Origin: Octopus sinensis
Taxonomy: Eukaryota
Assembly (NCBI RefSeq): GCF_006345805.1
Contig: NC_043010.1
Coordinates: forward strand, 63,798,001 to 63,862,000
DNA length: 64,000 nt
Direction of reading: 5' to 3'
Shown here: positions 1-64,000 of the stretch, in pieces
How the letters are laid out: each line of letters starts with the position of its first letter
How positions within the stretch are numbered: position 1 is the stretch's first letter
Position numbers and translations under genes: made by a program
The notes under the pieces: generated by a model
Database searches by the model: none
Seen by the model: the letters and a program-made list of their open reading frames with translations, nothing else
What the model was told of the DNA's origin: nothing

Positions 1-1319
1 CTAAATAAGCAGTAGTATGCCTACCTTCTTAAATAAACATTTAAGAAGGTAGGTATACTACAATGTGCTTATTGATAAGCCAATACGGGAGCCTTTGAGT
101 GGTGGTTAGACCTACTAGATTTAGCAACCAATTTTCCAAAAACCAATCAATATATCGTTAAGGTATGTCATGTTAGAAACTATTTCTTGCCAGGGTTTGT
201 CAGCTTTATTGAGGCATAAATACCAATTCTTTAGTCGAATGAACATGAAATTCAATTTTGCAGCTAAATGGCTAACAAAGACATATTGGGTCATAAAAAT
301 GGGATGGTCACTGCTGGAAGACCTTTGATCAAAGGTCTTCCTGCAGTGAACTTCATGGCTGACCAAAGTTTAAACAACAACAATCCTGCTAAAAGATTGT
401 TATCATTATAAAAAAAGGACTGAAAATAGAGGAACTTTTCAATTTCTATGCTGTTTTAGATACAAGAGAAGATGAAATGTACACTTGATTGTGTTTCATA
501 CCTTTCAATGGCGACAATTATGTGGAGGGTGAAGAAGTTAATAAGTATTTTGTCATGGAACGTTGCAGGAATGCAAGAAGTAATGTTTCTTTTTGATATA
601 AAGTCATCGACATTTCGTACGAGTTGGATGAAATTGCAAATTACAAGGGAGACAATCACAGTTCTTGTTCTTAACTGAGTAATTACGTGACAGGCAGCAG
701 GGGAGTGAAGTGGTTGTGATATTCATTCCAGCTCTTTACATTCTGAGGTCAAACTTTGTCTTTCATCCATCCAGGGTCAATAGGGTGCTGGTCAAGGGCT
801 GTGAACTGGAGAAATCTTTAGAGCACTGGATAGGATGTCTTGAGTATTTGTTTCAGCCTTTGTGTTCTCAGTTCAAATCTTGGGTGGAAGACTTATTCTG
901 ATCATTGCAGCATAGCGAGGCTTTAATAGAGTCCTCTCTGTTGCAAGTATTTCAATCAAATCTTTGGTTAAAGGATACATTTCTCCACCCTTTTTGTGAG
1001 GCTTTGTAAAGGGACATAGTCACTATGTTCCCTATTCACTAACTGATGACAGCAAATATAAAAATTCAGTCATAAATACTAATTTGCAACAGTGGCATAG
1101 TCCTTAGCCTGTTTTTGCGGGGAAGCAGAGAATCCTATTGTTGTGGTAAACTCCTGACACCCCTGTGGGATAGCAAGTGAACTGTCCTAAACTTTATAAA
1201 GGTGCATGCATACTGACAGCGTGAGATACAGAGTGGTGTATGCATTTGCATTTGTGAAGGCAGTCGTAGAAGTTGAGAAGAGATATAAGTTTGTTACTGA
1301 TTTAGAAAAAGAGTAGCCT

Positions 1320-2085
1320 CACATATACAACCGATTGCAGCGCTGGGGGTGGGGTGATCCTGCTAAATTATGACTTAAGATGGAATTTCTACCATCGAAA
1401 AAACTGGGACATACAGATGGGCTGTCAAGAACGATACCTAAATACAGTGAACCATTAGAGGACACAGTAATAGTAGTAATAGTAGTTCGCGAACTACCTG
1501 TTACTTTAGAGGAAATAAAAAATAAAAATCGGAGAAGGATGTGTTCAGAATAAAAATGCAAAAAATAGTGAAGTCAGAAACAAATACAAAAATTCACATA
1601 ACTGAGTGTAACAGTTTCGAAATGGAATTCGATGGGTGATAAAGTACTTATGTATGCTCAGAGGATTGTAATACCTGTTTGTTTGCAAAATCATATGCTA
1701 AAAGAATTCCACATGGGACATCCAGGAATCTTGAGGATGGAAACACTGATGACGAGCTACATCTACTGTTTGAATATGGATCAGGATATTGAAAAATTGG
1801 TGAAAGCCTGCAGGGGTTGTGCCCTGGCAGCAAAAGCACCACCAACAAAAATTCAGCCTTGGCCCAAGACAGACATACCTTGGTCCAGATTACACATAGA
1901 CTTTGCAGGACTGTTAAATGGAGGGTATTATCTAATAGTTGTGGGTAGTTAAATGAAATGGCTAGAAATATGTAAACGTAGGAAGTCAACCTCCAAAGTA
2001 ACAATGGAATTTCTGGATGAACTTTTTGCGTGATTTAGCATCCCAGACATTGTCTGATAATGGAACACAGTTCACATCAAAGGAT
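1320..2085 (+). mobile_element. Degenerate Gypsy/Ty3 pol fragment (end of RNase H, H2C2 zinc finger, start of integrase)
   Basis: ORF 1632-1952 has RIVIP...HMGHPG...C-x2-C...PW.RLHIDFAG; upstream frames read NRLQRW..LLNYD..GHTDGLSR; stops and frameshifts present. Confidence 0.85.
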
Positions 2086-3818
2086 GATATTTTGTGGTAG
2101 GCTCCATAATTCAGAAACTGGAAAATTACTGCATCATACAGTGCATATACTATAGAATACACAAATGAAACCATTTTTTACAGATTCCATGCTCAACATA
2201 GACAATTTCGTAATGTTGCATCATCTATGCAAGTAAAACTTGGTCACCATTGTTGCTGTTGCTGAAGTTTGAAACCATTGTTTACCGATTCCACACTCAA
2301 CACAAACAGATAATCTAGAAAGCATTTTTCACAAGAGTGTTGAACTTCTGCCATTGTCTAAAAGCACTATGGTTGTTGGTTGTATGCAAGAAACTTTGAA
2401 GAAAAAAACCAAGTTAAGAATTATGTCGGACATAGGAGATCAAATTTGATTTGAATAAAAACAACACATGTAGGCATAAATTAACAAAAATAATATATTT
2501 ACTGTACAGAAATGAGTCTTTTCCTATTGTTTAGACAGGAAGAGAAATTGGTGCATTATTGACGTTTGAAAGAAGAAAGTTGATCTCAGGATGGGGGTTA
2601 TCCATGCAAGCATGGAAGATGGCTGTTAAATGATGATGATGATGATGACAAATGCAAAAAGCTGAAATAAATACCACAAGGTATTTTATTTGATGTACTA
2701 ATGATAAAACAATATCAGAACTATTATTATTTAAGTAAAGAAAAAAAAAATTGATCAAGGACTCCCAACAGGTTCACATCAAAAGTACCACAGCTTATTG
2801 AAAATCATCGTTCAGGAAAGGACTATGAATTAAAATTAAATTGTAGATGACAGGTAGTTAATCAATAATAGACAGCATTAAAAAGTAAGAAATTGTTAGA
2901 AATTATCAGTAGTTATGATAAATAAAATACAAACAAAATACACACTTATTATGCAGATAGGGGGCAGGGCATAGTGAATAATTTCTGATTTCTTGTTATT
3001 TTTTTCCCTGCCTGTTTTAAATCATTACATTTCGAGTACTCCATCATTATTTTGTCATCTTGCTTCATCTTCGGGAGTGAAGCTTCGTTAGCATTATTGG
3101 TGTTGCTGAAATTTAAGAGAATTTGAAAACATAATCAGGTGACAAGTAATTTTCTTTCCAAAACTTTTCTCCTCAAATTTGACGTGATTGTAATTGAGGT
3201 CGTTAATAAAATATCTTGTTAATTTTTGGTGTTTATAAATCAATATTCTTTTCGCGGTTGGATTCTGAGTCAATTCCCCATATCTAATTTGATCACTTTC
3301 AATTTTCAAAAAATTTTTTTTGAAATAAAACACGAGTGGGGCAAAATGAGTAACAGTTAATTTCAATAACTTCTCATTCGTTTGACCTAAAAATCTTAAA
3401 TATTTGTGGTATTTCTGATATCTAAGGATGGACATTGATGTGTATGAGTCTTTTATCAAATGTAATTCTGGAGAATAGTGTTCTGAATGTTATCGTGTTT
3501 TTAATGCCTTAAAGAAAGTCATTTCTCGGCTGATATGGTTTTTGTATAAAAATAAATATTTTTTCTCAAAATCAAATACGCAGTAAATATTATTCATTGT
3601 GTCCCACCCACGATTCTGTGTGGAATAATATCAAAGCTAATCGAAAATTTTAATGAAACAAATTTAGGGATTAAGCCTCATACAGGCTTAAGAACGGAAG
3701 GAAATCAAAGACGATCAAAATATATAATGATGAAGCGACGTGAAGAAAATTTCTCAATTATCAAGAGTTTCTGCAAGGTGATATAAGCACAAGACCATCG
3801 GAATTTTGCATTAGATTT

Positions 3819-4502
3819 CTAAGAAGGACTCGTACTTGAACCAGCTTCCATTTCTCGGTGAACTATGGCAATAGTGTTCTTCATTTTGCTCCAGTTTACA
3901 ATCTCTGGAAATTCTCTGAGCGCTGTCAAAAGTTTTACTACTGCACCAGGCAAGAGACCGTCTGCTTGTCTCCAGGTATTAAATACTTTGAACTTCTGTA
4001 TGAACTCATTATCAGTTTCCTTAGCGTCAGTAATTTTCACAAAATCAAGACCTAATTCGATAATTACAGCTTCCCAACCACTAGCCACATGCATTAAGAC
4101 ACGAGCAAGCATTTTCTCGTCTAGATCTAAATCTTTAGTACTATCAATAATGGCATCCACTTCTAGGTCTACCAACGGTGAATTGTCAGTTTCTTCCACC
4201 AGTGTGGCCAAAGAATCTAATTCGCTTTCTCTCAGACACTTCAAAAATTCATCAAATATCCTAGAAATATTACTTCTGTCCTCATGTTTCATTTTCTCAA
4301 GAAGGAAATTGAGAAAACATCGATTTTTTCTTTCTATAATTGGCTCTGCTTCAACAGTATGCACTTCCTCCGGAATGAAGATTGAACTTGCAAAGAAGTA
4401 ATCAAGTATTGACCCTATAACTACTTCATCGATGCCGTCCACAAGTTGTTTGTAACTTCGTTGAATTTTGTTCCCATTGAAAACTTCTTGTGTGTCAGCC
4501 AT
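3819..4502 (-). CDS. CARD + death domain adaptor (RAIDD/CRADD-like architecture), divergent paralog, 227 aa
   Basis: ATG at 4502 (MADTQEV...) aligns with paralog starts. CARD pattern LVDGID..ILDYF..EE..VEAE..RKNRCFLNFL..F.EFLKCLRE..LA; DD pattern LARVLMHVASGWEAVIIELGL..I..FKVFNTWRQ..LLTAL. The 62-codon upstream extension of the ORF is probably untranslated. Confidence 0.85.
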   Translation of the reverse strand: MADTQEVFNGNKIQRSYKQLVDGIDEVVIGSILDYFFASSIFIPEEVHTVEAEPIIERKNRCFLNFLLEKMKHEDRSNISRIFDEFLKCLRESELDSLATLVEETDNSPLVDLEVDAIIDSTKDLDLDEKMLARVLMHVASGWEAVIIELGLDFVKITDAKETDNEFIQKFKVFNTWRQADGLLPGAVVKLLTALREFPEIVNWSKMKNTIAIVHREMEAGSSTSPS

Positions 4503-5359
4503 TTCCTTACCGGAACTGAGAGTGATCTCCCTTGAGTTTATGTTAGTTACAAACATTCGAGCACTTCTCGCGTAACACTTCTGGTTCTCCCATCCAGGAC
4601 ACCGTGCGTTATACATCTCCAGTAGGCGATGTTTAGGAATGACTCGCTGCAAAGTGGAAGGGTATTCTTTTCTGTTCTCATAGGGCACGTGACTATTCCG
4701 AAAATCCTGTTATAAACTGAATTCACCCGTTTCTCTTATACCACTCCTACCCTCTCTCTCATCTACAAATTCCCGCCCTTTGCTTTCTTCTCACTATCTT
4801 TCCTTACAACTGTAACGTTTTCTATCCGCATTTTACCTGCAACTATCAACAACCGCATCGTCTCAGTGACTTAAGGGTATGCAAGCGTTATGGATATGGT
4901 CTCTTCTCTCTGGACTAAATAACTAGCAATTTTAGATGGGGGAAAATAAATGTATATAGGGTAGACCAACCCAAACAACTGTGTTTTTAGTGTACAAGAA
5001 CAAAATTCCACCTGATAGATTAAATCAACGAGGTGAAAATGTGTTGGTTAGGTGGGGTTTTTGTTGCAACTAGAAAACGATTAGAAAATATTAACTTTTC
5101 TCCAGAGGCGATGAAATAAAATAACAGTCAAATATGAGGTTCCGTATAAGCGATTTCTCCCGCCACAGTTTTCAGATAGCGTGTCGGAATGCATGTACAT
5201 AATTATGTTTATTTTAATTAACTTTAATACACGTTTATACTTTGGGGTTAACGACAGTTCTTGCGTTATAACTCCGAGCTGAGCACAAGTTGTATGATAT
5301 GGAAATGAAATTTATACGCGAAATTGACCCACATTACAGCATTTTCGAGCGTCAACACA

Positions 5360-5462
5360 TTCAGTGTGCATGCGCAGACGTCGCTGCATAAAGAAGTTGA
5401 ACGGCAAACTTTTTTAGTGTATCCACGTAGAAAACTGACTGTCTAATCATACTCAGAGCACG
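5360..5462 (+). promoter_or_regulatory. Conserved proximal upstream region of the CARD-DD paralogs
   Basis: Near-identical before copies at 31498 and 51323, and recognisably similar before 38226 and 45349 (..agagcacgATG / ggagcatgATG / agaacacgATG). Contains TGTGCATGCGCA, one mismatch from the NRF1-type palindrome. Confidence 0.45.
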
Positions 5463-6119
5463 ATGGCTAACAAACAGCAGCTCAGGAACTCAATTAAAAT
5501 TAAACGATGTCGTGAGGATCTTGTGCAGGGGCTTGATGATGTGACTATAAAAAACATGGTTGATCATTTTTTATCTCAATCGTTTATCACCTCCGAGGAA
5601 AAGAATGTAATTCAAGCAAAAGAGACTGAACAAGAAAAAGCTCGGAAATTACTAGACGTTATTCACCGCAAAGTGGAAAGCCAGGATAAACAGAATAAGT
5701 CAAAATTATTCAATGGATTTGTGAAATGTCTAAGAGAACATAACCCGAGTTTAGCAACAACCGTGGAAAATGCTGATGACAGTGTGCCGAATGACGAAAG
5801 TGACAAAAGTAATATCCTTGAACGTGTTAAAAATATAGATTTGAATGAGAAAATGTTAAATCGTATTTTGATGTTTATAGGCTCTGGATGGGAATCTGTT
5901 GCTGCCGAATTAGATATTGATAGCGTAAAAATTAGTATTGCTAAGGCAAACAACCCACACAGCACACGAAACCAGATGTTTGAGGTATTTAATTTCTGGA
6001 GGCAAAGAGAAACCCTTGGACGTGGTGGATTAACAAAACTTATAAAAGCCATCAATTACTGTTCTGTTCATTGCAATTTCAACATGAATAAAATACTTGA
6101 ATGTATTGAAGACCCTTAA
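5463..6119 (+). CDS. CARD + death domain adaptor, copy A, 218 aa
   Basis: CARD motif (LVQGLD..MVDHFLSQ..EEK..IQAKET..EKARKLLD..F..CLREHNPSLA) followed by DD motif (LNRIL..IGSGWESVAAELDI..NP..NQMF..F..WRQ..LIKAI); one uninterrupted ORF. Confidence 0.9.
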   Translation: MANKQQLRNSIKIKRCREDLVQGLDDVTIKNMVDHFLSQSFITSEEKNVIQAKETEQEKARKLLDVIHRKVESQDKQNKSKLFNGFVKCLREHNPSLATTVENADDSVPNDESDKSNILERVKNIDLNEKMLNRILMFIGSGWESVAAELDIDSVKISIAKANNPHSTRNQMFEVFNFWRQRETLGRGGLTKLIKAINYCSVHCNFNMNKILECIEDP

Positions 6120-6709
6120 AAAGAAAAGAAGGAACAATAACGCGCAGTTTTTACAATGTTGTATGTTAATATATTAAAAAAAAATACAGTTTTTCCGATA
6201 CACTTTTTGATATGGACATAAAGAATCGACACTTCAAAAATGAAATTATCCTACACTAAACGGCATAATTCTTACGTTGTGGACTGATATTAAACATCGA
6301 CATGCGAAAAGCGAAATAATGCATTATCAACAGACATTACATTCCAATTATTGAATCCTTTTCAACGGACAGATTACTTTCGACTTTCACTTTGGAAAGT
6401 TGCCGTCTTAAAGTAACATCATGTCAAACGCGGAAGTATGCGACTCTTTCCTTCATTATTTTTATTGTCGACTACAAATCTTCACTTTTTGATATTTACA
6501 TAAATTTTTTTATCATAAATATATATATTTTTTGTTTTAGTTACGGATAGTATCAATCAGTATAATTTCATATGTATATATATACGCGCGCGCACACACA
6601 CATATATGGCGTAAAGAATACGGAGGTAAAGAATACACACACCACCCGTTTTCGGCGTAACCCTAATGCTAAACACCGGTTGTATATAATCTTTACTATA
6701 TATATATAT

Positions 6710-7040
6710 GGCTCAGTGGTTAGAACGTCGACCTTACGATCGTGAGGTTGTGAGCTCGAATCCCGGACCGGGCTGCGTGTTGTGTTCTTAAGCAAGACAC
6801 TTTATTTCACGTTTCTCCAGTTCACTCAGCCTTAGAAATGAGTTGCGACGTCTCTGGTGCCAAGCTGTATCGACCTTTGTCTTTCCCTTGGATAACACTG
6901 GTGGCGTGGAGAGGGGAATCCGGTATGCATGGGCGACTGCTGGTCTTCCATAAACAACCTTGCCCGGACTTGTGTCTAGGAGGGTAACTTTCTAGGTGCA
7001 ATCCCATGGTCATTCATGACCGAAGGGGGTCTTTACCCTT
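6710..7040 (+). mobile_element. tRNA-derived SINE
   Basis: A box GGCTCAGTGGTTAG and B-box-like GAGCTCGAATCC head, unique body, sits in a TA tract. Confidence 0.75.
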
Positions 7041-7051
7041 TATATATTTAT

Positions 7052-7260
7052 ATTACGGAGATGTACTTGCATAGCAAATGACCTGATCTGAGATCGTGTG
7101 CTGAAACAAAAACAATTGCAGCGCGGAAGGTGTTTGAAAACCGTTTAAAAAACACACAAAAACCGTTAGATTTACTTCAAAATTAAAATTTAATTTGCCA
7201 AAATATTTTCGTCGCTTTGGGACCGCGACCTGATCACTGACAAAATTCTGTGCTACAACA
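7052..7260 (-). repeat. Dispersed ~200 bp repeat carrying a hammerhead-like motif
   Basis: Homologous copies at ~18020-18160, 19502-19640 and 19642-19822. Confidence 0.75.
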
Positions 7261-8004
7261 AGCCATAAATTTATCAGAAATGAAGACTCTTATTTGGAGG
7301 CAACTAAGAAAACAACGAACTTCAACGCAACGATATATTGTTGATAATAAACTTGCTGAAATGGTAAGTGAATGTAATTGGAGGAATCTTAATTTTCAAA
7401 CACAAAATTAAGGATGGATTACTTTGTGTGTTTGTAGTGTATGATAAAGATAGAAAGGCGTGTTACGTGATGGATATTAATGATAAGGTGGTTCTGCAAC
7501 ATTAAAACCAACCTTTCAGCAATGAATTTCCTTCAGAATACAGACAAGTATATATGATGGATTTAACTGTGCTGGATAGCCACAGAAGGCGCCCTATCGA
7601 TTTTGATTTTCCCTATACCTTTCTTAAAACGTACATCTTTAATGGCATTTTCTAGAAATACGTATTCAATAGTGTTGATTGCGAATAAATTTATTGTTAA
7701 AAAAATTGTTAAGACCATTGTAAGATATAACGTATCTCTTGAAAATTTCGTTAAACGCATGATTTTAATAAAGTTCGGTGGGAAGCGCAAATGATTCTCC
7801 CAAGAAAACGAAACAACTTGTTTTTCATCTGCCATTTACCCATAATTGTAATGTTCACCATCTGAAAAATTTCAGTAAAAAATGCATTTTAAAGAAAGTT
7901 ATGGGAAACAAAGACGATTGTAGTTACGCCGACTATACTTAATTATCAGCATATTAAGGTTAATCATTTTCGTGGTTTAATCACCTTTATTATAGGAACC
8001 GTGT

Positions 8005-8525
8005 AAAGCAGCGAGTGAAACGCTTAGCGGTATCTCGTCTACCACTAGGTTCTGAGTTCAAATTCCGCCGAGGTCGACTTTGCCTTTCATCCTTTCGTGG
8101 TCGATAAATTAAATACCAGTTACGCACTGGGGTAGATGTAATCGACTTAATCCGTTTGTCCCCTCTGTGTTTAGCCCCCTCTGGGTAGTAAAGAAATAAG
8201 TATTTCGTCTACCGCTACGTTCTGAGTTCAAATTCCGCCGAGGTCGACTTTGCTTTTCATCCTTTCAGGATCGATTAAATAAGTACCAGTTAGGCACTGG
8301 GGTTGATATAATCGACTTTGTCTTTCCTTGTTTGTTCCCTCTGCCCCTTGTGGGTAGTAAAGAAATAGGTATTTCGTCTGCCGCTACGTTCTGAGTTCAA
8401 ATTCTGCCCAGTCGACTTTGTCCTTCATCCTTTCGAGGTCGATAAATGAAATACCAGTTATGCACTAGGGTCGATATAATCGACTCACGCAAAATTTCAG
8501 GCTCTGTTCCTATAGTAGAAAGTAT
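8005..8525 (+). mobile_element. SINE with three tandem ~175 bp internal units
   Basis: GTTCTGAGTTCAAATTC(C/T)GCC..GTCGACTTTG..TTCATCCTTTC occurs three times; same family at 39706 and 60170. Confidence 0.7.
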
Positions 8526-8894
8526 TATAGGAACTGTGTATTAGACATCCCGGTCAGGGATTAAAAGGCCATTAAAAAGAATCTGCGAAAGTTAGGGTAA
8601 ATGAATGCTGTCCCGCGTAGATGAGTACCTGAATGTATACACTAGTTTAGCATTTCCTCGATATATTTTGATATATGTGTAATGGATAGCTCAAAGTGAT
8701 ATATTTCATATCCATCTGATACAGCCTTTAAAAAAAAATATTTCGTTGTCATACATTCTAACAGCCAAAAGTCTTTTAATAACACTAACTGGGGATTGTT
8801 TCTGTTTCAGTATCTGTCGTATCTTCATTCTTGTTTTCAAAAGCACTTTATCGGATTAATGCTTACTTTCACACTCGGCCACGAAAAAAAAAAA

Positions 8895-9830
8895 AGGTGT
8901 TTTAAACGAATATGAAAACAAAAATTTGCGCCAACGACCCGGGGGGGTGGGGACAGGATTTTCGGAAAATTCACAAAATCCGATTTTTTGCCTTATAACT
9001 TTTAGGAAAATGGATATCTTTTCATGAAATTTTATGTAGATACCTTTCAAACGACATAGATTACGATTATAAAGAAATTTGTGGGGAAAATTTTTTAGGA
9101 GGGAGTGGGGAGATGATTTTCGAAAAGAAATTCTAAGTTATTTTTTAGCTTTAGTGTAATAGAAAAAAGTTTGAAAAAAAATTGGGTAAATCTTTAGATT
9201 TATTTATTTTTCGTTTGAGAAAAAGGTTTTAAAAAAGATCCCAACGGTAGGGATGTGCTAAATTGCCCTTAACATTTTTCCATAGTGAAACTATATTCAA
9301 CACCGTATTTATGAATTTGTTTCTCCCATCATAATACATGGGATCTTTTTAAAAACCTTTTTCTATTACTCAAACGAAAAATGAATGAATCTAATTTTTT
9401 TTAAAACTTCCATTACGCTCAAGCGTAAAAATATTTTAGAACTTTCTCTTCGAAAGTCCTCTGACCACCCACTCGGAAAAAAAAAAACTTTCCCCTACAA
9501 ATTTTTTTATAATCTTAATCAATGCCATTTGAAAGGTATTTATATAAAATTTCATTAAAAGATCCAATTTCCTAAAAGTTATGAGGTAAAAAATCGGATC
9601 GTGTGAATTTTCCGAAAGTCCACCCCCACTACCTCGGAAAAAAAATTTTTCTCCACAAATTTCTTCATACTGTTTGAAATGTATTTGTATAAAAATTTCA
9701 ATCAAGGATATCAATTTTCCTGAATGTTATGAGGGAAAAAATTCGGATCTTGTGAATTTTCTGAAAGTCCTTTCACCCCCCCTCCAATTCGTTGGCACAA
9801 ATTTTTGTTCTCATATTCCTTTAATTCACA
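8895..9830. mobile_element. Foldback/MITE-like element with long imperfect inverted arms
   Basis: Left end AATATGAAAACAAAAATTTGCGCCAACG is complementary to right end CGTTGGCACAAATTTTTGTTCTCATATT; internal arms also mirror; related pieces at ~35735, 54620-55580 and 61820. Confidence 0.65.
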
Positions 9831-9883
9831 TTTTTTTTTTACTTATTGCGATTTTTTTTGTTTGGTGGTCGGGTGTTAAGCAT

Positions 9884-10125
9884 ATGCCGTAGCGGTTGAG
9901 CGCGGGCTACTAACCCCAAGATTCCGAGTTCGATTCCAGGCAGTGACCTGAATAATAACGATAATAATAACAACACCGAAAAATACGTTAGGAATGAGAA
10001 CCCAGGTTCGAAATTTCCCCAAAACACCCGATGAAGGCTGGAGGGTATATCAGCCGAAACGTTGTGTTAACAACAAACAAGATGAGGACAAATATCCGTC
10101 AAATGTAAATAATATAAATAATGTA
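9884..10125 (+). mobile_element. tRNA-headed SINE containing a minimal hammerhead-like motif
   Basis: A box TAGCGGTTGAG, B box GAGTTCGATTCC, AT-rich tail; motif at 10023-10068. Confidence 0.65.
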
Positions 10126-10737
10126 ATTTTTATCGCTCTATTGTAATTGATTTCTGGGATTGAGACACAGGTTCTCAAACTGATAACCCCACTGATCAAC
10201 AAATCGATTTTGGCTTCTGCATTGTAATTGGAAAGTTTAATAATGTTAAACTATCTAAATTATGTTAGACTTGACAATCTGTTCGCCATCCTCACGGGAA
10301 ATATTTTATTGAAAGGCACTCGTGGTACGACTTGGAATGTTGCAATTTGCTATTGAATTGTGAAAAGTTAAGAAGGAATGTTGCACTTATGAGGAGATCA
10401 GGATGTGGTGAGCGGACAGAATAAGGTCAGTGAGATGAAGAGGAACTGGCATTGATTGTATTGCCGTAGGATAGCATCCGTCTTGCCAGTTAGCAGATCA
10501 AGGAAGTGTTATTGTAAAAGACGCGCCCACGCACAGCTGCGATGGGCATGCGTTCAAGGGAGACCACTTTAATTTCTGGTAATAACATCGCTTGGCACTG
10601 AGAATAGCATTCAGTAATGTTGGCGCGACTTCTATACAAAGAGGAACAACTTTTTCGAAAATAGTCATCTCTGTTTCAGCAGAGTTATATTTTTAAACTT
10701 ATTTATGGACGTAGAAAACTAATAAACTCAATAGACA

Positions 10738-11097
10738 TAGGCGTAGGAGTGGCTGTGTGGTAAGTAACTTTGCTTACGAACCACATGGTTCAGGGTTCAG
10801 TCCCACTGCGTGGCACCTTGGGCAAGTATCTTCTACTATAGCCTCGGGTCAACCAAAGCCTTGTGAGTGGATTTGGTAGACGGAAACTGAAAGAAGCCTG
10901 TCGTATATATATGTATATATGTATGTGTGTGTGTGTGTGTTTACGTCCCTGTAACTTAGCAGTTCGGCAAAAGAGACTGATAGAATAAGTACTAGGCTTA
11001 CTAAGAATAAGTCCTGGGGTCGATTTGCTCGACTAAAGGCGGTGCTCCAGCATGGCCACAGTCAAATGACTGAAACAAGTAAAAGAGTAAAGAGAGA
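10738..11097 (+). mobile_element. tRNA-derived SINE
   Basis: GGAGTGGCTGTGTGGTAAG...GGTTCAGTCCC head, central TA/TG microsatellite, GTAAAAGA-type tail; related reverse copies at 30762 and 50587. Confidence 0.75.
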
Positions 11098-12899
11098 CAT
11101 ATCTGTTCTGTCAGAATAGATCATTTCATTACCATTCCTTTACCGACAATTTTAATGAACACATGATTAGCAAATATAATTGTCATTTAATGTCCACTTT
11201 TCCATACTTGCATGAGTTGAATGGTGTTTATTCAAGGCAAACATTTCTTATACTTAGATGTCTTCCCTGTATCTAACCCTTACCTGTTTCCAAGCAAGGT
11301 AACATCTCCTTATGGAATAGAATTGTTCTCACAGAATATTGGAAGGTAATATTTCCTTATTTTGCAGAATACTGGAAATGATTGACACTGCTTCTTTGAC
11401 AGTGACAATCATTTACAATTATTGTACGATGTCAAGACAAGGGGACACACACACACATATGATGGGGATCTTTTAGTTTCTGTCTATCAAATCCACTTAC
11501 AAGGCTTTGGTCTGTTAGGGGCCTAAGTTGTCACACTCTGGGATTGAACCCAAAACCATGTGGTTGGGAATTAAACTTCTTATCACAGAGCCATATCAAA
11601 AGTTTTATGCAAAGTAGAATAGTATATATGGTATATAATTAGGCATTGGGTCACGACTAAAAATGTGAAGACTTGGCGTAACTTAAGCAAGAACTCAAGC
11701 AAATTTTACTGTGAATTTGTTGTTATAGGTAGATTCTACTGTAATATAGAATTAATTTTTGTATTATTCTATTTATTGTACTCACTAATTATGTACAACT
11801 TTTTTTATAACCTATTTTCAAATTTCTAATTATTAATTAATAATTAAAAAATGTTTTTAAAATGCAAAAAAATATTTCGAGTTATTTTTTTTAATAATAG
11901 AGGTAACAAATAATAACAAACGGAAGTAATAACTTGCAATAAATTTTTTAGTATTAATAAAAGCTAATATTTTCTAAATCTAAATATTTTATTTGAAATT
12001 TTATCCTTAGCTGCAATATTTTGAGTAAAAATTTTCTTGTTCTATACTTTTCCAAGTGTATTAACTTGTCCTGTACTTTTCCAGGTTTATAATCTTAAGA
12101 ATATTATTTCTCTTGCTTGCATTTTGCCATATAATTATTATTGAGTAAGGTGGTGAGCAGCCAAAATGCTTAGTGGAATTTCGTCTGTCATTACATTCTC
12201 AGTTTAATTTACGCCGAGGTTGACTGTCCCTTTCATCACTTTGGGGGTTACAAAAATAAGTACCAGTTGAGTACTGGGTTTGATGGAATTGACTATCTCC
12301 CTCCCCCAAATTTCAAGCCTTGTGCCTCTAACTGAAAGGATTATTATTATTGAGTGAGAGAACAGTGCATGCCATCAAAGTGACACTGAGGTATAGATGT
12401 ATGAAGCCCAGAATACCCATCATGGCTACCCGTTTGATAAGCGTACACGAGGCACATGCATCACAACCATTTGTGCATGACATGGTGATCTCATATCAAG
12501 ATAAACAGCGCATGATCTTGCAGGTGGGGCCCAGTTAGAATTTTCTTCAGGTCGAATATCCCATTCTATTCAAAAGGTTCCTGAATGAGGCTTGTTTAAG
12601 GATGTTGAACAAAGAACCCAAGTTTCCAATGGTAAATTATTTACACTCCAAAGAATTCCTCTCAACACATGGCTATGATGCTCCCTCTCTACTTCTGCTC
12701 GTGATCAGAGATGCACATATTGTCAGGGACTTGCTCAACTGGTTAAGGTCAAACAACTGACAAGAAAATCTGTAGTACTGAGCAGAATATTTGCTGTAGC
12801 CCATCTTTTATACCAAGACAAAACATGTACATGATAACACTTTCAATATCAATTAAGATCAGAAGCCAGGAGAGCCAGTGCTAGGTATTCCATCATCAT

Positions 12900-13860
12900 C
12901 ATCATCATTATTCAGTAGTCTTATTTTTATCATGTACTTTCACTGCACTACTGAGTGCTGCTCTGTGTGCCTTGGGTATGTGCTGTGGTTTGTTGTGGTG
13001 TTTTTAGTTTCATTGTATTGAAAGTGTTTTACATTGGATGTGTGTGGTGCCTACTGGTGCTGTTTTTTGTGTTACATACACTTGTAAGTCCTGGTGTCTG
13101 GGTTATGCATTTGTCTGAATGTTTTTTTGTTTTTTTATCATACCTAATGTGCCTTTACCATCATTTTTCTTTTGTCATTTCATAGTTTTGGCATAGCTTC
13201 CAGTGTATGTAGGTCCCAACTCTGTCATGTCTGTGAATATATTCTTTCTTAGCCAGAACTGGGCAGCCTGAGACGATATGATTTATTGCTTCTTCCCCAT
13301 CTGAGCCTCTCAGCCATTGTTGGGATTTTGCTTTGTCTATTTATCTTTAGTTCAACCCAATATTTGCCATTGTTTTATGATTTGCTGTTGTCCCAGTTTT
13401 AGTTTGAATTTCAGTTATTTTACAGCTTTTGTTGTTTCTTCTTTTTCTTCATAGTTTTTAGGTACTATGACTTTTTATTTGTATTTTTCAACTTTCTTAA
13501 AGACAGAAAACAATTTTTTTTTTTGCTTGTGTTTTGTGACAATTTGTATTAGTTTTCCTTGCTTCTGAAGTAGGTGTTTCTATAGTCTTATGGTGGTAAC
13601 TTTATAATAGTTTTCTAGCTGTATAAGGCCTTTACCACTTTCAGTACATTGCATATACAGGCTTTCTATTTCAGATTTTGGGTGGTGCATCCTAAATTTG
13701 GTCATATTTTTTGTTTTCCTGTCTATTTTGATTAGTTCATTTAGAGTCCAGTTAAGAATATTGTAGCTGTAACTTATAACTGGGACAGCTACAGTGTTGA
13801 TATCTATTATCTTGTTTTTCTCTTTGAGCTCTGTTTTCAATATTAATCTAACTTTATTAT
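12900..13860 (-). mobile_element. Degenerate non-LTR retrotransposon fragment (R4/Dong-like)
   Basis: ORF 13580-13840 (AVPVISYSYNILNWT..IDRKT..MHHPKS..LY..GKGL) is homologous to the post-RT region of the neighbouring element; simple-repeat tail near 12890. Confidence 0.7.
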
Positions 13861-13861
13861 T

Positions 13862-14365
13862 ATTATATTACAGGTCATGCTTCAAAAAATCTGCAAAGAA
13901 TTCTTGCAGTTCCAAGCAATGCTGAATTTTGTAGCTGTTCTACCTTCACACTTACACCATTCTCAGCCATGTTGGTAGTTGAGTGCTGATACTTCCAAGG
14001 GCACCAGTTACTATTGGTATCATGTCTACTCTCTTCATTGACCACAGACTTTGTATTTCCCACTTCAAATCATCATAGTTGTTTATTTTTTCTTCTTCTT
14101 TCTCTTTGATCCTGTAGTCACCAGGGCATGTTTTGTCGATTATCATACATGTTCTTTCTTTTTTCATTCGCCACAACAATGTCTGGTTTCTGATGTCTGG
14201 ACAGATGACCACACTGGATCATTTCATCCCACAGGAATTTGCAATTTTTGGTGACTCCTGGAGTTTGTTCATACCACGTCTTGATTCTTTGTTGGCCATG
14301 ACTTCCACAAAGTTCCCAATGGATCATTCTTGGCACATTGTCATGGCGGCTTTTGTACTTGCATT
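13862..14365 (-). mobile_element. Non-LTR retrotransposon 3' fragment with restriction-like endonuclease
   Basis: RMIHWELC..W..LWD..KPDIVV..IID..P...EK..Y.DL..W..IPIVTGALG..LQNSALLGTARIL spread across shifted frames; (TAA)n tail at ~13855. Confidence 0.8.
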
Positions 14366-14369
14366 GTGC

Positions 14370-16750
14370 TATTATTATTATTATTATTATTTTTTAAAAA
14401 TAAAATATAGTCCATTGTCTTCTGCTGAGCCAGGGTCATCCCTTGACCCTAGGGTCACAGCAGGTCCTCATCTCATGGAGAGTACACGGCGTAAAATGTA
14501 TGCGGAACCTAGCAACACTATTTTCTGAAGTTCTCCTACATTAACACTGCAAGGGAGTTTATGGAGCTGCTTATCAAGGCCCTTTTTAATTAGCCCTAAT
14601 GCTCCAATCACCACTGGTGCTGTGCTGCTTTTCATTCCCCACATCTTGGTCACTTCTATTTCTAGGTCTTTGTACTTAAATAACTTCTCAACTTCTCTAA
14701 TGGACACATTTCTCTCTGATGGTACTGTCACATCTATCATTAAGCATTTCTTATTCTTCCCATCTTTGATGATTATGTCCGGCCTGTTTGCCTTGATTTC
14801 TTTATTGGTGTTCATTGGCATGTCCCAGAGTAGTGTTACATCATCTTTTCTCGTCACAGTTTCAGGTTTATGCTGGTACCATCTTTCTCAAGTTGGAAGC
14901 TGGTAGTGTTTACATATATATTGCGCTACTCTATCATGTCTATGAATATATTCAGTTTTTGCAAGCGCTGTGCATCCAGTTAAGCTGTGGTCCACTGTTT
15001 CATCCTGCTCATTGGGTCAGTTCCATCGTTCATTATTTTGTTGTAGTAAGCCCTGGTTGCCAAGCTTTGATCTTGTGCTGCTATGATAAACCCTTCAGTC
15101 CTGAGCTCTTCATCCATACATGAGTGTCTCGTTTTTCTATGTCTGGTTTTTTCACTCTACATGGGTATCGGCCATGCATTGGTTTTTCTAGCCATTCTTA
15201 TTTGCCCTTCTTCTGGGCTTGTTTTTTCATCTCTTCCTTAACTCTTTTAGCAAACTGGGTTACTTTCTCACTCGCCTTCACCCTAGATCCCTCCATCTTC
15301 AGTTGTTTCTTAAGCTGTACAGATCCTTTGTATACCGAGTATAGCTTCTTTACTTTATCATGCTGGTGCACAAGCTTCATGAGAGGATCTTTTGACAGCT
15401 CAAGATATGTATTTAATCCTACAGTGGTGGTTTTGTAAGATAATTCTAATTGAGTTAGTCCTCTTCCTCCCATGCTTCTCGGTAAATAAATCCTGTTCAC
15501 GGCCGCTTTTGGGTGGTTCATTCGAGCCATGGTCAGTAGTTTTCTGGTCTTGGAGTCTAGCTTCTTTAATTCGCTCATTTGCCAGTTGATTATGTTGAAA
15601 CTGTAAGCTACGATTGGTACTGCAAGAGTGTTAATGGCTTCTATTTTGTTTGCAGCATTGAGTTCAGTCTTTGTTACTAACCGTATTCTCTTGTAGTACT
15701 CTTTTCTAATCTTCTCTTTCATTGCTGAATGTTTTATGCTGTTACTTTTGTCTTTGCCAAGGCATTTATATGCTTTCTCCTGGTCCAGTGCTCGGATCCT
15801 TGCTTATGTATCTATGTGGATATCCACAGAAGATGCCAGTTTGTCTCTTATGGAAGTGGCTTTCGCGTATTTCTCCAGTCCAAGCTGCATCCTGATATCA
15901 TCACTGAACTTTTTAACCGTAGCAAGTAGACCTTCTTGTTGTTTGTCATTTTTTTAGTACATTTTCACATCATCCATGCAGAACAGATGACTTCCTTTTT
16001 TATTGATCTTGTATCCATACCCGGTTTTGTTGAGCTTGGTACTTAGTGGTGCCAGTGCCAAGCAGAATATTAAGGGTGACAGCGAGTCCCCTTGGAAGAT
16101 ACCACTTTTGATTTTGATTGGTCTGCTTGTTATTGATCCACTGGAATGGTTCAGCATCAACGTAGTTTCCCATGTATTCATGCTGTGTTTCATAAACTTG
16201 ATGAGAGTTGGGGATACTTTGTATACTTCCATCACTTTCAGAATCCATGAATGAAGTACACCATCAAACGCCTCTTTATAGTTGATCCATGTGCTCAGGT
16301 TCGTTTTCCTCATTTTGCAGTCTTCAGGGATCATTTTGTTAATCAGCAATTGGTCCTTCCATCCGTAGATCCCTCTTCGACAACCTTTTTGTTCTGGTGG
16401 TAGCAGGTTGTTTTCTTCTAAGAATGTGTATGTTGTTTCAGTGATTACAGATGATAATATTTAATACATTGTTGGTGGAGGACAGGTGATTGGTCTATAG
16501 TTCTCTCGGTTTTCTGTGTCATTTGTATTTGGTATTAGGTATGTCACTCCTTGTGTCAACCAGTCTGGGCTATTTTCTGGGTTTTTCATGACTTCTCTGA
16601 TGACATATCTCCATGTATATCAACTAGTTGTTTGATCCAAATGTTTGGTACTTGATCTATTCCCAGTGACTTCCAGTTGCTGGCCTTTATCAGGGCCAGG
16701 GTGACCTCCTCCTTTTGAATATCTTCCCATTCCTGTACTTGGTTTTTGTC
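14370..16750 (-). mobile_element. R4/Dong-like LINE: reverse transcriptase plus restriction-like endonuclease, degenerate
   Basis: RT motifs GIFQGDSLSPLIFCLAL and HLFCMDD (15954-16349); endonuclease LLWD..NRPDIII..MIDV.VP..EK..KY.DL..W..PVVIGALG (14468-14857); (TAA)n tail at 14370-14390. Confidence 0.88.
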
Positions 16751-17684
16751 TCTTCTGGTTTTTATCTAATTAGTCCTTAATGCTTGATCTTGTGTTGCTA
16801 CTAACAAACTTTCTGTCTCCTTCTTGAGCCTTCCTTTCTGTAACCATAACCATGTCTTCTGCAGCCTTTTAATGCTGGCAATCATTTTCTCACTTCTTTA
16901 CTCATTACTTCCTGCAACTCAGCTAAAATCTTCTGATCTTCCTCACTTCAGTCACTTAAATCGCTGGTGCCAGTTGTCTCTTCCTTACTGGTAGTACTAT
17001 TTTCATTTTTTCCATTACATTCTTCTTTGGTTCAAACTGTATCTCCTATGTTGTTGTCTTTCCTACTGCCTGGTCTTCCTTCCCCAGTTCTCTTCCCCCT
17101 CCAATTCTGTCATCTACTTACTTCTCTTAATAGCATTAGCTTGATCTTACTAGTCTCTGCTCAGTCACTTTAAACATACCCAAATCACTTGCTGCACTTT
17201 TGTGTTGGTGCAGTTGTTTGTTTCATTTTGTTTTTCTCGGGGGAATATTGTATTGCATGATTATGTTTTGTTATGGGGTTTGGTTTCAGTCTTTTGTTGT
17301 ATTAGTTTTTGTATTGTGTGTTGTTTGTGCAGTGCAGGTTGTGTTCTTCTGTTGGGTATCGAACTATTATTGCACATGATGTGGGCTCTGTTTGTTTTAT
17401 TGGGTATTTACTGTATGAGTCTATTCCTTTAAGTTTTTTGGAGGAGTGTTGCATAGGAATGTGAGTAAATCATAAATCGACCGTTTCATAGTATTCCTGT
17501 TTATCTACTTGTTGTTCTTTTTTATTTTTATTTTTGGTTAGTTTTCTTATGAGTCCGTCTTTACTGCGCTTTTTGAGAAAGCACTGTCCATGGACATGTG
17601 TTGATGTTGCTTTCGTATTTATAATTATTATTGATGTATTAGTGAGAGACAGAGAAGAAACAGCAATGTGCTTATATATAACAC

Positions 17685-17975
17685 CGTGACCGACCAGGCT
17701 ATCAGATGTTGCTACACATCACTGGTCACAATGCGCTTTGCATTGTTTTAGCCTCCAAATGACGCCACCCTGCTGGATAAGCGAGCAGGGCAACAGAAGG
17801 AAGAGTGAGAGAAAGTTGCGGCGAAAGAGTACAGCAGGGATCGCCCCCACCCCTGATGGAGCCTTGTGGAACTTTAGGTGTTTTCGCTCAATAAACACTC
17901 ACAACGCCTGGTCTAGGAATCGAAATCATGATCCTATGACCACGAGTTCGTTGCCCTAATCACTGGGCCATTGTG
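17685..17975 (-). mobile_element. tRNA-derived SINE
   Basis: Minus strand begins TGGCCCAGTGATTAGGGCA...TTTCGATTCC (A and B boxes). Confidence 0.65.
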
Positions 17976-18210
17976 CATTTATATATATATATGTACGTAT
18001 GTATGTATGTGTGTGTGATGCAGCACGGACTTTGTCAGTGAACAGGTCGCGGATTTTAGCGACGAATATATTTTGACAAATTAAACTTAAATGTTGAAGT
18101 GAATCAAACGGCTTTTGTGTGTTTCTTAAATGGCTTATAAACACCTTCCACGCTGCAATTGTTATATATATATGTATGTATATATATATATATATATATG
18201 TATGTATATT

Positions 18211-18546
18211 TCTCTTATTATAAAAGGCAGATTTTATCTGCCTCCCTTTGGGAGTTATAGAAATCTACAATATAGGATTTCTTCAATTACAATTTACCTA
18301 GCATTTTTAAGAGTACAATGCATCTCTTATTATAAAAGGCAGATTTTATCTGCCTCCCTTTGGGAGTTATAGAAATCTACAATATAGGATTTCTTCAATT
18401 ACAATTTACCTAGCATTTTTAAGAGTACAATGCATCTCTTATTATAAAAGGCAGATTTTATCTGCCTCCCTTTGGGAGTTATAGAAATCTACAATATAGG
18501 ATTTCTTCAATTACAATTTACCTAGCATTTTTAAGAGTACAATGCA
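18211..18546 (+). repeat. Three exact tandem 112 bp units, probably a reiterated Helitron 5' end
   Basis: Units start at 18211, 18323 and 18435 with TCTCTTATTATAAAAGGCAG and contain the hairpin AGGCAGAT-TTT-ATCTGCCT. Confidence 0.8.
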
Positions 18547-18899
18547 TCGCGTCATGCCAGGTCCAGTTTTTAAAATTTAAACTCCAATTAAGCAAAATTT
18601 ACAGAAAACTCACATTCTGGTGTGTGTGTCAAATGCTTTTCTTAGTCTGGTTTACACCACACGCAAACGCACACACACAGTGGGCAACGAATAAAATGAA
18701 AGTAATTCACTTACTGTAGTGAGTGATTCTTTCACTCTGCCTCCCACTTCCTCTTTCCACACATAGACACGCAAATATATAAATAAAATTGTAAGCTAAC
18801 GTGCGTGTGTGTGTGTGAGGGTGCGTGTGTGTGTGTGAGTGTGTGACAGGAAAGTTTTTTACGACGAATATAAGACCTATATCCAAGTAGCAGAAAGAT

Positions 18900-19135
18900 A
18901 AGACAGTAAGGTGTGATTTGAGGGAGATTTGGCTGCTATTTCTACCATGTCTAGCTGCCATGTAGGGGTCTCCCTCATAGGCTCATACGGTGTGATTTGG
19001 GGGAAATTTGGCTGCTATTTCTACCAGGTCTAGCTACCATGTAGAGGTCCCCCTCATTGGCTCATATATATATATACATACATAAGACAGTAAGGTGTGA
19101 TTTGAGGGAGATTTGGCTGCTGTTTCTACCAGGTC
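18900..19135 (+). repeat. Three imperfect copies of a ~75 bp unit
   Basis: GGTGTGATTTG(A/G)GGGA(G/A)ATTTGGCTGCT(A/G)TTTCTACCA repeated three times. Confidence 0.7.
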
Positions 19136-19922
19136 TGTTAGGCCTTCTCATGTAAACTCAAGCTTTCTCATGCCTTGAACATAAGACCAAAGCAGAGAAT
19201 GTATTCTTTTATTCTTCTGCTTTTTCCAGCCATTGGTCTGTGGCCATGCTGGGGCAATGCTTGAAGAATTGTAGTTTAATGAATCAACTCCAGTTTTATT
19301 TTTGTAAGCATTGTACTTATTCTATCTGTTTCCTTTGTCAAACCACTAGGTGACAGGGATGTAAACAAACCAACATTCGTTGTCAAGCAGTGGTGGAGGA
19401 CAATCACAAGCACAGACACGCACACACACACACACACATACATGCATACACATATACACACATACATACATACATACTATATATATATGTGTGTATATAT
19501 ATTGCAGCGTGGAAGGTGTTTGTAAGGCATTTAAGAAACACACAAAAACCGTTACATTCACTTCAACATTTAAATTTAATTTGCCAAAATATTTTCGTCG
19601 CTTTGAGACCGCGACCTGTTCACTGACAAAAATATCGTGCTAACAGGTCGCGGTCTCAAAGCGACGAAAATATTTTGACAAATTAAATTTAAATGTTGAA
19701 GTGAATCTAACGGTTTTTGTGTGTTTCTTAAATGGCTTATAAACACCTTCAACGCTGCAACTGTTTTCGTTCCAGCACACGATCTCAGATCAAGTCACTT
19801 GCTATGCAAGTACATCTCTGTAACTATATATATATTTATATATATATATATATGTATATTGGTAAAAACAGTAAGATAACAAAAGAAAGAAAGAGACCTC
19901 AATATTATGTAAATAGAGGAAA

Positions 19923-20316
19923 TCTTTATATATAAAGTGAGGTTGTGTGTCTGTCTCCTACGATTTAGATTCCTAACTACTCCCACATTTTGCGGTGCAG
20001 TTTAACCAAACCGGGTATCTTATAGTCGTGATTCATATCGAGACCGTCTGGGTATTAGCGCGCGTCTACGATGAGTCTACGATTTAAAAAAAATTTACCA
20101 TCAATTTTTCCCATTTTTAATCCATTTTTGACATATATAAGGGAAGTAACTCTCTAAAATTTATTATTAAATCTCAGAACGTAAAAAGCTACAGTAACAC
20201 CCCTCCCCCTTTGTGGTTAGCCATATTGAGATGGCTATTATACGTTTACATCTCTAAAAAATGCTTATATAATTATTTCCCTTACAAACCCGAGCAACGC
20301 CGGGCGATACTGCTAG
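19923..20316 (+). mobile_element. Non-autonomous Helitron
   Basis: 5' TC after A, subterminal hairpin CCCG-AGCAACGC-CGGG, 3' CTAG followed by T; second copy at 42805-43321. Confidence 0.8.
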
Positions 20317-20326
20317 TAATATATAT

Positions 20327-20361
<35 letters not shown>

Positions 20362-20647
20362 GTATATGTATGTATATGTATATATGTATGTATGTATATG
20401 TATATGTATATATGTATATTTATATATGTGTATGTATATGTATGTATATGTATATATAGTATGTATATGTATATATATGTATGTATATATGTTGTATGTA
20501 TATATATGTATGTATATGTATATGTATATATGTATGTATATGTATATATGTATGTATATATATGTATGTTATGTATATATATGTATGTATATATATATAT
20601 ATTTATGTATATATATGTATGTATATATATATGTATATGTATATATG

Positions 20648-20679
<32 letters not shown>

Positions 20680-20701
20680 TGTATATATATGATAATGTAT
20701 G

Positions 20702-20752
<51 letters not shown>

Positions 20753-20788
20753 GTATAGTATATATATATGTATGTATATATATATATG

Positions 20789-20826
<38 letters not shown>

Positions 20827-21065
20827 TATGTATATATATATAATATGTATGTATATGTATGTATATATATGTATATATGTATTATATATATGTATGTATA
20901 TATATATATGTATATATATATGTATAGTATGTATATGTATGTATATGTATAATATATGTATGTATGTATATATGTATATGTATATATAATGTATGTATAT
21001 ATATAGTATGTATGTATAATATGTATGTATATGTATATATGTATATGTATGTATATGTATATATG

Positions 21066-21154
<89 letters not shown>

Positions 21155-21216
21155 GTATTATATGTATATGTATGTATGTATATATATGTATGTATGTATA
21201 TATATGTATATATATG

Positions 21217-21276
<60 letters not shown>

Positions 21277-22218
21277 TATGTATATATATGTATGTATATA
21301 TATATATGTATATATATATATGTATATATATATATGTATATATATATATGTATATATATGTATATGTATATATGTATGTATGTATATATGTATGTATGTA
21401 TATATATGTATGTATGTATATGTATGTATATATATATGTATGTATATATATGTATAAATATAATATATGTATATATATGTATGTATATATATATATTATG
21501 TATATTATATATGTATATATGTATTGTATATATGTATATGTATGTATATGTATGTATATGTATGTATATGTATGTATGTATATGTATGTATATATATATA
21601 TGTATGTATATATATGTATATATATTGTATATATATATATATATATATGTATATTATGATATATGTAATGTATTATGTTGTATATATATATATGTATATA
21701 TATATATGTATGTATATATATGTAATTATGTATAATATATTTATGTATATAATTTTGTGGTATGTATATATATATATATGTTATGTATATGTATATATAT
21801 GTATGTATATGTTATATATATGTATGTATATGTATATATATGTATTAATATATGTTATATATGTATGTATATATATATATATGTATGTATAGTATAATTG
21901 TTATGTATAATATGTATATGTATGTATGTATATGTATATAATGTATGTATATGTATATATATGTATGTATATGTATATATATGTATGTAATATATGTATG
22001 TATATGTATATATATATATTGTATATATATATATATGTATATATATATATGTTATATATATATATGTTATATATATATGTATGTATATATATGTTATGTA
22101 TTATATATATATAGTTATGTAATATATATATATGTATGTATGTGTAATATATATGTATGTATATGTATATAAAGTATGTTATAAATATGTATGTATATGT
22201 AGTATATGTATGTATATT

Positions 22219-22251
<33 letters not shown>

Positions 22252-25200
22252 GTATATATATGTATGTATATATATGTATATATATATGTTATATATATAT
22301 ATATGTATGTATATATATTGTATATATATATAATATATGTATGTATATATATATATGGTGTATATATATAATATTGTATATGTAATATATATATATATAT
22401 GTATGTTATATATATATAGTATGTATGTATATATATATTATGTATGTATATATATATATATGTTGTATATATTATATATGTGTGTATATATATTATAGTG
22501 TGTATATATATATATATGTATGTATATATATATATGTATGTATTATATATATATATGTATATGTATATATATATATATGTATGTATATATATATATATGT
22601 GTTATATATATATATATGTGTATATATATTATATGGGTGTATATATATATATATGTATGTATTATATATATATGTATGTATATATATTATTGTATGTATA
22701 TTATATATGTATGTATATATATATATATGTATGTATATATATATATATGTATGTATATTATATATATGTATGTATATATATATATATGTATATATATTTG
22801 TATGTATGTATATATGTATGTATGTATATATATATGTATGTATGTAATATAATATATGATATGTATGTATATATATATATAATGTATGTATATATATATG
22901 TATATGTATTATATATATTATGTATATATATATGTATGTATATATATATATGTATGTATATATATATATGTATGTATATATATGTAATGTTTATATATAT
23001 ATATGTAGTATATTATATATATGTATATCGTATATATATATGTATGTATATAAATATATATGTATGTATATATATATGTATGTATGTATATATATATGTA
23101 TGTGTATATATATATATGTATGTATATATATATATATGTATATATATATTGTATATATGTATGTATATGTATGTATATATATATATGTATATGTATATAT
23201 ATGTATATGTATATGTAATATATGTATATGTATGTATGTATATATATGTATATGTATATGTATATTATATATATGTATATGTGTGTATATGTATGTATAT
23301 ATATATATATGTATATGTATGTTTAATATGGTATGTATATATATTATATATGTATGTATGTAATATGTATGTTATGTATAGTATATATGTATATGTATAT
23401 GTATATATATATTATATGTATATGTATGTATTATATATATATGTATATGTATGTATATATATATATATGTATATGTATGTATATATATATATATGTATAT
23501 GTATGTATATATTAATATATGTATATGTATGTATATATATGTATAGGTATATATGTATATATATATATATGTATATGTATGTATATATATATATATGTAT
23601 GTATGTATATATATATATATGTATATGTAATTATATATAATATATGTATATGTATGTATATATTGTATATAATATGTATATGTATGTATATATATATATA
23701 TGTATATGTAGGTATATATCTATTATGTATAATATATCTATATACATATATATATATGTATTATATATCTATATATGTATATGGTATGTATATATATGTA
23801 TATGTATGTATTATATGTAATATGTATGTATATATATGTATAATTGTATGTATATATATGTATATATGTATATATATATATATGTATATGTATGTATATA
23901 TCTATATGTATATGTATGTATATAATATATGTATATGGTATGTATATAGATATAATATTATATGTATGTATGTATATGTATAATGTATATGTATATGTAT
24001 ATATATGTATATGTATATGTATGTATATATAATATATGTATATTGTATGTATATATATGTATATGTATGTATATAATATATATGTATGTAATATATATAT
24101 AATGTATATATGTATATATATGTATAGTAATGTATAATATATGTATATGTATTCATATATATATATAGTGTATGTATATATAGATAGTATATGTATAATG
24201 TATGTATATATCTATATGATGTTATATGTATGGTATATATATATATATATGTATGTATATATATATATATGTATTGATATGTATGTATATATATATAGTA
24301 TATATGTAATGTAATATATGTATATGTAATGTATATATATGTATATATTATATGTATATATATATGTTATTTATATATATATGTAATGTATGTATATATT
24401 TATATGTATTGTATGTATATATATATGTATATGTATGTATATATGTTATATGTATGTTATGTATAATGTATATTATGTAGGTATATATGTATATGTATGT
24501 ATATATGTATATGTATGTATATATATGTATATGTATGTATCTATATGGTATATGTATGGTATATATATATATTGTATATGTAGTATATATATATGTATAT
24601 GTAATGTTATATATATCTATGTATAGGTATGTATATATATTATATATGTATAATGTATTATATCTATATGTATGTATGTATATATGTATGTATATATATT
24701 ATATGTATATGTATGTATTATATATATATGTATGGTATATATATATATATGTTATGTCTGTATATATATATATATATATGTTATATGTATGTATATTATA
24801 TATATGTTATATGGTATGTATATATATATATATATGTATATGTATGTATAATCTATATTATATGTGTTATATGTATGTATAGATATAATTTTATGTATGT
24901 ATATATATATGTATGTATATATATATATATGTATATGTATGTATATATATATATATGGATATGTATGTATATATGTATATATATTATATATGTTATTTTA
25001 TATATATATATATGTATAATTATTGTATATATGTATATATGTATATGTCTTATATATATATATAAAATGTATATGTATTTTATGTTTATATATGTATATG
25101 TATGTATATTATATGATTATGGATATATATATATATGTATATTTATTTATATATATGTCTTATGTATGTATATATATGTATATGTTATGTATATATATAT

Positions 25201-26167
25201 GTATATGTATGTATATATATTATATGTATATGTATATATATATATGTATATGTATGTATATATATATATATATTATATGTATGTATATATATATATTTAT
25301 ATGTATGTATATATCTATATATATCTATGTTATGTATATATATGTATATGTATATGTATGTATATATATATGTATATGTAATTATGTATATATATATATG
25401 TATATGTATGTCTATTATATGTATATGTATGTATATATCTAATATGTATATGTATGTATATATATATATGATGTATATGTATGTATATATATGTAATATG
25501 TATGTATATATATGTATATGTATGTATATAATATGTATATGTATATATATATGTATATGTAATGTATATATGTATATGTATGTGTATGTATATATATATG
25601 TATAGTATGTATATATGTATATGTATGTATATATGTATATTAATGTGTATGTAATGTATGTATATGTATGTATATATGTATATGTGATGTATATATGTTA
25701 TAGTATGTATATATGTATATGTATGTATATATATATATGTATATGTATGTATATATATTGTATATGTATGTATATATATATTGTATATGTATGTATATAT
25801 ATATGTATAGTTGTATATATATATTATATGTATGTGGTATATGTATGTATATATATATTATGTATATGTATGTTATATATTGTAATGTTGTATATATATA
25901 TATATGTATATGTATGTATATATATATATATATATGTATATGTATGTATATATATATATGTATATGTCTGTATATATATATCTATATGTATATGTATGTA
26001 TATATATATATATATTGTATGTTATATATATATTATGTATATGTATATGTATGTATATATATATATATTGTATATGTATGTATATATCTATACATCGGAT
26101 ACTGTATGTATATATATATATATATTTCTAGTATTATGTCTATATATATATACTGTATAATATGTCT
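20317..26167. repeat. ~5.85 kb (TA)n/(TATG)n compound microsatellite running into an assembly gap
   Basis: Direct inspection; 100 N at 26168-26267. Confidence 0.97.
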
Positions 26168-26267
26168 NNNNNNNNNNNNNNNNNNNNNNNNNNNNNNNNN
26201 NNNNNNNNNNNNNNNNNNNNNNNNNNNNNNNNNNNNNNNNNNNNNNNNNNNNNNNNNNNNNNNNNNN
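26168..26267. other. Scaffold gap (100 N)
   Basis: Run of N. Confidence 1.
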
Positions 26268-27290
26268 TGCGGGATACAAAGATGAAGCGTTGGAACAAAC
26301 AGTTAAAAGCTGCCGAATATTCACTCTATGGCGAGTCCTAGCCTCGTGTTGCTTAGTTTTTCCTTGGGGTTGGCCAGATTGGAGCAATCTCAAGGTTAAT
26401 CAGCTAAAATTGCGAGGATGATCTGGTTCTTGACTGAGGATAGACAGCTTCGAATGATGACCCATCCTTGTTATTTTTATATTTTATATCGTCTGTCTGG
26501 ATGTTTTGTTGTCCCTTTTTGTATCACCTGGTTGTCCGGATGTTTTGCGTTCTTGTCCCATTTTGTATTATATATATATATGCAAACCTACATACATCAT
26601 GCATGTACATACCTACGTATGTATATACACATGCATATATGGGTACAAGATGTCAAAAGAACATGAACAACATGAGAAACGAGAACATGAATAAACAAAA
26701 ACATGGAAAACGAACTTTTTTTTGAACTACGAAAGAAACAAATAGAGAAACTACACAGGCAACCTAAAGAACAATCCCTTCATCAGTGCCCTCTGTTTTA
26801 TCTACTCCGCATTTCGGACGTTTAGGGCAAGATGCATCTTCATCAAAACAGTCGTTCCTGCAAAGCAAATTAAATAAAATTTGGGATTTGCGGAGGGTTA
26901 ACGTAACAAAAACAGGACAGTAAGAACAAAGCAGCAAAAGCAAACGGTAAGGACTGTTTAGCCATAATGAAGTGAAGGGGTGAACACTGGAGAAACGAGC
27001 TTTGACAGGAGACAGGCAAAAATGTGTGTTGTCTCTTGTAGCGTAAGGAGGAGAAAGCAAGATAGCCGCTGGTCACGTGTGAGCAACGAGAGAGTCAAGG
27101 AGGAAGAGTGAGGGAGAGATAGAGAACGGTGAAGGGGAGGAGGAGAAATAGAGACAGGGTAGGAGAGAAAGAAAGAATAGAGGCAGATAGTAATATAAGT
27201 GCCGCATCAGAATTATTAAGATAAAACTTACTTGGAAATGGATGCATGGCGTTCGATCATATAATATAAAAATATAAATTATATATGTAT

Positions 27291-28349
27291 TGTTACGGAC
27301 CACCTGCCGTCGTCCGGTCGATCAGCGAATGTTCGCCACGGAAACTCGGAGAGAGAGACAACAACAACTACAACAGCAGCCGCAAGAAGAGATACAGAGG
27401 CAATCGAGAGAGACACAAAGAAGGCAATTGGCTCACATTTAACGTACTAGTTTATATGACTATTAATTATTACATCAAATATATATCAGATACATTTAAA
27501 GAGGACACGTCGAATTAAACAACTCAATACATCATACAGGTATACCACAGATCAAAGCATTTAAACTGTCCGGAGACAACAGTTCTGTTTCAAATCACAT
27601 TAACGTTACAGTTCAAAGGACATTAAAAGCATATACAGTTCAATGTTCGTTACACAGTTCTTTTCAACAACTCTGTACACAATGTCTTTACACAGTTCAC
27701 ATTGTTCTTTTTTTACTGTCTCATTTCTTTTACATTTCAATACATCGATTCTTTTTCCTTCTTTTTCTTCACATATCAATACACAATTCACGTACCTTAG
27801 TTCCTACTATAATAGCCAATGTCTCATACTGTACCCCATCTCTCTTAGCACTGCTAAATCCAACTTGCTAACCGCTTGCCTTGAATTCCAAATCCTCACC
27901 CCTAAATCCAACCGCTCGCCTTGACTACCAAATACCGACTGCCCAAAAACCTCTTGCTCTGTCACTACCCGCAATCTCTCTTAGCTCTGTCGCAATCACT
28001 CTCTCTCTCTCTTAGCTCTGCAATACTCTCTGCCTGTCTTCCTCTGCCCCTCATTCTCTCTCACTCTACTGTCATCTCTCATGACAGCTCCCAGATTCCT
28101 TAATCTGTCTTTCTCAGCCCTTCATCCTCTCACTCTACTGTATCTCTCATGACAAGCCCCCAGATTCCTTAATCTGTCTTTTTCGGCACTCAATATTTCT
28201 CTCACTGTCTCTCACACACTGAACTCTAATTCACCTGACGGGGTCGGGAAGTTTCCCCAGAGCTAATTAATCAACCCGCATCTGGCAGAACAATGGATTC
28301 ATTGCCAAATGTAGGTCGCCGTCAACGGTCCTCAAATTGAACCACAACA
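27291..28349. mobile_element. Possible solo LTR (duplicate at 47116-48174)
   Basis: TGTT...AACA termini, ~1.06 kb, embedded in a TA tract; no clean target-site duplication seen. Confidence 0.35.
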
Positions 28350-29279
28350 ATATATATATGTGCATACACACAGACATTTATTGGAATATAATGCGTTCGT
28401 ATATATATATATACACACACAGAGACATTTATTGGAATATAATGCGTTTGTATATATATAGTCACACACATACACACACATTTATTAGAATATAATGCGT
28501 CTGTATATATGATACATATATAATATAAAACCACATTATAAATAGAAATCTCAAATCGGGAGAAAAGATGGAAAAAGAGAAACTTTCTAGCTTAAAGTAA
28601 CATCATGTCTTTCATTGCCATCCACTGCCACTTCGTCTGTTGTTTTACTATTCTCTGCCTACAGCATGACCGAAACCAAGCGTTTTATTTCATAAGATGA
28701 CAATCTGTCCGTCATTCCCAATAGAAACATTATAGTGAAAGGCACTCGTGGTGCGACTTGCAATGTTGCAATTCGATATTGAAAGTCGAAACGTGAGGAG
28801 GGAATGTTGCACTTGTGAGGAGAGAAGGATTTGGTGAGCGGACAGGATTTGGAGGAGGAACAGGCATTGGTTGCATTGCCGCAAGGCAGCGTAAGCCTTG
28901 CTTGTTCGCAGATTGAGGAAGTGTTTTTGTAGAAGATGCATACACGCACGCACACACGCGCGCGGTATATATCGGTTCAAGGGAGATCACTTTCAGATCT
29001 GAGAATAACATTGTTTGGGAATGAGGTTAAAAAAATGTCCAATTACGTCGGTACTTATATACAAAGAGGAACAACTTTTTTGAAAATAATTATCTCTGTT
29101 TCAGCAGAGTTATATTCTCTAACTTCATTTTATGTTCATTTGGCTTTACTGTAGAAATTGTTGCGAAAATCCCTATATTTTTCCACGTTACATATCTGGT
29201 TTAATGAAATTTCGTTGGACAAGGTGGACCATCACCACACCCCACTTCCGTTTTTTTTTAAATATATAATCAAAACCTA

Positions 29280-30265
29280 GGCAGAGGTAAAGAAGACGCA
29301 GAACATTTAAAAAAATTCCTTGCCAAAGAGATGCAGATGAAACCTGATGAATGGGAAACCAAACTGAAAGAAAGATGGTTCTCTATCCTTCAGCAGATTG
29401 AATTTCAAGAACAATACTCCGAGTTGTTAATTTTGTGCCCGTTCTTAATTAGCACACCAGCACAAAATGCTAATGATGAGCGTGTCTTTTCGAGGATGAA
29501 TGTTCAGTGGACTGATGAACGAAATACGTTGGGTGTGGCTACTGTAGAAGCTATCTTACAATGCACATGGAACCTTAACGGTCAATATAAAGCATTTTAT
29601 AGGCATGTGTTAGAAAACAAGGACCTGTTAACAAAAGTGAACTATAACTGAAGGTAAAGGTTCAAGTTTAATTCTCATGCGGTCTGTTAAGAAAATTTTG
29701 CATGTAAGTTTATCAGTTTTGTTTCTTTGCACGTTCTCCATATGAAACACAACTTTTTAGTCTCTTTCTGTGTTTGGATTAAATAATAATTTTCTAATTT
29801 CTTTCCTTTGCATTTTTCTATTGTCTCTATTGAATAAGAATTTTGCAATGATTTCACTTTCTCAGTATTTCTCTTAGATATCTTTATTGCCGGTATTAAA
29901 TAATAATATTCAAATGCTTTCATACAAAAAGATTTTTTATTCATATTGTCTCTATTTGTCATTGAATAAAAAAAATTACAATGATTTCGATCTAACAGAA
30001 TTTTTTTGCCTATTTCTTTATTTCTGTATTAAAGAAATATTTTCAAATTATTTCACTTTAACAGAATTTTTTTAAAGCTTGTATTAAATGATTTTGAAAT
30101 GATTTTACTTTTGTTTTTCTCATAACCCATTAAAATAATTGCTTTATGTTTTTAACCCTTGTCTCTACTTTTATATAATATATTGTTCTGGGTGTGTCGG
30201 CATGCATAAATTTATATATAGAGAGCTATTTAAAAATGTTCCATATTTCTAATCTGGCAACCCTA
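29280..30265 (+). mobile_element. hAT transposon 3' remnant (dimerisation domain and right TIR)
   Basis: ORF 29331-29651 W...YSEL..L..LISTPAQNANDERVFSRMN..WTDERN.L; element ends TCTGGCAACCCTA (reverse complement of TAGGGTTGCCAGA). Confidence 0.8.
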
Positions 30266-30761
30266 GTTAAGTGTGGGGTTTTTGTTGCGTTGCAACTAGA
30301 AAACGATTAGAAAATATCAATTTGTTCATATTGAACAAAAGGGATGTACTCTTTCCAGTGTGTGTCAGTGCTTTGTGTCTATAAATCAGAATGTTGGATC
30401 AGCGCCAGCGTCAGAGCGTCGGATATGTTATGCAGTATTTCATCCGACTCTCTTTGGTCTGTGTTGAATCTCGTCAATATAAACCTTACGTTTCATCTCT
30501 CCAGAGGCGATGAAATAAAATATCAGTCAAATACGTGGTTCCGTATAAGCGATTCCTCCCGCCACAGTTTTCAGATAGTGCGCATATATTAAAGACAGTT
30601 ATGTTATATAATTGCATATAACTGAATGTTACAGTGAATTGATACGTTATCTATTTTATAGATTTAATAAAAGTTAATTATATTTTAATAATATTTATTT
30701 AGGAACACAAAAGTTTGAAAAAAAATCGTTTTTAAAGAGAAGAAAAGGGTCATTTAATTTG

Positions 30762-31155
30762 TACTCTCTTACTCTTCTACTTGTTTCAGTCATTTGACTG
30801 CGATCATGCTGGAGCACCACCTTTAGTCGAATAAATCGACCCAGGACTTATTCTTTGTAAGCCTAGTACTTATTCTATTAGTCACTTTTTGCTGAACCGC
30901 TAAGTTACGGGGACGTTAACACACCAGCATCGGTTATCGAGCGGTGGTGGGAGGACAAACACACACAAACAACAAACTCATACATATACGACGGGCTTCT
31001 TTCAGTTTCCGTCTACCAAATCCCCTCACAAGGCTTTGATAAGCCCAAGGCTAAAGTAGAAGACACTTGCCCAAGGTGCCACACTGTGGGACTGAACCCA
31101 GAACCATGTGGTTGGGAAGCAGGCTTTTTGCCACACAACCACTCCTGCACCTATG
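30762..31155 (-). mobile_element. tRNA-derived SINE upstream of copy B
   Basis: Reverse complement of the family at 10738. Confidence 0.75.
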
Positions 31156-31497
31156 TAATTTAGAAATTCACTCAGAAACTAAAAGTTTTAGCTTCTCTAA
31201 AATCGATTAAACTGAAAGTCGGAATGCATGGACATAATTATGTTTATTTGAATTAACTTTAATACACGTTTATACTTTGGGCTTAACGACAGTTCTTGCG
31301 TTATAACACCGAGCTGAGCACAAGTTGTATGATACGGAAATGAAATTTATACGCGAAAGTGACCCACATTACAGCATTTTCGAGCGTCAACACATTCAGT
31401 GTGCATGCGCAGACGTCGCTGCATAAAGAAGTTGAACGGCAAACTTTTTTAGTGTATCCACGTAGAAAACTGACTGTCTAATCATACTCAGAGCACG

Positions 31498-32154
31498 ATG
31501 GCTAACAAACAGCAGCTCAGGAACTCAATTAAAATTCAGAAATGTCAGGTGGTACTTGTGGACGGGCTTGATGGTGTGACAGTAACAAAGATTGTTGATC
31601 ATTTTTTATCTCAATTAGTTATCAATGACGAGGAAAAGAATGCAATTCAAGCAAAAGAGACTGAACAAGAAAAAGCTCGGAAATTACTAGACGTTATTCG
31701 CCCCAAAGTGAAAAGCCAGGATAAACAGAATAAGTCAGAATTATTCAATGGATTTGTGGAATGTCTAAGAGAACATAACCCGAGTTTAGCAACAGCCGTG
31801 GAAATTGCTGATGACAGTGTGCCGAATGACGAACTTGACATAGATAATATCCTTGAACGTGTTAAAAATATAGATTTGAATGAGAAAATGTTAAATCGTA
31901 TTTTGATGCGTATGGGCTCTGGATGGGAATCTGTTGCTTCTGAATTAGGTATAGAGAGCATAAAAATTGATAATGTTAGGCAAGACAACCCATACTGCAC
32001 ACATAACCAGAAGTTTGAGGCATTTAATTCCTGGAGAAAAAAACAAGCCCATGGGCGTGGTGCATTAAAAAAACTTATAAAAGCCATCTATTACTGTTCT
32101 GTTAATTGCAATGTAAACATGAATAAAATACTTGAATGTATTGAAGACCCTTAA
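31498..32154 (+). CDS. CARD + death domain adaptor, copy B, 218 aa
   Basis: Colinear without gaps with copy A (about 75% amino-acid identity by hand count); intact ORF. Confidence 0.9.
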   Translation: MANKQQLRNSIKIQKCQVVLVDGLDGVTVTKIVDHFLSQLVINDEEKNAIQAKETEQEKARKLLDVIRPKVKSQDKQNKSELFNGFVECLREHNPSLATAVEIADDSVPNDELDIDNILERVKNIDLNEKMLNRILMRMGSGWESVASELGIESIKIDNVRQDNPYCTHNQKFEAFNSWRKKQAHGRGALKKLIKAIYYCSVNCNVNMNKILECIEDP

Positions 32155-34425
32155 AAAGAAAAGAAGGAAGAATAACGCGCAGTTTTTACAATGTTGTATG
32201 TTAATATATTAAAAAAAATACAGTTTTTCCGATACACTTTTTGATATGGACATAAAGAATCGACACTTCAAAAATGAAATTATCCTACACTAAACGGCAT
32301 AATTCTTGCGTTGTGGACTGATATTAAACATCGACATGCGAAAAGTGAAATAATGCATTATCAACAGACATTATATTTCAATTATTGAATCCTTTTCAAC
32401 GGACAGATTACTTTCGACTTTCACTTTGGGAAGTTGCCGTCTTAAAGTAACATCATGTCAAACGCGGAAGTATGCGACTCTTTCCTTCATTATTTTTATT
32501 GTCGACTAAAACTCTTCACTTTTTGATGTTTACATAAAATTTTTCTATGATAAAAATATATATTATTTTGCTTTAGTATCAACCGCTATAATTTCATTTA
32601 ATTCTATACATATTTTATAACCCTAAATTTAATAGAAATGAAGACTGTCTTATTTAGAGGTAACTCTCTAAGGAAACAACGAACTTCAACGCAATGATAT
32701 AACATTTTGGAACTTATTCTGGGCGATCCATCGGTATAGGTACACACGTGACTTTGTTTAGATTTCTGAAGATAAGAGAAACCCTTTTCTCCCACCACTA
32801 ACCCTAACACAAACTCTAAAAAAAAAACAACACTTTCTTGAAATGTATCCGGTATTTATACCGAAGTTATGCTATTATTCTGTATTGTTGATAATAAACT
32901 TGCTGAAATGGTAAGGATGTAGTTGGATGAATCTGAATTTTCAACCAAAATGAATGAAGGTTTACTTTGTGTGTTTGTAGTGTATGATAAAGATAGAAAG
33001 GCGTGTTACGTGATGGATATTAATGATAAGGTGGTTCTGCAACATTAAAACCAACCTTTCAGCAATGAATTTCCTTTAGAATACAGACATGTATATATGA
33101 TGGATTTAACTGTGCTGGATAGCTACAGAAGGCGCCCTATCGATTTAGATTTTCCCTATACCTTTCTTAAAACGCACATCTTTAATGGCATTTTCTAGAA
33201 ATACGTATTCAATAGTGTTGATTGCGAATAAATTTATTGTTAAAAAAATTGTTAAGACCATTGTAAGATATAACGTATCTCTTGAAAATTTCGTTAAACG
33301 TATGATTTTAACAAAGTTCGGTGGAAAGCGCAAAAGAAAACGAAACAACTTGTTTTACATCCACCAGAAAAACCCCTTTATATTTAATTTTTAATTATTC
33401 TTTTTAATGAAAACCTCCGTTTTCGGGTACAGAGTATACGAATCTGGAAAAAAGAAAAAAAAGTGTCCAAAATTGGCATTTCAGAATTTCAGTTCCCAGC
33501 AATTTTTCCATTAATCACATTTTTCAGAATTAAAAAAACTTTTAAATTATTATTTTCTTTACTTTTTTTTTACCAAATGTGTGAAAAAATACGGAGATTA
33601 TGATTCTCAAAAAAATTTTTGTAAAATTTCAAAAAAAAACCCCAAATATTACCCCCGTCCCCCTCGCAGTTTACAGCATAAACTAGAAGTTTTGAAACCC
33701 CTTTTGTCATTGCACATGCGTTGACTGCTACTTGAAAAGAGATACTTTGGAAGTTGTGCGGTGATGGGGGGGGGGGCGATATGCGGAAAAGGTTTTTAAA
33801 ATTCTTAAAATTTTATTTTCGGTTTTAAAATGCGGACGGCCCGAATCTGTTGTTCGTTTCCCTTTACCATTTCGAAAGAACTTTTTAAATATTTCGAAAT
33901 CAAAATTGGTTGCACATGGTGGATATGTAACCCATCCGCTTCCTGTACATTAAATTTGCCTTCAATCAGTCTATCCACATGCTAGAAATAACAGCCAGTT
34001 CTCACACAAACTCTTATTCGCACATATTTTTTAATAAAAGTTTTTGCATATACGCCTAGGAGTCGATTGGGGATGAGCTTCGACAAAACTGCCATACTGG
34101 CCGGTTTTGTTTCTTGGCGATAAAATTTCAGAGAAATTTTCTGCATTAAAAAAAGGTATTATAAAAAAGTTAAAATAATAACTTATTGCCAGGTACTTGG
34201 GCATCTAGCCTAAGAAATGCATTGCCTATCTTGTAAAACTATACTGAGCCAAATTTAGAAAGTGAAGTGGGCCGCAAGATCTCACTCAGTGCGTAGGTTT
34301 CTGTGCAACAAGAAAAGTTGTAAGAAGTCGGCGAAAAACCAAATACCACTTCGGAAAGGAACTTGGTTTGGTCATAGCAATTTGTCTGGCAAAATGTTAA
34401 AATAAAGTGTTCATTTTTCATTTGT

Positions 34426-35206
34426 TCTTAAAGAGTTGTTAAAGGAAACCCTCATTGCATGCTAGAAGCAGGTATGGCTGAGTGCGTCCAGGACTATGAG
34501 AGATTCTCACCTGAAGATATTCAGCATGAGACTGTCAGCAATTCAGTGAAACTGGGAAAGGTTTTGATGACATCACACAAGAAGAGGTCAACGATATGTT
34601 GGATTTAACGAAGTCTGCCAGCAAAGTGGAGGCAGAAGCGCCAGATCCAGAGGAAGAGGAGGATGTGGTGGGCCTGGCAATTGAACATCTATCTGACCTT
34701 TTAAGGACAGCAAAGGAATTGCAAGGGAAGGCTGAAACAGGGGATCCCTATATGGTTCGGTCTCTCCAATTTAAAAAAGCTGTCGATGTGGCTATGCAGA
34801 CATATAAAACACTCCTCACCATCTTGAAGAAACAACGACACCAACTTCCCATTACAACGTTCCTCAAACTCACCAAGAAAACCTTGCATGAAGATACGAT
34901 ATCCCCTAAAACATCTCAAGAAGGGACGTCACCAGAAGAGCTTTAAATGTTTGCTGTGCAGTAATTACCTTTATTATTTTCATCGTCGTCTTAAATCAGT
35001 ATCATTCATTATTGGTGAGTAAACATACATTTTACATCATTCTTAATTAAATCATTATTAAATATTATGTGCAGGTGTGTGTGTAATATTTTAAGTTATA
35101 TTTTGACATTTATAGGCATTTTATAGACCACATCCGATATTCACGCATTTTCAGTATTTGTGGGAGCTCGGGGAATGTAACAAGCATGAACACCGGGGGA
35201 TGACTG
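34426..35206 (+). mobile_element. Tigger/pogo-like transposon 3' portion with TIR
   Basis: Near-identical to 63728-64000; ORF 34596-34946 resembles a transposase C-terminus; ends CGGGGGATGACTG followed by TA. Confidence 0.75.
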
Positions 35207-36514
35207 TAATAATTGTGATTTATTTTACATTAAATTAGATTGTTTTGTTTTTTTGCTTTTTTTTTTATTTACAATTGAATAATCAAAAATCAACTGAGCT
35301 CTTTGATGAGTTTAGCCAAATCAACAGGTGTTGTGCCTTTAGACACACCTGATATCTTAATTGATTTTGCATCTAAATATTATCTTGTTAATTTTGATAT
35401 GATTTCCACATATCACCTATAATGGTGGGCCCTGGATGAAAATGTTTACCAATTACTGAGAGTAGTTGAGATTCTATTTACAAACTCAGTTAATAATCCA
35501 CTACCTGTTACAAGTCAAACCATTCGTAAACCCATTGCTCTACAATAATACTTGCATTCTGGAAACAGATGTACATCAATTTTGGCCAGAACATTTTCAG
35601 CATTTCATTGAATTGGAATGGCCATCAAAGTTTCTAGTGTTAGCTTTGTAGCCAATATCTAATTCACGATATGTCTAGTTTGAGTTAATATTTACTTTTA
35701 CTCTTGGCCACCAAAACAAAAACAAAAAAAAAAGTGTATTAAATGAATATGGAAACAAACATTTGCGCCAGCGAATCGGAGGTTGGGAGAGGGCTTTCTG
35801 AAAAATTCACATGATCCGACTTTTTCCCTCATAACTTTTAGGAAAATGGACAGATTTTAATGAAATTTTATATAAATACCTTTCCAATGGCATAGTATAT
35901 GATTATAATGAAATTTGTGGGTGAAAGTTTTTTCAAAGGGGTGGGCAGAAGACTTTCAAAGAGAAAGAAATTCATAAACCATTTTTTTGCTTGAGTGTAA
36001 TGGAAAAAAGTTTGAAAAATAATTTTTTAGATTCCTTTATAAATTTATATATACACGGTGCCCCAGCATGGCCACAGCTCAAGAGCTGAAACTGGAAAAA
36101 ACAAAAAACAAAAAACAAAAAAAAAAAAAAAACACACAGTGTATCACACTAGTATTATTTGGGGCCAGTGATGACAGATCAAAGATATATATACAAGGGA
36201 CTGAACATACATTTTAATGCAGCACTCTTTTTAAATCATTGCTATAGTAACCATACACATTGTTTATTTAAACAGGATTATTTTGAAGGTTGTGAGCCAA
36301 CATAGCCTCATTGAAATTAGGTTACTTCCTGGTCTCTCTCTCGTTATTGTAGTTTAGATTACTGTATCTAGTAGTAATACAAGCTAAAGTTTTCAAAACC
36401 TGGATTGTTTCTACTCTCTGCTCAATCTCACATTCGTGCTATGCACATATAAGAAGCAAGGAAGATTGTTTTGTATGTATTTTTGGAAAAAAACTGCGTC
36501 CAGTAGTTATCTCG

Positions 36515-36830
36515 ATGGTTTTGTTGTGTTGTTTATCGCAGGGTTATGAAAGCCCTAAGATTCCACCCAAAAGCCCTACACCTTCGAAGGTTTCTGGCAG
36601 AGAACCTAAGCACCAGAAAGAGGTTAGGATGCTCCCTGAGAAGGTACAACAGCTAGATATGCTCTGGGAAAGTAAAAGTTATGCAGCAGTAGGCCACTAT
36701 TATGGGGTTAATGAAAGTACCATATGCTACAGAAAGAAGATCGAGGTAGCGATCAGGACTATCGTAGCAGTAAGTTTCTGTGAAAGTGCCCAAAGATAAC
36801 GATAGAGAGAAATAAGCAGTTCGTGAGGAT
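36515..36830 (+). mobile_element. Tigger-like transposase N-terminal HTH remnant
   Basis: EKVQQLDML..KSYAAVGHYYGVNESTI; copies at ~60800 and ~62525. Confidence 0.75.
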
Positions 36831-37171
36831 TAAATCCTTTAAAATATTTATAATAAATATCATTTCGTAGTGTAACATGGCAACAAAAAAAAACAGCAAA
36901 AAACATATACAGGGTTATTTGAAGTTAACACGGGCTGTGATTGGTGCAATGGAAAGAGACGATGAATCGCAGCTTTCTATTTTGTAATCTGGCCTGTGAC
37001 TGGTGCTTTGACCGATGCTCAGATCCGCAGCACATTCCGCTGGTCCCCCCCTCTCCCTCTCTCTCGCGGCCATTTGGCTCCAGGCTTTCTCGGTGAGTGA
37101 TTTACTGTACTACTTTACGCTGTGCTGTGTGTGATCTTTGTTGTTGTTTCTTTGCGTTTTCATCTTCTGTA

Positions 37172-37460
37172 ATGGCTCCCAAGCATGCTGCTTCTTCCAA
37201 GGCTGGTACGGAGCCTGAACGCAAACGAAGAATAATGACGATCGCTGAGAAGGTGAAACTTCTGGATGTGTTGAAGATGGACGAGGCTAACATCAGGAAG
37301 ACGGCTGCCATCACCTTTTAATAAGTCGGCGAAGAGAGTGGTTACGGCTCGTAATAAAACTATCATCCGTTTGGAAGCTGCTTTGGCCGTATGGATAGCC
37401 AAGTGCCGAAAGAAAAACATAGCCTTGGATACGAACATCATTAAAACAAAAGCAAGGAGC
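37172..37460 (+). mobile_element. Second Tigger-like transposase fragment, internally deleted
   Basis: MAPK...RKRRIMTIAEKVKLLDVLK, then a CENP-B-like LEAALAVWIAKCRKKNIALDTNIIKTKA after a frameshift. Confidence 0.75.
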
Positions 37461-38225
37461 TTTCCTTCATTATTTTTATTGTCGACTAAAACCCTTCACT
37501 TTTTGATATTTACATAAAATTTTTCTATGATAAAAATATATATTATTTTGCTTTAGTATCAACCGCTATAATTTCATTTAATTCTATACATTTAAAATAT
37601 ATTTTATAACCCTAAATTTAATAGAAATGAAGACTGTCGTTGTTTGGTAATGGAAGATCTGATTATGAAAAGAAGCTTTTAAAAAAAACCCACTTTAATT
37701 TCACATGAATTACTTTGTCATATTACTATGGGAAATTACTTTGAAAAAAATCTTTGCAGAAAGATGAGTCAAATGATTGCATTGTTATCGCAGTTTGGAG
37801 AGGTTTGGCTGTTATTTCTAGCATGTGGATAGCCTGGTTGAAAATGTCCCTTGTTTAAGAAACATATTGGGTTTATTTACATTTCTGAAGCATCCAACTA
37901 GGCCATCATGATGCTGGTTATTAGAGAAGTTGTGGGCCGAATCTGATGGTAGAAAAGCTAGGACTGGAGAAAGAGAGATACGAGTTAACTTTCCTAGAAT
38001 GTTAGCATCCAACTAGGCCATTTCGAAGCAAATGTACAATATTAGAAAAATTGGGGAAGTAAACCCCCGAAAAGAACAAAATTTGAAATTGAAGAGTTTT
38101 GAGATTCACCCAATCAGGAAACAGTTCTTTTCTGCTTATATGGAAAAATATAAAACGTGCAGGCACATGCGTAGTTGTGTAGTTAAGAAATTCAACCGCC
38201 AACATTTTACAAACAGACACGGAGC

Positions 38226-38780
38226 ATGATGGCTGCCTTACAGCAAATGTCGAACGCAAAGATAATTCAGCGATATTATGAGGTTCTTGTGAATAGTTTA
38301 GATAGTGTGGGTATAAAAAAGATTATTGATCGTCTTTTGAGTCATTCATTAATTTTGATCGAGAACAAGAATGAGATTCAAACAGAAAAAACCCCCGAAG
38401 ATAAATCTCGGAAATTACTCGATATCATTTTAAATCAAGTGAGAACCGAGGACAATGAGAATAAGTCGGAATTTTTTGACGAATTCATGAAAGTTCTAAA
38501 TGAAGTCGACAAAAATTTGGCATCATCCATGAAGAAGGAAGCTGAGGAGAAAGCTAAGAAGGAAGCTGAGGAGAAAGCTAAGAAGGAAGCTGAGGAGAAA
38601 GCTAAGAAGGAAGCTGAGGAGAAAGCTAAGAAAGAAGCTGAGGAGAAAGCTAAGAAGGAAGCTGAGGAGAAAGCTAAGAAGGAAGCTGAGGAGAAAGCTA
38701 AGAAGGAAGCTGAGGAGAAAGCTAAGAAAGAAGCTGAAGAGAAAGCTGAGGAGGAAGAAACACTCGCGGCCCTAATGTGA
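38226..38780 (+). CDS. CARD-only paralog with a (KKEAEEKA)9 charged tail, 184 aa (copy D)
   Basis: First ~102 aa align to the family CARD (LVNSLD..IIDRLLS..IQTEKTPEDKSRKLLD..F.EFMKVL); shares upstream and downstream flanks with the other copies. Confidence 0.75.
   Translation: MMAALQQMSNAKIIQRYYEVLVNSLDSVGIKKIIDRLLSHSLILIENKNEIQTEKTPEDKSRKLLDIILNQVRTEDNENKSEFFDEFMKVLNEVDKNLASSMKKEAEEKAKKEAEEKAKKEAEEKAKKEAEEKAKKEAEEKAKKEAEEKAKKEAEEKAKKEAEEKAKKEAEEKAEEEETLAALM
38532..38747 (+). repeat. In-frame 24 bp minisatellite, 9 units
   Basis: AAGAAGGAAGCTGAGGAGAAAGCT; units 5 and 9 carry the AAGAAAGAA variant. Confidence 0.95.
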
Positions 38781-39705
38781 CAGAGGGGACATGAATCTGG
38801 TTCGTATCTTGATGCACATGAGACACTTTAATGTATCGAATAGTTTTAAAAAGAGAGGGAAAAAACCGCACAGTTCTGACAAAGTTGTTTGTTTATATCA
38901 ACAAAATGCTCATTGCTGTTTTTTTTTTCTTCTTATATATAATATATATTATGCATTATTAACAGACATTATATTTCAATTATTGAATACTTTTCAACGG
39001 AGAGATTACTTTCACCTTTCGATTTGGAAAGTTGTCGGCTTAAAGTGACATCTTATCAAACGCGGATGTATGCAGTACTTTCGTTCGTTCATTATTTGTA
39101 TTTCAGACAAAAAGCCTTTAATTTTTTTTAATGATAAACAACATAATTGTTTTTTTTGTTTGATTATGGAAAATATCAATCATTATAAGTGAACTGGAAA
39201 TAGTGACGGTCTTATTTCTCGGTAACTCACTAAGAAAACAACGAACTTCAACGCAATGATGTAATATTTTGGAAATTATTCTGTATTGATGATAATAAAC
39301 CTGTTGAGATGGTAAGTGAATGTAGTTGGATGAATCTTTAATTTTCAAACACTAAGTGAATAAAGGTTTACTTTGGGTTGTTGCAGAGTATGATAACGAT
39401 AGAAAGGCATGTTACATGGTATTTATTGATGGTAAAGTGGTTCGGCAATGAATTTTCTTTAGGATACAGACATGTGTATATGATGGATTTAACTGTACTA
39501 GCATAGCTACAGAATGTGTTCCATCGATGTTGTTTCTTGAAATGTGTGTCTTTAATGGAGTTTTCTAGAAAAACGTTTTCAATAGTGTAGACTAAGAATA
39601 AGTTCATGAAAAGAAATTTATCAAGACCATTGTAATCTGCACCTTCTATAACGAATCTCTGGAAAATTTCATCAAATGTATTCAGTCTGAATATGTACAA
39701 GTCAT

Positions 39706-39920
39706 AAGGCGGCGCGCTGACAGAAACGTTAGCAGGCCGGGCGAAATGCTTAGCAGTATTTCATCTGCCGTTACGTTCTGAGTTCAATTTCTGCCGAGGT
39801 CGACTTTGCTTTTCATCCTTTCGGGGTCGATAAATCAAGCACCAGTTGTGTACTGGGGTTGATCTAATCGATTTGTTCCTTTCCCTAAACTTTCGGGCCT
39901 TATGCCTAGAGTAGAAAAGA
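39706..39920 (+). mobile_element. SINE
   Basis: GGCGGCGCGCTGACAGAAACGTTAGCA...GTTCTGAGTTCAA..GCCGAGGTCGACTTTG; same family as 8005 and 60170. Confidence 0.75.
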
Positions 39921-40881
39921 ATACGAGTCATGTATTGTCAGTTAATAACTGATTTAAAATAGTTTCTTTTTTATTACAAGAGAATGTAACAAGCTTATTT
40001 TTCACCGCCATTAAGTCATAACTGCAATGCGCATCGTCTAAAATGTATCCGGAAAATTTCATGAAAAGAAAAAAGCATTTTAAAGAAAGTTACGATGAAA
40101 CCCAGTCGTTTGTAGTTATGCTGGCTGTACTTAGTTATCAACATGTTAGGGTTAGTCATTTTAATTGTTGAATTTTATTGCAGGAACCGTGTATTTAAAT
40201 AAATGCTACATGCTGATGAAGGAACAAACAGCCATTAAAATGCATCTGCGAACGTGAAGGGTAAATGAAGGTCGTACTGCATTGATGAGTACCTGAATAT
40301 GAATCCACGTAAATAAAAAAAAATAAGTAGAAAGTCACATGTTATGCCATCATATATAAAGTGGAGTCATTATGCAAAAGTCATGTATTGCCAGTTAATA
40401 ACTGATTTGAAATATTTTCTCTTTTATTAGTTTAATTGTTTATAATATTTAATAATTTCTGAGCTGAATATTCTTCTTTGATTACCTGACTCCCTTTTCT
40501 AGACAAAATTGTGACCTTTTCCAGTGATTTTATTACAGGCCATCATAAATTATTTGTGACTTTATCACCGGTCACGCCTAAAATATATGCACTACATTGG
40601 CATTTCGACGATGTATTTTGATGTATTTGAAAACGATAGCACAAAGTGAGATATTTCATATCAATCTGATGCAGCCTCTATAAAAATATTTCGTTGTCAT
40701 ACATTCCAATATTCAAAAGTCTTTTAACAACACTAAGGATTCTTTCAGTTTTCAGTTCTTACTCTTTCGATATCTCCATTTCAAAATGGGGTGGGTGTGT
40801 GATGGAGTTGGGATTGAAATTTTGAAATGCCGATTTTTGCCAATGTTTTTTCCGTTTTGGGATCTTTTCCTTTTGAACGGC

Positions 40882-41050
40882 ATTATTGATCATCTTTTGA
40901 GTCATTCATTAATTTCGATCGAGAACAAGAATGAGATTCAAACAGAAAAAAACCCCCGAAGATAAATCTCGGAAATCACTCGATATCATTTTAAATCAAG
41001 TGAAAACCGAGGACAATGAGAATATGTCGGATTTATTTAACGAATTCATG
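40882..41050 (+). pseudogene. Orphan CARD fragment copied from copy D
   Basis: Close match to 38322-38489 with one extra A in the A-run; no start codon or 3' part. Confidence 0.85.
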
Positions 41051-41658
41051 GACCGTACTCCCTTTCAGTTTTTTTCCACGTTTTTTGTTTTCTACAGAAA
41101 CTGACTATTGCGATTGCGAATATTCCGAATCTGCAAAAATCTGTATTTCTAAATTTAAATTCCACGCCACTCGACCCCAATTTCTTCATTTTTCAGTTTT
41201 TTTTAGAAAAATTTTTTTTTGGCGAAATAGGTAGAAAAATATGGAGATTATGATTCTGAAAGAAATAATTTTGTAAAATTTCAGTTCTTTGAAAACAATA
41301 AAAATAATATCAAAAAAAAAAAAAAAAAGAAAAAACAAGAAAAAACTGGAATTATGCTAAAATAGCAAACGTAAAAAGCATCTGACAGAAAATTGTTTTT
41401 TTTTTTGCACACACACACACACACGACGCCAAGAAAATGACATTAAAAAAGAATTTTTTTTCTTTTTTTGTAATTCGTATTGAGAAAGTTGATCTTCGGT
41501 TTGGCTGTTGTTTCTAGCTCGTCGGACGTTCCGGTTGGAGCGTACTTAGCAATTGAAGATTTTGAAAACCCGAGTTATAACGAAACATAACGAATGGCCT
41601 CTTTTCATTTGGTTTTAGTTTTGTCAGTTTTTTCTTTTCTTTTTTTTTTTACGAATTC

Positions 41659-42430
41659 TCAAGTGTAATGTAGGTTGTATGTGGATATGTACGGCATTAT
41701 TTTTGGGGAATGTGTGTTGTTGTGTTGAACTTTTCTCAAGGTTTCTATGTCAATTTGTGTAGCACCTCTGATTCCATGCTCTATGAGTTGAACTGGGTAG
41801 TGTCTGTCAATTAGGGTGTTTTTGAGTTCTTGCAGTCTAAAGTCTCTGGTGTTTTGTTCTGACACTATTGTGAATATCCTTCTTGCAAGGTTGAAGGGGA
41901 TGTTTGTTCTGGTGTGTATTGGGTGGCATGAATTAAATAGTAGATATTGTTTAGCGTCTGTGGTTTCGTAAAATATGTCCATTTCTTCTTTTAGGTTTAT
42001 CCAAGAATGGAAGCTCCTTTTGGTTGTACTCCATTGCGAACTGTATGTTTGGGTTGACGCTGTTCAATAGTCTTTTGAATTTCAGGAGTTTATCTGTGTT
42101 TTTTTTTTTATTCCAGAGTATGAAACAGTCGTCTGGGAATATTTTCCAATTCACTTTTATGTATTGGGAAAGGGGGTTTCCAAAGGTAGATAAAGATTCC
42201 TGGTATATTATTACTTCCAAGTAGCCCATTGTTAGGTTCGCAATGACTGGTGCTGCCCTAGTACCCATAGCAATTCCGGATTTTTGTCGGTAAAACGTAT
42301 TGTCAAACATGAAGCGGTTATTTCGGAGGATGAATTCAACCGATTTAGTTATGAATTCTTTACTGATCCTTTTTGGTATTTCTTCCGGAAATTGGTCCAA
42401 CCAGAACTGAATTGCCTCTAGCCCATAATT
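41659..42430 (-). mobile_element. Penelope-like element reverse transcriptase fragment
   Basis: F.FDNTFYRQKSGIAMGTRAAPVIANL.M, DDCF, LPFLD, then YLLFNSCHP..NIPFNLARRI. Confidence 0.85.
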
Positions 42431-42804
42431 CAGTTGTGGCTGGACAATTCAGACCTGGCAATTCAGTAACTATGTTACTATACGCAAAATTTGTCACATT
42501 TTTCTAACATAACGATTTAAATATATTCTTTAACCATATAACACAAGCCTTCAGTAGCTTTTTCACTCTTTTTTGTCTTTTATACATCCAGCCACGTGCT
42601 TTCACATACCAACTCTCTCACATCTATATCTATTTATATATATATATATATACACACACACAAAATGGGACAAGAACTGAAAACATTATCGCAAATAGTT
42701 ACGTGGTAGCAGGGCGTTCTAGAACTAGCAGCCAAATACATCGAATGCAATCGAAAAAAAAAACTATTTCATACTGAGGTTACGAACGGGTCTTTTATAA
42801 AATA

Positions 42805-43321
42805 CTAGCAGTATCGCCCGGCGTTGCTCGGGTTTGTAAGGGAAATAACTATATAAGCATTTTTAGAGAGTTACTTCCCTTATAGATGCCAATTCGGGCT
42901 TTCTTAGCCATTTCTGTATTGGTGTCTTCAAGCCATGAAGTCGTTGTTCTAAAAGAACGCTGGTCTCCTTGACAACGCATTACGACGTTGATTTCCTTAA
43001 ACTCCCTTCCCCACAGCTTCACGAGGGAGGGAAGAAGGGGGAGAAGCAAACACAGGTGCAGGTGTTTGAGCGTGGACGCCAACTCCGCCGCCATCGACAC
43101 ACGAAAAATTATGCATTAAAATGGAATAAAAAATGATGTTAAATTATTTTTAAAATCGTAGACTCATCGTAGACGCGCGCTAATAGCCAGACGGGCTCGA
43201 TATTAATCACGACTATAAGATACCCGAATTTGGTTAAACTGCACCGCAAAATGTGGGAGGAGTTAGGAATCTAAATCGAAGGGGACAGACACTCACACAA
43301 CTACAGTTTTATATATATAGA
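42805..43321 (-). mobile_element. Non-autonomous Helitron, second copy
   Basis: TC...hairpin...CTAG between A and T on the minus strand; homologous to 19923-20316. Confidence 0.8.
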
Positions 43322-44776
43322 TTTACCGCATTTTTAAAGTCATTTTCACTTTAGAATATTTTTAAAATATGCCAAAAATAATTTTTGTAATAGAATTCAC
43401 CTGAAAATAATTTAAAAAACATTAAAATATTATCTGTTTAAAGAAAGCTAAAATATAACAGAACAACATAATGTAAAATAACTTACATTTTTGTAAAGAC
43501 ATTCACTTAAAAATATTTCTAAATGATTCAAATATTGAGTTCAATAAAGGCGAAAATACTGTAGGAAAAAAATCATATTTTTTCGTTGTCAACTCACTGT
43601 CTAATAAAAAGATGAAAGTTTCTTCCCTTCCAGGGTGAAGCTTATTTTCGGAACATCTTCCCATTGTACACCGCTTGGGGTATTTATATTCCGAAAATCT
43701 CTAATATCTCAGGAACTACTTTACTGATTTACGCGAAACTTGTTTCATTTTGTTCATATTAACATTTCAAGGTAAGCTTAATTTATAGTATTTTCCCATT
43801 ATGCGCCAGTTTGGCTCAGTAACTTTGCATGCAAGCAAGCAATATTCAAACTGACTCTTAATGTATTATAGATAACAATAAACATGTTTAACCTTTTCTT
43901 TGTTTATTATATTTTCGAGATTAAGATTATTCGTGAGTAACTCGCAGGTTGTTTTCAAACCAATACTCAAAGAAATCATAGAAATCTGACTCGCAAGATT
44001 TTGTTCAATGTTATTTTTTAAAATTCAAATCCAGCATCATAAATGTAACAGGAGTGCTCTCCCTTGGTTTACTTTTGAACTTACGGGAAGGCATGTGCTA
44101 AAAAGGCCTTCCCTAATTTCTTTTCTTCTAAGAATTTACTTATCGAGAAGAATGACAAGTATCAAATTTCTTAACTAATTCTTCAACCGACTCTGGGAAG
44201 AATTTAGGTAAACGACTTAAGGTCGTGATGGAGAATATAGATAAAGCAATGCCTATTTAACGAGTGTGAAACACAATTCATTAGTACAAGACATACAGAT
44301 GTGAGTGACAAAGCCTCCGGCAGCAGCTTAAATGTCACTAAAAAAAATATCGGAAATCCTGGGTTTATATAAGCTACTTTGGACATTACTAAAAGCGTCC
44401 AGGAACTTAATTTCAGAACAACTTTTGGTCTATAGTTTATTAACAGAAGGATATACTGTAAATAACAATTTAAATAAGTAAAAATATATATATATATATG
44501 ATAAATTAATTTAACAATAATAACCTCTCATACATATTTAGAAACTCAATAATAAATTGTTGCAGTATCATATTACTCGTACAAGTAGAAAGTTTTGGGC
44601 ACTGGAAAACCTCTCTAATGGCTATTGAGGTACGCCAGTATACTTGCAGTGTTGTCGCGACTGATGCACGGGAACAACCAAGCGCCCTCAGTTACCTCTG
44701 CTAGGCGACGGTTTCGGCTAATACTTTCTTAGGCCTATCAAAATAATCTTTTTTAAATAGACTTTCTCTAAACTTG

Positions 44777-45167
44777 GGATCTTTTCGGTTTGACCGGCAG
44801 TTTTTTCTAGCGGTGTCATATGAAATTGTCACCCATAATTATGACCCTAGTATCGATCTATTGCATTTCAATCTGTTTTAGGGTTAGGGGGAAGGGTATC
44901 TCTTTTCTTTAGAAATGTAAATAAACCCAATCTGTTTCTTAAGCGAGGGACATATACGGCACATAATGTTTTCATCTCAATAGACGTCATTGATTGGTTG
45001 AAATTGCAGAAAAACAACAACAAATATCTTACAAGCTATAGAATTTTCTCAATAAAGCCAAGAGAAAAAGATGTTTTATAAACACATTCTATCAGTATAC
45101 GAAGTTTAAAAGAGTTTAGTTACGTGGAAATTATTTTAAAAAACTGCCGGTCAAACCGAAAAGATCC
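44777..45167. mobile_element. MITE with ~30 bp TIRs and an 8 bp target-site duplication
   Basis: GGATCTTTTCGGTTTGACCGGCAGTTTTTT / AAAAAACTGCCGGTCAAACCGAAAAGATCC, flanked on both sides by TAAACTTG. Confidence 0.9.
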
Positions 45168-45348
45168 TAAACTTGTATTTTAGCGCCAAAAGAAAATATT
45201 CACGGAACAACTCTAGTTGATTTCCGTTCAAAATATACCTGCTACAAAGCTTTCTACAGATGTAGTTGTGTAGTTAGGAAATTCACCAGCAAACATTTCC
45301 GTGTTTACCCACATACAACACTGAATGTCAAAGCATACTTAGAACACG

Positions 45349-45463
45349 ATGTCTGGAATACAGCAGTTGTTGAATACAACTATAATTCAGCGAAGTTATA
45401 GGGAACTTGTGGAGAGTTTTGAAAGTGTGACTATACAAAGAATCATCGATTACCTTTTGATTC
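45349..45463 (+). pseudogene. 5' stub of another CARD-family gene (copy E), truncated by a retroelement
   Basis: Translates as MSGIQQLLNTTIIQRSYRELVESFESVTIQRIIDYLLI, homologous to the family N-termini, with the family upstream sequence; homology stops at TGTAGTG (45464). Confidence 0.85.
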
Positions 45464-46135
45464 TGTAGTGTAGAGAAGGACCGGAACTAAGGTAGTACGC
45501 ATGTCCTGTCGGAAGTGGGGACTGTGGGTCCCACCAGAATGGCCGCAGTGGGCATGCGGTGTTGGCGAAATGTAAGCAGTAAGTTGGCAGTGGATAGCGT
45601 ACGAGAGCAGACCTGTTAGATGGTACGGCGACAGACAGAGTACGCGGACATTGTGAGTGACCCTTCCAGATCGATAGGTAAGACTACCGCAATTCTCCCT
45701 CTGCTTCTGTCTTTTCCTCCTTCACATCACAAGCTATTTCGGCTCAAAAGGAAAAAAAAAAATGATTGGTATGGTTCCTGTTTCGAACGAGACGTTTAGG
45801 CTATTTTGCGGCGAGGGAGACACCGCCGCTTGGTTGATAAAAATTAAGTTGGTGGCAAGACACCACGGTATATATGACCTACCGAGTTTCATTCCATTGT
45901 ACCTCGATGGATCGGCGTTGGCACTATACCTGGAAATAGAGGAGAAGGACCAGTTAAGCGAAGAAAAAATAGATGTTCGGCTGATAGAGGCTTTTACGGA
46001 AGGGTCATTTATGGCATATGGTTCACTGGGGAAAGCAAAGTGGACGAGTGAAGAGGTCGACGTGTTTGCCACGTCAGGAGATTGGCCAGACTTGCGGGAT
46101 ACAAAGATGAAGCGTTGGAACAAACAGTTAAAAGC
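45464..46135 (+). mobile_element. Gypsy-like LTR retrotransposon 5' part (probable LTR and gag fragment)
   Basis: Starts with TG; ORF 45762 F.GEGD..AWL.K.KLVA....LPSFIPLYLDG.ALALYLE...VDVFA, continuing RRLARLAG after a frameshift, resembles Gypsy gag. Confidence 0.7.
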
Positions 46136-49104
46136 TGCCGAATATTCACTCTATGGCGAGTCCTAGCCTCGTGTTGCTTAGTTTTTCCTTGGGGTTGGCC
46201 AGATTGGAGCAATCTCAAGGTTAATCAGCTAAAATTGCGAGGATGATCTGGTTCTTGACTGAGGATAGACAGCTTCGAATGATGACCCATCCTTGTTATT
46301 TTTATATTTTATATCGTCTGTCTGGATGTTTTGTTGTCCCTTTTTGTATCACCTGGTTGTCCGGATGTTTTGCGTTCTTGTCCCATTTTGTATTATATAT
46401 ATATATGCAAACCTACATACATCATGCATGTACATACCTACGTATGTATATACACATGCATATATGGGTACAAGATGTCAAAAGAACATGAACAACATGA
46501 GAAACGAGAACATGAATAAACAAAAACATGGAAAACGAACTTTTTTTTGAACTACGAAAGAAACAAATAGAGAAACTACACAGGCAACCTAAAGAACAAT
46601 CCCTTCATCAGTGCCCTCTGTTTTATCTACTCCGCATTTCGGACGTTTAGGGCAAGATGCATCTTCATCAAAACAGTCGTTCCTGCAAAGCAAATTAAAT
46701 AAAATTTGGGATTTGCGGAGGGTTAACGTAACAAAAACAGGACAGTAAGAACAAAGCAGCAAAAGCAAACGGTAAGGACTGTTTAGCCATAATGAAGTGA
46801 AGGGGTGAACACTGGAGAAACGAGCTTTGACAGGAGACAGGCAAAAATGTGTGTTGTCTCTTGTAGCGTAAGGAGGAGAAAGCAAGATAGCCGCTGGTCA
46901 CGTGTGAGCAACGAGAGAGTCAAGGAGGAAGAGTGAGGGAGAGATAGAGAACGGTGAAGGGGAGGAGGAGAAATAGAGACAGGGTAGGAGAGAAAGAAAG
47001 AATAGAGGCAGATAGTAATATAAGTGCCGCATCAGAATTATTAAGATAAAACTTACTTGGAAATGGATGCATGGCGTTCGATCATATAATATAAAAATAT
47101 AAATTATATATGTATTGTTACGGACCACCTGCCGTCGTCCGGTCGATCAGCGAATGTTCGCCACGGAAACTCGGAGAGAGAGACAACAACAACTACAACA
47201 GCAGCCGCAAGAAGAGATACAGAGGCAATCGAGAGAGACACAAAGAAGGCAATTGGCTCACATTTAACGTACTAGTTTATATGACTATTAATTATTACAT
47301 CAAATATATATCAGATACATTTAAAGAGGACACGTCGAATTAAACAACTCAATACATCATACAGGTATACCACAGATCAAAGCATTTAAACTGTCCGGAG
47401 ACAACAGTTCTGTTTCAAATCACATTAACGTTACAGTTCAAAGGACATTAAAAGCATATACAGTTCAATGTTCGTTACACAGTTCTTTTCAACAACTCTG
47501 TACACAATGTCTTTACACAGTTCACATTGTTCTTTTTTTACTGTCTCATTTCTTTTACATTTCAATACATCGATTCTTTTTCCTTCTTTTTCTTCACATA
47601 TCAATACACAATTCACGTACCTTAGTTCCTACTATAATAGCCAATGTCTCATACTGTACCCCATCTCTCTTAGCACTGCTAAATCCAACTTGCTAACCGC
47701 TTGCCTTGAATTCCAAATCCTCACCCCTAAATCCAACCGCTCGCCTTGACTACCAAATACCGACTGCCCAAAAACCTCTTGCTCTGTCACTACCCGCAAT
47801 CTCTCTTAGCTCTGTCGCAATCACTCTCTCTCTCTCTTAGCTCTGCAATACTCTCTGCCTGTCTTCCTCTGCCCCTCATTCTCTCTCACTCTACTGTCAT
47901 CTCTCATGACAGCTCCCAGATTCCTTAATCTGTCTTTCTCAGCCCTTCATCCTCTCACTCTACTGTATCTCTCATGACAAGCCCCCAGATTCCTTAATCT
48001 GTCTTTTTCGGCACTCAATATTTCTCTCACTGTCTCTCACACACTGAACTCTAATTCACCTGACGGGGTCGGGAAGTTTCCCCAGAGCTAATTAATCAAC
48101 CCGCATCTGGCAGAACAATGGATTCATTGCCAAATGTAGGTCGCCGTCAACGGTCCTCAAATTGAACCACAACAATATATATATGTGCATACACACAGAC
48201 ATTTATTGGAATATAATGCGTTCGTATATATATATATACACACACAGAGACATTTATTGGAATATAATGCGTTTGTATATATATAGTCACACACATACAC
48301 ACACATTTATTAGAATATAATGCGTCTGTATATATGATACATATATAATATAAAACCACATTATAAATAGAAATCTCAAATCGGGAGAAAAGATGGAAAA
48401 AGAGAAACTTTCTAGCTTAAAGTAACATCATGTCTTTCATTGCCATCCACTGCCACTTCGTCTGTTGTTTTACTATTCTCTGCCTACAGCATGACCGAAA
48501 CCAAGCGTTTTATTTCATAAGATGACAATCTGTCCGTCATTCCCAATAGAAACATTATAGTGAAAGGCACTCGTGGTGCGACTTGCAATGTTGCAATTCG
48601 ATATTGAAAGTCGAAACGTGAGGAGGGAATGTTGCACTTGTGAGGAGAGAAGGATTTGGTGAGCGGACAGGATTTGGAGGAGGAACAGGCATTGGTTGCA
48701 TTGCCGCAAGGCAGCGTAAGCCTTGCTTGTTCGCAGATTGAGGAAGTGTTTTTGTAGAAGATGCATACACGCACGCACACACGCGCGCGGTATATATCGG
48801 TTCAAGGGAGATCACTTTCAGATCTGAGAATAACATTGTTTGGGAATGAGGTTAAAAAAATGTCCAATTACGTCGGTACTTATATACAAAGAGGAACAAC
48901 TTTTTTGAAAATAATTATCTCTGTTTCAGCAGAGTTATATTCTCTAACTTCATTTTATGTTCATTTGGCTTTACTGTAGAAATTGTTGCGAAAATCCCTA
49001 TATTTTTCCACGTTACATATCTGGTTTAATGAAATTTCGTTGGACAAGGTGGACCATCACCACACCCCACTTCCGTTTTTTTTTAAATATATAATCAAAA
49101 CCTA

Positions 49105-50090
49105 GGCAGAGGTAAAGAAGACGCAGAACATTTAAAAAAATTCCTTGCCAAAGAGATGCAGATGAAACCTGATGAATGGGAAACCAAACTGAAAGAAAGA
49201 TGGTTCTCTATCCTTCAGCAGATTGAATTTCAAGAACAATACTCCGAGTTGTTAATTTTGTGCCCGTTCTTAATTAGCACACCAGCACAAAATGCTAATG
49301 ATGAGCGTGTCTTTTCGAGGATGAATGTTCAGTGGACTGATGAACGAAATACGTTGGGTGTGGCTACTGTAGAAGCTATCTTACAATGCACATGGAACCT
49401 TAACGGTCAATATAAAGCATTTTATAGGCATGTGTTAGAAAACAAGGACCTGTTAACAAAAGTGAACTATAACTGAAGGTAAAGGTTCAAGTTTAATTCT
49501 CATGCGGTCTGTTAAGAAAATTTTGCATGTAAGTTTATCAGTTTTGTTTCTTTGCACGTTCTCCATATGAAACACAACTTTTTAGTCTCTTTCTGTGTTT
49601 GGATTAAATAATAATTTTCTAATTTCTTTCCTTTGCATTTTTCTATTGTCTCTATTGAATAAGAATTTTGCAATGATTTCACTTTCTCAGTATTTCTCTT
49701 AGATATCTTTATTGCCGGTATTAAATAATAATATTCAAATGCTTTCATACAAAAAGATTTTTTATTCATATTGTCTCTATTTGTCATTGAATAAAAAAAA
49801 TTACAATGATTTCGATCTAACAGAATTTTTTTGCCTATTTCTTTATTTCTGTATTAAAGAAATATTTTCAAATTATTTCACTTTAACAGAATTTTTTTAA
49901 AGCTTGTATTAAATGATTTTGAAATGATTTTACTTTTGTTTTTCTCATAACCCATTAAAATAATTGCTTTATGTTTTTAACCCTTGTCTCTACTTTTATA
50001 TAATATATTGTTCTGGGTGTGTCGGCATGCATAAATTTATATATAGAGAGCTATTTAAAAATGTTCCATATTTCTAATCTGGCAACCCTA
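49105..50090 (+). mobile_element. hAT 3' remnant (duplicate)
   Basis: Duplicate of 29280-30265. Confidence 0.8.
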
Positions 50091-51322
50091 GTTAAGTGTG
50101 GGGTTTTTGTTGCGTTGCAACTAGAAAACGATTAGAAAATATCAATTTGTTCATATTGAACAAAAGGGATGTACTCTTTCCAGTGTGTGTCAGTGCTTTG
50201 TGTCTATAAATCAGAATGTTGGATCAGCGCCAGCGTCAGAGCGTCGGATATGTTATGCAGTATTTCATCCGACTCTCTTTGGTCTGTGTTGAATCTCGTC
50301 AATATAAACCTTACGTTTCATCTCTCCAGAGGCGATGAAATAAAATATCAGTCAAATACGAGGTTCCGTATAAGCGATTCCTCCCGCCACAGTTTTCAGA
50401 TAGTGCGCATATATTAAAGACAGTTATGTTATATAATTGCATATAACTGAATGTTACAGTGAATTGATACGTTATCTATCTTATAGATTTAATAAAAGTT
50501 AATTATATTTTAATAATATTTATTTAGGAACACAAAAGTTTGAAAAAAAATCGTTTTTAAAGAGAAGAAAAGGGTCATTTAATTTGTACTCTCTTACTCT
50601 TCTACTTGTTTCAGTCATTTGACTGCGATCATGCTGGAGCACCACCTTTAGTCGAATAAATCGACCCAGGACTTATTCTTTGTAAGCCTAGTACTTATTC
50701 TATTAGTCACTTTTTGCTGAACCGCTAAGTTACGGGGACGTTAACACACCAGCATCGGTTATCGAGCGGTGGTGGGGGGACAAACACACACAAACAACAA
50801 ACTCATACATATACGACGGGCTTCTTTCAGTTTCCGTCTACCAAATCCCCTCACAAGGCTTTGATAAGCCCAAGGCTAAAGTAGAAGACACTTGCCCAAG
50901 GTGCCACACTGTGGGACTGAACCCAGAACCATGTGGTTGGGAAGCAGGCTTTTTGCCACACAACCACTCCTGCACCTATGTAATTTAGAAATTCACTCAG
51001 AAACTAAAAGTTTTAGCTTCTCTAAAATCGATTAAACTGAAAGTCGGAATGCATGAACATAATTATGTTTATTTGAATTAACTTTAATACACGTTTATAC
51101 TTTGGGCTTAACGACAGTTCTTGCGTTATAACTCCGAGCTGAGCACAAGTTGTATGATATGGAAATGAAATTTATACGTGAAATTGACCCACATTACAGC
51201 ATTTTCGAGCGTCACCACATTCAGTGTGCATGCGCAGACGTCGCTGCATAAAGAAGTTGAACGGCAAATTTTTTTAGTGTATCCACGTAGAAAACTGACT
51301 GTCTAATCATACTCAGAGCACG

Positions 51323-51978
51323 ATGGCTAACAAACAGCAGCTCAGGAACTCAATTAAAATTAAACGATGTCGTAATGATCTTGTGCATGGGCTTGATGAT
51401 GTGACTATAAAAAACATGGTTGATCATTTTTTATCTCAATCGTTTATCAATGACGAGGAAAAGAATGGAATTCAAGTAGAAAAGACTCCACAAGACAAAG
51501 CTCGGAACTTACACGACGTTATTCGCCGCAAAGTGGAAAGCCAGGATAAACAGAATAAGTCAAAAATATTCGATGGATTTGTGAAATGTCTAAGAGAACA
51601 TAACCCGAGTTTAGCATTAACCGTGGAAAATGCTGATGACAGTGTGCCGAATGACGAACTTGACATAGATAATATCCTTGAACGTGTTAAAAATATAGAT
51701 TTGAATGAGAAAATGTTAAATCGTATTTTGATGCGTATGGGCTCTGGATGGGAATCTGTTGCTTCTGAATTAGGTATAGAGAGCATAAAAATTGATAATG
51801 TTAGGCAAACAACCCACACAGCACACATAACCAGAAGTTTGAGGCATTTAATTCCTGGAGAAAAAAACAAGCCCATGGGCGTGGTGCATTAACAAAACTT
51901 ATAAAAGCCATCAATTACTGTTCTGTTAATTGCAATGTAAACATGAATAAAATACTTGAATGTATTATGGACCCTTAA
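51323..51978 (+). pseudogene. CARD + DD copy C with a -1 frameshift in the death domain (189 aa as assembled)
   Basis: One base missing near 51803-51810; the original frame continues NPHSTHNQKF...KILECIMDP* to 51978. Confidence 0.8.
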
Positions 51979-54900
51979 AAAGAAAAGAAGGAAGAATAAC
52001 GCGCAGTTTTTACAATGTTGTATGTTAATATATAAAAAAAAATACAGTTTCTCCGATACACTTTTTGATATGGACATAAAGAATCGACACTTCAAAAATG
52101 AAATTATCCTACACTAAACGGCATAATTCTTACGTTGTGGACTGATATTAAACATCGACATGCGAAAAGCGAAATAATGCATTATTAACAGACATTATAT
52201 TTCAATTATTGAATCCTTTTCAACGGACAGATTACTTTCGACTTTCACTTTGGAAAGTTGCCGTCTTAAAGTAACATCATGTCAAACGCGGAAGTATGCG
52301 ACTCTTTCCTTCATTATTTTTATTGTCGACTAAAACCCTTCACTTTTTGATATTTACATAAAATTTTTCTATGATAAAAATATATATTTTTTGCTTTAGT
52401 ATCAACCGCTATAATTTCATTTAATTCTATACATATAAGATATATATTTTATAACCCTAAATTTAATAGAAATGAAGACTGTCTTATTTGGAGGTAACTC
52501 TCTAAGGAAACAACGAACTTCAACGCAATGATATAACATTTTGGAACTTATTCTGGGCGATCCTTCGGTATAGGTACACACGTGACTTTGTTTAGATTTC
52601 TGAAGATAAGAGAAACCCTTTTCTCCCACCACTAACCCTAACACAAACTCTAAAAAAAAAACAACACTTTCTTGAAATGTATCCGGTATTTATACCGAAG
52701 TTATGCTATTATTCTGTATTGTTGATAATAAACTTGCTGAAATGGTAAGGATGTAGTTGGATGAATCTGAATTTTCAACCAAAATGAATGAAGGTTTACT
52801 TTGTGTGTTTGTAGTGTATGATAAAGATAGAAAGGCGTGTTACGTGATGGATATTAATGATAAGGTGGTTCTGCAACATTAAAACCAACCTTTCAGCAAT
52901 GAATTTCCTTTAGAATACAGACATGTATATATGATGGATTTAACTGTGCTGGATAGCTACAGATTTTGATTTTCCCTATACCTTTCTTAAAACGCACATC
53001 TTTAATGGCATTTTCTAGAAATACGTGTTCAATAGTGTTGATTGCGAATAAATTTATTGTTAAAAAAATTGTTAAGACCATTGTAAGATATAACGTATCT
53101 CTTGAAAATTTCGTTAAACGTATGATTTTAACAAAGTTTGGTGGAAAGCGCAAATGATTCTCCCAAGAAAACGAAACAACTTGTTTTTCATCCGCAAAAA
53201 AAAAAACCCCTTTATATTTAATTTTTAATTATTCTTTTTAATGAAAACCTCCGTTTTCGGGTACAGAGTTTACGAATCTAGAAAAAAAAAAAAAGTGGCC
53301 CAAATCGGCATTTCAGAATTTCAGTTCCCAGCAATTTTTCAATAAGTCACTTTTTTTCAGAATTAAAGAATTGTTTAAATATTATTTTATTTACTTTTAT
53401 CTTTTACCAAATGTGTGGGAAAATACGGAGATTATGATTCTGAAAAATTTTTTTGTAAAATAAAAAAAAAAAAAAATGAAAACATTACCCCCTTCCCCTC
53501 GCAGTTACGGCATAAACTAGAAGTTTTGAAACCCCTTTTGTCATTGCACGTGCGTTGACTGCTACTTGAAAAGTGAAACTTTGGAAGTTGAGCTGTGATG
53601 GGGTGGGGGTGATATTAAGAAAAGGTCTTTGGAATTCTTAAAATTTTATTTTCGGTTTTAAAATGCGGACGGCCCGAATCTGTTGTTCGTTTCCCTTTAC
53701 CATTTCGAAATCAAAATTGGGCGCACATGGCTGATACGTAACCCATCCGCTTCCTGTACATTAAATTTGCCTTCAATCAGTCTATCCACATGCTAGAAAT
53801 AACAGCCAGTTCTCACACAAACTCTTATTCGCACATATTTTTTAATAAAAGTTTTTGCATATACGCCTAGGAGTCGATTGGGGATGAGCTTCGACAAAAC
53901 TGCCATACTGGCCGGTTTTGTTTCTTGGCGATAAAATTTCAGAGAAATTTTCTGCGTTAAAAAAAGGTATTATAAAAAAGTTAAAATAATACCTTATTGC
54001 CAGGTACTTGGGCATCTAGCCTAAGAAATGCATTGCCTATCTTATAAAACTATACTGAGCCAAATTTAGAAAGTGAAGCGGGCCGCCAAATCTCACTCAG
54101 TGCATAGGTTTCTGTGCAACAAGAAAAGTTGTAAGAAGTCGGCGAAAAACCAAATACCACTTCGGAAAGGAACTTGGTTTGGTCATAGCAATTTGTCTGG
54201 CAAAATGTTAAAATAAAGTGTTCATTTTTCATTTGTTCTGTTTTACAACTAAAAGTGTTGGAAATTTCCAAAGTGTCTTTCTTTTTTCTACAAAGTTTGA
54301 AAGGGCTTTTACAAAATAAAATAAAATAAAATAAAAGGAGTACCGAAATAGCAGCCTTGTCTCCAACAAACTCTCTTCACACACACATGTGTATGTGATG
54401 CACATACAAGAAGGATTCGTTGAAAATATCAAAGTAATTTCATGTTACATACCGTTGGAATTTACGGGGAATAAACCTCGGAATTATGTTTTCAACATTG
54501 TATTCCGGGACCCTTGTATTCCATTTCGAAATTTCGCACGATGACAGAAAATGAAACAATATGAGCGTCCATTTACAATACCTGAAAGTGAAATCTGTTG
54601 ACCCAGCAAAATAAAATTTAAAAAATGCTTCCCCGGAGGGTTAGAGAGAGGATTTTCATAGAGAAAGAAATACATAAATTATTTTTTTGCTTGAGTGTAA
54701 TGGAAATAGTTTTGAAAAAATAATTTTTTAGTTTCATTTATTTTTCGTTTGAGTAATAGAAAAATATTTTAGAAAAGATCCCAACCGTAGAGATGTGCTA
54801 AAAAACCCCAGCTAAATCGCCCTTAATATTTTTACCCTAGTGAAACCATATTCAACACCGTATGTATGAATTTATTTCTCTCACCATGCTACATGGCATG

Positions 54901-56617
54901 TTCTTAAAAATCATTTTCTATTGCTCGAACGAAAAATGAATGAATCTAAACATTTTCATTTTTCAAACTATTTTCCATTACACTCAAGCAAAAAAATAAT
55001 TTATGAATTTCTTTGTCTTCGAAAGTTCGCTCCCTCACTTCCTCGAAAAAGAGTTTTCCTGCAAATGTCCTCTTAACCGTAATCTATACCGTTTGAAAGG
55101 TATTTCTATAAAAATTTCATTGAAAGCTAACCATTTTCCTAAACGTTATGAAAGAAAAAAATTGGGATTAATATAAAGATTGACTCCTGTTAACGGGAAA
55201 AAACCCAAAAGATCCAAATCGGGACTAAACAACAAGTGAGAAATGAACGAGAGGGGGCAACGAGAGAGCCTTTACCTGATCTAATTGATCTACCCCGGAT
55301 AACAAAATTCAAATAAAAACATGGATCTCTTCGGTTTGACAGAAAATGAAACAATATGAGCGTCCATGCACAATACCTGAAATTCCCACGATCCGTTTTT
55401 TGTTTTCCTCATAACTTTCATGAAGATTGATGTCTTTGAATGAAATTTTACATAAACACCTTTCAAACAACATAAATTACGATTATAAAGAAATCTGTGG
55501 GGAAAATGTTTTCGGAAGAGATGGAGAGAGTACTGTCGGAAAGTTTACACGATCTGCTTTTTTTGTCCCTCATAACTTTCAGGACCTAGTTTAGCGCCCG
55601 GTCACCAAAATATTTTTTTTTATCACCAGATTCCAATGTTTTTAATGACGGACATTTCAAACATGCAAAAAAAAGAAGTTTTCAAAATTTTTAGTTCCCC
55701 CTCCCCTAAAAATGCATTTTGAAGAAATTTATGAGTAAACACCATCGATTGTAGTTATGCTGGCTGTACTTAATTATTAATATATTAAGATTAATCATTT
55801 TCATCGTTTAATCAACTTTATTGTAGGAACCGTGTATTAAAAATGAATGCGATATGCCGGTGGCGGATCAAAAAGCTATTAAAAAGAATCTACGAAAGTT
55901 AGGATAAATGAAGGCTGTTCCGCGTTGATGAGTACCTGAATATGAATCCAGGTAGTAAAAATGTCACTGAAAAAAAGGGATCATTTCAATCTGACCGACA
56001 GATTTTTTTACATAATTTTTTAAAACTAAACACTTTGAAACTTCGGATATTGGTAGAATGTGTCACATAGAACAGGGTTTGCTCTTAACGCTTTTGACAA
56101 AATTTTGTATATTAAAAGTTATTTCGTTTTAAATTTGTTGTATTTGGGTAATTTTAACCAATCAACGACGTGTATTCAGCTGAAGAAAATTACTGCTGCT
56201 GTTAGTAAACAACAACTTCCGGGTCCACTCCCCTAACAAAACCCTTCTTTAATAACCAGAAATGTTTTTCTTTTAGCAACATAGGTTTGCTGTATCAGGG
56301 TTGATATGAGGCTAAATACCAACAAAATTATTACTGAGACAAACCAACGACGGAGCCTGTATGTGGTTGCATGACCTGCTAGAAAAAGTAGCCAAACATT
56401 TTTTATATACCGAATAGAAAAACCTCTATCCTGTGATATACACGTAGAGTCCATTATGTCTGGGTAGAAAGACGGAATGGTCCCAGTTGGGACGTCTTTG
56501 ATCATATCTGTTGAATCAGATCCAAATCGGGACTAAACAACAAGTGAGAAGGGAACGAGAGAGCCTTTACCTGATCTAACTGATCTACCCCGGATAACAA
56601 AATTCAAATAAAAACAT

Positions 56618-57020
56618 GGACCTTTTCGCTTTGAACGGCAGTGTTTTTAAAATAATTTCCACGAAACTAAACACTTTTAAACTTCGTATCCTGGGAGAAT
56701 GTGTTTATAAAACATCTTTTTCTCTTGGCTTTATTGAGAACATTCTATAGTTTGTAAGATATTTGTTGTTTTTTTTGTTCAATTTCTGCAATTTCAACCA
56801 ATCACTGACGTCTGTTGAGGTGAAAACATTCTGTACCGTATGAATATGTCCCCTTTTTAAGAAACAGATTGGGTTTATTTACATGTGGGAAGAAAAAAAG
56901 ATACCCTATCCTCTAACCCTAAAATAGATTGAAAGGCAATAAATTGATACTAGGGTCATAATTATGGATGTGAATTTCATATGACACCTAGAAAAACTAC
57001 CGTTCAAACCGAAAAGATCG
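56618..57020. mobile_element. MITE, same family as 44777, opposite orientation
   Basis: Degenerate TIRs GGACCTTTTCGCTTTGAACGGCAG / CTACCGTTCAAACCGAAAAGATC; AAAACAT-like flanks. Confidence 0.75.
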
Positions 57021-57268
57021 AAAAACATTACAACCTTTATCTCAGTAATTGCTTTAGCAGAACGTTTCTAGTGAAAACCCTACCAGCAATGAGATCGCCT
57101 TATTTTGGATGGTTGGTTTCAGTATGAATTAATTCCTCTCCTCGATGTTCTCTCCTTTGTGCCGCTGCCTCTTCCATTTCATCTTGCCGCCTTTGCGATG
57201 CTCTCCTACTTGGATATTCTCTTCTCGCTGCTGCTTGCTCTTCTCTTTCATCTCACCGCCTTTGTGCT

Positions 57269-57308
<40 letters not shown>

Positions 57309-60286
57309 GGATATCTCTCCTTTGTGCAATTCGGTGCTACTTTTCAATTTGACGTCTTCTGGCATCTTACGCTCGTCTCTCTTGTCTCACTTCTTGTGAC
57401 TGATTTAATAACCTTAATAAATTATTTAATCTTCTTGCGTCCAGTTCTTCCCGAGTGAAACTGGCTGTTCTTCGCCTTTGTCTCTCTCTCTCTCTCTGGC
57501 TAACTGTCGCCTTCTGTCCGATTCATTCTACATAACAGATGGATGAGTATTTTTAATACAACGGAACACAAACGTCAAAACAAATGAGTATATGTGTGTA
57601 CGTTAGTTTGTTTATATTTTTCATCCGTAACCATTCAAAGTCCAAAAGTAGACAGGCCTCTATTAACCGTATACACACGGACTTTTCTCCAGCAACGTCC
57701 ACACGTTCTCTATCAGTGTCTGTCTGTCTCTCTTTTGCACTTTTTACCGCCTGAAATGGAAACAAGATCTCGAAGACAAACTTCACCGCCTTGGCAAAAT
57801 TCTTCATTCATAAATATCTCTGTATCGGCAAGTATTTCTAAATATTTATTACTTTCCTTTCATATTTAACTTTCTTTCAAAAGACAATATTTTTATTTTG
57901 TAAGTTAAAAATTACTACTTATTTACTTATCTTCTTATTCTATTAACTTCGCTACTTTTTAAGCAGAAAAGTCTTCCAGAACAGTGAAACATCGCATAGA
58001 GACACAGAAAAATAATTCTGAGGTGCAAAAATCTTATTTATTGTTATTAATGTTTACCAGAAAGAAAAAAAAGCATTTATCGAAGGGAAATGGAAGTGTT
58101 GTTGTTAAGAGAGAGAAAGGGGGGAGGGAGAGAAAGAGAAAAATAGAGAGAGTAAGTGAAAAAGAGAGTGTGTGTGCGTGCGTCTGTAGAGAGAGAAGCA
58201 GAGCTCATTAATGAAGTGAAAAGGCTTTTGTTGAGAGAAAGAGGGTGAAAGGCGCTGTTTGATATCACTCCCCCTCTCATTGTTATTACCATTTTGTCTC
58301 TTCCCTTTTTTACTCTTACTTAGACTGACTGCTAAACAAGCGCATTATTATAATGGATAAGGACAACAGATAGAATATGGATGGTGATTCAAATGAATAC
58401 ACTGGTCAATGTAATCTAGTGTTTTGTGGCGTGGACATCGATCATCGTTTGTTACTGAAAGAACGCTGGTTCACTAATACAAACGTTCACATACTTCCCT
58501 CGTACACGCACACACATACACTCACAAGTTGAAACGCTGTTTGAGTTTTCTTTTCAGCATTCAATGTTCACCATCCCACTTCCATTGACAACACACACAC
58601 ATTCACATACCTCCTTTTTACACACACACACACACACATATACTCACACAGAGTTGAAAAGCTGTTTGATTTTTTTTCCACCATAGAATTTCCATCATCC
58701 CACAACCAACTTTGCCATCACCCTTTCCTTATTCATCTATCACCCGTTCCTTCCTTATTCATGTATTATCCTTTCCTTTCTCATTCATATGTCATGACAG
58801 AAAAACACAAGAGTATTATTATAGTAGATAACAATCTGTCTGTCATTCCCATCAGAAACACGATACTGAAAGGCACTTGTGATACAATTGAATATTGAAA
58901 GGTAAAATGTCAGGAGGTAAAGTTGCACCTATGAGGAGATGAGGATTTGGTGAGCAGAGAGAATAAGGTCAGTGCGATGAAGAGGAAGAGGTGCTGATTG
59001 CATTACTGCAGAGAAAATGGATATACTTTAGAATGAAATTTTATACAGATACATTTCAAAAGGCGTAGATTATGTACCAGTTATGCACTGGGGTTGATAT
59101 AATTGACTGGCCCCTTTCCCAAAGGTTTTCAAGGCCCTGCACTTAGAAATAGTCATAAAATTAATAATAATAATAATAATTACCAGAATCTTTAGGGTGT
59201 TGGACGAAAATGCTTTGTCTATTTTCCTTGACCCTTTACATTCTGGATTCATCTTTGTCCCTCATCCATCCAGGTGCTCAATAAAATAAAGTACCAGTCA
59301 AGTACTGGGGTTAATGGTACAGAATTATAATTCTTCATGAAATTGATTGTGGGCCTTGGGACTAATTCAGAAACATTTATTGCACAACCCCCTGCTAATA
59401 ATAATGCTTTCTACTAAAGGGACAAGGCATGAAATTTTAGGGAAGAGGATAAGTCGATTACATCGACCCCAGTGTTTCACTGGTACTTATTTCATTGACC
59501 TTGAAAGGATGAAAGGCAAAGTCAACTTTGGTGGAATTTGAACTCAGAACGTAAAGCCAGACAAAATGCTGCCAAGCATTTTGCCCAGCTTGCTAACAAC
59601 TGTGCCAAATCAACAGAATAATAATAAGAAGAAGAGGAATAATGATGATGACGAGGAGAAGAATAAGAAGGAAATAAGTAAATATTTATTTTCTTTAAAG
59701 AATATTATAGGCAAAAGCATGGCTGTGTGTTAACAAGTTTGATTCCCAACAGTATGGTTTGGAGTTCAGTCCTGGTGTGTGGCAACTTGGGCATTTGTTT
59801 TCTACAAGGCCCCCAGACTGACTAAAGCCTTGGAATGGATTTGATAGACAGAAACTAAAAGATCCCCATCATATGTGTGTGTGTGTGTCCCCTTGTCTTG
59901 ACATCGTATATTAATTGTAAATGATTGTCACTGTCAAAGGGAGCAGCGTCACTCATTTCCAGTATTCTGCAAAATAAGGAAATATTACCTTCCAATATTC
60001 TGTGAGAACAATTCTATTCCATAAGGAGATGTTACCTTGCTTGGAAACAGGTAAGGGTTAGATACAGGGAAGACATCTAGCTATAAGAAATTTTTGCCTT
60101 GAATAAACACCATTCAACTCATGCAAGTATGGAAAAGTGGACATTAAATGACATTTATATTCTTATTTGAAAGGCGGCGAGCTGGCAGAAACGTTAGCAT
60201 GCCGAGCGAAATGCGTAGCCATATTTCATCTGCCGTTACGTTCTGAGTTCAAATTCCGCCGAGGTCGACTTTGCCTTTCATCCTTT

Positions 60287-61348
60287 CAAAGGGGTGGGCA
60301 GAAGACTTTCAAAGAGAAAGAAATTCATAAGCCATATTTTTGCTTTTGAGTGTAATGGAAAAAAGTTTGAAAAATATTTTTTTAGATTCCTTTATAAATT
60401 TATGTATATATACACACACACAGTGTATCGCACTAGTATTATTTGGGGTCAGTGATGACAGATCAAAGATATATATACAAGGGACTGAACGTACATTTTA
60501 ATGCAGCACTCTTTTTAAATCATTGCTATAGTCAACCATACACATTGTTTATTTAAACAGGATTATTTTGAAGGTTGTGAGCCTATATAGCCTCATTGAA
60601 ATTAGGTTACTTCCTGGTCTCTCTCTCGTTATTGTAGTTTAGATTACTGTATCTAGTAGTAATACAAGCTAAATCTTTCAAAACCTGGATTGTTTCTACT
60701 CTCTGCTCAATCTCACATTCGTGCTATGCACATATTAGAAGCAAGGAAGATTATTTTGTATGTTTGTTTGGAAAAAAACTGCGTCCAGTAGTTATCTCGA
60801 TGGTTTTGTTGTGTTGTTTATCGCAGGGTTATGAAAGCCCTAAGATGCCGCCCAAAAGCCCTACACCTTCCAAAGTTTCTGGCAGAGAACCTAAGCACCA
60901 GAAAGAGGTTAGGATGCTCCCTGAGAAGGTACAACAGCTAGATATGCTCTGGGAAAGTAAAAGTTATGCAGCAGTGGGCTGCTATTATGGGGTTAATGAA
61001 AGTACCATATGCTACATAAAGAAGACCGAGGTAGCGATCAGGACTATCGTAGCAGTAAGTGTCTGTGAAAGTGCCCAAAAGATAACGATAGAGAGAAATA
61101 AGCAGTTCGTCAGGATGAAATCCATTAATATATTTATTATAATTATGATCATTTCGTAGTCTAGGAACAACAAAACAAGTGTATCAAAGCAAAAAAAACA
61201 ACAACAACAAAAAACATATACAGGGTTATTTGAAGTTAACACGGGCTGTGATTGGTGCAATGGAAAAAGACGACGAATCGCAGCTTTCTATTTTGTAATC
61301 TGGCCTGTGACTGGTGCTTTGACCGATGCTCAGATCCGCAGCACATTC
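60287..61348 (+). repeat. Local duplicate of ~35935-37038 including a Tigger HTH remnant
   Basis: Colinear high similarity; a third copy at ~61652-62838 matches 35584-36825. Confidence 0.85.
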
Positions 61349-62524
61349 CCTTCTTATGGATAACGCTGGTGGCCACGCTACCGATCTGTCGCATGAGGGC
61401 ATTCAGATTGAGTTCCTGCCACCCTACTCTATGTCACTTATTCAGTACATTTGATCACAGATCTACTCAGTCAGGACTGACCTGGGGTTAAACAACAACA
61501 TAATCCAAGTGTGAGAACCCCTATATGGTCATTCAACTTACAAGAATAGCAACCAAATCTTCCTCAAACCACACTCTACCATTTTATGAGGGGAATGCAC
61601 ATCAAATAAAGTGATTCTTTATAGACCTGACACAGGTGTAGTCAACTAGGAGCCAGAACATTTTCAGCATTTCATTGAATTGGAATTGGCCATCAAATTT
61701 TCTAGTGTTAGCTTTGTAGCCAATATCTAATTCACGATATGTCTAGTTTGAGTTAATATTTACTTTAACTCTTGGCCACCAAAACAAAAACAAAAAAAAG
61801 TGTTATAGGTGTAAAAACGTGTATTAAACGAATATGGAAACAAACATTTGCGCCAACGAATCGGAGGTTGAGAGAGGGCTTTCTGAAAAATTCACATGAT
61901 CCGACTTTTTCCCTCATAACTTTTAGGAAAATGGACAGATTTTAATGAAATTTTATATAAATACCTTTCCAATGGCATAGTATATGATTATAATGAAATT
62001 TGTGGGTGAAAGTTTTTTCAAAGGGGTGGGCAGAAGACTTTCAAAGAGAAAGAAATTCATAAGCCATATTTTTGCTTTTGAATGTAATGGAAAAAAGTTT
62101 GAAAAATATTTTTTTAGATTCCTTTATAAATTTATATATACACACACAGTGTATCACACTAGTATTATTTGGGGCCAGTGATGACAGATCAAAGATATAT
62201 ATACAAGGGACTGAACATACATTTTAATGCAGCACTCTTTTTAAATCATTGCTATAGTCAACCATACACATTGTTTATTTAAACAGGATTATTTTGAGGG
62301 TTGTGAGCCAATATAGCCTCATTGAAATTAGGTTACTTCCTGGTCTCTCTCTCGTTATTGTAGTATAGATTACTGTTTCTAGTGGTAATACAAGCTAAAT
62401 TTTTCAAAACCTGGATTGTTTCTACTCTCTGCTCAATCTCACATTCGTGCTATGCACATATTAGAAGCAAGGAAGATTGTTTTGTATGTATTTTTGGAAA
62501 AAAACTGCGTCCAGTAGTTATCTC

Positions 62525-64000
62525 GATGGTTTTGTTGTGTTGTTTATCGCAGGGTTATGAAAGCCCTAAGATTCCGCCCAAATGCCCTACACCTTCCAAA
62601 GTTTCTGGCAGAGAACCTAAGCACCAGAAAGAGGTTAAGATGCTCCCTGAGAAGGCACAACAGCTAGATATGCTCTGGGAAAGTAAAAGTTATGCAGCAG
62701 TAGGCCACTATTATGGGGTCAATGAAAGTACCATATGCTACATAAAGAAGACCGAGGTAGCGATCAGGACTATCGTAGCAGTAAGTTTCTGTGAAAGTGC
62801 CCAAAAGATAACAATAGTGAGAAATAAGTAGTTCGTCAGGGAAGACAAGAAAAAAAAAATCCCCTTTAAAAGTAACATCATCTGTGAGAAATTGCAGAAA
62901 TTATACCAGCAGTTTGACAGAGGAGAGGGAGCTGAAGGCACCAAAGTGTTGTAACCAAGACCATTGACAGTACTGGCACCCAAAGATTTTCAAGCCAGCA
63001 GGGAATGGTTTGACTGTTTCCAGAAACGGTTTAAAATAAAGTGTGTTTGCCTGCATGAAGAGACAAAGAAACCAGCAAGAAGTACCTCGAGACCTTTAGG
63101 CAGATCATCGAGAAAAAGGGATACAAGCTGGAATAGGTTTTCAATATGGATAAAATTAGCTTGATCTGGAAGAAGATGCCTTCCAGAACATAAACCATGA
63201 AGGATAAAGCCAGAGTCCCAGGATTTAAGGCACAGAAGGACAAAGTGATGCTAATTATGTATGGCAATGCTGTTGGCTTTATGATGAAACCAGGACTTAT
63301 CTACAAGTTTGCAAACCAGAGGACCTTCAAAAATAAGAATAAAAACCTGCTGCCTGTCCACTGGATGTGCAACCCCAAGGCCTGGATTACCAAGAATCTA
63401 ACTCTGAATCGGTTCCACCAATAATTCATCCCTCAAGCCAAGGAATACCTCCAAAACGTATGCATGGAGTTGCTTGTGAAGGATAATGCTGGTGGTCACT
63501 CTTTGTATTTGAATCACCAGGGAGTCCAAGTTGATTTTGTCCCGGTCAGCACCACCTCCTCCATCCAGCCTATGGATCAAGGTGTGATCCATGCCTTCAA
63601 GACATTTTACGCTCAGAACACTCTCCAACATCTTGTGGACATAATAGATTTGGACGAGAATTTCAAGTTAAAGGAGTACTGGCGTAACTTTACGACCACA
63701 ACATGCCTGTCACTCATCCATGCTGCTCTTAAAGAGATGTAAAAGGAAACCCTCATTGCATGCTAGAAGCAGGTATGGCTGAGTGCGTCCAGGACTATGA
63801 GAGATTCTCACCTGAAGATATTCAGCATGAGACTGTCAGCAATGCAGTGAAACTGGGAAAGGTTTTGATGACATCACGCAAGAAGAGGTCAACGATATGT
63901 TGGAGTTAACGAAGTCTGCCAGCAAAGTGGAGGCAGAAGCGCCAGATACAGAGGAAGAGGAGGATGTGGTGGGCCTGGCAATTGAACATCTATCTGACCT
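62525..64000 (+). mobile_element. Degenerate Tigger/pogo transposase (HTH plus catalytic domain), runs off the window
   Basis: FQASREWF..F.KR; PGFKAQKDKV..GNA.G..KP; VHW..NPKAWIT; DNAGGH; TTS.IQPMDQGVI.AFK; several stops and frameshifts. Confidence 0.88.

What the first reader, a model, noticed from the sequence alone, without database searches (positions are those of the whole stretch)
3819..51978. Birth-and-death cluster of intronless CARD-death domain adaptor genes
Seen: seven related loci in 48 kb (three intact CARD-DD, one frameshifted, one CARD-only with repeat tail, one retroelement-truncated stub, one orphan fragment), most sharing upstream and downstream flanks. Known: CARD+DD is the RAIDD/CRADD architecture, a single-copy PIDDosome/caspase-2 adaptor in vertebrates. 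Inference: a lineage-specific, expanded and fast-turnover death-fold signalling family, plausibly for innate immunity or cell death, in what looks like an octopus. I do not know of a description of such a cluster but cannot check the literature.
Basis: partly seen in the sequence, partly recalled or inferred. Interest (0 to 1): 0.85.

Follow-up and report, generated by a model that had tools for sequence, protein, structure and literature searches.

The report
Fast-evolving octopus cell-death adaptor cluster
An octopus carries a tandem cluster of genes for two-part 'death-fold' adaptor proteins, likely relatives of the usually single CRADD gene, whose youngest copies differ several times more in their protein-coding DNA than in the DNA beside it and share swapped segments, which likely reflects an arms race acting on a switch that is predicted to recruit cell-death enzymes (caspases).

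Summary
Confirmed and extended. All seven loci are at the stated places: three intact CARD+death-domain frames, one frameshifted copy, one CARD with a repeat tail, one LTR-cut stub, one fragment. Three more lie past the window; two distant ones are on contig C8. They are the likely CRADD/RAIDD co-orthologues of an Octopus.

Cautions: G may be an allele of C assembled in tandem (4,268 identical bases beginning at an assembly gap). Expression evidence is weak, no site-model test was run, and no partner is shown. Some copies carry automatic 'CRADD' labels, but I found no paper on the cluster. One paper calls CRADD absent from octopus; another treats it as a single constrained activator. New variant of a known kind.

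The parts
3819..4556 (-). Copy A: intact A-type CARD+DD gene (227 aa from ATG 4502, 245 aa from ATG 4556); the conserved member of head-to-head pair 1
   Evidence: 245 of 245 identical to record P0085; dN/dS against H 0.70
4557..5462 (.). Spacer between divergently oriented A and B; parts are homologous to the spacer of the second pair (H/I, beyond the window); motif TGCATGCGCA at 5367
5463..6119 (+). Copy B: intact B-type CARD+DD gene, 218 aa
   Evidence: Pfam CARD and Death over cut-off; model with two helical bundles, mean pLDDT 85.8; 208 of 218 identical to O. vulgaris CAI9733330
26168..26267 (.). Assembly gap (100 N) at which the duplicated C block begins
26268..34428 (+). 8.2-kb block holding C; 97.5% like 46093-54239, first 4,268 bases identical
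31498..32154 (+). Copy C: intact B-type CARD+DD gene, 218 aa
   Evidence: 209 of 218 identical to O. vulgaris CAI9733328
38229..38780 (+). Copy D: CARD plus 24-bp repeat tail (38532-38757); most of the death domain deleted
   Evidence: predicted protein is in NCBI, listed without a name (P0012)
40882..41050 (+). Fragment E: 169 bp, 95% like the CARD of D, frameshifted, no shared flanks
45349..45463 (+). Stub F: first 37 codons with a homologous 5' flank, cut by a retroelement that starts at about 45465
46093..54239 (+). 8.2-kb block holding G (duplicate or other haplotype of the C block)
51323..51978 (+). Copy G: mosaic B-type gene (B-like CARD, C-like death domain) with one base missing at codon 162

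Best explanation
This is a tandem array of single-coding-exon CARD+death-domain genes, likely the octopus co-orthologues of CRADD/RAIDD, whose B-type copies diverge mostly at amino-acid-changing sites and share swapped segments, likely because parasites or pathogens select for new interaction surfaces on adaptors that are predicted to oligomerise through the death domain and recruit CARD caspases. Shown: architecture, fold model, copy inventory, the excess of amino-acid change, mosaicism, conservation of the A type, and CARD caspases in the same genome. Inferred: (i) the death domain assembles with an upstream death-domain protein or with other copies; (ii) the CARD recruits caspase-2 or caspase-Y and triggers cell death or inflammatory signalling; (iii) unequal crossing-over and gene conversion create and shuffle copies, and deletion, frameshift and retroelements remove them; (iv) the selective agent is infection. 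Odds: real multigene array 0.97; diversifying or balancing selection on the B type 0.85; caspase-recruiting adaptor 0.7; infection as driver 0.55.
For: Kinship: best PDB sequence hit of B and of C is the human RAIDD death domain (E 8e-7 and 2.5e-5). Model residues 121-216 fit RAIDD 109-199 at Z 12.0, rmsd 2.2, 91 aligned, and residues 7-105 fit CARDs at Z up to 13.7. An abalone CARD-DD query matches only this array in the genome, 5 of 5 matches. The family profile matches a mammalian CRADD-like protein at 97.8% probability. Selection: coding against flank differences 70/656 vs 19/701 (B-C), 59/656 vs 18/701 (B-G), 44/654 vs 15/702 (C-G), Fisher P 2e-9 to 4e-5. dN/dS is 1.56, 1.86, 1.56 unweighted (bootstrap P 0.049, 0.020, 0.052) and 1.92, 2.29, 1.90 with transitions weighted twice (P 0.004-0.009). 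65 of 69 variable codons change the residue. Replicate: the C8 pair differs at 23/588 coding vs 2/792 flank sites, 19 changing vs 1 silent codon in the first 190. Mosaic: 70 informative sites fall in 8 runs, reached by 0 of 20,000 shuffles. B and C differ at 11 of 18 residues of the stretch matching RAIDD helix 3 against 54 of 218 overall (P 0.0007); PMC4977500 (passages) calls that helix important for the PIDD complex. Partners: 62 caspase-domain matches, intronless CARD caspases and a caspase-2-like locus. PMC11463336 (passages, section 10) proposes CRADD as the activator of molluscan CARD caspases.
Against: No functional data. The three dN/dS pairs share sequences, and the unweighted test is borderline; B-I and C-I are 1.28 and 1.20, not significant over the whole gene. 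Silent divergence (0.04-0.085) also exceeds flank divergence (0.02-0.03), so flanks may be homogenised and inflate the contrast. The helix-3 cluster is borderline in a window-free scan (P 0.051). Family profiles rank RIPK1 and FADD death domains above RAIDD, and the tree has no non-CRADD outgroup, so orthology is not proven. The caspase-Y-like array shows CARD dN/dS of 0.37-0.64 in 9 of 10 pairs, so no matching acceleration in the presumed partner. Expression rests on runs only guessed to be RNA and chosen for holding C.
Confidence: 0.55

Rival explanations
1. Wiring, not warfare: after duplication, copies diverged at their interfaces to pair with different caspases or receptors and avoid cross-talk (developmental or senescence cell death), with no pathogen involved.
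For: Caspases are also expanded. Changes fall in both domains. A protein labelled CRADD changed in skin mucus with captivity and senescence (PMC11431876, passages).
Against: Orthologues keep changing between close species (B 10 of 218, C 9 of 218, J 24 of 200 residues), patches move between copies, and copies die often, which fits continuing selection better than one-off tuning. Caspase-Y CARDs are mostly under purifying selection.
Confidence: 0.2
2. Neutral turnover: redundant B-type copies have lost constraint, and conversion homogenises their flanks, making coding sequence look fast.
For: 4 of 7 window loci are broken. Silent sites also exceed the flanks. The unweighted dN/dS test is borderline.
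Against: Loss of constraint predicts dN/dS near 1, not 1.9-2.3. B and C are intact with orthologues in O. vulgaris. The same contrast appears on C8, while the alignment that covers the zinc-finger gene in the same duplicated block has only 13 mismatches in 3,498 bases.
Confidence: 0.12
3. Part of the count is an assembly artefact: G and C (and K1 and K2 on C8) are alleles from two haplotypes laid in tandem, and the frameshift in G may be a base error. This changes the copy number, not the family or the selection signal, which would then be allelic (balancing). Compatible with the best explanation.
For: The C block starts at an assembly gap with 4,268 identical bases. The C8 duplicate also lies near a gap and is about 99% identical. 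In DNA run X1 a contig in the twice-assembled flank has depth 68, no more than the 85 of a single-locus flank.
Against: At 51477 part of the depth in DNA run X1 carries the letter found only in G (letters per copy), so G's CARD is probably not a consensus error. The 3' flanks of C and G differ at 3.2% with indels. Contig depths are noisy (53-127 among the pieces compared) and are no copy numbers.
Confidence: 0.35

Closest known systems
CRADD/RAIDD (PIDDosome adaptor of caspase-2)
   Same: N-terminal CARD plus C-terminal death domain, about 200-230 aa; best single-sequence PDB hit; RAIDD G128, W131, F164 and W167 align to identical residues in B (numbering from the offset).
   Different: At least 10 loci in one array plus 2 elsewhere, against one gene in Aplysia (PMC9334734, passages); single coding exon; dN/dS above 1; the residues matching Y146 and R147 are not kept and differ between B and C; no PIDD identified.
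Lophotrochozoan CRADD as sole CARD-caspase activator (PMC11463336)
   Same: Same family; an O. bimaculoides CRADD is scored present in its tables; caspase-2 and caspase-Y are present.
   Different: That paper treats CRADD as a unique, constrained gene (dN/dS 0.91). Here it is a turning-over multigene array with a conserved and a variable type.
CARD-only decoys (ICEBERG, CARD16/17/18; recalled)
   Same: Copy D and truncated G keep a CARD without a whole death domain and could act as dominant-negative regulators.
   Different: They derive from an adaptor, not a caspase; expression is not shown.
Head-to-head sensor/helper NLR pairs and variable resistance-gene clusters of plants (recalled)
   Same: Divergent pair with a conserved and a variable member; unequal crossing-over, conversion and pseudogenes.
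   Different: No NTPase or LRR part; an analogy only, untested.

Membership tests
CRADD/RAIDD | N-terminal CARD | tested here: met
   Pfam over cut-off for B, C, D, G, I; just under for A and H; none for J; fold Z up to 13.7
CRADD/RAIDD | C-terminal death domain, no other domain | tested here: met
   Pfam Death over cut-off for B, C, I; Z 12.0 to RAIDD DD; for the A type by homology and by profile hits to death domains
CRADD/RAIDD | Orthology to molluscan and vertebrate CRADD | tested here: inconclusive
   Abalone query finds only this array; 22 family rows form one side of a branch, 98/94, against gastropod and deuterostome rows; but no non-CRADD outgroup, and profiles rank RIPK1 and FADD higher
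CRADD/RAIDD | CARD binds and activates caspase-2 | not tested
   A caspase-2-like gene exists, its CARD split by an intron; no complex with it was folded
PIDDosome | PIDD partner present and PIDD-binding residues kept | tested here: inconclusive
   Peptidase_S68 search blank, but its control rang nowhere; of 6 ZU5 matches one was examined and has a single ZU5-UPA-Death; R147 position not kept; papers disagree (PMC11463336 none; PMC9389742 Pidd1 in bobtail squid)
Birth-and-death multigene family | Tandem paralogues of different ages with pseudogenes | tested here: met
Immune genes under diversifying selection | dN/dS above 1 and recombination between copies | tested here: met
   Pairwise counts only; no site model
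Immune genes under diversifying selection | Expression in immune tissue or induction by infection | not testable with these tools
   Runs are contigs of unlabelled libraries
Sensor/helper gene pair | The two products bind and act together | tested here: inconclusive
   Head-to-head layout occurs twice; nothing further bears on it

The most novel reading that the evidence does not exclude
Octopuses, with only 2 NACHT matches in this genome and no APAF-1 scored for O. bimaculoides (PMC11463336), have turned the CRADD adaptor itself into a variable intracellular surveillance system: head-to-head pairs in which a hypervariable, recombining B-type protein is the bait or sensor for pathogen factors and a conserved A-type protein passes the signal to an expanded set of CARD caspases, with CARD-only relics as brakes.
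Probability: 0.2. Interest if true: 0.85.

Novelty: new variant of a known kind. Interest (0 to 1): 0.62.

Why it matters
How molluscs activate initiator caspases without APAF-1 is open. One paper proposes a single, constrained CRADD as the only activator (PMC11463336) and another states that CRADD is absent from the octopus genome (PMC9389742). An array with a conserved type and a fast, recombining type contradicts both pictures. It gives small, single-exon, easily cloned candidates for testing which adaptor drives which caspase. Signalling adaptors seldom show this degree of amino-acid-biased change (general knowledge), so it points to an unknown conflict in cephalopod immunity, with a practical link to disease and senescence in farmed octopus.

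Tried and rejected
Complex prediction of A with B: no verdict (score 0.00, alignments not used); not evidence either way. 'A is PIDD- or RIPK1-like and B RAIDD-like': rejected, since both profiles rank RIPK1 first. 'E and F are halves of one interrupted gene': rejected, they lie in the wrong order and E is 95% like D. Co-acceleration of caspase-Y CARDs: seen in 1 of 10 pairs only. Sequencing runs: no holder on record as RNA. The bin over D has no or nearly no cover in the three RNA-guess runs, which shows nothing about silence, and no contig in them carried the G-only letter at 51477 (415 rows not shown). PIDD search uninformative. The zinc-finger tally was inflated by off-register repeat hits and is not used; only the on-diagonal alignment is quoted. 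Foldseek gave no match at E 0.001 or better, top row RAIDD DD at 0.021. The Atlas search gave CRADD-named clusters at 0.89-0.90, leads only. Earlier scan findings: none. Literature: nine searches, seven of them on octopus, cephalopod or invertebrate CRADD and death-domain expansion; no listing described this cluster. The library lacks most subscription papers. The supplement of PMC11431876 could not be read, so which copy it detected is unknown.
Full report
OBSERVATION. An ORF scan and self-comparison of the window recover seven related loci. A (minus strand, 4502 to 3819), B (5463-6119) and C (31498-32154) are open frames of 218-227 codons. G (51323-51978) lacks one base at codon 162. D (38229-38780) is a CARD followed by 9.4 copies of a 24-bp unit; after its stop lie a remnant of the first death-domain helix in another frame and then B-like 3' flank, so most of the death domain was deleted. 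E is a 169-bp frameshifted piece 95% like D. F is 37 codons with a homologous 5' flank, cut by a retroelement. Pfam CARD passes its cut-off in B, C, D and G and falls short in A (20.0 of 23.9 bits); Death passes in B and C. The model of B (19-row alignment, mean pLDDT 85.8) has two helical bundles and a loose linker. They fit solved CARDs (Z up to 13.7, rmsd 1.9, 88 aligned) and the RAIDD death domain (Z 12.0, rmsd 2.2, 91 aligned). The tool warns that helical bundles reach such Z values easily, so this supports the Pfam calls rather than standing alone.

EXTENT AND ORIGIN. The genome holds more copies: H (A-like, minus strand, L007:2577-3269) and I (B-like, L007:6410-7057) 2.5-7 kb past the window end, J about 57 kb past it, and K1 and K2 on contig C8. 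No copy was found in the 60 kb upstream. A/B and H/I are both head-to-head, and their spacers share homologous pieces, so the pair was likely duplicated as a unit. A motif TGCATGCGCA lies 96-111 bases before the ATG of B, C, G and I, and on the + strand nowhere else in the 224 kb searched; its likeness to an NRF1 site is recalled. Homologues are octopod proteins: O. vulgaris CAI9733328 and CAI9733330 (labelled CRADD) and CAI9733324, three O. bimaculoides proteins, Argonauta GAB1604215 and GAB1604217, and O. sinensis models, one identical to H. Near-consecutive accessions suggest the cluster exists in those species; I could not see their DNA. In a tree of 30 rows (left out: two long-branch rows, a near-duplicate of K2, and mosaic G), the 22 family rows, six of them unnamed, are one side of a branch (98/94) against gastropod and deuterostome CRADD-like rows. 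A types group with one Argonauta protein (88/94) and J with the other (100/99), so the types are old. An abalone CARD-DD query matches only this array, 5 of 5 matches. Single B and C sequences hit RAIDD first in the PDB, but family profiles rank RIPK1 and FADD higher, so co-orthology with CRADD is likely, not proven.

SELECTION AND RECOMBINATION. Among B, C and G the coding sequence differs at 6.7-10.7% of sites and the adjacent 700 flank bases at 2.1-2.7% (Fisher P 2e-9 to 4e-5); more distal flanks differ at 3.2-3.3%. Pairwise dN/dS is 1.56, 1.86 and 1.56 with unweighted site counts (bootstrap P 0.049, 0.020, 0.052) and 1.9-2.3 with transitions weighted twice (P 0.004-0.009). Of 69 variable codons, 65 change the residue. 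Against I the whole-gene values are 1.28 and 1.20, not significant, though the CARD part gives 3.10 and 2.40 (P 0.022, 0.008). A against H gives 0.70. A is 245 of 245 identical to a record that also lies on a contig of the length of the O. vulgaris records (inferred), whereas B, C and J differ from their O. vulgaris matches at 10 of 218, 9 of 218 and 24 of 200 residues. G is a mosaic: up to codon 105 it follows B at 25 of 30 informative sites, after it C at 35 of 40; 8 runs, reached by 0 of 20,000 shuffles. It also shares CARD residues with the O. vulgaris B orthologue that B here lacks. B and C differ at 11 of 18 residues matching RAIDD helix 3 (P 0.0007 against the rest; 0.051 in a window-free scan). 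PMC4977500 (passages) names that helix and R147 as important for PIDD binding; the matching residue is Ile in B and Asn in C. The C8 pair repeats the pattern: 23 of 588 coding against 2 of 792 flank differences, 19 changing against 1 silent codon. Limits: the pairs are not independent, silent sites also exceed the flanks, and no site model was run.

ASSEMBLY CAUTION. The 8.2-kb block with C begins exactly at a 100-N gap, and its first 4,268 bases equal those of the block with G. The C8 duplicate is similar. Either these are very recent duplications followed by conversion, or two haplotypes laid in tandem (about 35%). Contig depths in DNA run X1 do not settle it. B and C are separate genes in any case, each with its own O. 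vulgaris match.

EXPRESSION. Weak evidence. Three runs guessed to be RNA hold contigs of 614-703 bases that cover the 3' end of C or its 3' flank, to about 600 bases past the stop. One 190-base contig differs from G by two letters and one gap, the same counts as intact C gives. The runs were chosen for holding C and are not shown to be RNA. A proteomic paper lists a 'death domain-containing protein CRADD' in O. vulgaris skin mucus (PMC11431876, passages); its supplement was unreadable, so the copy is unknown.

PARTNERS. The genome gives 62 caspase-domain matches among 67 candidates, including intronless CARD caspases resembling caspase-Y and a multi-exon caspase-2-like gene. It gives 2 NACHT matches among 41 candidates. 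No PIDD was identified, but the search was uninformative. Caspase-Y CARDs show dN/dS under 1 in 9 of 10 pairs.

MECHANISM. Most likely these proteins work like CRADD: death-domain assembly upstream, CARD recruitment of an initiator caspase downstream (inferred from the family; PMC11463336, passages and section 10). The amino-acid-biased change, patch exchange and frequent gene death in the B type, beside a conserved A type, fit an arms race best (0.55). Rivals are partner-specificity tuning (0.2) and neutral decay with flank homogenisation (0.12). The boldest reading is a sensor/helper pair system (0.2).

WHAT IS KNOWN. Seen: PMC11463336 (passages, section 10, supplement rows): one conserved CRADD, no PIDD or APAF-1 in molluscs. 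PMC9389742 (passages): CRADD absent in bobtail squid and 'the octopus genome', Pidd1 and Apaf1 present in the squid. PMC9334734 (passages): one CRADD in Aplysia. PMC8917759 and PMC4346834 (passages): CRADD named in oysters, no expansion stated in those passages. Nine searches listed no description of this cluster; most subscription papers are not in the library. Databases already label some copies CRADD automatically.

VERDICT. Real, larger and more structured than first reported. A new variant of a known kind; interest 0.62.

Noticed in passing
L007:2577-3269 (-), L007:6410-7057 (+), and G000:C14 about 63,919,454-63,920,056 (+), in L012/L013: Three further members of the array beyond the window end: H (intact, A type; NCBI XP_029645546), I (intact, B type) and J (divergent third type, 200 aa). 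H and I form the second head-to-head pair.
   Followed up: yes
window 51323-51733 and L007:6818-7057: NCBI model XP_036365012 equals G for 137 residues and I for the last 79; no in-frame canonical splice pair joins them. Either an annotation patch or the trace of a recombinant G/I transcript from another haplotype.
   Followed up: partly
L033-L035 (G000:C26:17.20-17.23 Mb): Three intronless genes with a CARD followed by tandem repeats of roughly 120-130 aa with no Pfam family in the two frames scanned; one spans more than 2,000 codons in two frames.
   Followed up: no
L039, L047-L050 (G000:C26:15.12-15.16 Mb): Array of intronless CARD caspases like caspase-Y, with changed active-site motifs (NTCQ, NTCE); dN/dS mostly 0.4-0.6.
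   Followed up: partly
G000:C5, C19, C30: Large arrays of caspase genes with long open frames; 62 matches in all, some on small unplaced contigs.
   Followed up: no
L021-L025 (G000:C24:4.96-5.03 Mb and C11600): Four tandem CARD-bearing exons of two types plus an unplaced near-copy.
   Followed up: no
L017-L020 (G000:C8:24.69-24.73 Mb): An 18.8-kb duplicated block near a gap, holding family copies K1 and K2 and a C2H2 zinc-finger gene; about 99% identical over most of its length, with the K coding sequence standing out.
   Followed up: yes
window 20319-26152: A 5.8-kb AT-rich simple repeat with strong GC skew, ending at the assembly gap.
   Followed up: no
window 13580-16460 and 41659-42448: Broken reverse-transcriptase-type retroelement frames on the minus strand; hAT and DDE transposase remnants at 29262-29651, 49087-49476 and 63425-63742.
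   Followed up: no
L004 (about 20.6-22.9 kb before the window start): An open 784-codon C2H2 zinc-finger frame is the nearest other long cellular-looking frame upstream, useful as a synteny anchor.
   Followed up: no

Follow-up and report, generated by a model that had tools for sequence, protein, structure and literature searches.

Evidence for diversifying selection among gene-converted CRADD-like paralogs in a tandem array of Octopus sinensis

Introduction

The closest described system is human RAIDD/CRADD (PDB 2O71, 2OF5), which serves as CARD-DD adaptor in the PIDDosome. Like the octopus proteins considered here, it consists of an N-terminal CARD and a C-terminal death domain (DD) alone; the human protein binds its partner via helix 3. 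According to PMC11463336, lophotrochozoans have no PIDD, molluscs are reported to be without APAF-1 as well, and CRADD is the one CARD activator of initiator caspases there, assumed to be conserved and under purifying selection (cross-phylum dN/dS 0.91). Its proposed partner in that source is caspase-2 or caspase-Y, both of which the octopus has according to the supplement of that paper. Papers are at odds over PIDD in cephalopods; Cradd is reported as missing from the octopus genome in PMC9389742, and a paralog was reportedly detected in skin mucus (PMC11431876).

In our literature search we found no paper describing an expansion of CRADD in cephalopods, a CARD-DD array, or selection on CRADD in these animals. 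Published work treats CRADD as a single conserved adaptor, whereas the octopus copies described below diverge under likely selection. We analysed a stretch of 64,000 nucleotides of Octopus sinensis (NC_043010.1, forward strand, 63,798,001 to 63,862,000), referred to as the window, in which positions are counted from its first base.

Results

Copy A (5463..6119, + strand) encodes a CARD and death domain adaptor of 218 aa in a single intact ORF (CARD, aa 13-103; death domain, aa 130-200), and copy B (31498..32154, + strand) is an intact CARD and death domain protein of 218 aa with 75% identity to A. Both are single-exon genes, neither with a stop or frameshift, and in both, the Pfam profiles for CARD (48 bits) and for Death (29-35 bits) score over their cut-offs. 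The predicted structure (mean pLDDT 86.5) has two bundles of helices joined by a loose linker. The best phmmer match in PDB is 2O71/2OF5 (E=8e-7; the next DD matches have E>=0.015), and Foldseek places RAIDD first with TM 0.84 on the target, although with E=0.012. Orthologues in O. vulgaris and O. bimaculoides carry the name CRADD in their source records. The gastropod CARD-DD protein P0023 has only four matches in the genome (A, B, D, and H), of which A is the best, and A is the array member nearest the gastropod CRADD-like proteins. In a tree of 31 proteins with no non-CRADD outgroup, a weak branch (78/91) parts cephalopods from gastropod and deuterostome CRADD. Sequence similarity marks the locus as the CRADD-like one of the octopus, which has grown into a tandem array. 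A second homolog search, with a 9-sequence profile, recovered the same six proteins among 2971 candidates within a set length range. The PIDD profile PF10461 gave 0 matches, with its control likewise blank, and no binding partner was identified by a genome CARD search (26 matches) and inspection of seven loci.

At least eight copies that begin with a CARD, together with several fragments, make up the array on one chromosome arm. Copy D (3819..4502, - strand), an older CARD-DD paralog with 40% identity to A, stands head-to-head with A, the start codons being separated by 960 bases, and H adjoins F in the same way. Copy E (38229..38780, + strand) is a CARD that lacks a DD, and after it come 9.4 units of a 24-bp repeat encoding a charged octapeptide; a broken E-like CARD fragment (40882..41050, + strand) and a CARD N-terminal fragment of 37 codons (45349..45459, + strand) are also present. 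B lies in an 8.2-kb segment (26268..34428, + strand) whose duplicate at 46093-54239 holds copy C (51323..51978, + strand); the two show zero differences over ~4 kb upstream and 37 in 250 bases of the CARD. C is a mosaic with A-like codons 14-41, residues 49-64 of its own, and a B-like DD. Its frame shifts by one base at codon 163 (near 51809), a change that is either real or an assembly error. B-type DD contigs in runs X1 and X10 are in frame, and the read depth of the B-type DD in X7 and X10 is ~2x that of the A-type DD.

The ~4 kb identical between B and C adjoins an assembly gap (26168-26267) that directly precedes the B segment, and part of the B/C arrangement may therefore have been created by the assembly. 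The wider suspicion, that A and B themselves are alleles or an error-laden consensus, has virtually nothing left in its favour and is refuted for this pair. All 4 runs contain DD letters of the B type and DD contigs of the A type, and 3 of them, the large runs X5, X7, and X10, also contain contigs whose CARD N-terminus is of the B type (24-25 differences, matching expectation). Errors would also have hit the flanks and disrupted the reading frames. In addition, O. vulgaris has A- and B-type genes on one chromosome, with accession numbers near each other (P0001, 95% identity to A; P0002, 96% identity to B), and the copies are older than the O. vulgaris split. Of the A-B differences, 47/54 are kept in these orthologues, and both reading frames are intact in the two species.

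An earlier note on this DNA had counted about 54 of 218 residues and four synonymous-only codons differing between A and B, with flanks diverged by a few percent, and our exact recount agrees. The coding DNA differs at 74/654 bases (11.3%), and the synonymous-only differences are at codons 28 (ACT/ACA), 152 (ATT/ATA), 180 (AGG/AGA), and 186 (GGA/GGG). The upstream flank common to A (5183..5462, + strand), B (31218-31497), and C differs between A and B at 6/280 bases; the downstream flank common to these copies (6120..6571, + strand) has 9 substitutions and one homopolymer indel in its first 381 bases. The flanks thus differ by 2.1-2.4%, about fivefold less than the coding region (Fisher p=1.8e-11). 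A repeat is found at 6618-6700.

The ratio 54:4 is not dN/dS, since two-change codons hide synonymous steps: there are 16 such codons against 7.7 expected, at least four of the 16 force a synonymous step, and the pairwise omega ranges over 1.5-3.2 with the model chosen. Three independent neutral yardsticks for A-B agree at 2-5% (the flanks, 17/452 in a distal block, 2/50 four-fold sites), and dN of ~0.14 is above them. In neutral simulations with 50-58 amino-acid differences, ~13 synonymous-only codons are expected. The amino-acid differences are ~2-3-fold over neutral expectation, and the word "extreme" in the earlier note was an overstatement. A compensated 1-base slip at codons 160-163 was considered as the source of three differences and not adopted, since with the codons of outgroup F plain substitutions are equally short.

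For the A-B pair alone the tests of selection are borderline. Nei-Gojobori counting gives a non-significant omega of 1.5 (p=0.21), ML over six frequency models 2.0-2.2 (p=0.028-0.063), and a model allowing double hits 3.2 (p=0.015). The gene halves taken singly are not significant (p=0.33, 0.065), nor are the two dense blocks of differences alone (dS 0.15, omega 1.66, p=0.19). The family codon models, which used four DNA sequences (A, B, C, and F) and segments picked by eye, give an omega that significantly exceeds 1 when recombination is taken into account: M0 yields 1.91 on one tree (p=0.0017), 2.14 on three segment trees (p=0.0007), 2.66 with double hits (p=0.0002), and 1.96 without the doubtful copy C (p=0.003), and M2a is preferred to M1a (p=2e-5 and 2e-4). 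The four-sequence site model puts 91% of sites in one class, so that no selected site is singled out. The distant pairs A-E, B-E, and A-D and one C-F fit were left out of dN/dS because the fits were stuck at omega=1.00. These data support diversifying selection on the A/B/C/F family; the positive selection proposed in the note holds with the conversion donors C and F included, the setting in which, according to the note, a ratio not above 1 would have refuted it.

Relaxed constraint, i.e. redundant copies drifting at omega ~1 with an excess made of noise and multi-nucleotide mutation, is in our estimate very unlikely and largely refuted. The non-significant counting test, the excess of double hits, the broken or truncated state of C, E, and two fragments, the D-H omega of 0.72-0.77, which shows weak constraint in the family, and the cross-phylum CRADD ratio cited above (PMC11463336) are in keeping with it. 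However, omega=1 is rejected for the family under every model, the double-hit one included (p<=0.003), at most four synonymous-only codons arose in only 2/425 neutral simulations, a pattern as extreme arose in 0/396 at omega 0.75, and a coding divergence five times that of the flank goes together with intact frames in two species.

The A-B differences are clustered (permutation tests on window variance, p=0.0005, and on gap lengths, p=0.009), in the first CARD helices and the middle of the DD, as the note had observed. In predicted CARD helices 1-3 (A codons 9-51; 5487..5615, + strand) 16/43 residues are unlike B, compared with 6/51 in predicted CARD helices 4-6, and in predicted DD helices 3-4 the count is 20/36. 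The densest cluster includes the stretch equivalent to the human RAIDD helix-3 peptide (A codons 151-168; 5913..5966, + strand; 31948-32001 in B), an interval fixed from a published paper and not from these data, where 11/18 residues differ (p=0.0007 overall, p=0.002 within the DD). The key arginine of human RAIDD, R147, is absent in both copies (I159, N159). Positions hydrophobic in distant homologues vary less (5/43 vs 47/164, p=0.03); by this sequence proxy for burial, most of the clustered variable sites lie outside the core. Charge is altered in 25/54 changes; the charge swaps noted earlier exist, but the true reversals number only three (E72K, K81E, K88E) and fall outside both dense clusters. 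Similarly, conservation of core W/L/F positions is a tendency, 24/29 of those in A being kept and five changed (F41V, F138R, F178S, L185H, F206V).

Gene conversion is indicated by the comparison with O. vulgaris, which was made on proteins. At 10 sites A equals B in O. sinensis while the O. vulgaris orthologues are unlike each other, and all 10 lie within A codons 53-99 (5619..5759, + strand; 0/100000 permutations), which argues that these residues were homogenised within this genome by a conversion tract. Three segments favour three different trees, and the pattern at informative sites switches only five times in 27 (0/20000 permutations). Both blocks closer between paralogs within a species than to their orthologues and a change of topology along the gene are therefore present. 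This conversion, together with an age of the divergence greater than the species split, was missed by the note; its reading as selection stood, with the densest cluster on the partner-binding helix of human RAIDD. Pathogen antagonism and paralog-specific pairing, which the note put forward as causes, are candidate explanations of that selection.

Among 33 polarisable derived residues, 24 are in B and 9 in A (p=0.014). Import of the distinct B segments by conversion from a more diverged paralog missing in the assembly is another reading, which we judge even less credible than relaxed constraint. The gap beside the B segment and the pervasive mosaicism speak for such a donor, and some states of B also occur in F or E. 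In particular, residues 43, 44, 183, and 185, all derived in B, are common to F and may be conversion imports. On the other hand, known donors account for just these 4/24, no further close copy was found in the genome by protein (11 matches) or DNA search (9 matches), and an old donor would carry many silent differences, which are scarce.

A more serious competitor, although still rather improbable, is that A and B are older than their flanks suggest and weakly constrained. Frequent conversion over very short tracts would have removed the silent differences, with selection acting against any tract that overwrote paralog-specific residues; omega above 1 would then mean differences maintained, with no adaptive burst. 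This mechanism is known in opsin and other duplicates (PMC3924837). The synonymous-only codons are all in the dense blocks (4/61 vs 0/103 elsewhere), as such old islands predict, and short shared tracts are present (codons 43-44, 166-167). Moreover, D-H, which probably duplicated together with A-F, has about double its dS (0.30-0.33 vs 0.16-0.17), so conversion may have lowered the latter. In simulations targeting a flank divergence of 2.3% with 45 or more amino-acid and six or fewer silent codon differences, mean tracts of 10 bases with 90-100% rejection gave the pattern in 8-58% of cases, at 12 runs per setting. With 30-base tracts, however, it appeared in 0-3/12 runs and with tracts of 100 or 300 bases in 0-1/25 runs per setting, whereas the tracts seen in the array include several of 80-150 bases or more; the distal non-coding blocks, alike at 4-5% divergence in B-C and A-B, fit recent duplication. 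Since strong selection on dozens of residues is needed here too, this alternative differs in timing more than in kind.

Discussion

We consider it probable, with appreciable doubt, that selection favoured differing binding surfaces after duplication while gene conversion homogenised the flanks and the unselected parts. A and B are intact tandem RAIDD/CRADD-like paralogs; selection may have favoured different surfaces on CARD helices 1-3 and DD helices 3-4, with conversion meanwhile keeping the remainder alike. Most of the change presumably occurred in B's line of descent and is older than the divergence from O. vulgaris, for which the published date is 2.5 million years. Through its CARD each adaptor would bring in a CARD caspase, either caspase-2 or caspase-Y, and through its DD it would become part of an upstream death-domain oligomer, so that altered surfaces could provide A and B with different upstream or downstream partners or with an escape from an inhibitor.

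A bolder suggestion, which we think unlikely, is that the fast copies A, B, C, F, and G are decoys or direct sensors of pathogen inhibitors within a hypervariable recombining CRADD array, with the slow head-to-head copies D and H as signalling partners, similarly to paired immune receptors.

The locus represents a divergent CRADD-like array with paralogs probably being pushed apart on death-fold assembly surfaces. A and B offer a natural 75%-identical adaptor pair with swapped segments, which may be used for finding the upstream DD partner and for testing the evolution of death-fold specificity.

As compared with human RAIDD, the octopus proteins are tandem single-ORF paralogs with omega above 1 and with I or N at the R147 equivalent. 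Lophotrochozoan CRADD is single and conserved according to PMC11463336, whereas the octopus A/B/C/F clade has omega ~2. The expanded, positively selected innate-immune families of molluscs (RLRs, PMC8998645; oyster genes, PMC4346834) share with the octopus a lineage-specific tandem expansion of death-fold genes, but are mostly receptors and inhibitors, while the octopus array consists of a CARD-DD adaptor. The pattern of selection against conversion is itself already known from other gene families. In red/green opsins and colobine RNases (PMC3924837), as in A/B, coding divergence is far over the non-coding one, and orthologue-shared and species-shared sites lie in separate blocks; there, however, a few selected sites protect one exon, whereas in the octopus ~47 residues in two domains are involved, with omega above 1.

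Amino-acid divergence between copies A and B

The excess of amino-acid change between copies A (5463-6119) and B (31498-32154), two plus-strand single-ORF genes encoding a CARD and a death domain (DD), is a genuine feature of the array. Between the proteins 54 of 218 residues are different, and the genes have four synonymous-only codons, exactly the four that the earlier note named. In the coding DNA 74 of 654 bases differ, against 6 of 280 and 9 of 381 in the flanks (p=1.8e-11); a more distal common block differs at 17 of 452 bases, and in codons with the same prefix 2 of 50 four-fold sites differ. Both types are genuine: A-type and B-type letters occur in public contigs of all four sequencing runs examined, and O. 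vulgaris has orthologues of A (95%) and B (96%). The closest proteins to the array belong to O. vulgaris and O. bimaculoides, the exact A or B sequence being absent from the protein collection searched. Copy A itself shows allelic variation in its helix-3/4 region: one contig of run X5 lacks 12 bases in frame near 5921, and V175I (5985 G>A) is present in X7 and X5 and absent from X1 and X10.

The earlier note had called this excess extreme on its raw 54:4 ratio. The excess and an omega above 1 stand, but the ratio overstates it because neutral evolution yields roughly 54:13 and 16 codons carry two changes each. For the A-B pair, omega is 1.5 by counting (p=0.21), 2.0-2.2 by maximum likelihood (p=0.028-0.063, six models) and 3.2 when double hits are allowed (p=0.015), and in a direct neutral simulation 2 of 425 matched runs ended with at most four synonymous-only codons. 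Omega remained above 1 once paralogs C and F were joined to the pair: a single tree gave 1.91 (p=0.0017) and three segment trees 2.14 (p=0.0007), with M2a better than M1a on both (p=2e-5 and 2e-4, respectively); the double-hit model gave 2.66 (p=0.0002), and leaving C out gave 1.96 (p=0.003). These codon models are purpose-written scripts applied to four sequences, with segments picked by eye, and do not resolve single sites. Neither gene half alone gives a significant test, and inside the two dense blocks of change omega is 1.66 (p=0.19), which counts against diversifying selection. The best reading is diversifying selection of about two- to three-fold, entangled with gene conversion.

The changes cluster, as had been noticed at first reading, in CARD helices 1-3 (16 of 43 residues) and DD helices 3-4 (20 of 36), with few elsewhere. 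Modelled with AlphaFold from a 28-sequence alignment, A comprises two helical bundles (mean pLDDT 86.5, pTM 0.50), and the best solved relative is the human RAIDD DD. According to PMC4977500, an 18-residue RAIDD helix-3 peptide stops PIDDosome assembly; this peptide aligns with residues 151-168, where 11 of 18 positions differ between A and B (p=0.0007; p=0.002 within the DD alone). Positions hydrophobic in distant homologues, a sequence proxy rather than a measure from coordinates, are altered less (5/43 versus 47/164, p=0.03). When the O. bimaculoides A-type protein is used to polarise the diagnostic changes, 24 come out as derived in B and 9 in A, with 14 ambiguous (p=0.014). At the DNA level in the DD, with F as outgroup, B/C (14 nonsynonymous, 3 synonymous) and A (12 and 1) lie closer together, so that a greater share of derived change on B is suggestive only.

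Array organisation and gene conversion

Within the window, single-ORF CARD-DD genes form a tandem array, accompanied by two fragments. Copy D (4502-3819, minus strand) lies head-to-head with A, their starts (4502-5463) 960 bases apart; outside the window, H (window-equivalent 67269) and F (70410) form a second head-to-head pair with starts 3140 bases apart. Omega is about 0.75 for D-H and about 1.7 for A-F. Copy C (51323-51978, plus strand) is frameshifted. In O. sinensis record P0004 the first 137 residues of C (51323-51733) continue into the DD of F, some 19 kb distant, and no plain GT-AG splice is seen at the junction; either annotation has produced an artefact here or the record preserves a trace of a C-F hybrid haplotype. 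Copy E (38229-38780, plus strand) is CARD only and carries, in place of the DD, 9.4 copies of a 24-bp repeat encoding a charged helix-like octapeptide; it matches database protein P0015 and is a possible dominant-negative decoy. Segments by B and C (26168-30500 and 46093-50300) run for about 4 kb without a difference, beginning just past a 100-N gap, which reflects either very recent duplication, conversion or assembly copying. An AT-rich microsatellite of about 5.8 kb (TA/CA-type, 20314-26165) ends at the assembly gap, and fragments at about 13500-16500, 41600-42450 and 60300-63700 are presumably LINE- and transposon-like, judging from their motifs. Farther away lie copy G (about 121480 window-equivalent; G000:C14:63919454-63920053), two distant relatives on contig C8, and a second tandem CARD-exon cluster of two near-identical pairs (G000:C24, about 4.96-5.03 Mb, L037-L040). 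Over 194 aligned residues, G and its O. vulgaris counterpart P0035 differ at 24, most densely around CARD helices 2-3, and G would be a second fast-evolving member of the array.

Three gene segments favour three different trees. Among 27 informative sites the pattern switches 5 times, and over 71 sites C passes 7 times from the A to the B state or back (0/20000 permutations each). With the O. vulgaris proteins included, A is separated from B in both species at 47 sites; at 10 others, all within residues 53-99, A equals B here while the O. vulgaris pair is unlike. These agreement sites carry partly the B and partly the A state, and exchange has therefore run in both directions. Across residues 113-137 (linker and first DD helix), A, B and C look like the F-type protein of O. 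bimaculoides and F looks like its A-type, as though a reciprocal exchange had taken place in one lineage.

A divergence peak like that of A and B is treated in the review PMC3924837. Conversion filtered by selection, without adaptive acceleration, can yield the same numbers: with 10-base tracts, simulation reproduced them in 8-58% of 12 runs per setting, but rarely with 30-base tracts and almost never with 100-300. Since both short and long tracts are observed in the array and the dS of A-F is half that of D-H, we keep this explanation as an unlikely one beside diversifying selection.

Timing and relation to known adaptors

The preprint 10.1101/2023.05.16.540928 places the O. vulgaris-O. sinensis split at 2.5 million years and that of O. 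bimaculoides at 34. Because two protein searches turned up no B among the O. bimaculoides records, A and B likely split between these dates, and most A/B differences were likely fixed before O. vulgaris and O. sinensis separated. A literature search, missing most subscription papers, returned no paper on this expansion or its selection; the A/B pair offers a clear experimental handle.

A CARD-DD adaptor connects a CARD caspase with a DD oligomer acting upstream. With a limpet CARD-DD protein as query, the genome gave no matches besides A (the best), B, D and H, and the tree places the array within a cephalopod group including Argonauta members, weakly apart from gastropod and deuterostome CRADD; by architecture the array would thus work like CRADD, and it is probably the octopus counterpart. 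PMC9389742 gives Cradd as missing from octopus and Pidd as found in squid. PMC11431876 records a protein under the name CRADD in O. vulgaris skin mucus. In the scheme proposed by PMC11463336, molluscs have no PIDD, and CRADD, with a dN/dS of 0.91, is their only CARD activator, partnered by caspase-2 or caspase-Y.

Follow-up and report, generated by a model that had tools for sequence, protein, structure and literature searches.

The window analysed in this study, a stretch of 64,000 nucleotides of the Octopus sinensis genome, contains an octopus tandem cluster of genes encoding a CARD and a death domain (DD), that is, CRADD-like genes, and one of its copies, designated C, joins the CARD type of one neighbour (A) to the death-domain type of another (B). 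On balance, we favour the reading that C, which is frameshifted, is a hybrid that gene conversion likely created following a tandem duplication, itself probably real. Its CARD is A-type, and its death domain and the DNA on either side of the gene are B-type. It was observed that C is a mosaic, that its frameshift lies within a 24-mer identical to A, that A and B correspond to separate genes in O. vulgaris, and that the coding divergence between A and B is far higher than that of their flanks.

Gene inventory of the cluster

CRADD, also called RAIDD, is the CARD and death-domain adaptor of caspase-2, known from the PIDDosome. In the window, D, A and B are intact, E is CARD-only, and C, F and G are broken.

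3819-4556, minus strand: gene D, intact divergent CARD-DD paralog, 245 aa, head-to-head with A (open reading frame; CARD-aligned Met at 4502)
5099-5179 (A, plus strand), 30498-30578 (B) and 50323-50403 (C): 81-bp 5' block, 95-96% identity
5463-6119, plus strand: gene A, intact CARD-DD, 218 aa, single uninterrupted ORF; donor type for the CARD of C
31498-32154, plus strand: gene B, CARD-DD of 218 aa, intact, both domains B-type
37460-37647, plus strand: H, orphan 3'-flank remnant of an A/B/C-type copy, 94% identical to B, 96% to C and 91% to A
38226-38780, plus strand: gene E, a CARD, then a 24-nt unit (KKEAEEKA) repeated about nine times, then a stop; CARD-only, 184 aa (Pfam CARD; TRF period 24)
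40882-41050, plus strand: fragment F, frameshifted partial copy of the CARD of E, 94.7% identical to E
45349-45463, plus strand: fragment G, E-like CARD gene truncated after its first ~38 codons (tblastn; 72% nucleotide identity to E)
51323-51978, plus strand: gene C, chimera of A-type CARD and B-type death domain, frameshifted

Gene A matches the Pfam CARD and Death families (E 1e-12 and 1e-6) and differs from the O. vulgaris protein P0002 at 10/218 residues, while B matches the same families (1.3e-12 and 1.6e-8), is 96% identical to the O. vulgaris protein P0001, and gives an AlphaFold model of two helical bundles with a mean pLDDT of 82.5. In C, a 1-nt deletion at codon 163 brings the reading frame to a stop at 51892, leaving 189 aa. 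D shares 40% identity with A along both domains, has a weak Pfam CARD match under the cut-off (E 7e-4), and is identical at 245/245 residues to P0005, a putative O. vulgaris record; E is the window-encoded protein P0009. The flanks of A, B and C are 97-98% identical, and after the 81-bp block B and C have an additional ~640 bp that is absent from A.

Like CRADD/RAIDD, A and B consist of an N-terminal CARD and a C-terminal death domain in 218 aa without a catalytic domain, both Pfam matches being above the cut-off, and P0001, P0002 and P0003 carry the database name CRADD. The best profile match of the death domain among solved structures was the RAIDD death domain (2o71, E 9e-6; 2of5 was matched too), and 2o71 was also its best fold match, with a TMt of 0.86 and no fold match reaching E 0.001. 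For the CARD, the best matches were NLRC4, RIPK2 and ICEBERG, with E values of 1e-6 to 1e-4 that are too weak to rank, and no RAIDD CARD chain was present among the 48 matches at E 0.1 or better. Longer fused relatives of the CARD-DD proteins were not found among 7,999 candidates scored, which is weak evidence.

The duplicated stretch

The features that define the duplication and its surroundings are as follows.

20319-26152: degenerate TA-rich microsatellite, 5.8 kb, abutting the gap (TRF)
26168-26267: 100-N scaffold gap, the sole N run in the window, concealing where the duplication truly begins on its left side
26268-34428 and 46093-54239: copy B and copy C
33319-33926 (C 53139-53737): second B-C divergence peak, non-coding
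34423-35206, plus strand: probable deletion junction at 34428/34429, then the 3' part of a DDE transposon
54240-63729: 9.5 kb after C, absent after B, with pieces (55708-55961) that share homology with the 3' flanking DNA of A and of E

A near-identical duplication of about 8 kb had been reported in the first-pass annotation, and self-BLAST bore it out with 97.5% identity over 8,191 columns. The near identity reported for about 5 kb upstream was likewise recovered by global alignment, in which the 5,230 bp 5' of the ATG of B differ from C by ten substitutions and no indels. The stem, B 26268-30535 against C 46093-50360, has 0 differences in 4,268 bp (identity verified) against ~49 expected at the flank rate, and takes in eight homopolymers and six dinucleotide runs. 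The first ~105 codons, for which strong differences had been reported with correctly quoted peptides, differ at 42/315 nt and 30/105 aa, compared with 8/341 nt and 5 aa in the remainder of the gene. This identity dip at the coding sequence is present in the global alignment and stands out from the quiet 3' flank, where B and C differ at 19/1,645 nt or 1.2% (Fisher p 7e-21).

The idea that the differences are concentrated in the CARD coding region held only in part, as the CARD dip is real but a second, non-coding peak holds 48 substitutions in 608 nt, equal to 7.9% divergence, together with 12 indels (p 1e-14). No donor for this peak was found in the window, where just two short matches of 82-83% were detected near F, and no clear terminal inverted repeat was seen. 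Since the non-coding block dips too, dips of this sort need no coding selection.

At the left end, the first copy does start at the gap, as had been stated: the last base of the gap is the base directly before copy B, and because the gap sets this end, no left breakpoint of the duplication is visible. Past the right end, similarity resumes between 34423-34699 and 63724-64000 at 97.5% (6/271 differences). The junction 34428/34429 shows TCT microhomology, the equivalent of C 54240-63729 is missing after B, and B appears to lack 9.5 kb found on the 3' side of C. The DDE transposon at this junction is presumably Tigger/pogo-like; a DDE_1 Pfam match lies at 63425-63739, and no partner of the transposon end motif was found within the window. 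The first reading of this DNA had passed over the non-coding peak, the deletion in C, the gap-set left end, the similarity past the right end and the third copy, A.

We consider B and C to be probable paralogs. A real duplicate is favoured by the gap-free interval of 11.7 kb between them (34429-46092), which contains E, F and G, and by the further duplicates at 93-96% identity that lie nearby in the window. An open frame across position 46093 (45678-46166) was examined as proof of continuity and found weak, as it runs ~24 codons past the boundary and belongs to no Pfam family. Counting against a real duplicate, just one protein with a B-type death domain was found for O. vulgaris, though a frameshifted C would escape such a search.

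There is, nevertheless, a smaller though appreciable chance that the assembly placed two alleles of a single locus, B and C, one after the other; even then C would have arisen by conversion, as a broken B allele with an A-type CARD. Such false heterotype duplications are associated with high heterozygosity and gaps in the accessible part of PMC9516828, and the present case resembles them in having near-identical neighbours on one scaffold beside a gap. The first base of B directly follows the gap, the quiet flank diverges by so little, and the stem, at the contig tip, is identical down to its microsatellites. The link from B to E, moreover, crosses a nest of transposon-like repeats that have 93-97% copies after C. 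A misjoin, however, would have to span ~1.5 kb of repeats that are just 93-97% alike, and alleles would additionally have to differ by the 9.5-kb deletion and the 7.9% block. The gap here precedes the first copy rather than separating the copies, the latter being the position given as typical in the same part of PMC9516828.

Mosaic structure of copy C

In O. vulgaris the A-type protein (P0002) and the B-type protein (P0001) are encoded by separate genes, and the CARD residues of B and C sort between them: at the 30 positions where B and C differ, B matches P0001 at 27 and C matches P0002 at 22, or A or P0002 at 23. The view that hyperpolymorphic alleles supply new CARD variation finds no support, given these matches to two separate genes. 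A de novo origin of the differences under balancing selection, with no exchange between paralogs, could draw on the 30 of 31 changed B-C CARD codons that are non-synonymous (omega 2.1, not significant), but is largely refuted by the same matches and is very improbable.

When the 61 sites distinguishing P0002 from P0001 were painted on C, A-type states predominated up to codon 100 and B-type states from codon 113 onwards, and the maximum chi-square test placed the break within codons 103-113 (p 5e-5). The runs test gave 35 runs against 73.6 expected (p 1e-5), and the mosaic consists of several small alternating tracts, not one switch. Residues of the other type occur in both directions, as the A of the window holds B-type residues 53, 54, 58, 82 and 84 while C holds A-type residues 166 and 198. 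The trees agree with this partition to a large extent. In the death-domain tree, B, C and P0001 group at 100/99 and a grouping of A, P0002 and C is rejected (p-AU 7e-4). In the CARD tree, B and P0001 group at 100/100 and B with C is rejected (p-AU 8e-5); a clade of B, P0001 and C is not rejected (p-AU 0.13), and the grouping of C with A and P0002 is not resolved by this tree.

The frameshift of C falls within the following tract.

51803-51826, plus strand: 24 nt identical to A 5944-5967; the tract spans the frameshift of C and is displaced by one base relative to the register of B

C matches A over 24 nt across the frameshift and B over 8 nt past the break, and this A tract in the death domain of C points to transfer from A to C. 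The frameshift would then be what a tract from A left behind on entering out of register. The CARD of C lies 12 aa from P0002, and 16 aa and 22/315 nt from the A of the window, with 7 private residues. Its exact donor therefore lies outside view and the A lineage alone is identified, whereas the 24-nt tract in the death domain is matched exactly.

Two further explanations bear on this mosaic. B and C may be paralogs of long standing, with selection having driven their CARDs apart and conversion having homogenised the rest, so that the CARD of C is ancestral and owes nothing to A. The same B-C profile would be expected, and the 7 private residues as well as the CARD tree leave room for it. We nevertheless find it unlikely, for the CARD of C is merely 12 aa from P0002 where A-type and B-type death domains are 29-31 aa apart, I82 and L99 of C are common only to P0002 among the six sequences compared, and the 24-nt A tract lies in its death domain. 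Less probable still is a chimera made during assembly or polishing from reads of A or of an unassembled A-type paralog; the region is rich in repeats, near a gap and has closely alike A, B and C flanks, but the differences between C and the assembled A, the private changes and the several alternating tracts speak against it.

P0004, an O. sinensis model joining C residues 1-137 to another death domain, was considered as independent support for C and rejected, as it apparently comes from the same source as the window-encoded P0009. P0004 would imply a putative splice at 51735; its tail is absent from the window and does not come from P0010 (37%).

Divergence and selection between A and B

A and B diverge by 10.2% in the CARD, 12.0% in the death domain and 3% in the flanks, that is, 73/656 coding against 20/701 flank differences (p 1e-9). 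Non-synonymous change accounts for 54/58 of the changed codons, and 2/50 fourfold sites show a difference. Judged from such counts, divergence in this family appears to be faster at the protein level than in the surrounding DNA. The selection signal at A-B is modest: omega was 2.0 (p 0.06), or 2.4-2.5 under mosaic-age models (p 0.03-0.04), and 8 of 9 one-ratio selection tests were not significant. Pairwise site models M1a/M2a (p 6e-4 for A-B and 3e-6 for B-C) were rejected as proof of selection, as a neutral mosaic-age null fits almost equally well (lnL -1148.38 against -1148.35 for A-B).

Compared with their O. vulgaris counterparts, A and B together differ at 19/436 aa and D, against its putative O. 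vulgaris record, at 0/245 (p 3e-4), and 16 of the 19 differences are in the CARD (p 0.001). The changed CARD residues were not enriched at positions aligned with the RIP2 interface (7/17 against 14/39, p 0.47), these being carried over by ungapped alignment from the accessible part of PMC6255760.

The proposal of a recent tandem duplication followed by conversion focused on the coding sequence is supported, with the A lineage identified as donor type. The focus on the CARD comes mostly from the position of the imported tract of paralog sequence, because A and B differ equally in the death domain and a non-coding block dips as well. It is the presence of the third copy, A, that explains the CARD dip.

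Discussion

Under the hybrid reading of C, tracts of tens to ~300 nt would be exchanged both ways among A, B and C by ectopic conversion, while divergent selection would have built and would maintain the A-type and B-type differences in both domains with the flanks kept alike, a 'peak of divergence' pattern. The 4.3-kb stem may be identical because a long stretch was homogenised very recently, or because reads common to both copies went into the contig tip. C may also be a converted B allele that became fixed next to B via unequal crossing-over. A and B are predicted to be bipartite adaptors that differ both in the death-domain partners and in the CARD partners (CARD caspases) they would connect, and for this reason a swapped CARD is predicted to rewire input to output.

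Converted duplicates with selected divergence peaks, such as opsins, MHC and plant R genes, share low flank divergence, coding peaks and pseudogenes among functional copies with this cluster, as far as the accessible part of PMC3924837 describes them; the unit exchanged here differs in that it belongs to an intracellular adaptor and amounts to almost an entire interaction domain, in place of the ligand-binding site of a receptor.

CARD-only proteins of the caspase-1 cluster comprise ICEBERG and its kin. E resembles them in having arisen by local duplication and in consisting of a CARD alone, and ICEBERG is among the family-profile CARD matches. E derives, however, from a CARD-DD adaptor instead of a caspase and has a repeat-expanded tail. 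We predict that E is a CARD-only decoy, its inhibitory role being putative.

In the accessible parts of two papers, lophotrochozoan CRADD is treated as the sole, conserved activator of the CARD caspases of molluscs, with a dN/dS of 0.91 (PMC11463336), and Cradd is stated, in a squid paper, to be absent from the octopus genome (PMC9389742). The window contrasts with both, holding three intact CARD-DD genes, one CARD-only gene and three broken copies in a multi-copy, mosaic and fast-changing cluster that also sets it apart from CRADD/RAIDD as known. Searches on octopus CRADD, mollusc RAIDD expansion and octopus CARD-domain clusters gave no paper on this cluster among the matches listed, most subscription papers and supplements being outside their scope. 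Tandem duplication, conversion and pseudogenisation are a well-known process, and the swapped copy is broken. By analogy with MHC and plant R genes, we tentatively suggest, as a possibility well short of probable, that octopus made the normally single, conserved CRADD into a selected combinatorial system, in which A-type and B-type CARDs and death domains of differing partner specificity would be reshuffled by ongoing conversion, with CARD-only decoys and pseudogene templates, probably driven by pathogens. If confirmed, the cluster would offer a natural domain-swap series (A/A, B/B and A/B) for the evolution of death-fold specificity, and a candidate locus of host-pathogen conflict in cephalopods.

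The CARD-death-domain gene cluster

We observed that the window DNA, AT-rich, laden with repeats and of animal sequence, harbors CARD-death-domain genes in a tandem cluster with uninterrupted coding frames, and all named homologs are from Octopus. The elements recognized were as follows.

3819-4556, minus strand: gene D, intact
5463-6119: gene A, intact, CARD and Death above the Pfam cut-off
31498-32154: gene B, intact, CARD and Death above the Pfam cut-off
38226-38780: gene E, CARD followed by a 24-nt unit (KKEAEEKA) repeated 9.4 times
51323-51978: gene C, broken
F and G: gene fragments, broken
H: orphan 3' flank, entered at 37460 by a second abrupt junction
13580-16460 (minus), 41659-42448 (minus), 1602-1952 (plus): decayed reverse-transcriptase/integrase remnants (RVT_1, Integrase_H2C2)
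18211-18548: 112-bp unit in three perfect copies (100% identical)
20319-26152: TA-rich microsatellite, degenerate and 5.8 kb long, strongly G-skewed, adjoining the gap
35585-37459 and 60284-64000: two nests of transposon-like fragments, with a ~830-bp block in three copies that are 93-97% identical

The AlphaFold model of B consists of two helical bundles (mean pLDDT 82.5); its death domain (DD) is nearest to the RAIDD DD and its CARD to NLRC4, RIPK2 and ICEBERG, with weak scores in both cases. At E 0.001 or below, the family profile retrieved 181 representatives, 6 of them at 1e-30. Their architecture, together with what is established on CRADD (PMC11463336), predicts A and B to be adaptors that would couple a partner with a death domain to a caspase with a CARD. 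A protein annotated CRADD, its paralog unspecified, has been detected in O. vulgaris skin mucus (PMC11431876). Directly after the stop of E lies a remnant (MNLVRILMH) resembling the start of a death domain. E has thus apparently lost its DD and is a possible CARD-only decoy. D and A form a head-to-head pair with about 900 bp between them, and one bidirectional promoter may serve both. Fragment G ends at 45463, cut by an insertion (45464-46166) whose 162-codon frame belongs to no Pfam family and is presumably gag-like; the contig of copy B starts inside a duplicate of this insertion.

Extent and profile of the duplication

The duplication reported in the first-pass annotation was recovered at 26268-34428 and 46093-54239, with 97.5% identity over 8,191 columns, and copy B indeed begins immediately behind the window's single gap. 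The differences are spread very unevenly. Upstream substitutions are as few as had been noted: the opening 4,268 bp are identical and the following 960 bp hold ten. In the quiet 3' flank, 19 of 1,645 nt differ. The claim that differences focus on the CARD was correct for the gene, as 42/315 nt differ there against 8/341 in the remainder, but it overlooked a second, non-coding peak at 33319-33926 (C 53139-53737), with 48 substitutions in 608 nt (7.9%) plus 12 indels between flanks of ~1%. A dispersed repeat may have produced this peak by conversion, though no donor was found in the window.

Source of the CARD in gene C

O. vulgaris has two 218-aa genes, both recorded on a contig of the same length, whose proteins P0001 and P0002 lie 9 aa from B and 10 aa from A, respectively. 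At the 30 CARD positions differing between B and C, B equals P0001 at 27, while C equals P0002 at 22 and window A alone at 1, with 7 private. In its death domain C follows the B type, lying 3 aa from P0001 and 27 aa from P0002, and the type switches between codons 103 and 113 (p 5e-5 by maximum chi-square, p 1e-5 by the runs test). Trees of six sequences were built for each domain. The DD tree unites B, C and P0001 (100/99), with A+P0002+C rejected; the CARD tree pairs B with P0001 (100/100), with B+C rejected, but it gives C no firm place, and B+P0001+C is not rejected by it (p-AU 0.13). A ~640-bp upstream segment is common to B and C and absent from A. Taken together, these residues, trees and segment identify C, from its sequence, as a B-type unit carrying an A-type CARD. 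The earlier interpretation is supported in part, in its reading of duplication followed by coding-region conversion, and the conversion origin of C's CARD holds whether B and C are paralogs or haplotypes.

Smaller tracts point in both directions: residues 53, 54, 58, 82 and 84 of window A are B-type at sites where P0002 equals C, and residues 166 and 198 of C are A-type. Gene C also carries a 1-nt deletion at codon 163, within a 24-nt exact match between 51803-51826 (C) and 5944-5967 (A). Since the motif AGGCAA is one base out of register between A and B at this site, a tract from A entering C there would give exactly the observed deletion; a scar of this kind, as the match suggests, argues against sequencing error. 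The product of C would be 189 aa with half a DD, or a spliced form as in P0004, an O. sinensis protein model that joins the first 137 residues of C to a death domain absent from the window and would bypass the frameshift. A GT after the first base of codon 138 (51734-51736) fits the P0004 junction; P0004 does not count as independent evidence.

Paralogs or haplotypes

We consider B and C to be probably paralogs. That they are two haplotypes of one locus is less likely, even though copy B starts at a contig tip, the 4,268-bp stem has no differences against about 49 expected, and the flank divergence of 1.2% could be allelic. False duplications typically have gaps placed between the copies, according to PMC9516828, so the gap-free interval here counts for paralogs. 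The copies also lie 11.7 kb apart with E, F and G inside, a misjoin would need to bridge about 1.5 kb of repeats whose identity is only 93-97%, and the cluster holds other young duplicates. Moreover, 54240-63729 of C is apparently missing from B, whose flank runs, across a TCT microhomology, into the interior of a DDE transposon, which we take to be Tigger/pogo-like, matching 63730-64000 at 265/271 nt. As B's flank thus matches sequence beyond these 9.5 kb, the repeated unit probably exceeds 8 kb, with both ends outside view.

Divergence and selection

The CARD is only partly special as a site of divergence: between A and B it differs by 10.2% and the DD by 12.0%, whereas the two flanks differ by 2.1% and 3.3% (p 1e-9). 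The residue changes at 54 of the 58 differing codons, and 2/50 fourfold sites differ; omega for this pair is 2.0 (p 0.06), or 2.4-2.5 (p 0.03-0.04) if divergence time is left free along the gene. One-ratio tests were non-significant in eight of nine cases, the sequence pairs are not independent, and the A-B site-model signal was absorbed by a mosaic null, making selection on this coding divergence likely rather than proven. Recent between-species change is CARD-biased (16/19 differences, p 0.001), due partly to conversion, and D is unchanged at 245/245 aa (p 3e-4) against the presumed O. vulgaris record, while A changes. Some changed CARD residues align to the RIP2 interface (R444, E445, N449, as given in PMC6255760), but without enrichment at such positions.

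Meaning for the CRADD family

The overall pattern agrees with the 'peak of divergence' model put forward for duplicated genes that undergo conversion (PMC3924837); the process behind the cluster is already known, and the domain-swapped copy C is broken. Among the papers listed by literature searches on octopus CRADD, mollusc RAIDD expansion and octopus CARD clusters, none describes the cluster. Lophotrochozoan CRADD is treated as a sole, conserved activator (PMC11463336) and Cradd is stated to be absent from the octopus genome (PMC9389742); the cluster runs counter to both of these accounts of mollusc and cephalopod CRADD.

Follow-up and report, generated by a model that had tools for sequence, protein, structure and literature searches.

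A mosaic CARD and death-domain adaptor gene in a tandem octopus cluster: probable gene conversion between paralogues and a one-base gap likely to be an assembly error

Short-tract conversion shuffles the MHC class I and plant NLR clusters, whose genes show patchwork coding sequence, an excess of amino-acid change and many alleles. Their products are receptors, whereas the octopus protein considered here is a predicted intracellular adaptor that would relay cell-death signals. It resembles CRADD/RAIDD (PIDDosome, caspase-2), which has the same two domains in the same order and a similar size; the differences are that the octopus death domain is only about 21% identical to that of RAIDD, and that octopus has at least five CARD/death-domain copies and two fragments within 64 kb, with many alleles. 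One study describes CRADD as conserved across molluscs, predicts its binding to molluscan CARD caspases and reports that neither APAF-1 nor PIDD was found (PIDD: in lophotrochozoans); the supplementary table S7 of that study holds CRADD sequences, and the octopus copies may be among them (PMC11463336). A CRADD protein is also listed from O. vulgaris skin mucus in a second paper (PMC11431876). The primate CASP1/CARD16/CARD17 locus is likewise a set of tandem death-fold genes with repeated CARD conversion and has duplications, pseudogenes and CARD-only copies (PMC11630849), as copy D of the octopus cluster is CARD-only. According to the same paper, conversion at the primate locus keeps a decoy CARD matched to the protease, whereas in octopus it is the domains of two-domain adaptors that appear to be swapped. 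A literature search, which reached few subscription journals, found no paper on an octopus CRADD array. Conversion is already known as a mechanism, and an expanded, polymorphic octopus CRADD-like family undergoing it appears to be undescribed.

The stretch analysed here (the window, 64 kb of Octopus sinensis) is animal DNA in which a long AT microsatellite and a single 100-N gap occur, and it carries a tandem cluster of CRADD/RAIDD-like genes in which A, B and C are uninterrupted reading frames (Table 1; for C, in the read contigs described below). A degenerate AT-rich microsatellite of about 6 kb (12-17% GC) occupies ~20000-26167, up to the assembly gap. Copies E (3819-4616 side) and A (5463) lie head to head with about 0.9 kb between them and could possibly share a promoter. 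The CARD-only copy D is a candidate decoy, and upstream of it, at 37460-37647, lies a 190-base repeat of the B/C 3' flank (96% to 52304-52491). No caspase gene was seen within the window. Relatives of these copies bear CRADD-like names in databases: P0002 from O. vulgaris is 95% identical to A, and further ones are P0003 and P0006 (O. bimaculoides) and P0004 (O. sinensis). Protein searches found an A-type and a B-type protein from O. vulgaris and no C-type one.

Table 1. Features of the cluster, in window coordinates.
Feature	Position	Strand	Description or evidence
Copy A	5463..6119	+	intact, 218 aa
Copy B	31498..32154	+	intact, 218 aa; 96% identity to P0001 (O. vulgaris)
Copy C	51323..51978	+	uninterrupted CARD + death-domain CDS (CRADD/RAIDD-like); lacks one base in the window; X1 contigs give 218 codons
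Copy D	38226..38780	+	CARD, then low-complexity tandem KKEAEEKA tail; lacks a death domain; nucleotides ~68% identical to A/B/C
Copy E	3819..4502	-	distant CARD-death-domain-like paralogue, ~40% aa
Fragment	40882-41050		broken, D-like
Fragment	45349-45463		5' piece of another paralogue
CARD of C (aa 13-103), A-type	51359..51631	+	Pfam PF00619 E 1e-10; site patterns, trees; X1 records 1 and 3 agree
Death domain of C (~aa 115-216), B-type	51665..51969	+	profile, tree, model, fold match
AGGCAA and one-base gap after 51808	51803..51809	+	read contigs have G here
Main switch from A-type to B-type, inter-domain linker	51630..51659	+	MaxChi; bounding sites at most 30 bases apart; model helices
B-like four-base block (Asn43-Asp44) inside the A-type CARD	51450..51453	+	ND in B, P0001 and C; TS in A, P0002 and P0003
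'D-like' tract	51477..51514	+	ancestral E53, K54, D58 (also in P0002) and letters private to C
Duplicate with C, 8.2 kb	46093..54239	+	pairs with 26268-34428
Duplicate with B, 8.2 kb	26268..34428	+	starts at first base after the 100-N gap
GTATGG, point where P0004 departs from C	51735..51740	+	aa 1-137 identical; then another death domain

The domain assignments follow from profiles and from a structural model. A, B and C all exceed the Pfam cut-off for the CARD (PF00619: 48.3, 48.0 and 41.9 bits; cut-off 23.9), and A and B exceed that for the death domain (PF00531: 29.2 and 35.0 bits; cut-off 22.6); in the frame of the window, C scores 17.5 bits for PF00531, below 22.6, the domain being cut by the gap. 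With an N-terminal CARD, a C-terminal death domain and no catalytic domain, these copies have the architecture of CRADD/RAIDD. The model of B (30-sequence alignment) consists of two helical domains with a mean pLDDT of 86.5; around the switch point it has a helix at residues 95-102 and then helices at 110-113 and 115-122, with lower pLDDT at 101-120. The death domain of RAIDD (2o71) is the best death-domain profile match (E 1.2e-4) and also ranks first by fold (TM 0.82 on the target, Foldseek E 0.012, with no match at E <=0.001), and the nearest Atlas clusters are CARD/Death (0.90) and CRADD (0.89). Profile matches to the CARD are headed by NLRC4 and RIPK2, and the RAIDD CARD is absent among the matches listed.

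Divergence among A, B and C amounts to 1.4-2.5% in the flanks and 7.5-11.3% in the coding part. Purely synonymous changes make up 4 of 58, 3 of 46 and 1 of 36 differing codons in the three pairs, and dN/dS is 1.51, 1.90 and 1.48 (p 0.11, 0.06 and 0.22, no pair being significant); we infer diversifying selection on the coding part. The preliminary description of this DNA, made by a model from the letters, had seen A-like and B-like tracts alternating in C, and these tracts are present and clustered far past what chance would give. The 89 two-state coding sites fall into 19 runs where 57.1 are expected (p 5e-5, 20,000 shuffles), and at the codon level 65 two-state codons fall into 15 runs where 40.9 are expected (p 5e-5). 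The best single switch lies in the inter-domain linker (MaxChi p 2e-4), and of the 18 tract switches in C, 17 span 30 bases or fewer, among them the main switch. Read contigs of the kind used below are made from 31-letter words, with minor variants merged; switches of 30 bases or fewer are therefore each contained in one such word of the contigs from run X1.

Outgroup sequences give these tracts a direction. K14, M32 and K88 are common to A and C; the corresponding residues of B, P0003, P0006 and P0007 are Q, I and E. The linker and death domain hold a long series of states common to C, B and P0001. In trees limited to 8 close relatives and drawn from regions picked post hoc, after the sites had been seen, B, P0001 and C form a clade over aa 106-end (96/93) and a grouping of A with C is rejected there (p-AU 0.0004), whereas over aa 50-105 it is the grouping of B with C that is rejected (p-AU 0.003); a B+C clade stands unrejected on aa 1-105 (p-AU 0.078) and on aa 1-42 (p-AU 0.25). 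With the outgroups considered, most of the patchwork reduces to one event, which at the linker put an A-type CARD in front of a B-type death domain. Very short tracts exist as well, partly in A rather than in C: the window's A differs from P0002 at 10 residues, 7 of which (aa 53, 54, 58, 82, 84, 95 and 99) match B and are interleaved with A-type residues, and E53, K54, D58, I82, D84 and L99 are common to C and P0002 where A has the residues of B. A tract of C that had been called D-like (EKTPQDK) is better described in the same terms. Over its 21 bases C differs from D by 5 letters, 4 of them synonymous, and A differs from D by 5 letters too, leaving C no nearer to D than A is; E53, K54 and D58 are moreover found in P0002. 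The tract is mostly the ancestral state, with A carrying letters of B there. As a donor, D was considered and ruled out, the synonymous letters of the tract mismatching it. That exchange between paralogues shuffles this family and that C is a true mosaic, as had been proposed, is borne out by the X1 contigs, the runs and MaxChi tests and the trees.

The preliminary description also proposed that C carries a frameshift produced by an out-of-register exchange, C switching from B to A inside AGGCAA and then returning to B. The letters given for it are correct: A reads aag gca aac aac cca cac agc, B reads agg caa gac aac cca tac tgc, and C in a three-way alignment reads aggcaa-acaacccacacagc. The window's C lacks a base after 51808, and the reading frame ends with a stop at 51892, after 189 aa. 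The shifted match between A and B is likewise there: among 655 single-base positions of B, only here does a deletion remove 4 mismatches to A; deleting any of the three neighbours of this base removes 3, and no other position reaches that number. Furthermore, bwa-like, minimap-like and blastn-like scorings all place the gap of A on B at exactly the missing G.

We then compared this region with sequencing reads, covering positions 51000-52500 at 85% likeness in 4 of 24 listed runs (X1, X8, X2 and X6). The runs come from three studies, X1 and X8 sharing one sample code; all records are contigs rather than single molecules, and gaps in read cover were left out of the evidence. Record 3 of X1 (51533-52206, 675 bases, depth 281.5) has no letter other than those of C and one extra G after 51808, carried by the whole depth (281.5 of 281.5), so that it reads Val-Arg-Gln-Asp-Asn-Pro-His-Ser in an open frame of 218 aa. 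In this interval C is separated from B by 21 differences and from A by 49, and it has 9 sites that are found in C alone; matching C at every letter, the contig is C. Record 1 of X1 (51185-51562) has one other letter, in the 5' flank, and no gap, and the two records reproduce 13 (record 1) and 7 (record 3) coding sites private to C. In the remaining runs all depth at 51808 comes from G-bearing contigs of B/C type together with A-type contigs: 171 + 68.5 = 239.5 in X8, 727.2 + 1301.9 = 2029.1 in X2 and 40.6 + 27 = 67.7 in X6. The G-less form therefore occurs in none of the four runs, in contigs from which minor alleles can drop out, and C's own allele is present at the break in X1 only. Despite the shared sample code, X8 is no test of C, because it lacks the letters of C at 51376, 51388, 51513-14, 51566 and 51967-69.

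As a feature of the animal, then, the frameshift finds no support: the X1 contig is C with the G, and the G-less form is missing from all four runs. The supposed switch from B to A and back at the break is not supported either: Ser167 is found in P0001, the O. vulgaris orthologue of B, which makes the Cys of B the new state and leaves His166 as the one A-like residue; in X1 the letters for His166 and Ser167 adjoin an intact G, and no out-of-register event is needed to account for them. Nor do the X1 contigs, with their open frame, bear out a second product with an intact CARD and a broken death domain. The preliminary description had named, as results that would speak against it, single-molecule reads with either an intact frame or a non-mosaic sequence. 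An intact frame is what we see, in short-read contigs rather than in single molecules; the mosaic itself is reproduced by the contigs. In our judgement, which is not a computed value, the missing base is quite probably an assembly error. Two origins agree with its location: a consensus error to which A-type reads or an A-rich context contributed, and a real misaligned exchange in a haplotype hidden by the contigs. It is important to note that a random error would rarely hit this one site of 655, and that a vote by misplaced A reads should have overturned the sites private to C, which survived.

C shares an 8.2-kb unit with B, and A shares only about 1.4 kb and short pieces. Taken segment by segment, B-C divergence is 0, 0.4, 2.2, 15.6 (CARD), 2.0 (death domain), 1.0, 10.3 and 1.4%, so that against 15.6% in the CARD six of the seven other segments diverge by 0-2.2%. 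B-type flanks on both sides of the A-type CARD favour, as we see it, conversion over a single unequal crossover. The remaining divergent segment is a second, non-coding island at 53139-53740 (B side ~33319-33926) with about 10% B-C divergence, for which there is no full-length donor within the window; it may be another conversion tract with a donor copy outside the window. At the other end of the unit, 46093-50360 equals 26268-30535, 4,268 bases that are 100% identical and start at the gap edge, inside a repeat-like reading frame at 45762-46166; two origins come into question for this perfect block, homogenisation in the very recent past or the assembly of a contig end from the other copy's reads. 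A further segment of about 9.5 kb, 54240-63723, is found in the C unit only and holds repeats, two of them similar to 36132-37038, and beyond it the duplicate resumes (63724-64000 against 34423-34699, 97.5%).

On balance we favour the reading that C is an intact 218-residue adaptor, a B-type tandem duplicate that received an A-type CARD by gene conversion, the missing base being an assembly error. The mosaic coding sequence is present in the read contigs, the switch lies in the linker, both flanks belong to the B duplicate and the frame of the contig is open. Gene conversion would have put the A-type CARD into the B-type duplicate as a two-sided event, both far flanks being B-type, and shorter exchanges would account for the small tracts at Asn43-Asp44 of C and at aa 53-58 and 82-84 of A. 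The competing account with most to recommend it, though we regard it as unlikely, keeps the G-less form as a real allele of the assembled animal: a strand of A would have paired with C one base off across AGGCAA, and only one of two small loops would have been repaired. The product, at 189 aa, would consist of a CARD and half of a death domain. The coincidence with the shifted A/B match, unique among 655 positions, speaks for such an event, and a heteroduplex could place its gap at this G just as three aligner-type scorings do. A contig of X2 with a net loss of 8 bases (depth 1654) shows that frame-breaking alleles may occur in the family, X1 departs from the window at 51215, a position at which X6 agrees with the window, which would fit two haplotypes, and a heterozygous G-less allele could be hidden in contigs that drop minor variants. 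Against this, the G-less form is found in 0 of 4 runs and X1 has His166 and Ser167 together with the G; an otherwise identical C allele would be required twice, with and without the G, yet the three other runs hold different alleles. At the far end of the scale, we consider it barely credible that polishing built the entire patchwork out of A and B reads. The perfect 4,268-base block and the one-base gap do show assembly trouble here, but the X1 contigs match every coding letter of C, including private sites (13 + 7) that neither A nor B could supply, and this refutes a chimera unless X1 was itself derived from the assembly.

There are two further accounts, and we hold both to be improbable. 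One has no conversion into C and takes C as the sister of B that kept the old CARD while the CARD of B went through a burst of change under selection, the clustering of states then being a matter of uneven rate. The branch of B's CARD is indeed long (0.28-0.38), the B+C clade is unrejected on aa 1-42 and aa 1-105, and very few purely synonymous sites are there to be used. Set against it are the rejection of B+C on aa 50-105 and the timing: the B-C split in the death domain is about as old as the species split (over aa 138-218, P0001 is 3 aa from C and 2 aa from B), yet B equals P0001 across aa 1-76. Together these leave no time for a burst, unless the death domain and flanks were homogenised later, which would again be conversion. 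The other account makes B and C two alleles of one locus, set in tandem by the assembler, with the mosaic arising by allelic recombination. The 4,268 identical bases that begin exactly at the gap and the lack of a C-type protein from O. vulgaris point that way, but no gap interrupts the stretch that holds B and C, the duplicates are 11.7 kb apart with D and the fragments in between, and the duplicate resumes past the 9.5-kb extra segment. The depths in X8 (A-type 68.5, B/C-type 171, one record 36.5) would fit about 2 : 4 copies, a weak hint against alleles, as depth is not copy number.

Our verdict on the family as a whole is that it is a real, conversion-shuffled and very variable family of adaptors. 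By analogy with RAIDD, the protein would use its death domain to bind an upstream partner of the same domain type and its CARD to recruit a CARD caspase, so that a CARD swapped at the linker would leave both folds whole and couple the input of B to the output of A. As a tentative extension, which we think possible but would not bet on, the normally conserved CRADD-type adaptor may in octopuses have become a hypervariable modular array, in which CARD and death domain are swapped between copies and alleles, the wiring from sensor to caspase changes, CARD-only decoys arise and a pathogen-driven arms race is at work; candidate decoys under this extension would be D, the X2 contig whose linker is a net 8 bases short and possibly a real G-less C. 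If it were true, the arms race would run at the main caspase-activating step of molluscs, for which, in PMC11463336, neither APAF-1 nor PIDD was found. If pathogen selection is the driver, the cluster points to an unstudied cephalopod cell-death pathway and offers natural domain swaps for mapping the specificity of CARD and death domain.

The probable assembly error is also relevant to annotators of the locus, as is the protein model P0004. This protein equals C up to codon 137, where GT comes next (51735), and from there on has a death domain of the type seen in P0006 and P0007, which the window does not encode. It leaves C 73 bases before the break and may be a by-product of the assembly error; as we infer, it may be an annotation detour round the frameshift, or else another chimeric copy located elsewhere. 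Splicing from 51735 to a different death domain found no support: record 3 of X1 runs straight through, and among the loose ends listed in X1 or X2 there is none at 51735. No protein of 30-102 residues related to C was found, a size range that excludes truncated forms of 120-190 residues.

The read contigs hold further variation. In X2, record 12, one contig, has the net loss of 8 bases in the linker at 51674-51684; it would break the frame after the CARD and give a CARD-only-like product, and is possibly a frame-breaking allele of another animal. One X2 contig has an 18-base duplication in the linker (51640) that keeps the frame. Relative to the window's C, the A-type death domain of X2, again in one contig, lacks 11 bases and gains 3 (51784-51802, 51863), which makes it three codons shorter with the frame kept. 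In X8, one contig, as resolved by depth subtraction, joins C-like letters at 51477-51508 to A/B letters at 51513-14. None of the 24 listed runs is recorded as RNA; X1 and X2 mostly cover the gene region and at a guess are RNA, and we make no claim about expression. Of eight loose-end motifs, one is found in the window (37430) and seven are not. The DNA runs X8 and X6 have identical loose ends at 51050, 51225, 51545 and 51612 that are absent from the window, and the loose ends suggest further partial copies elsewhere in the genome.
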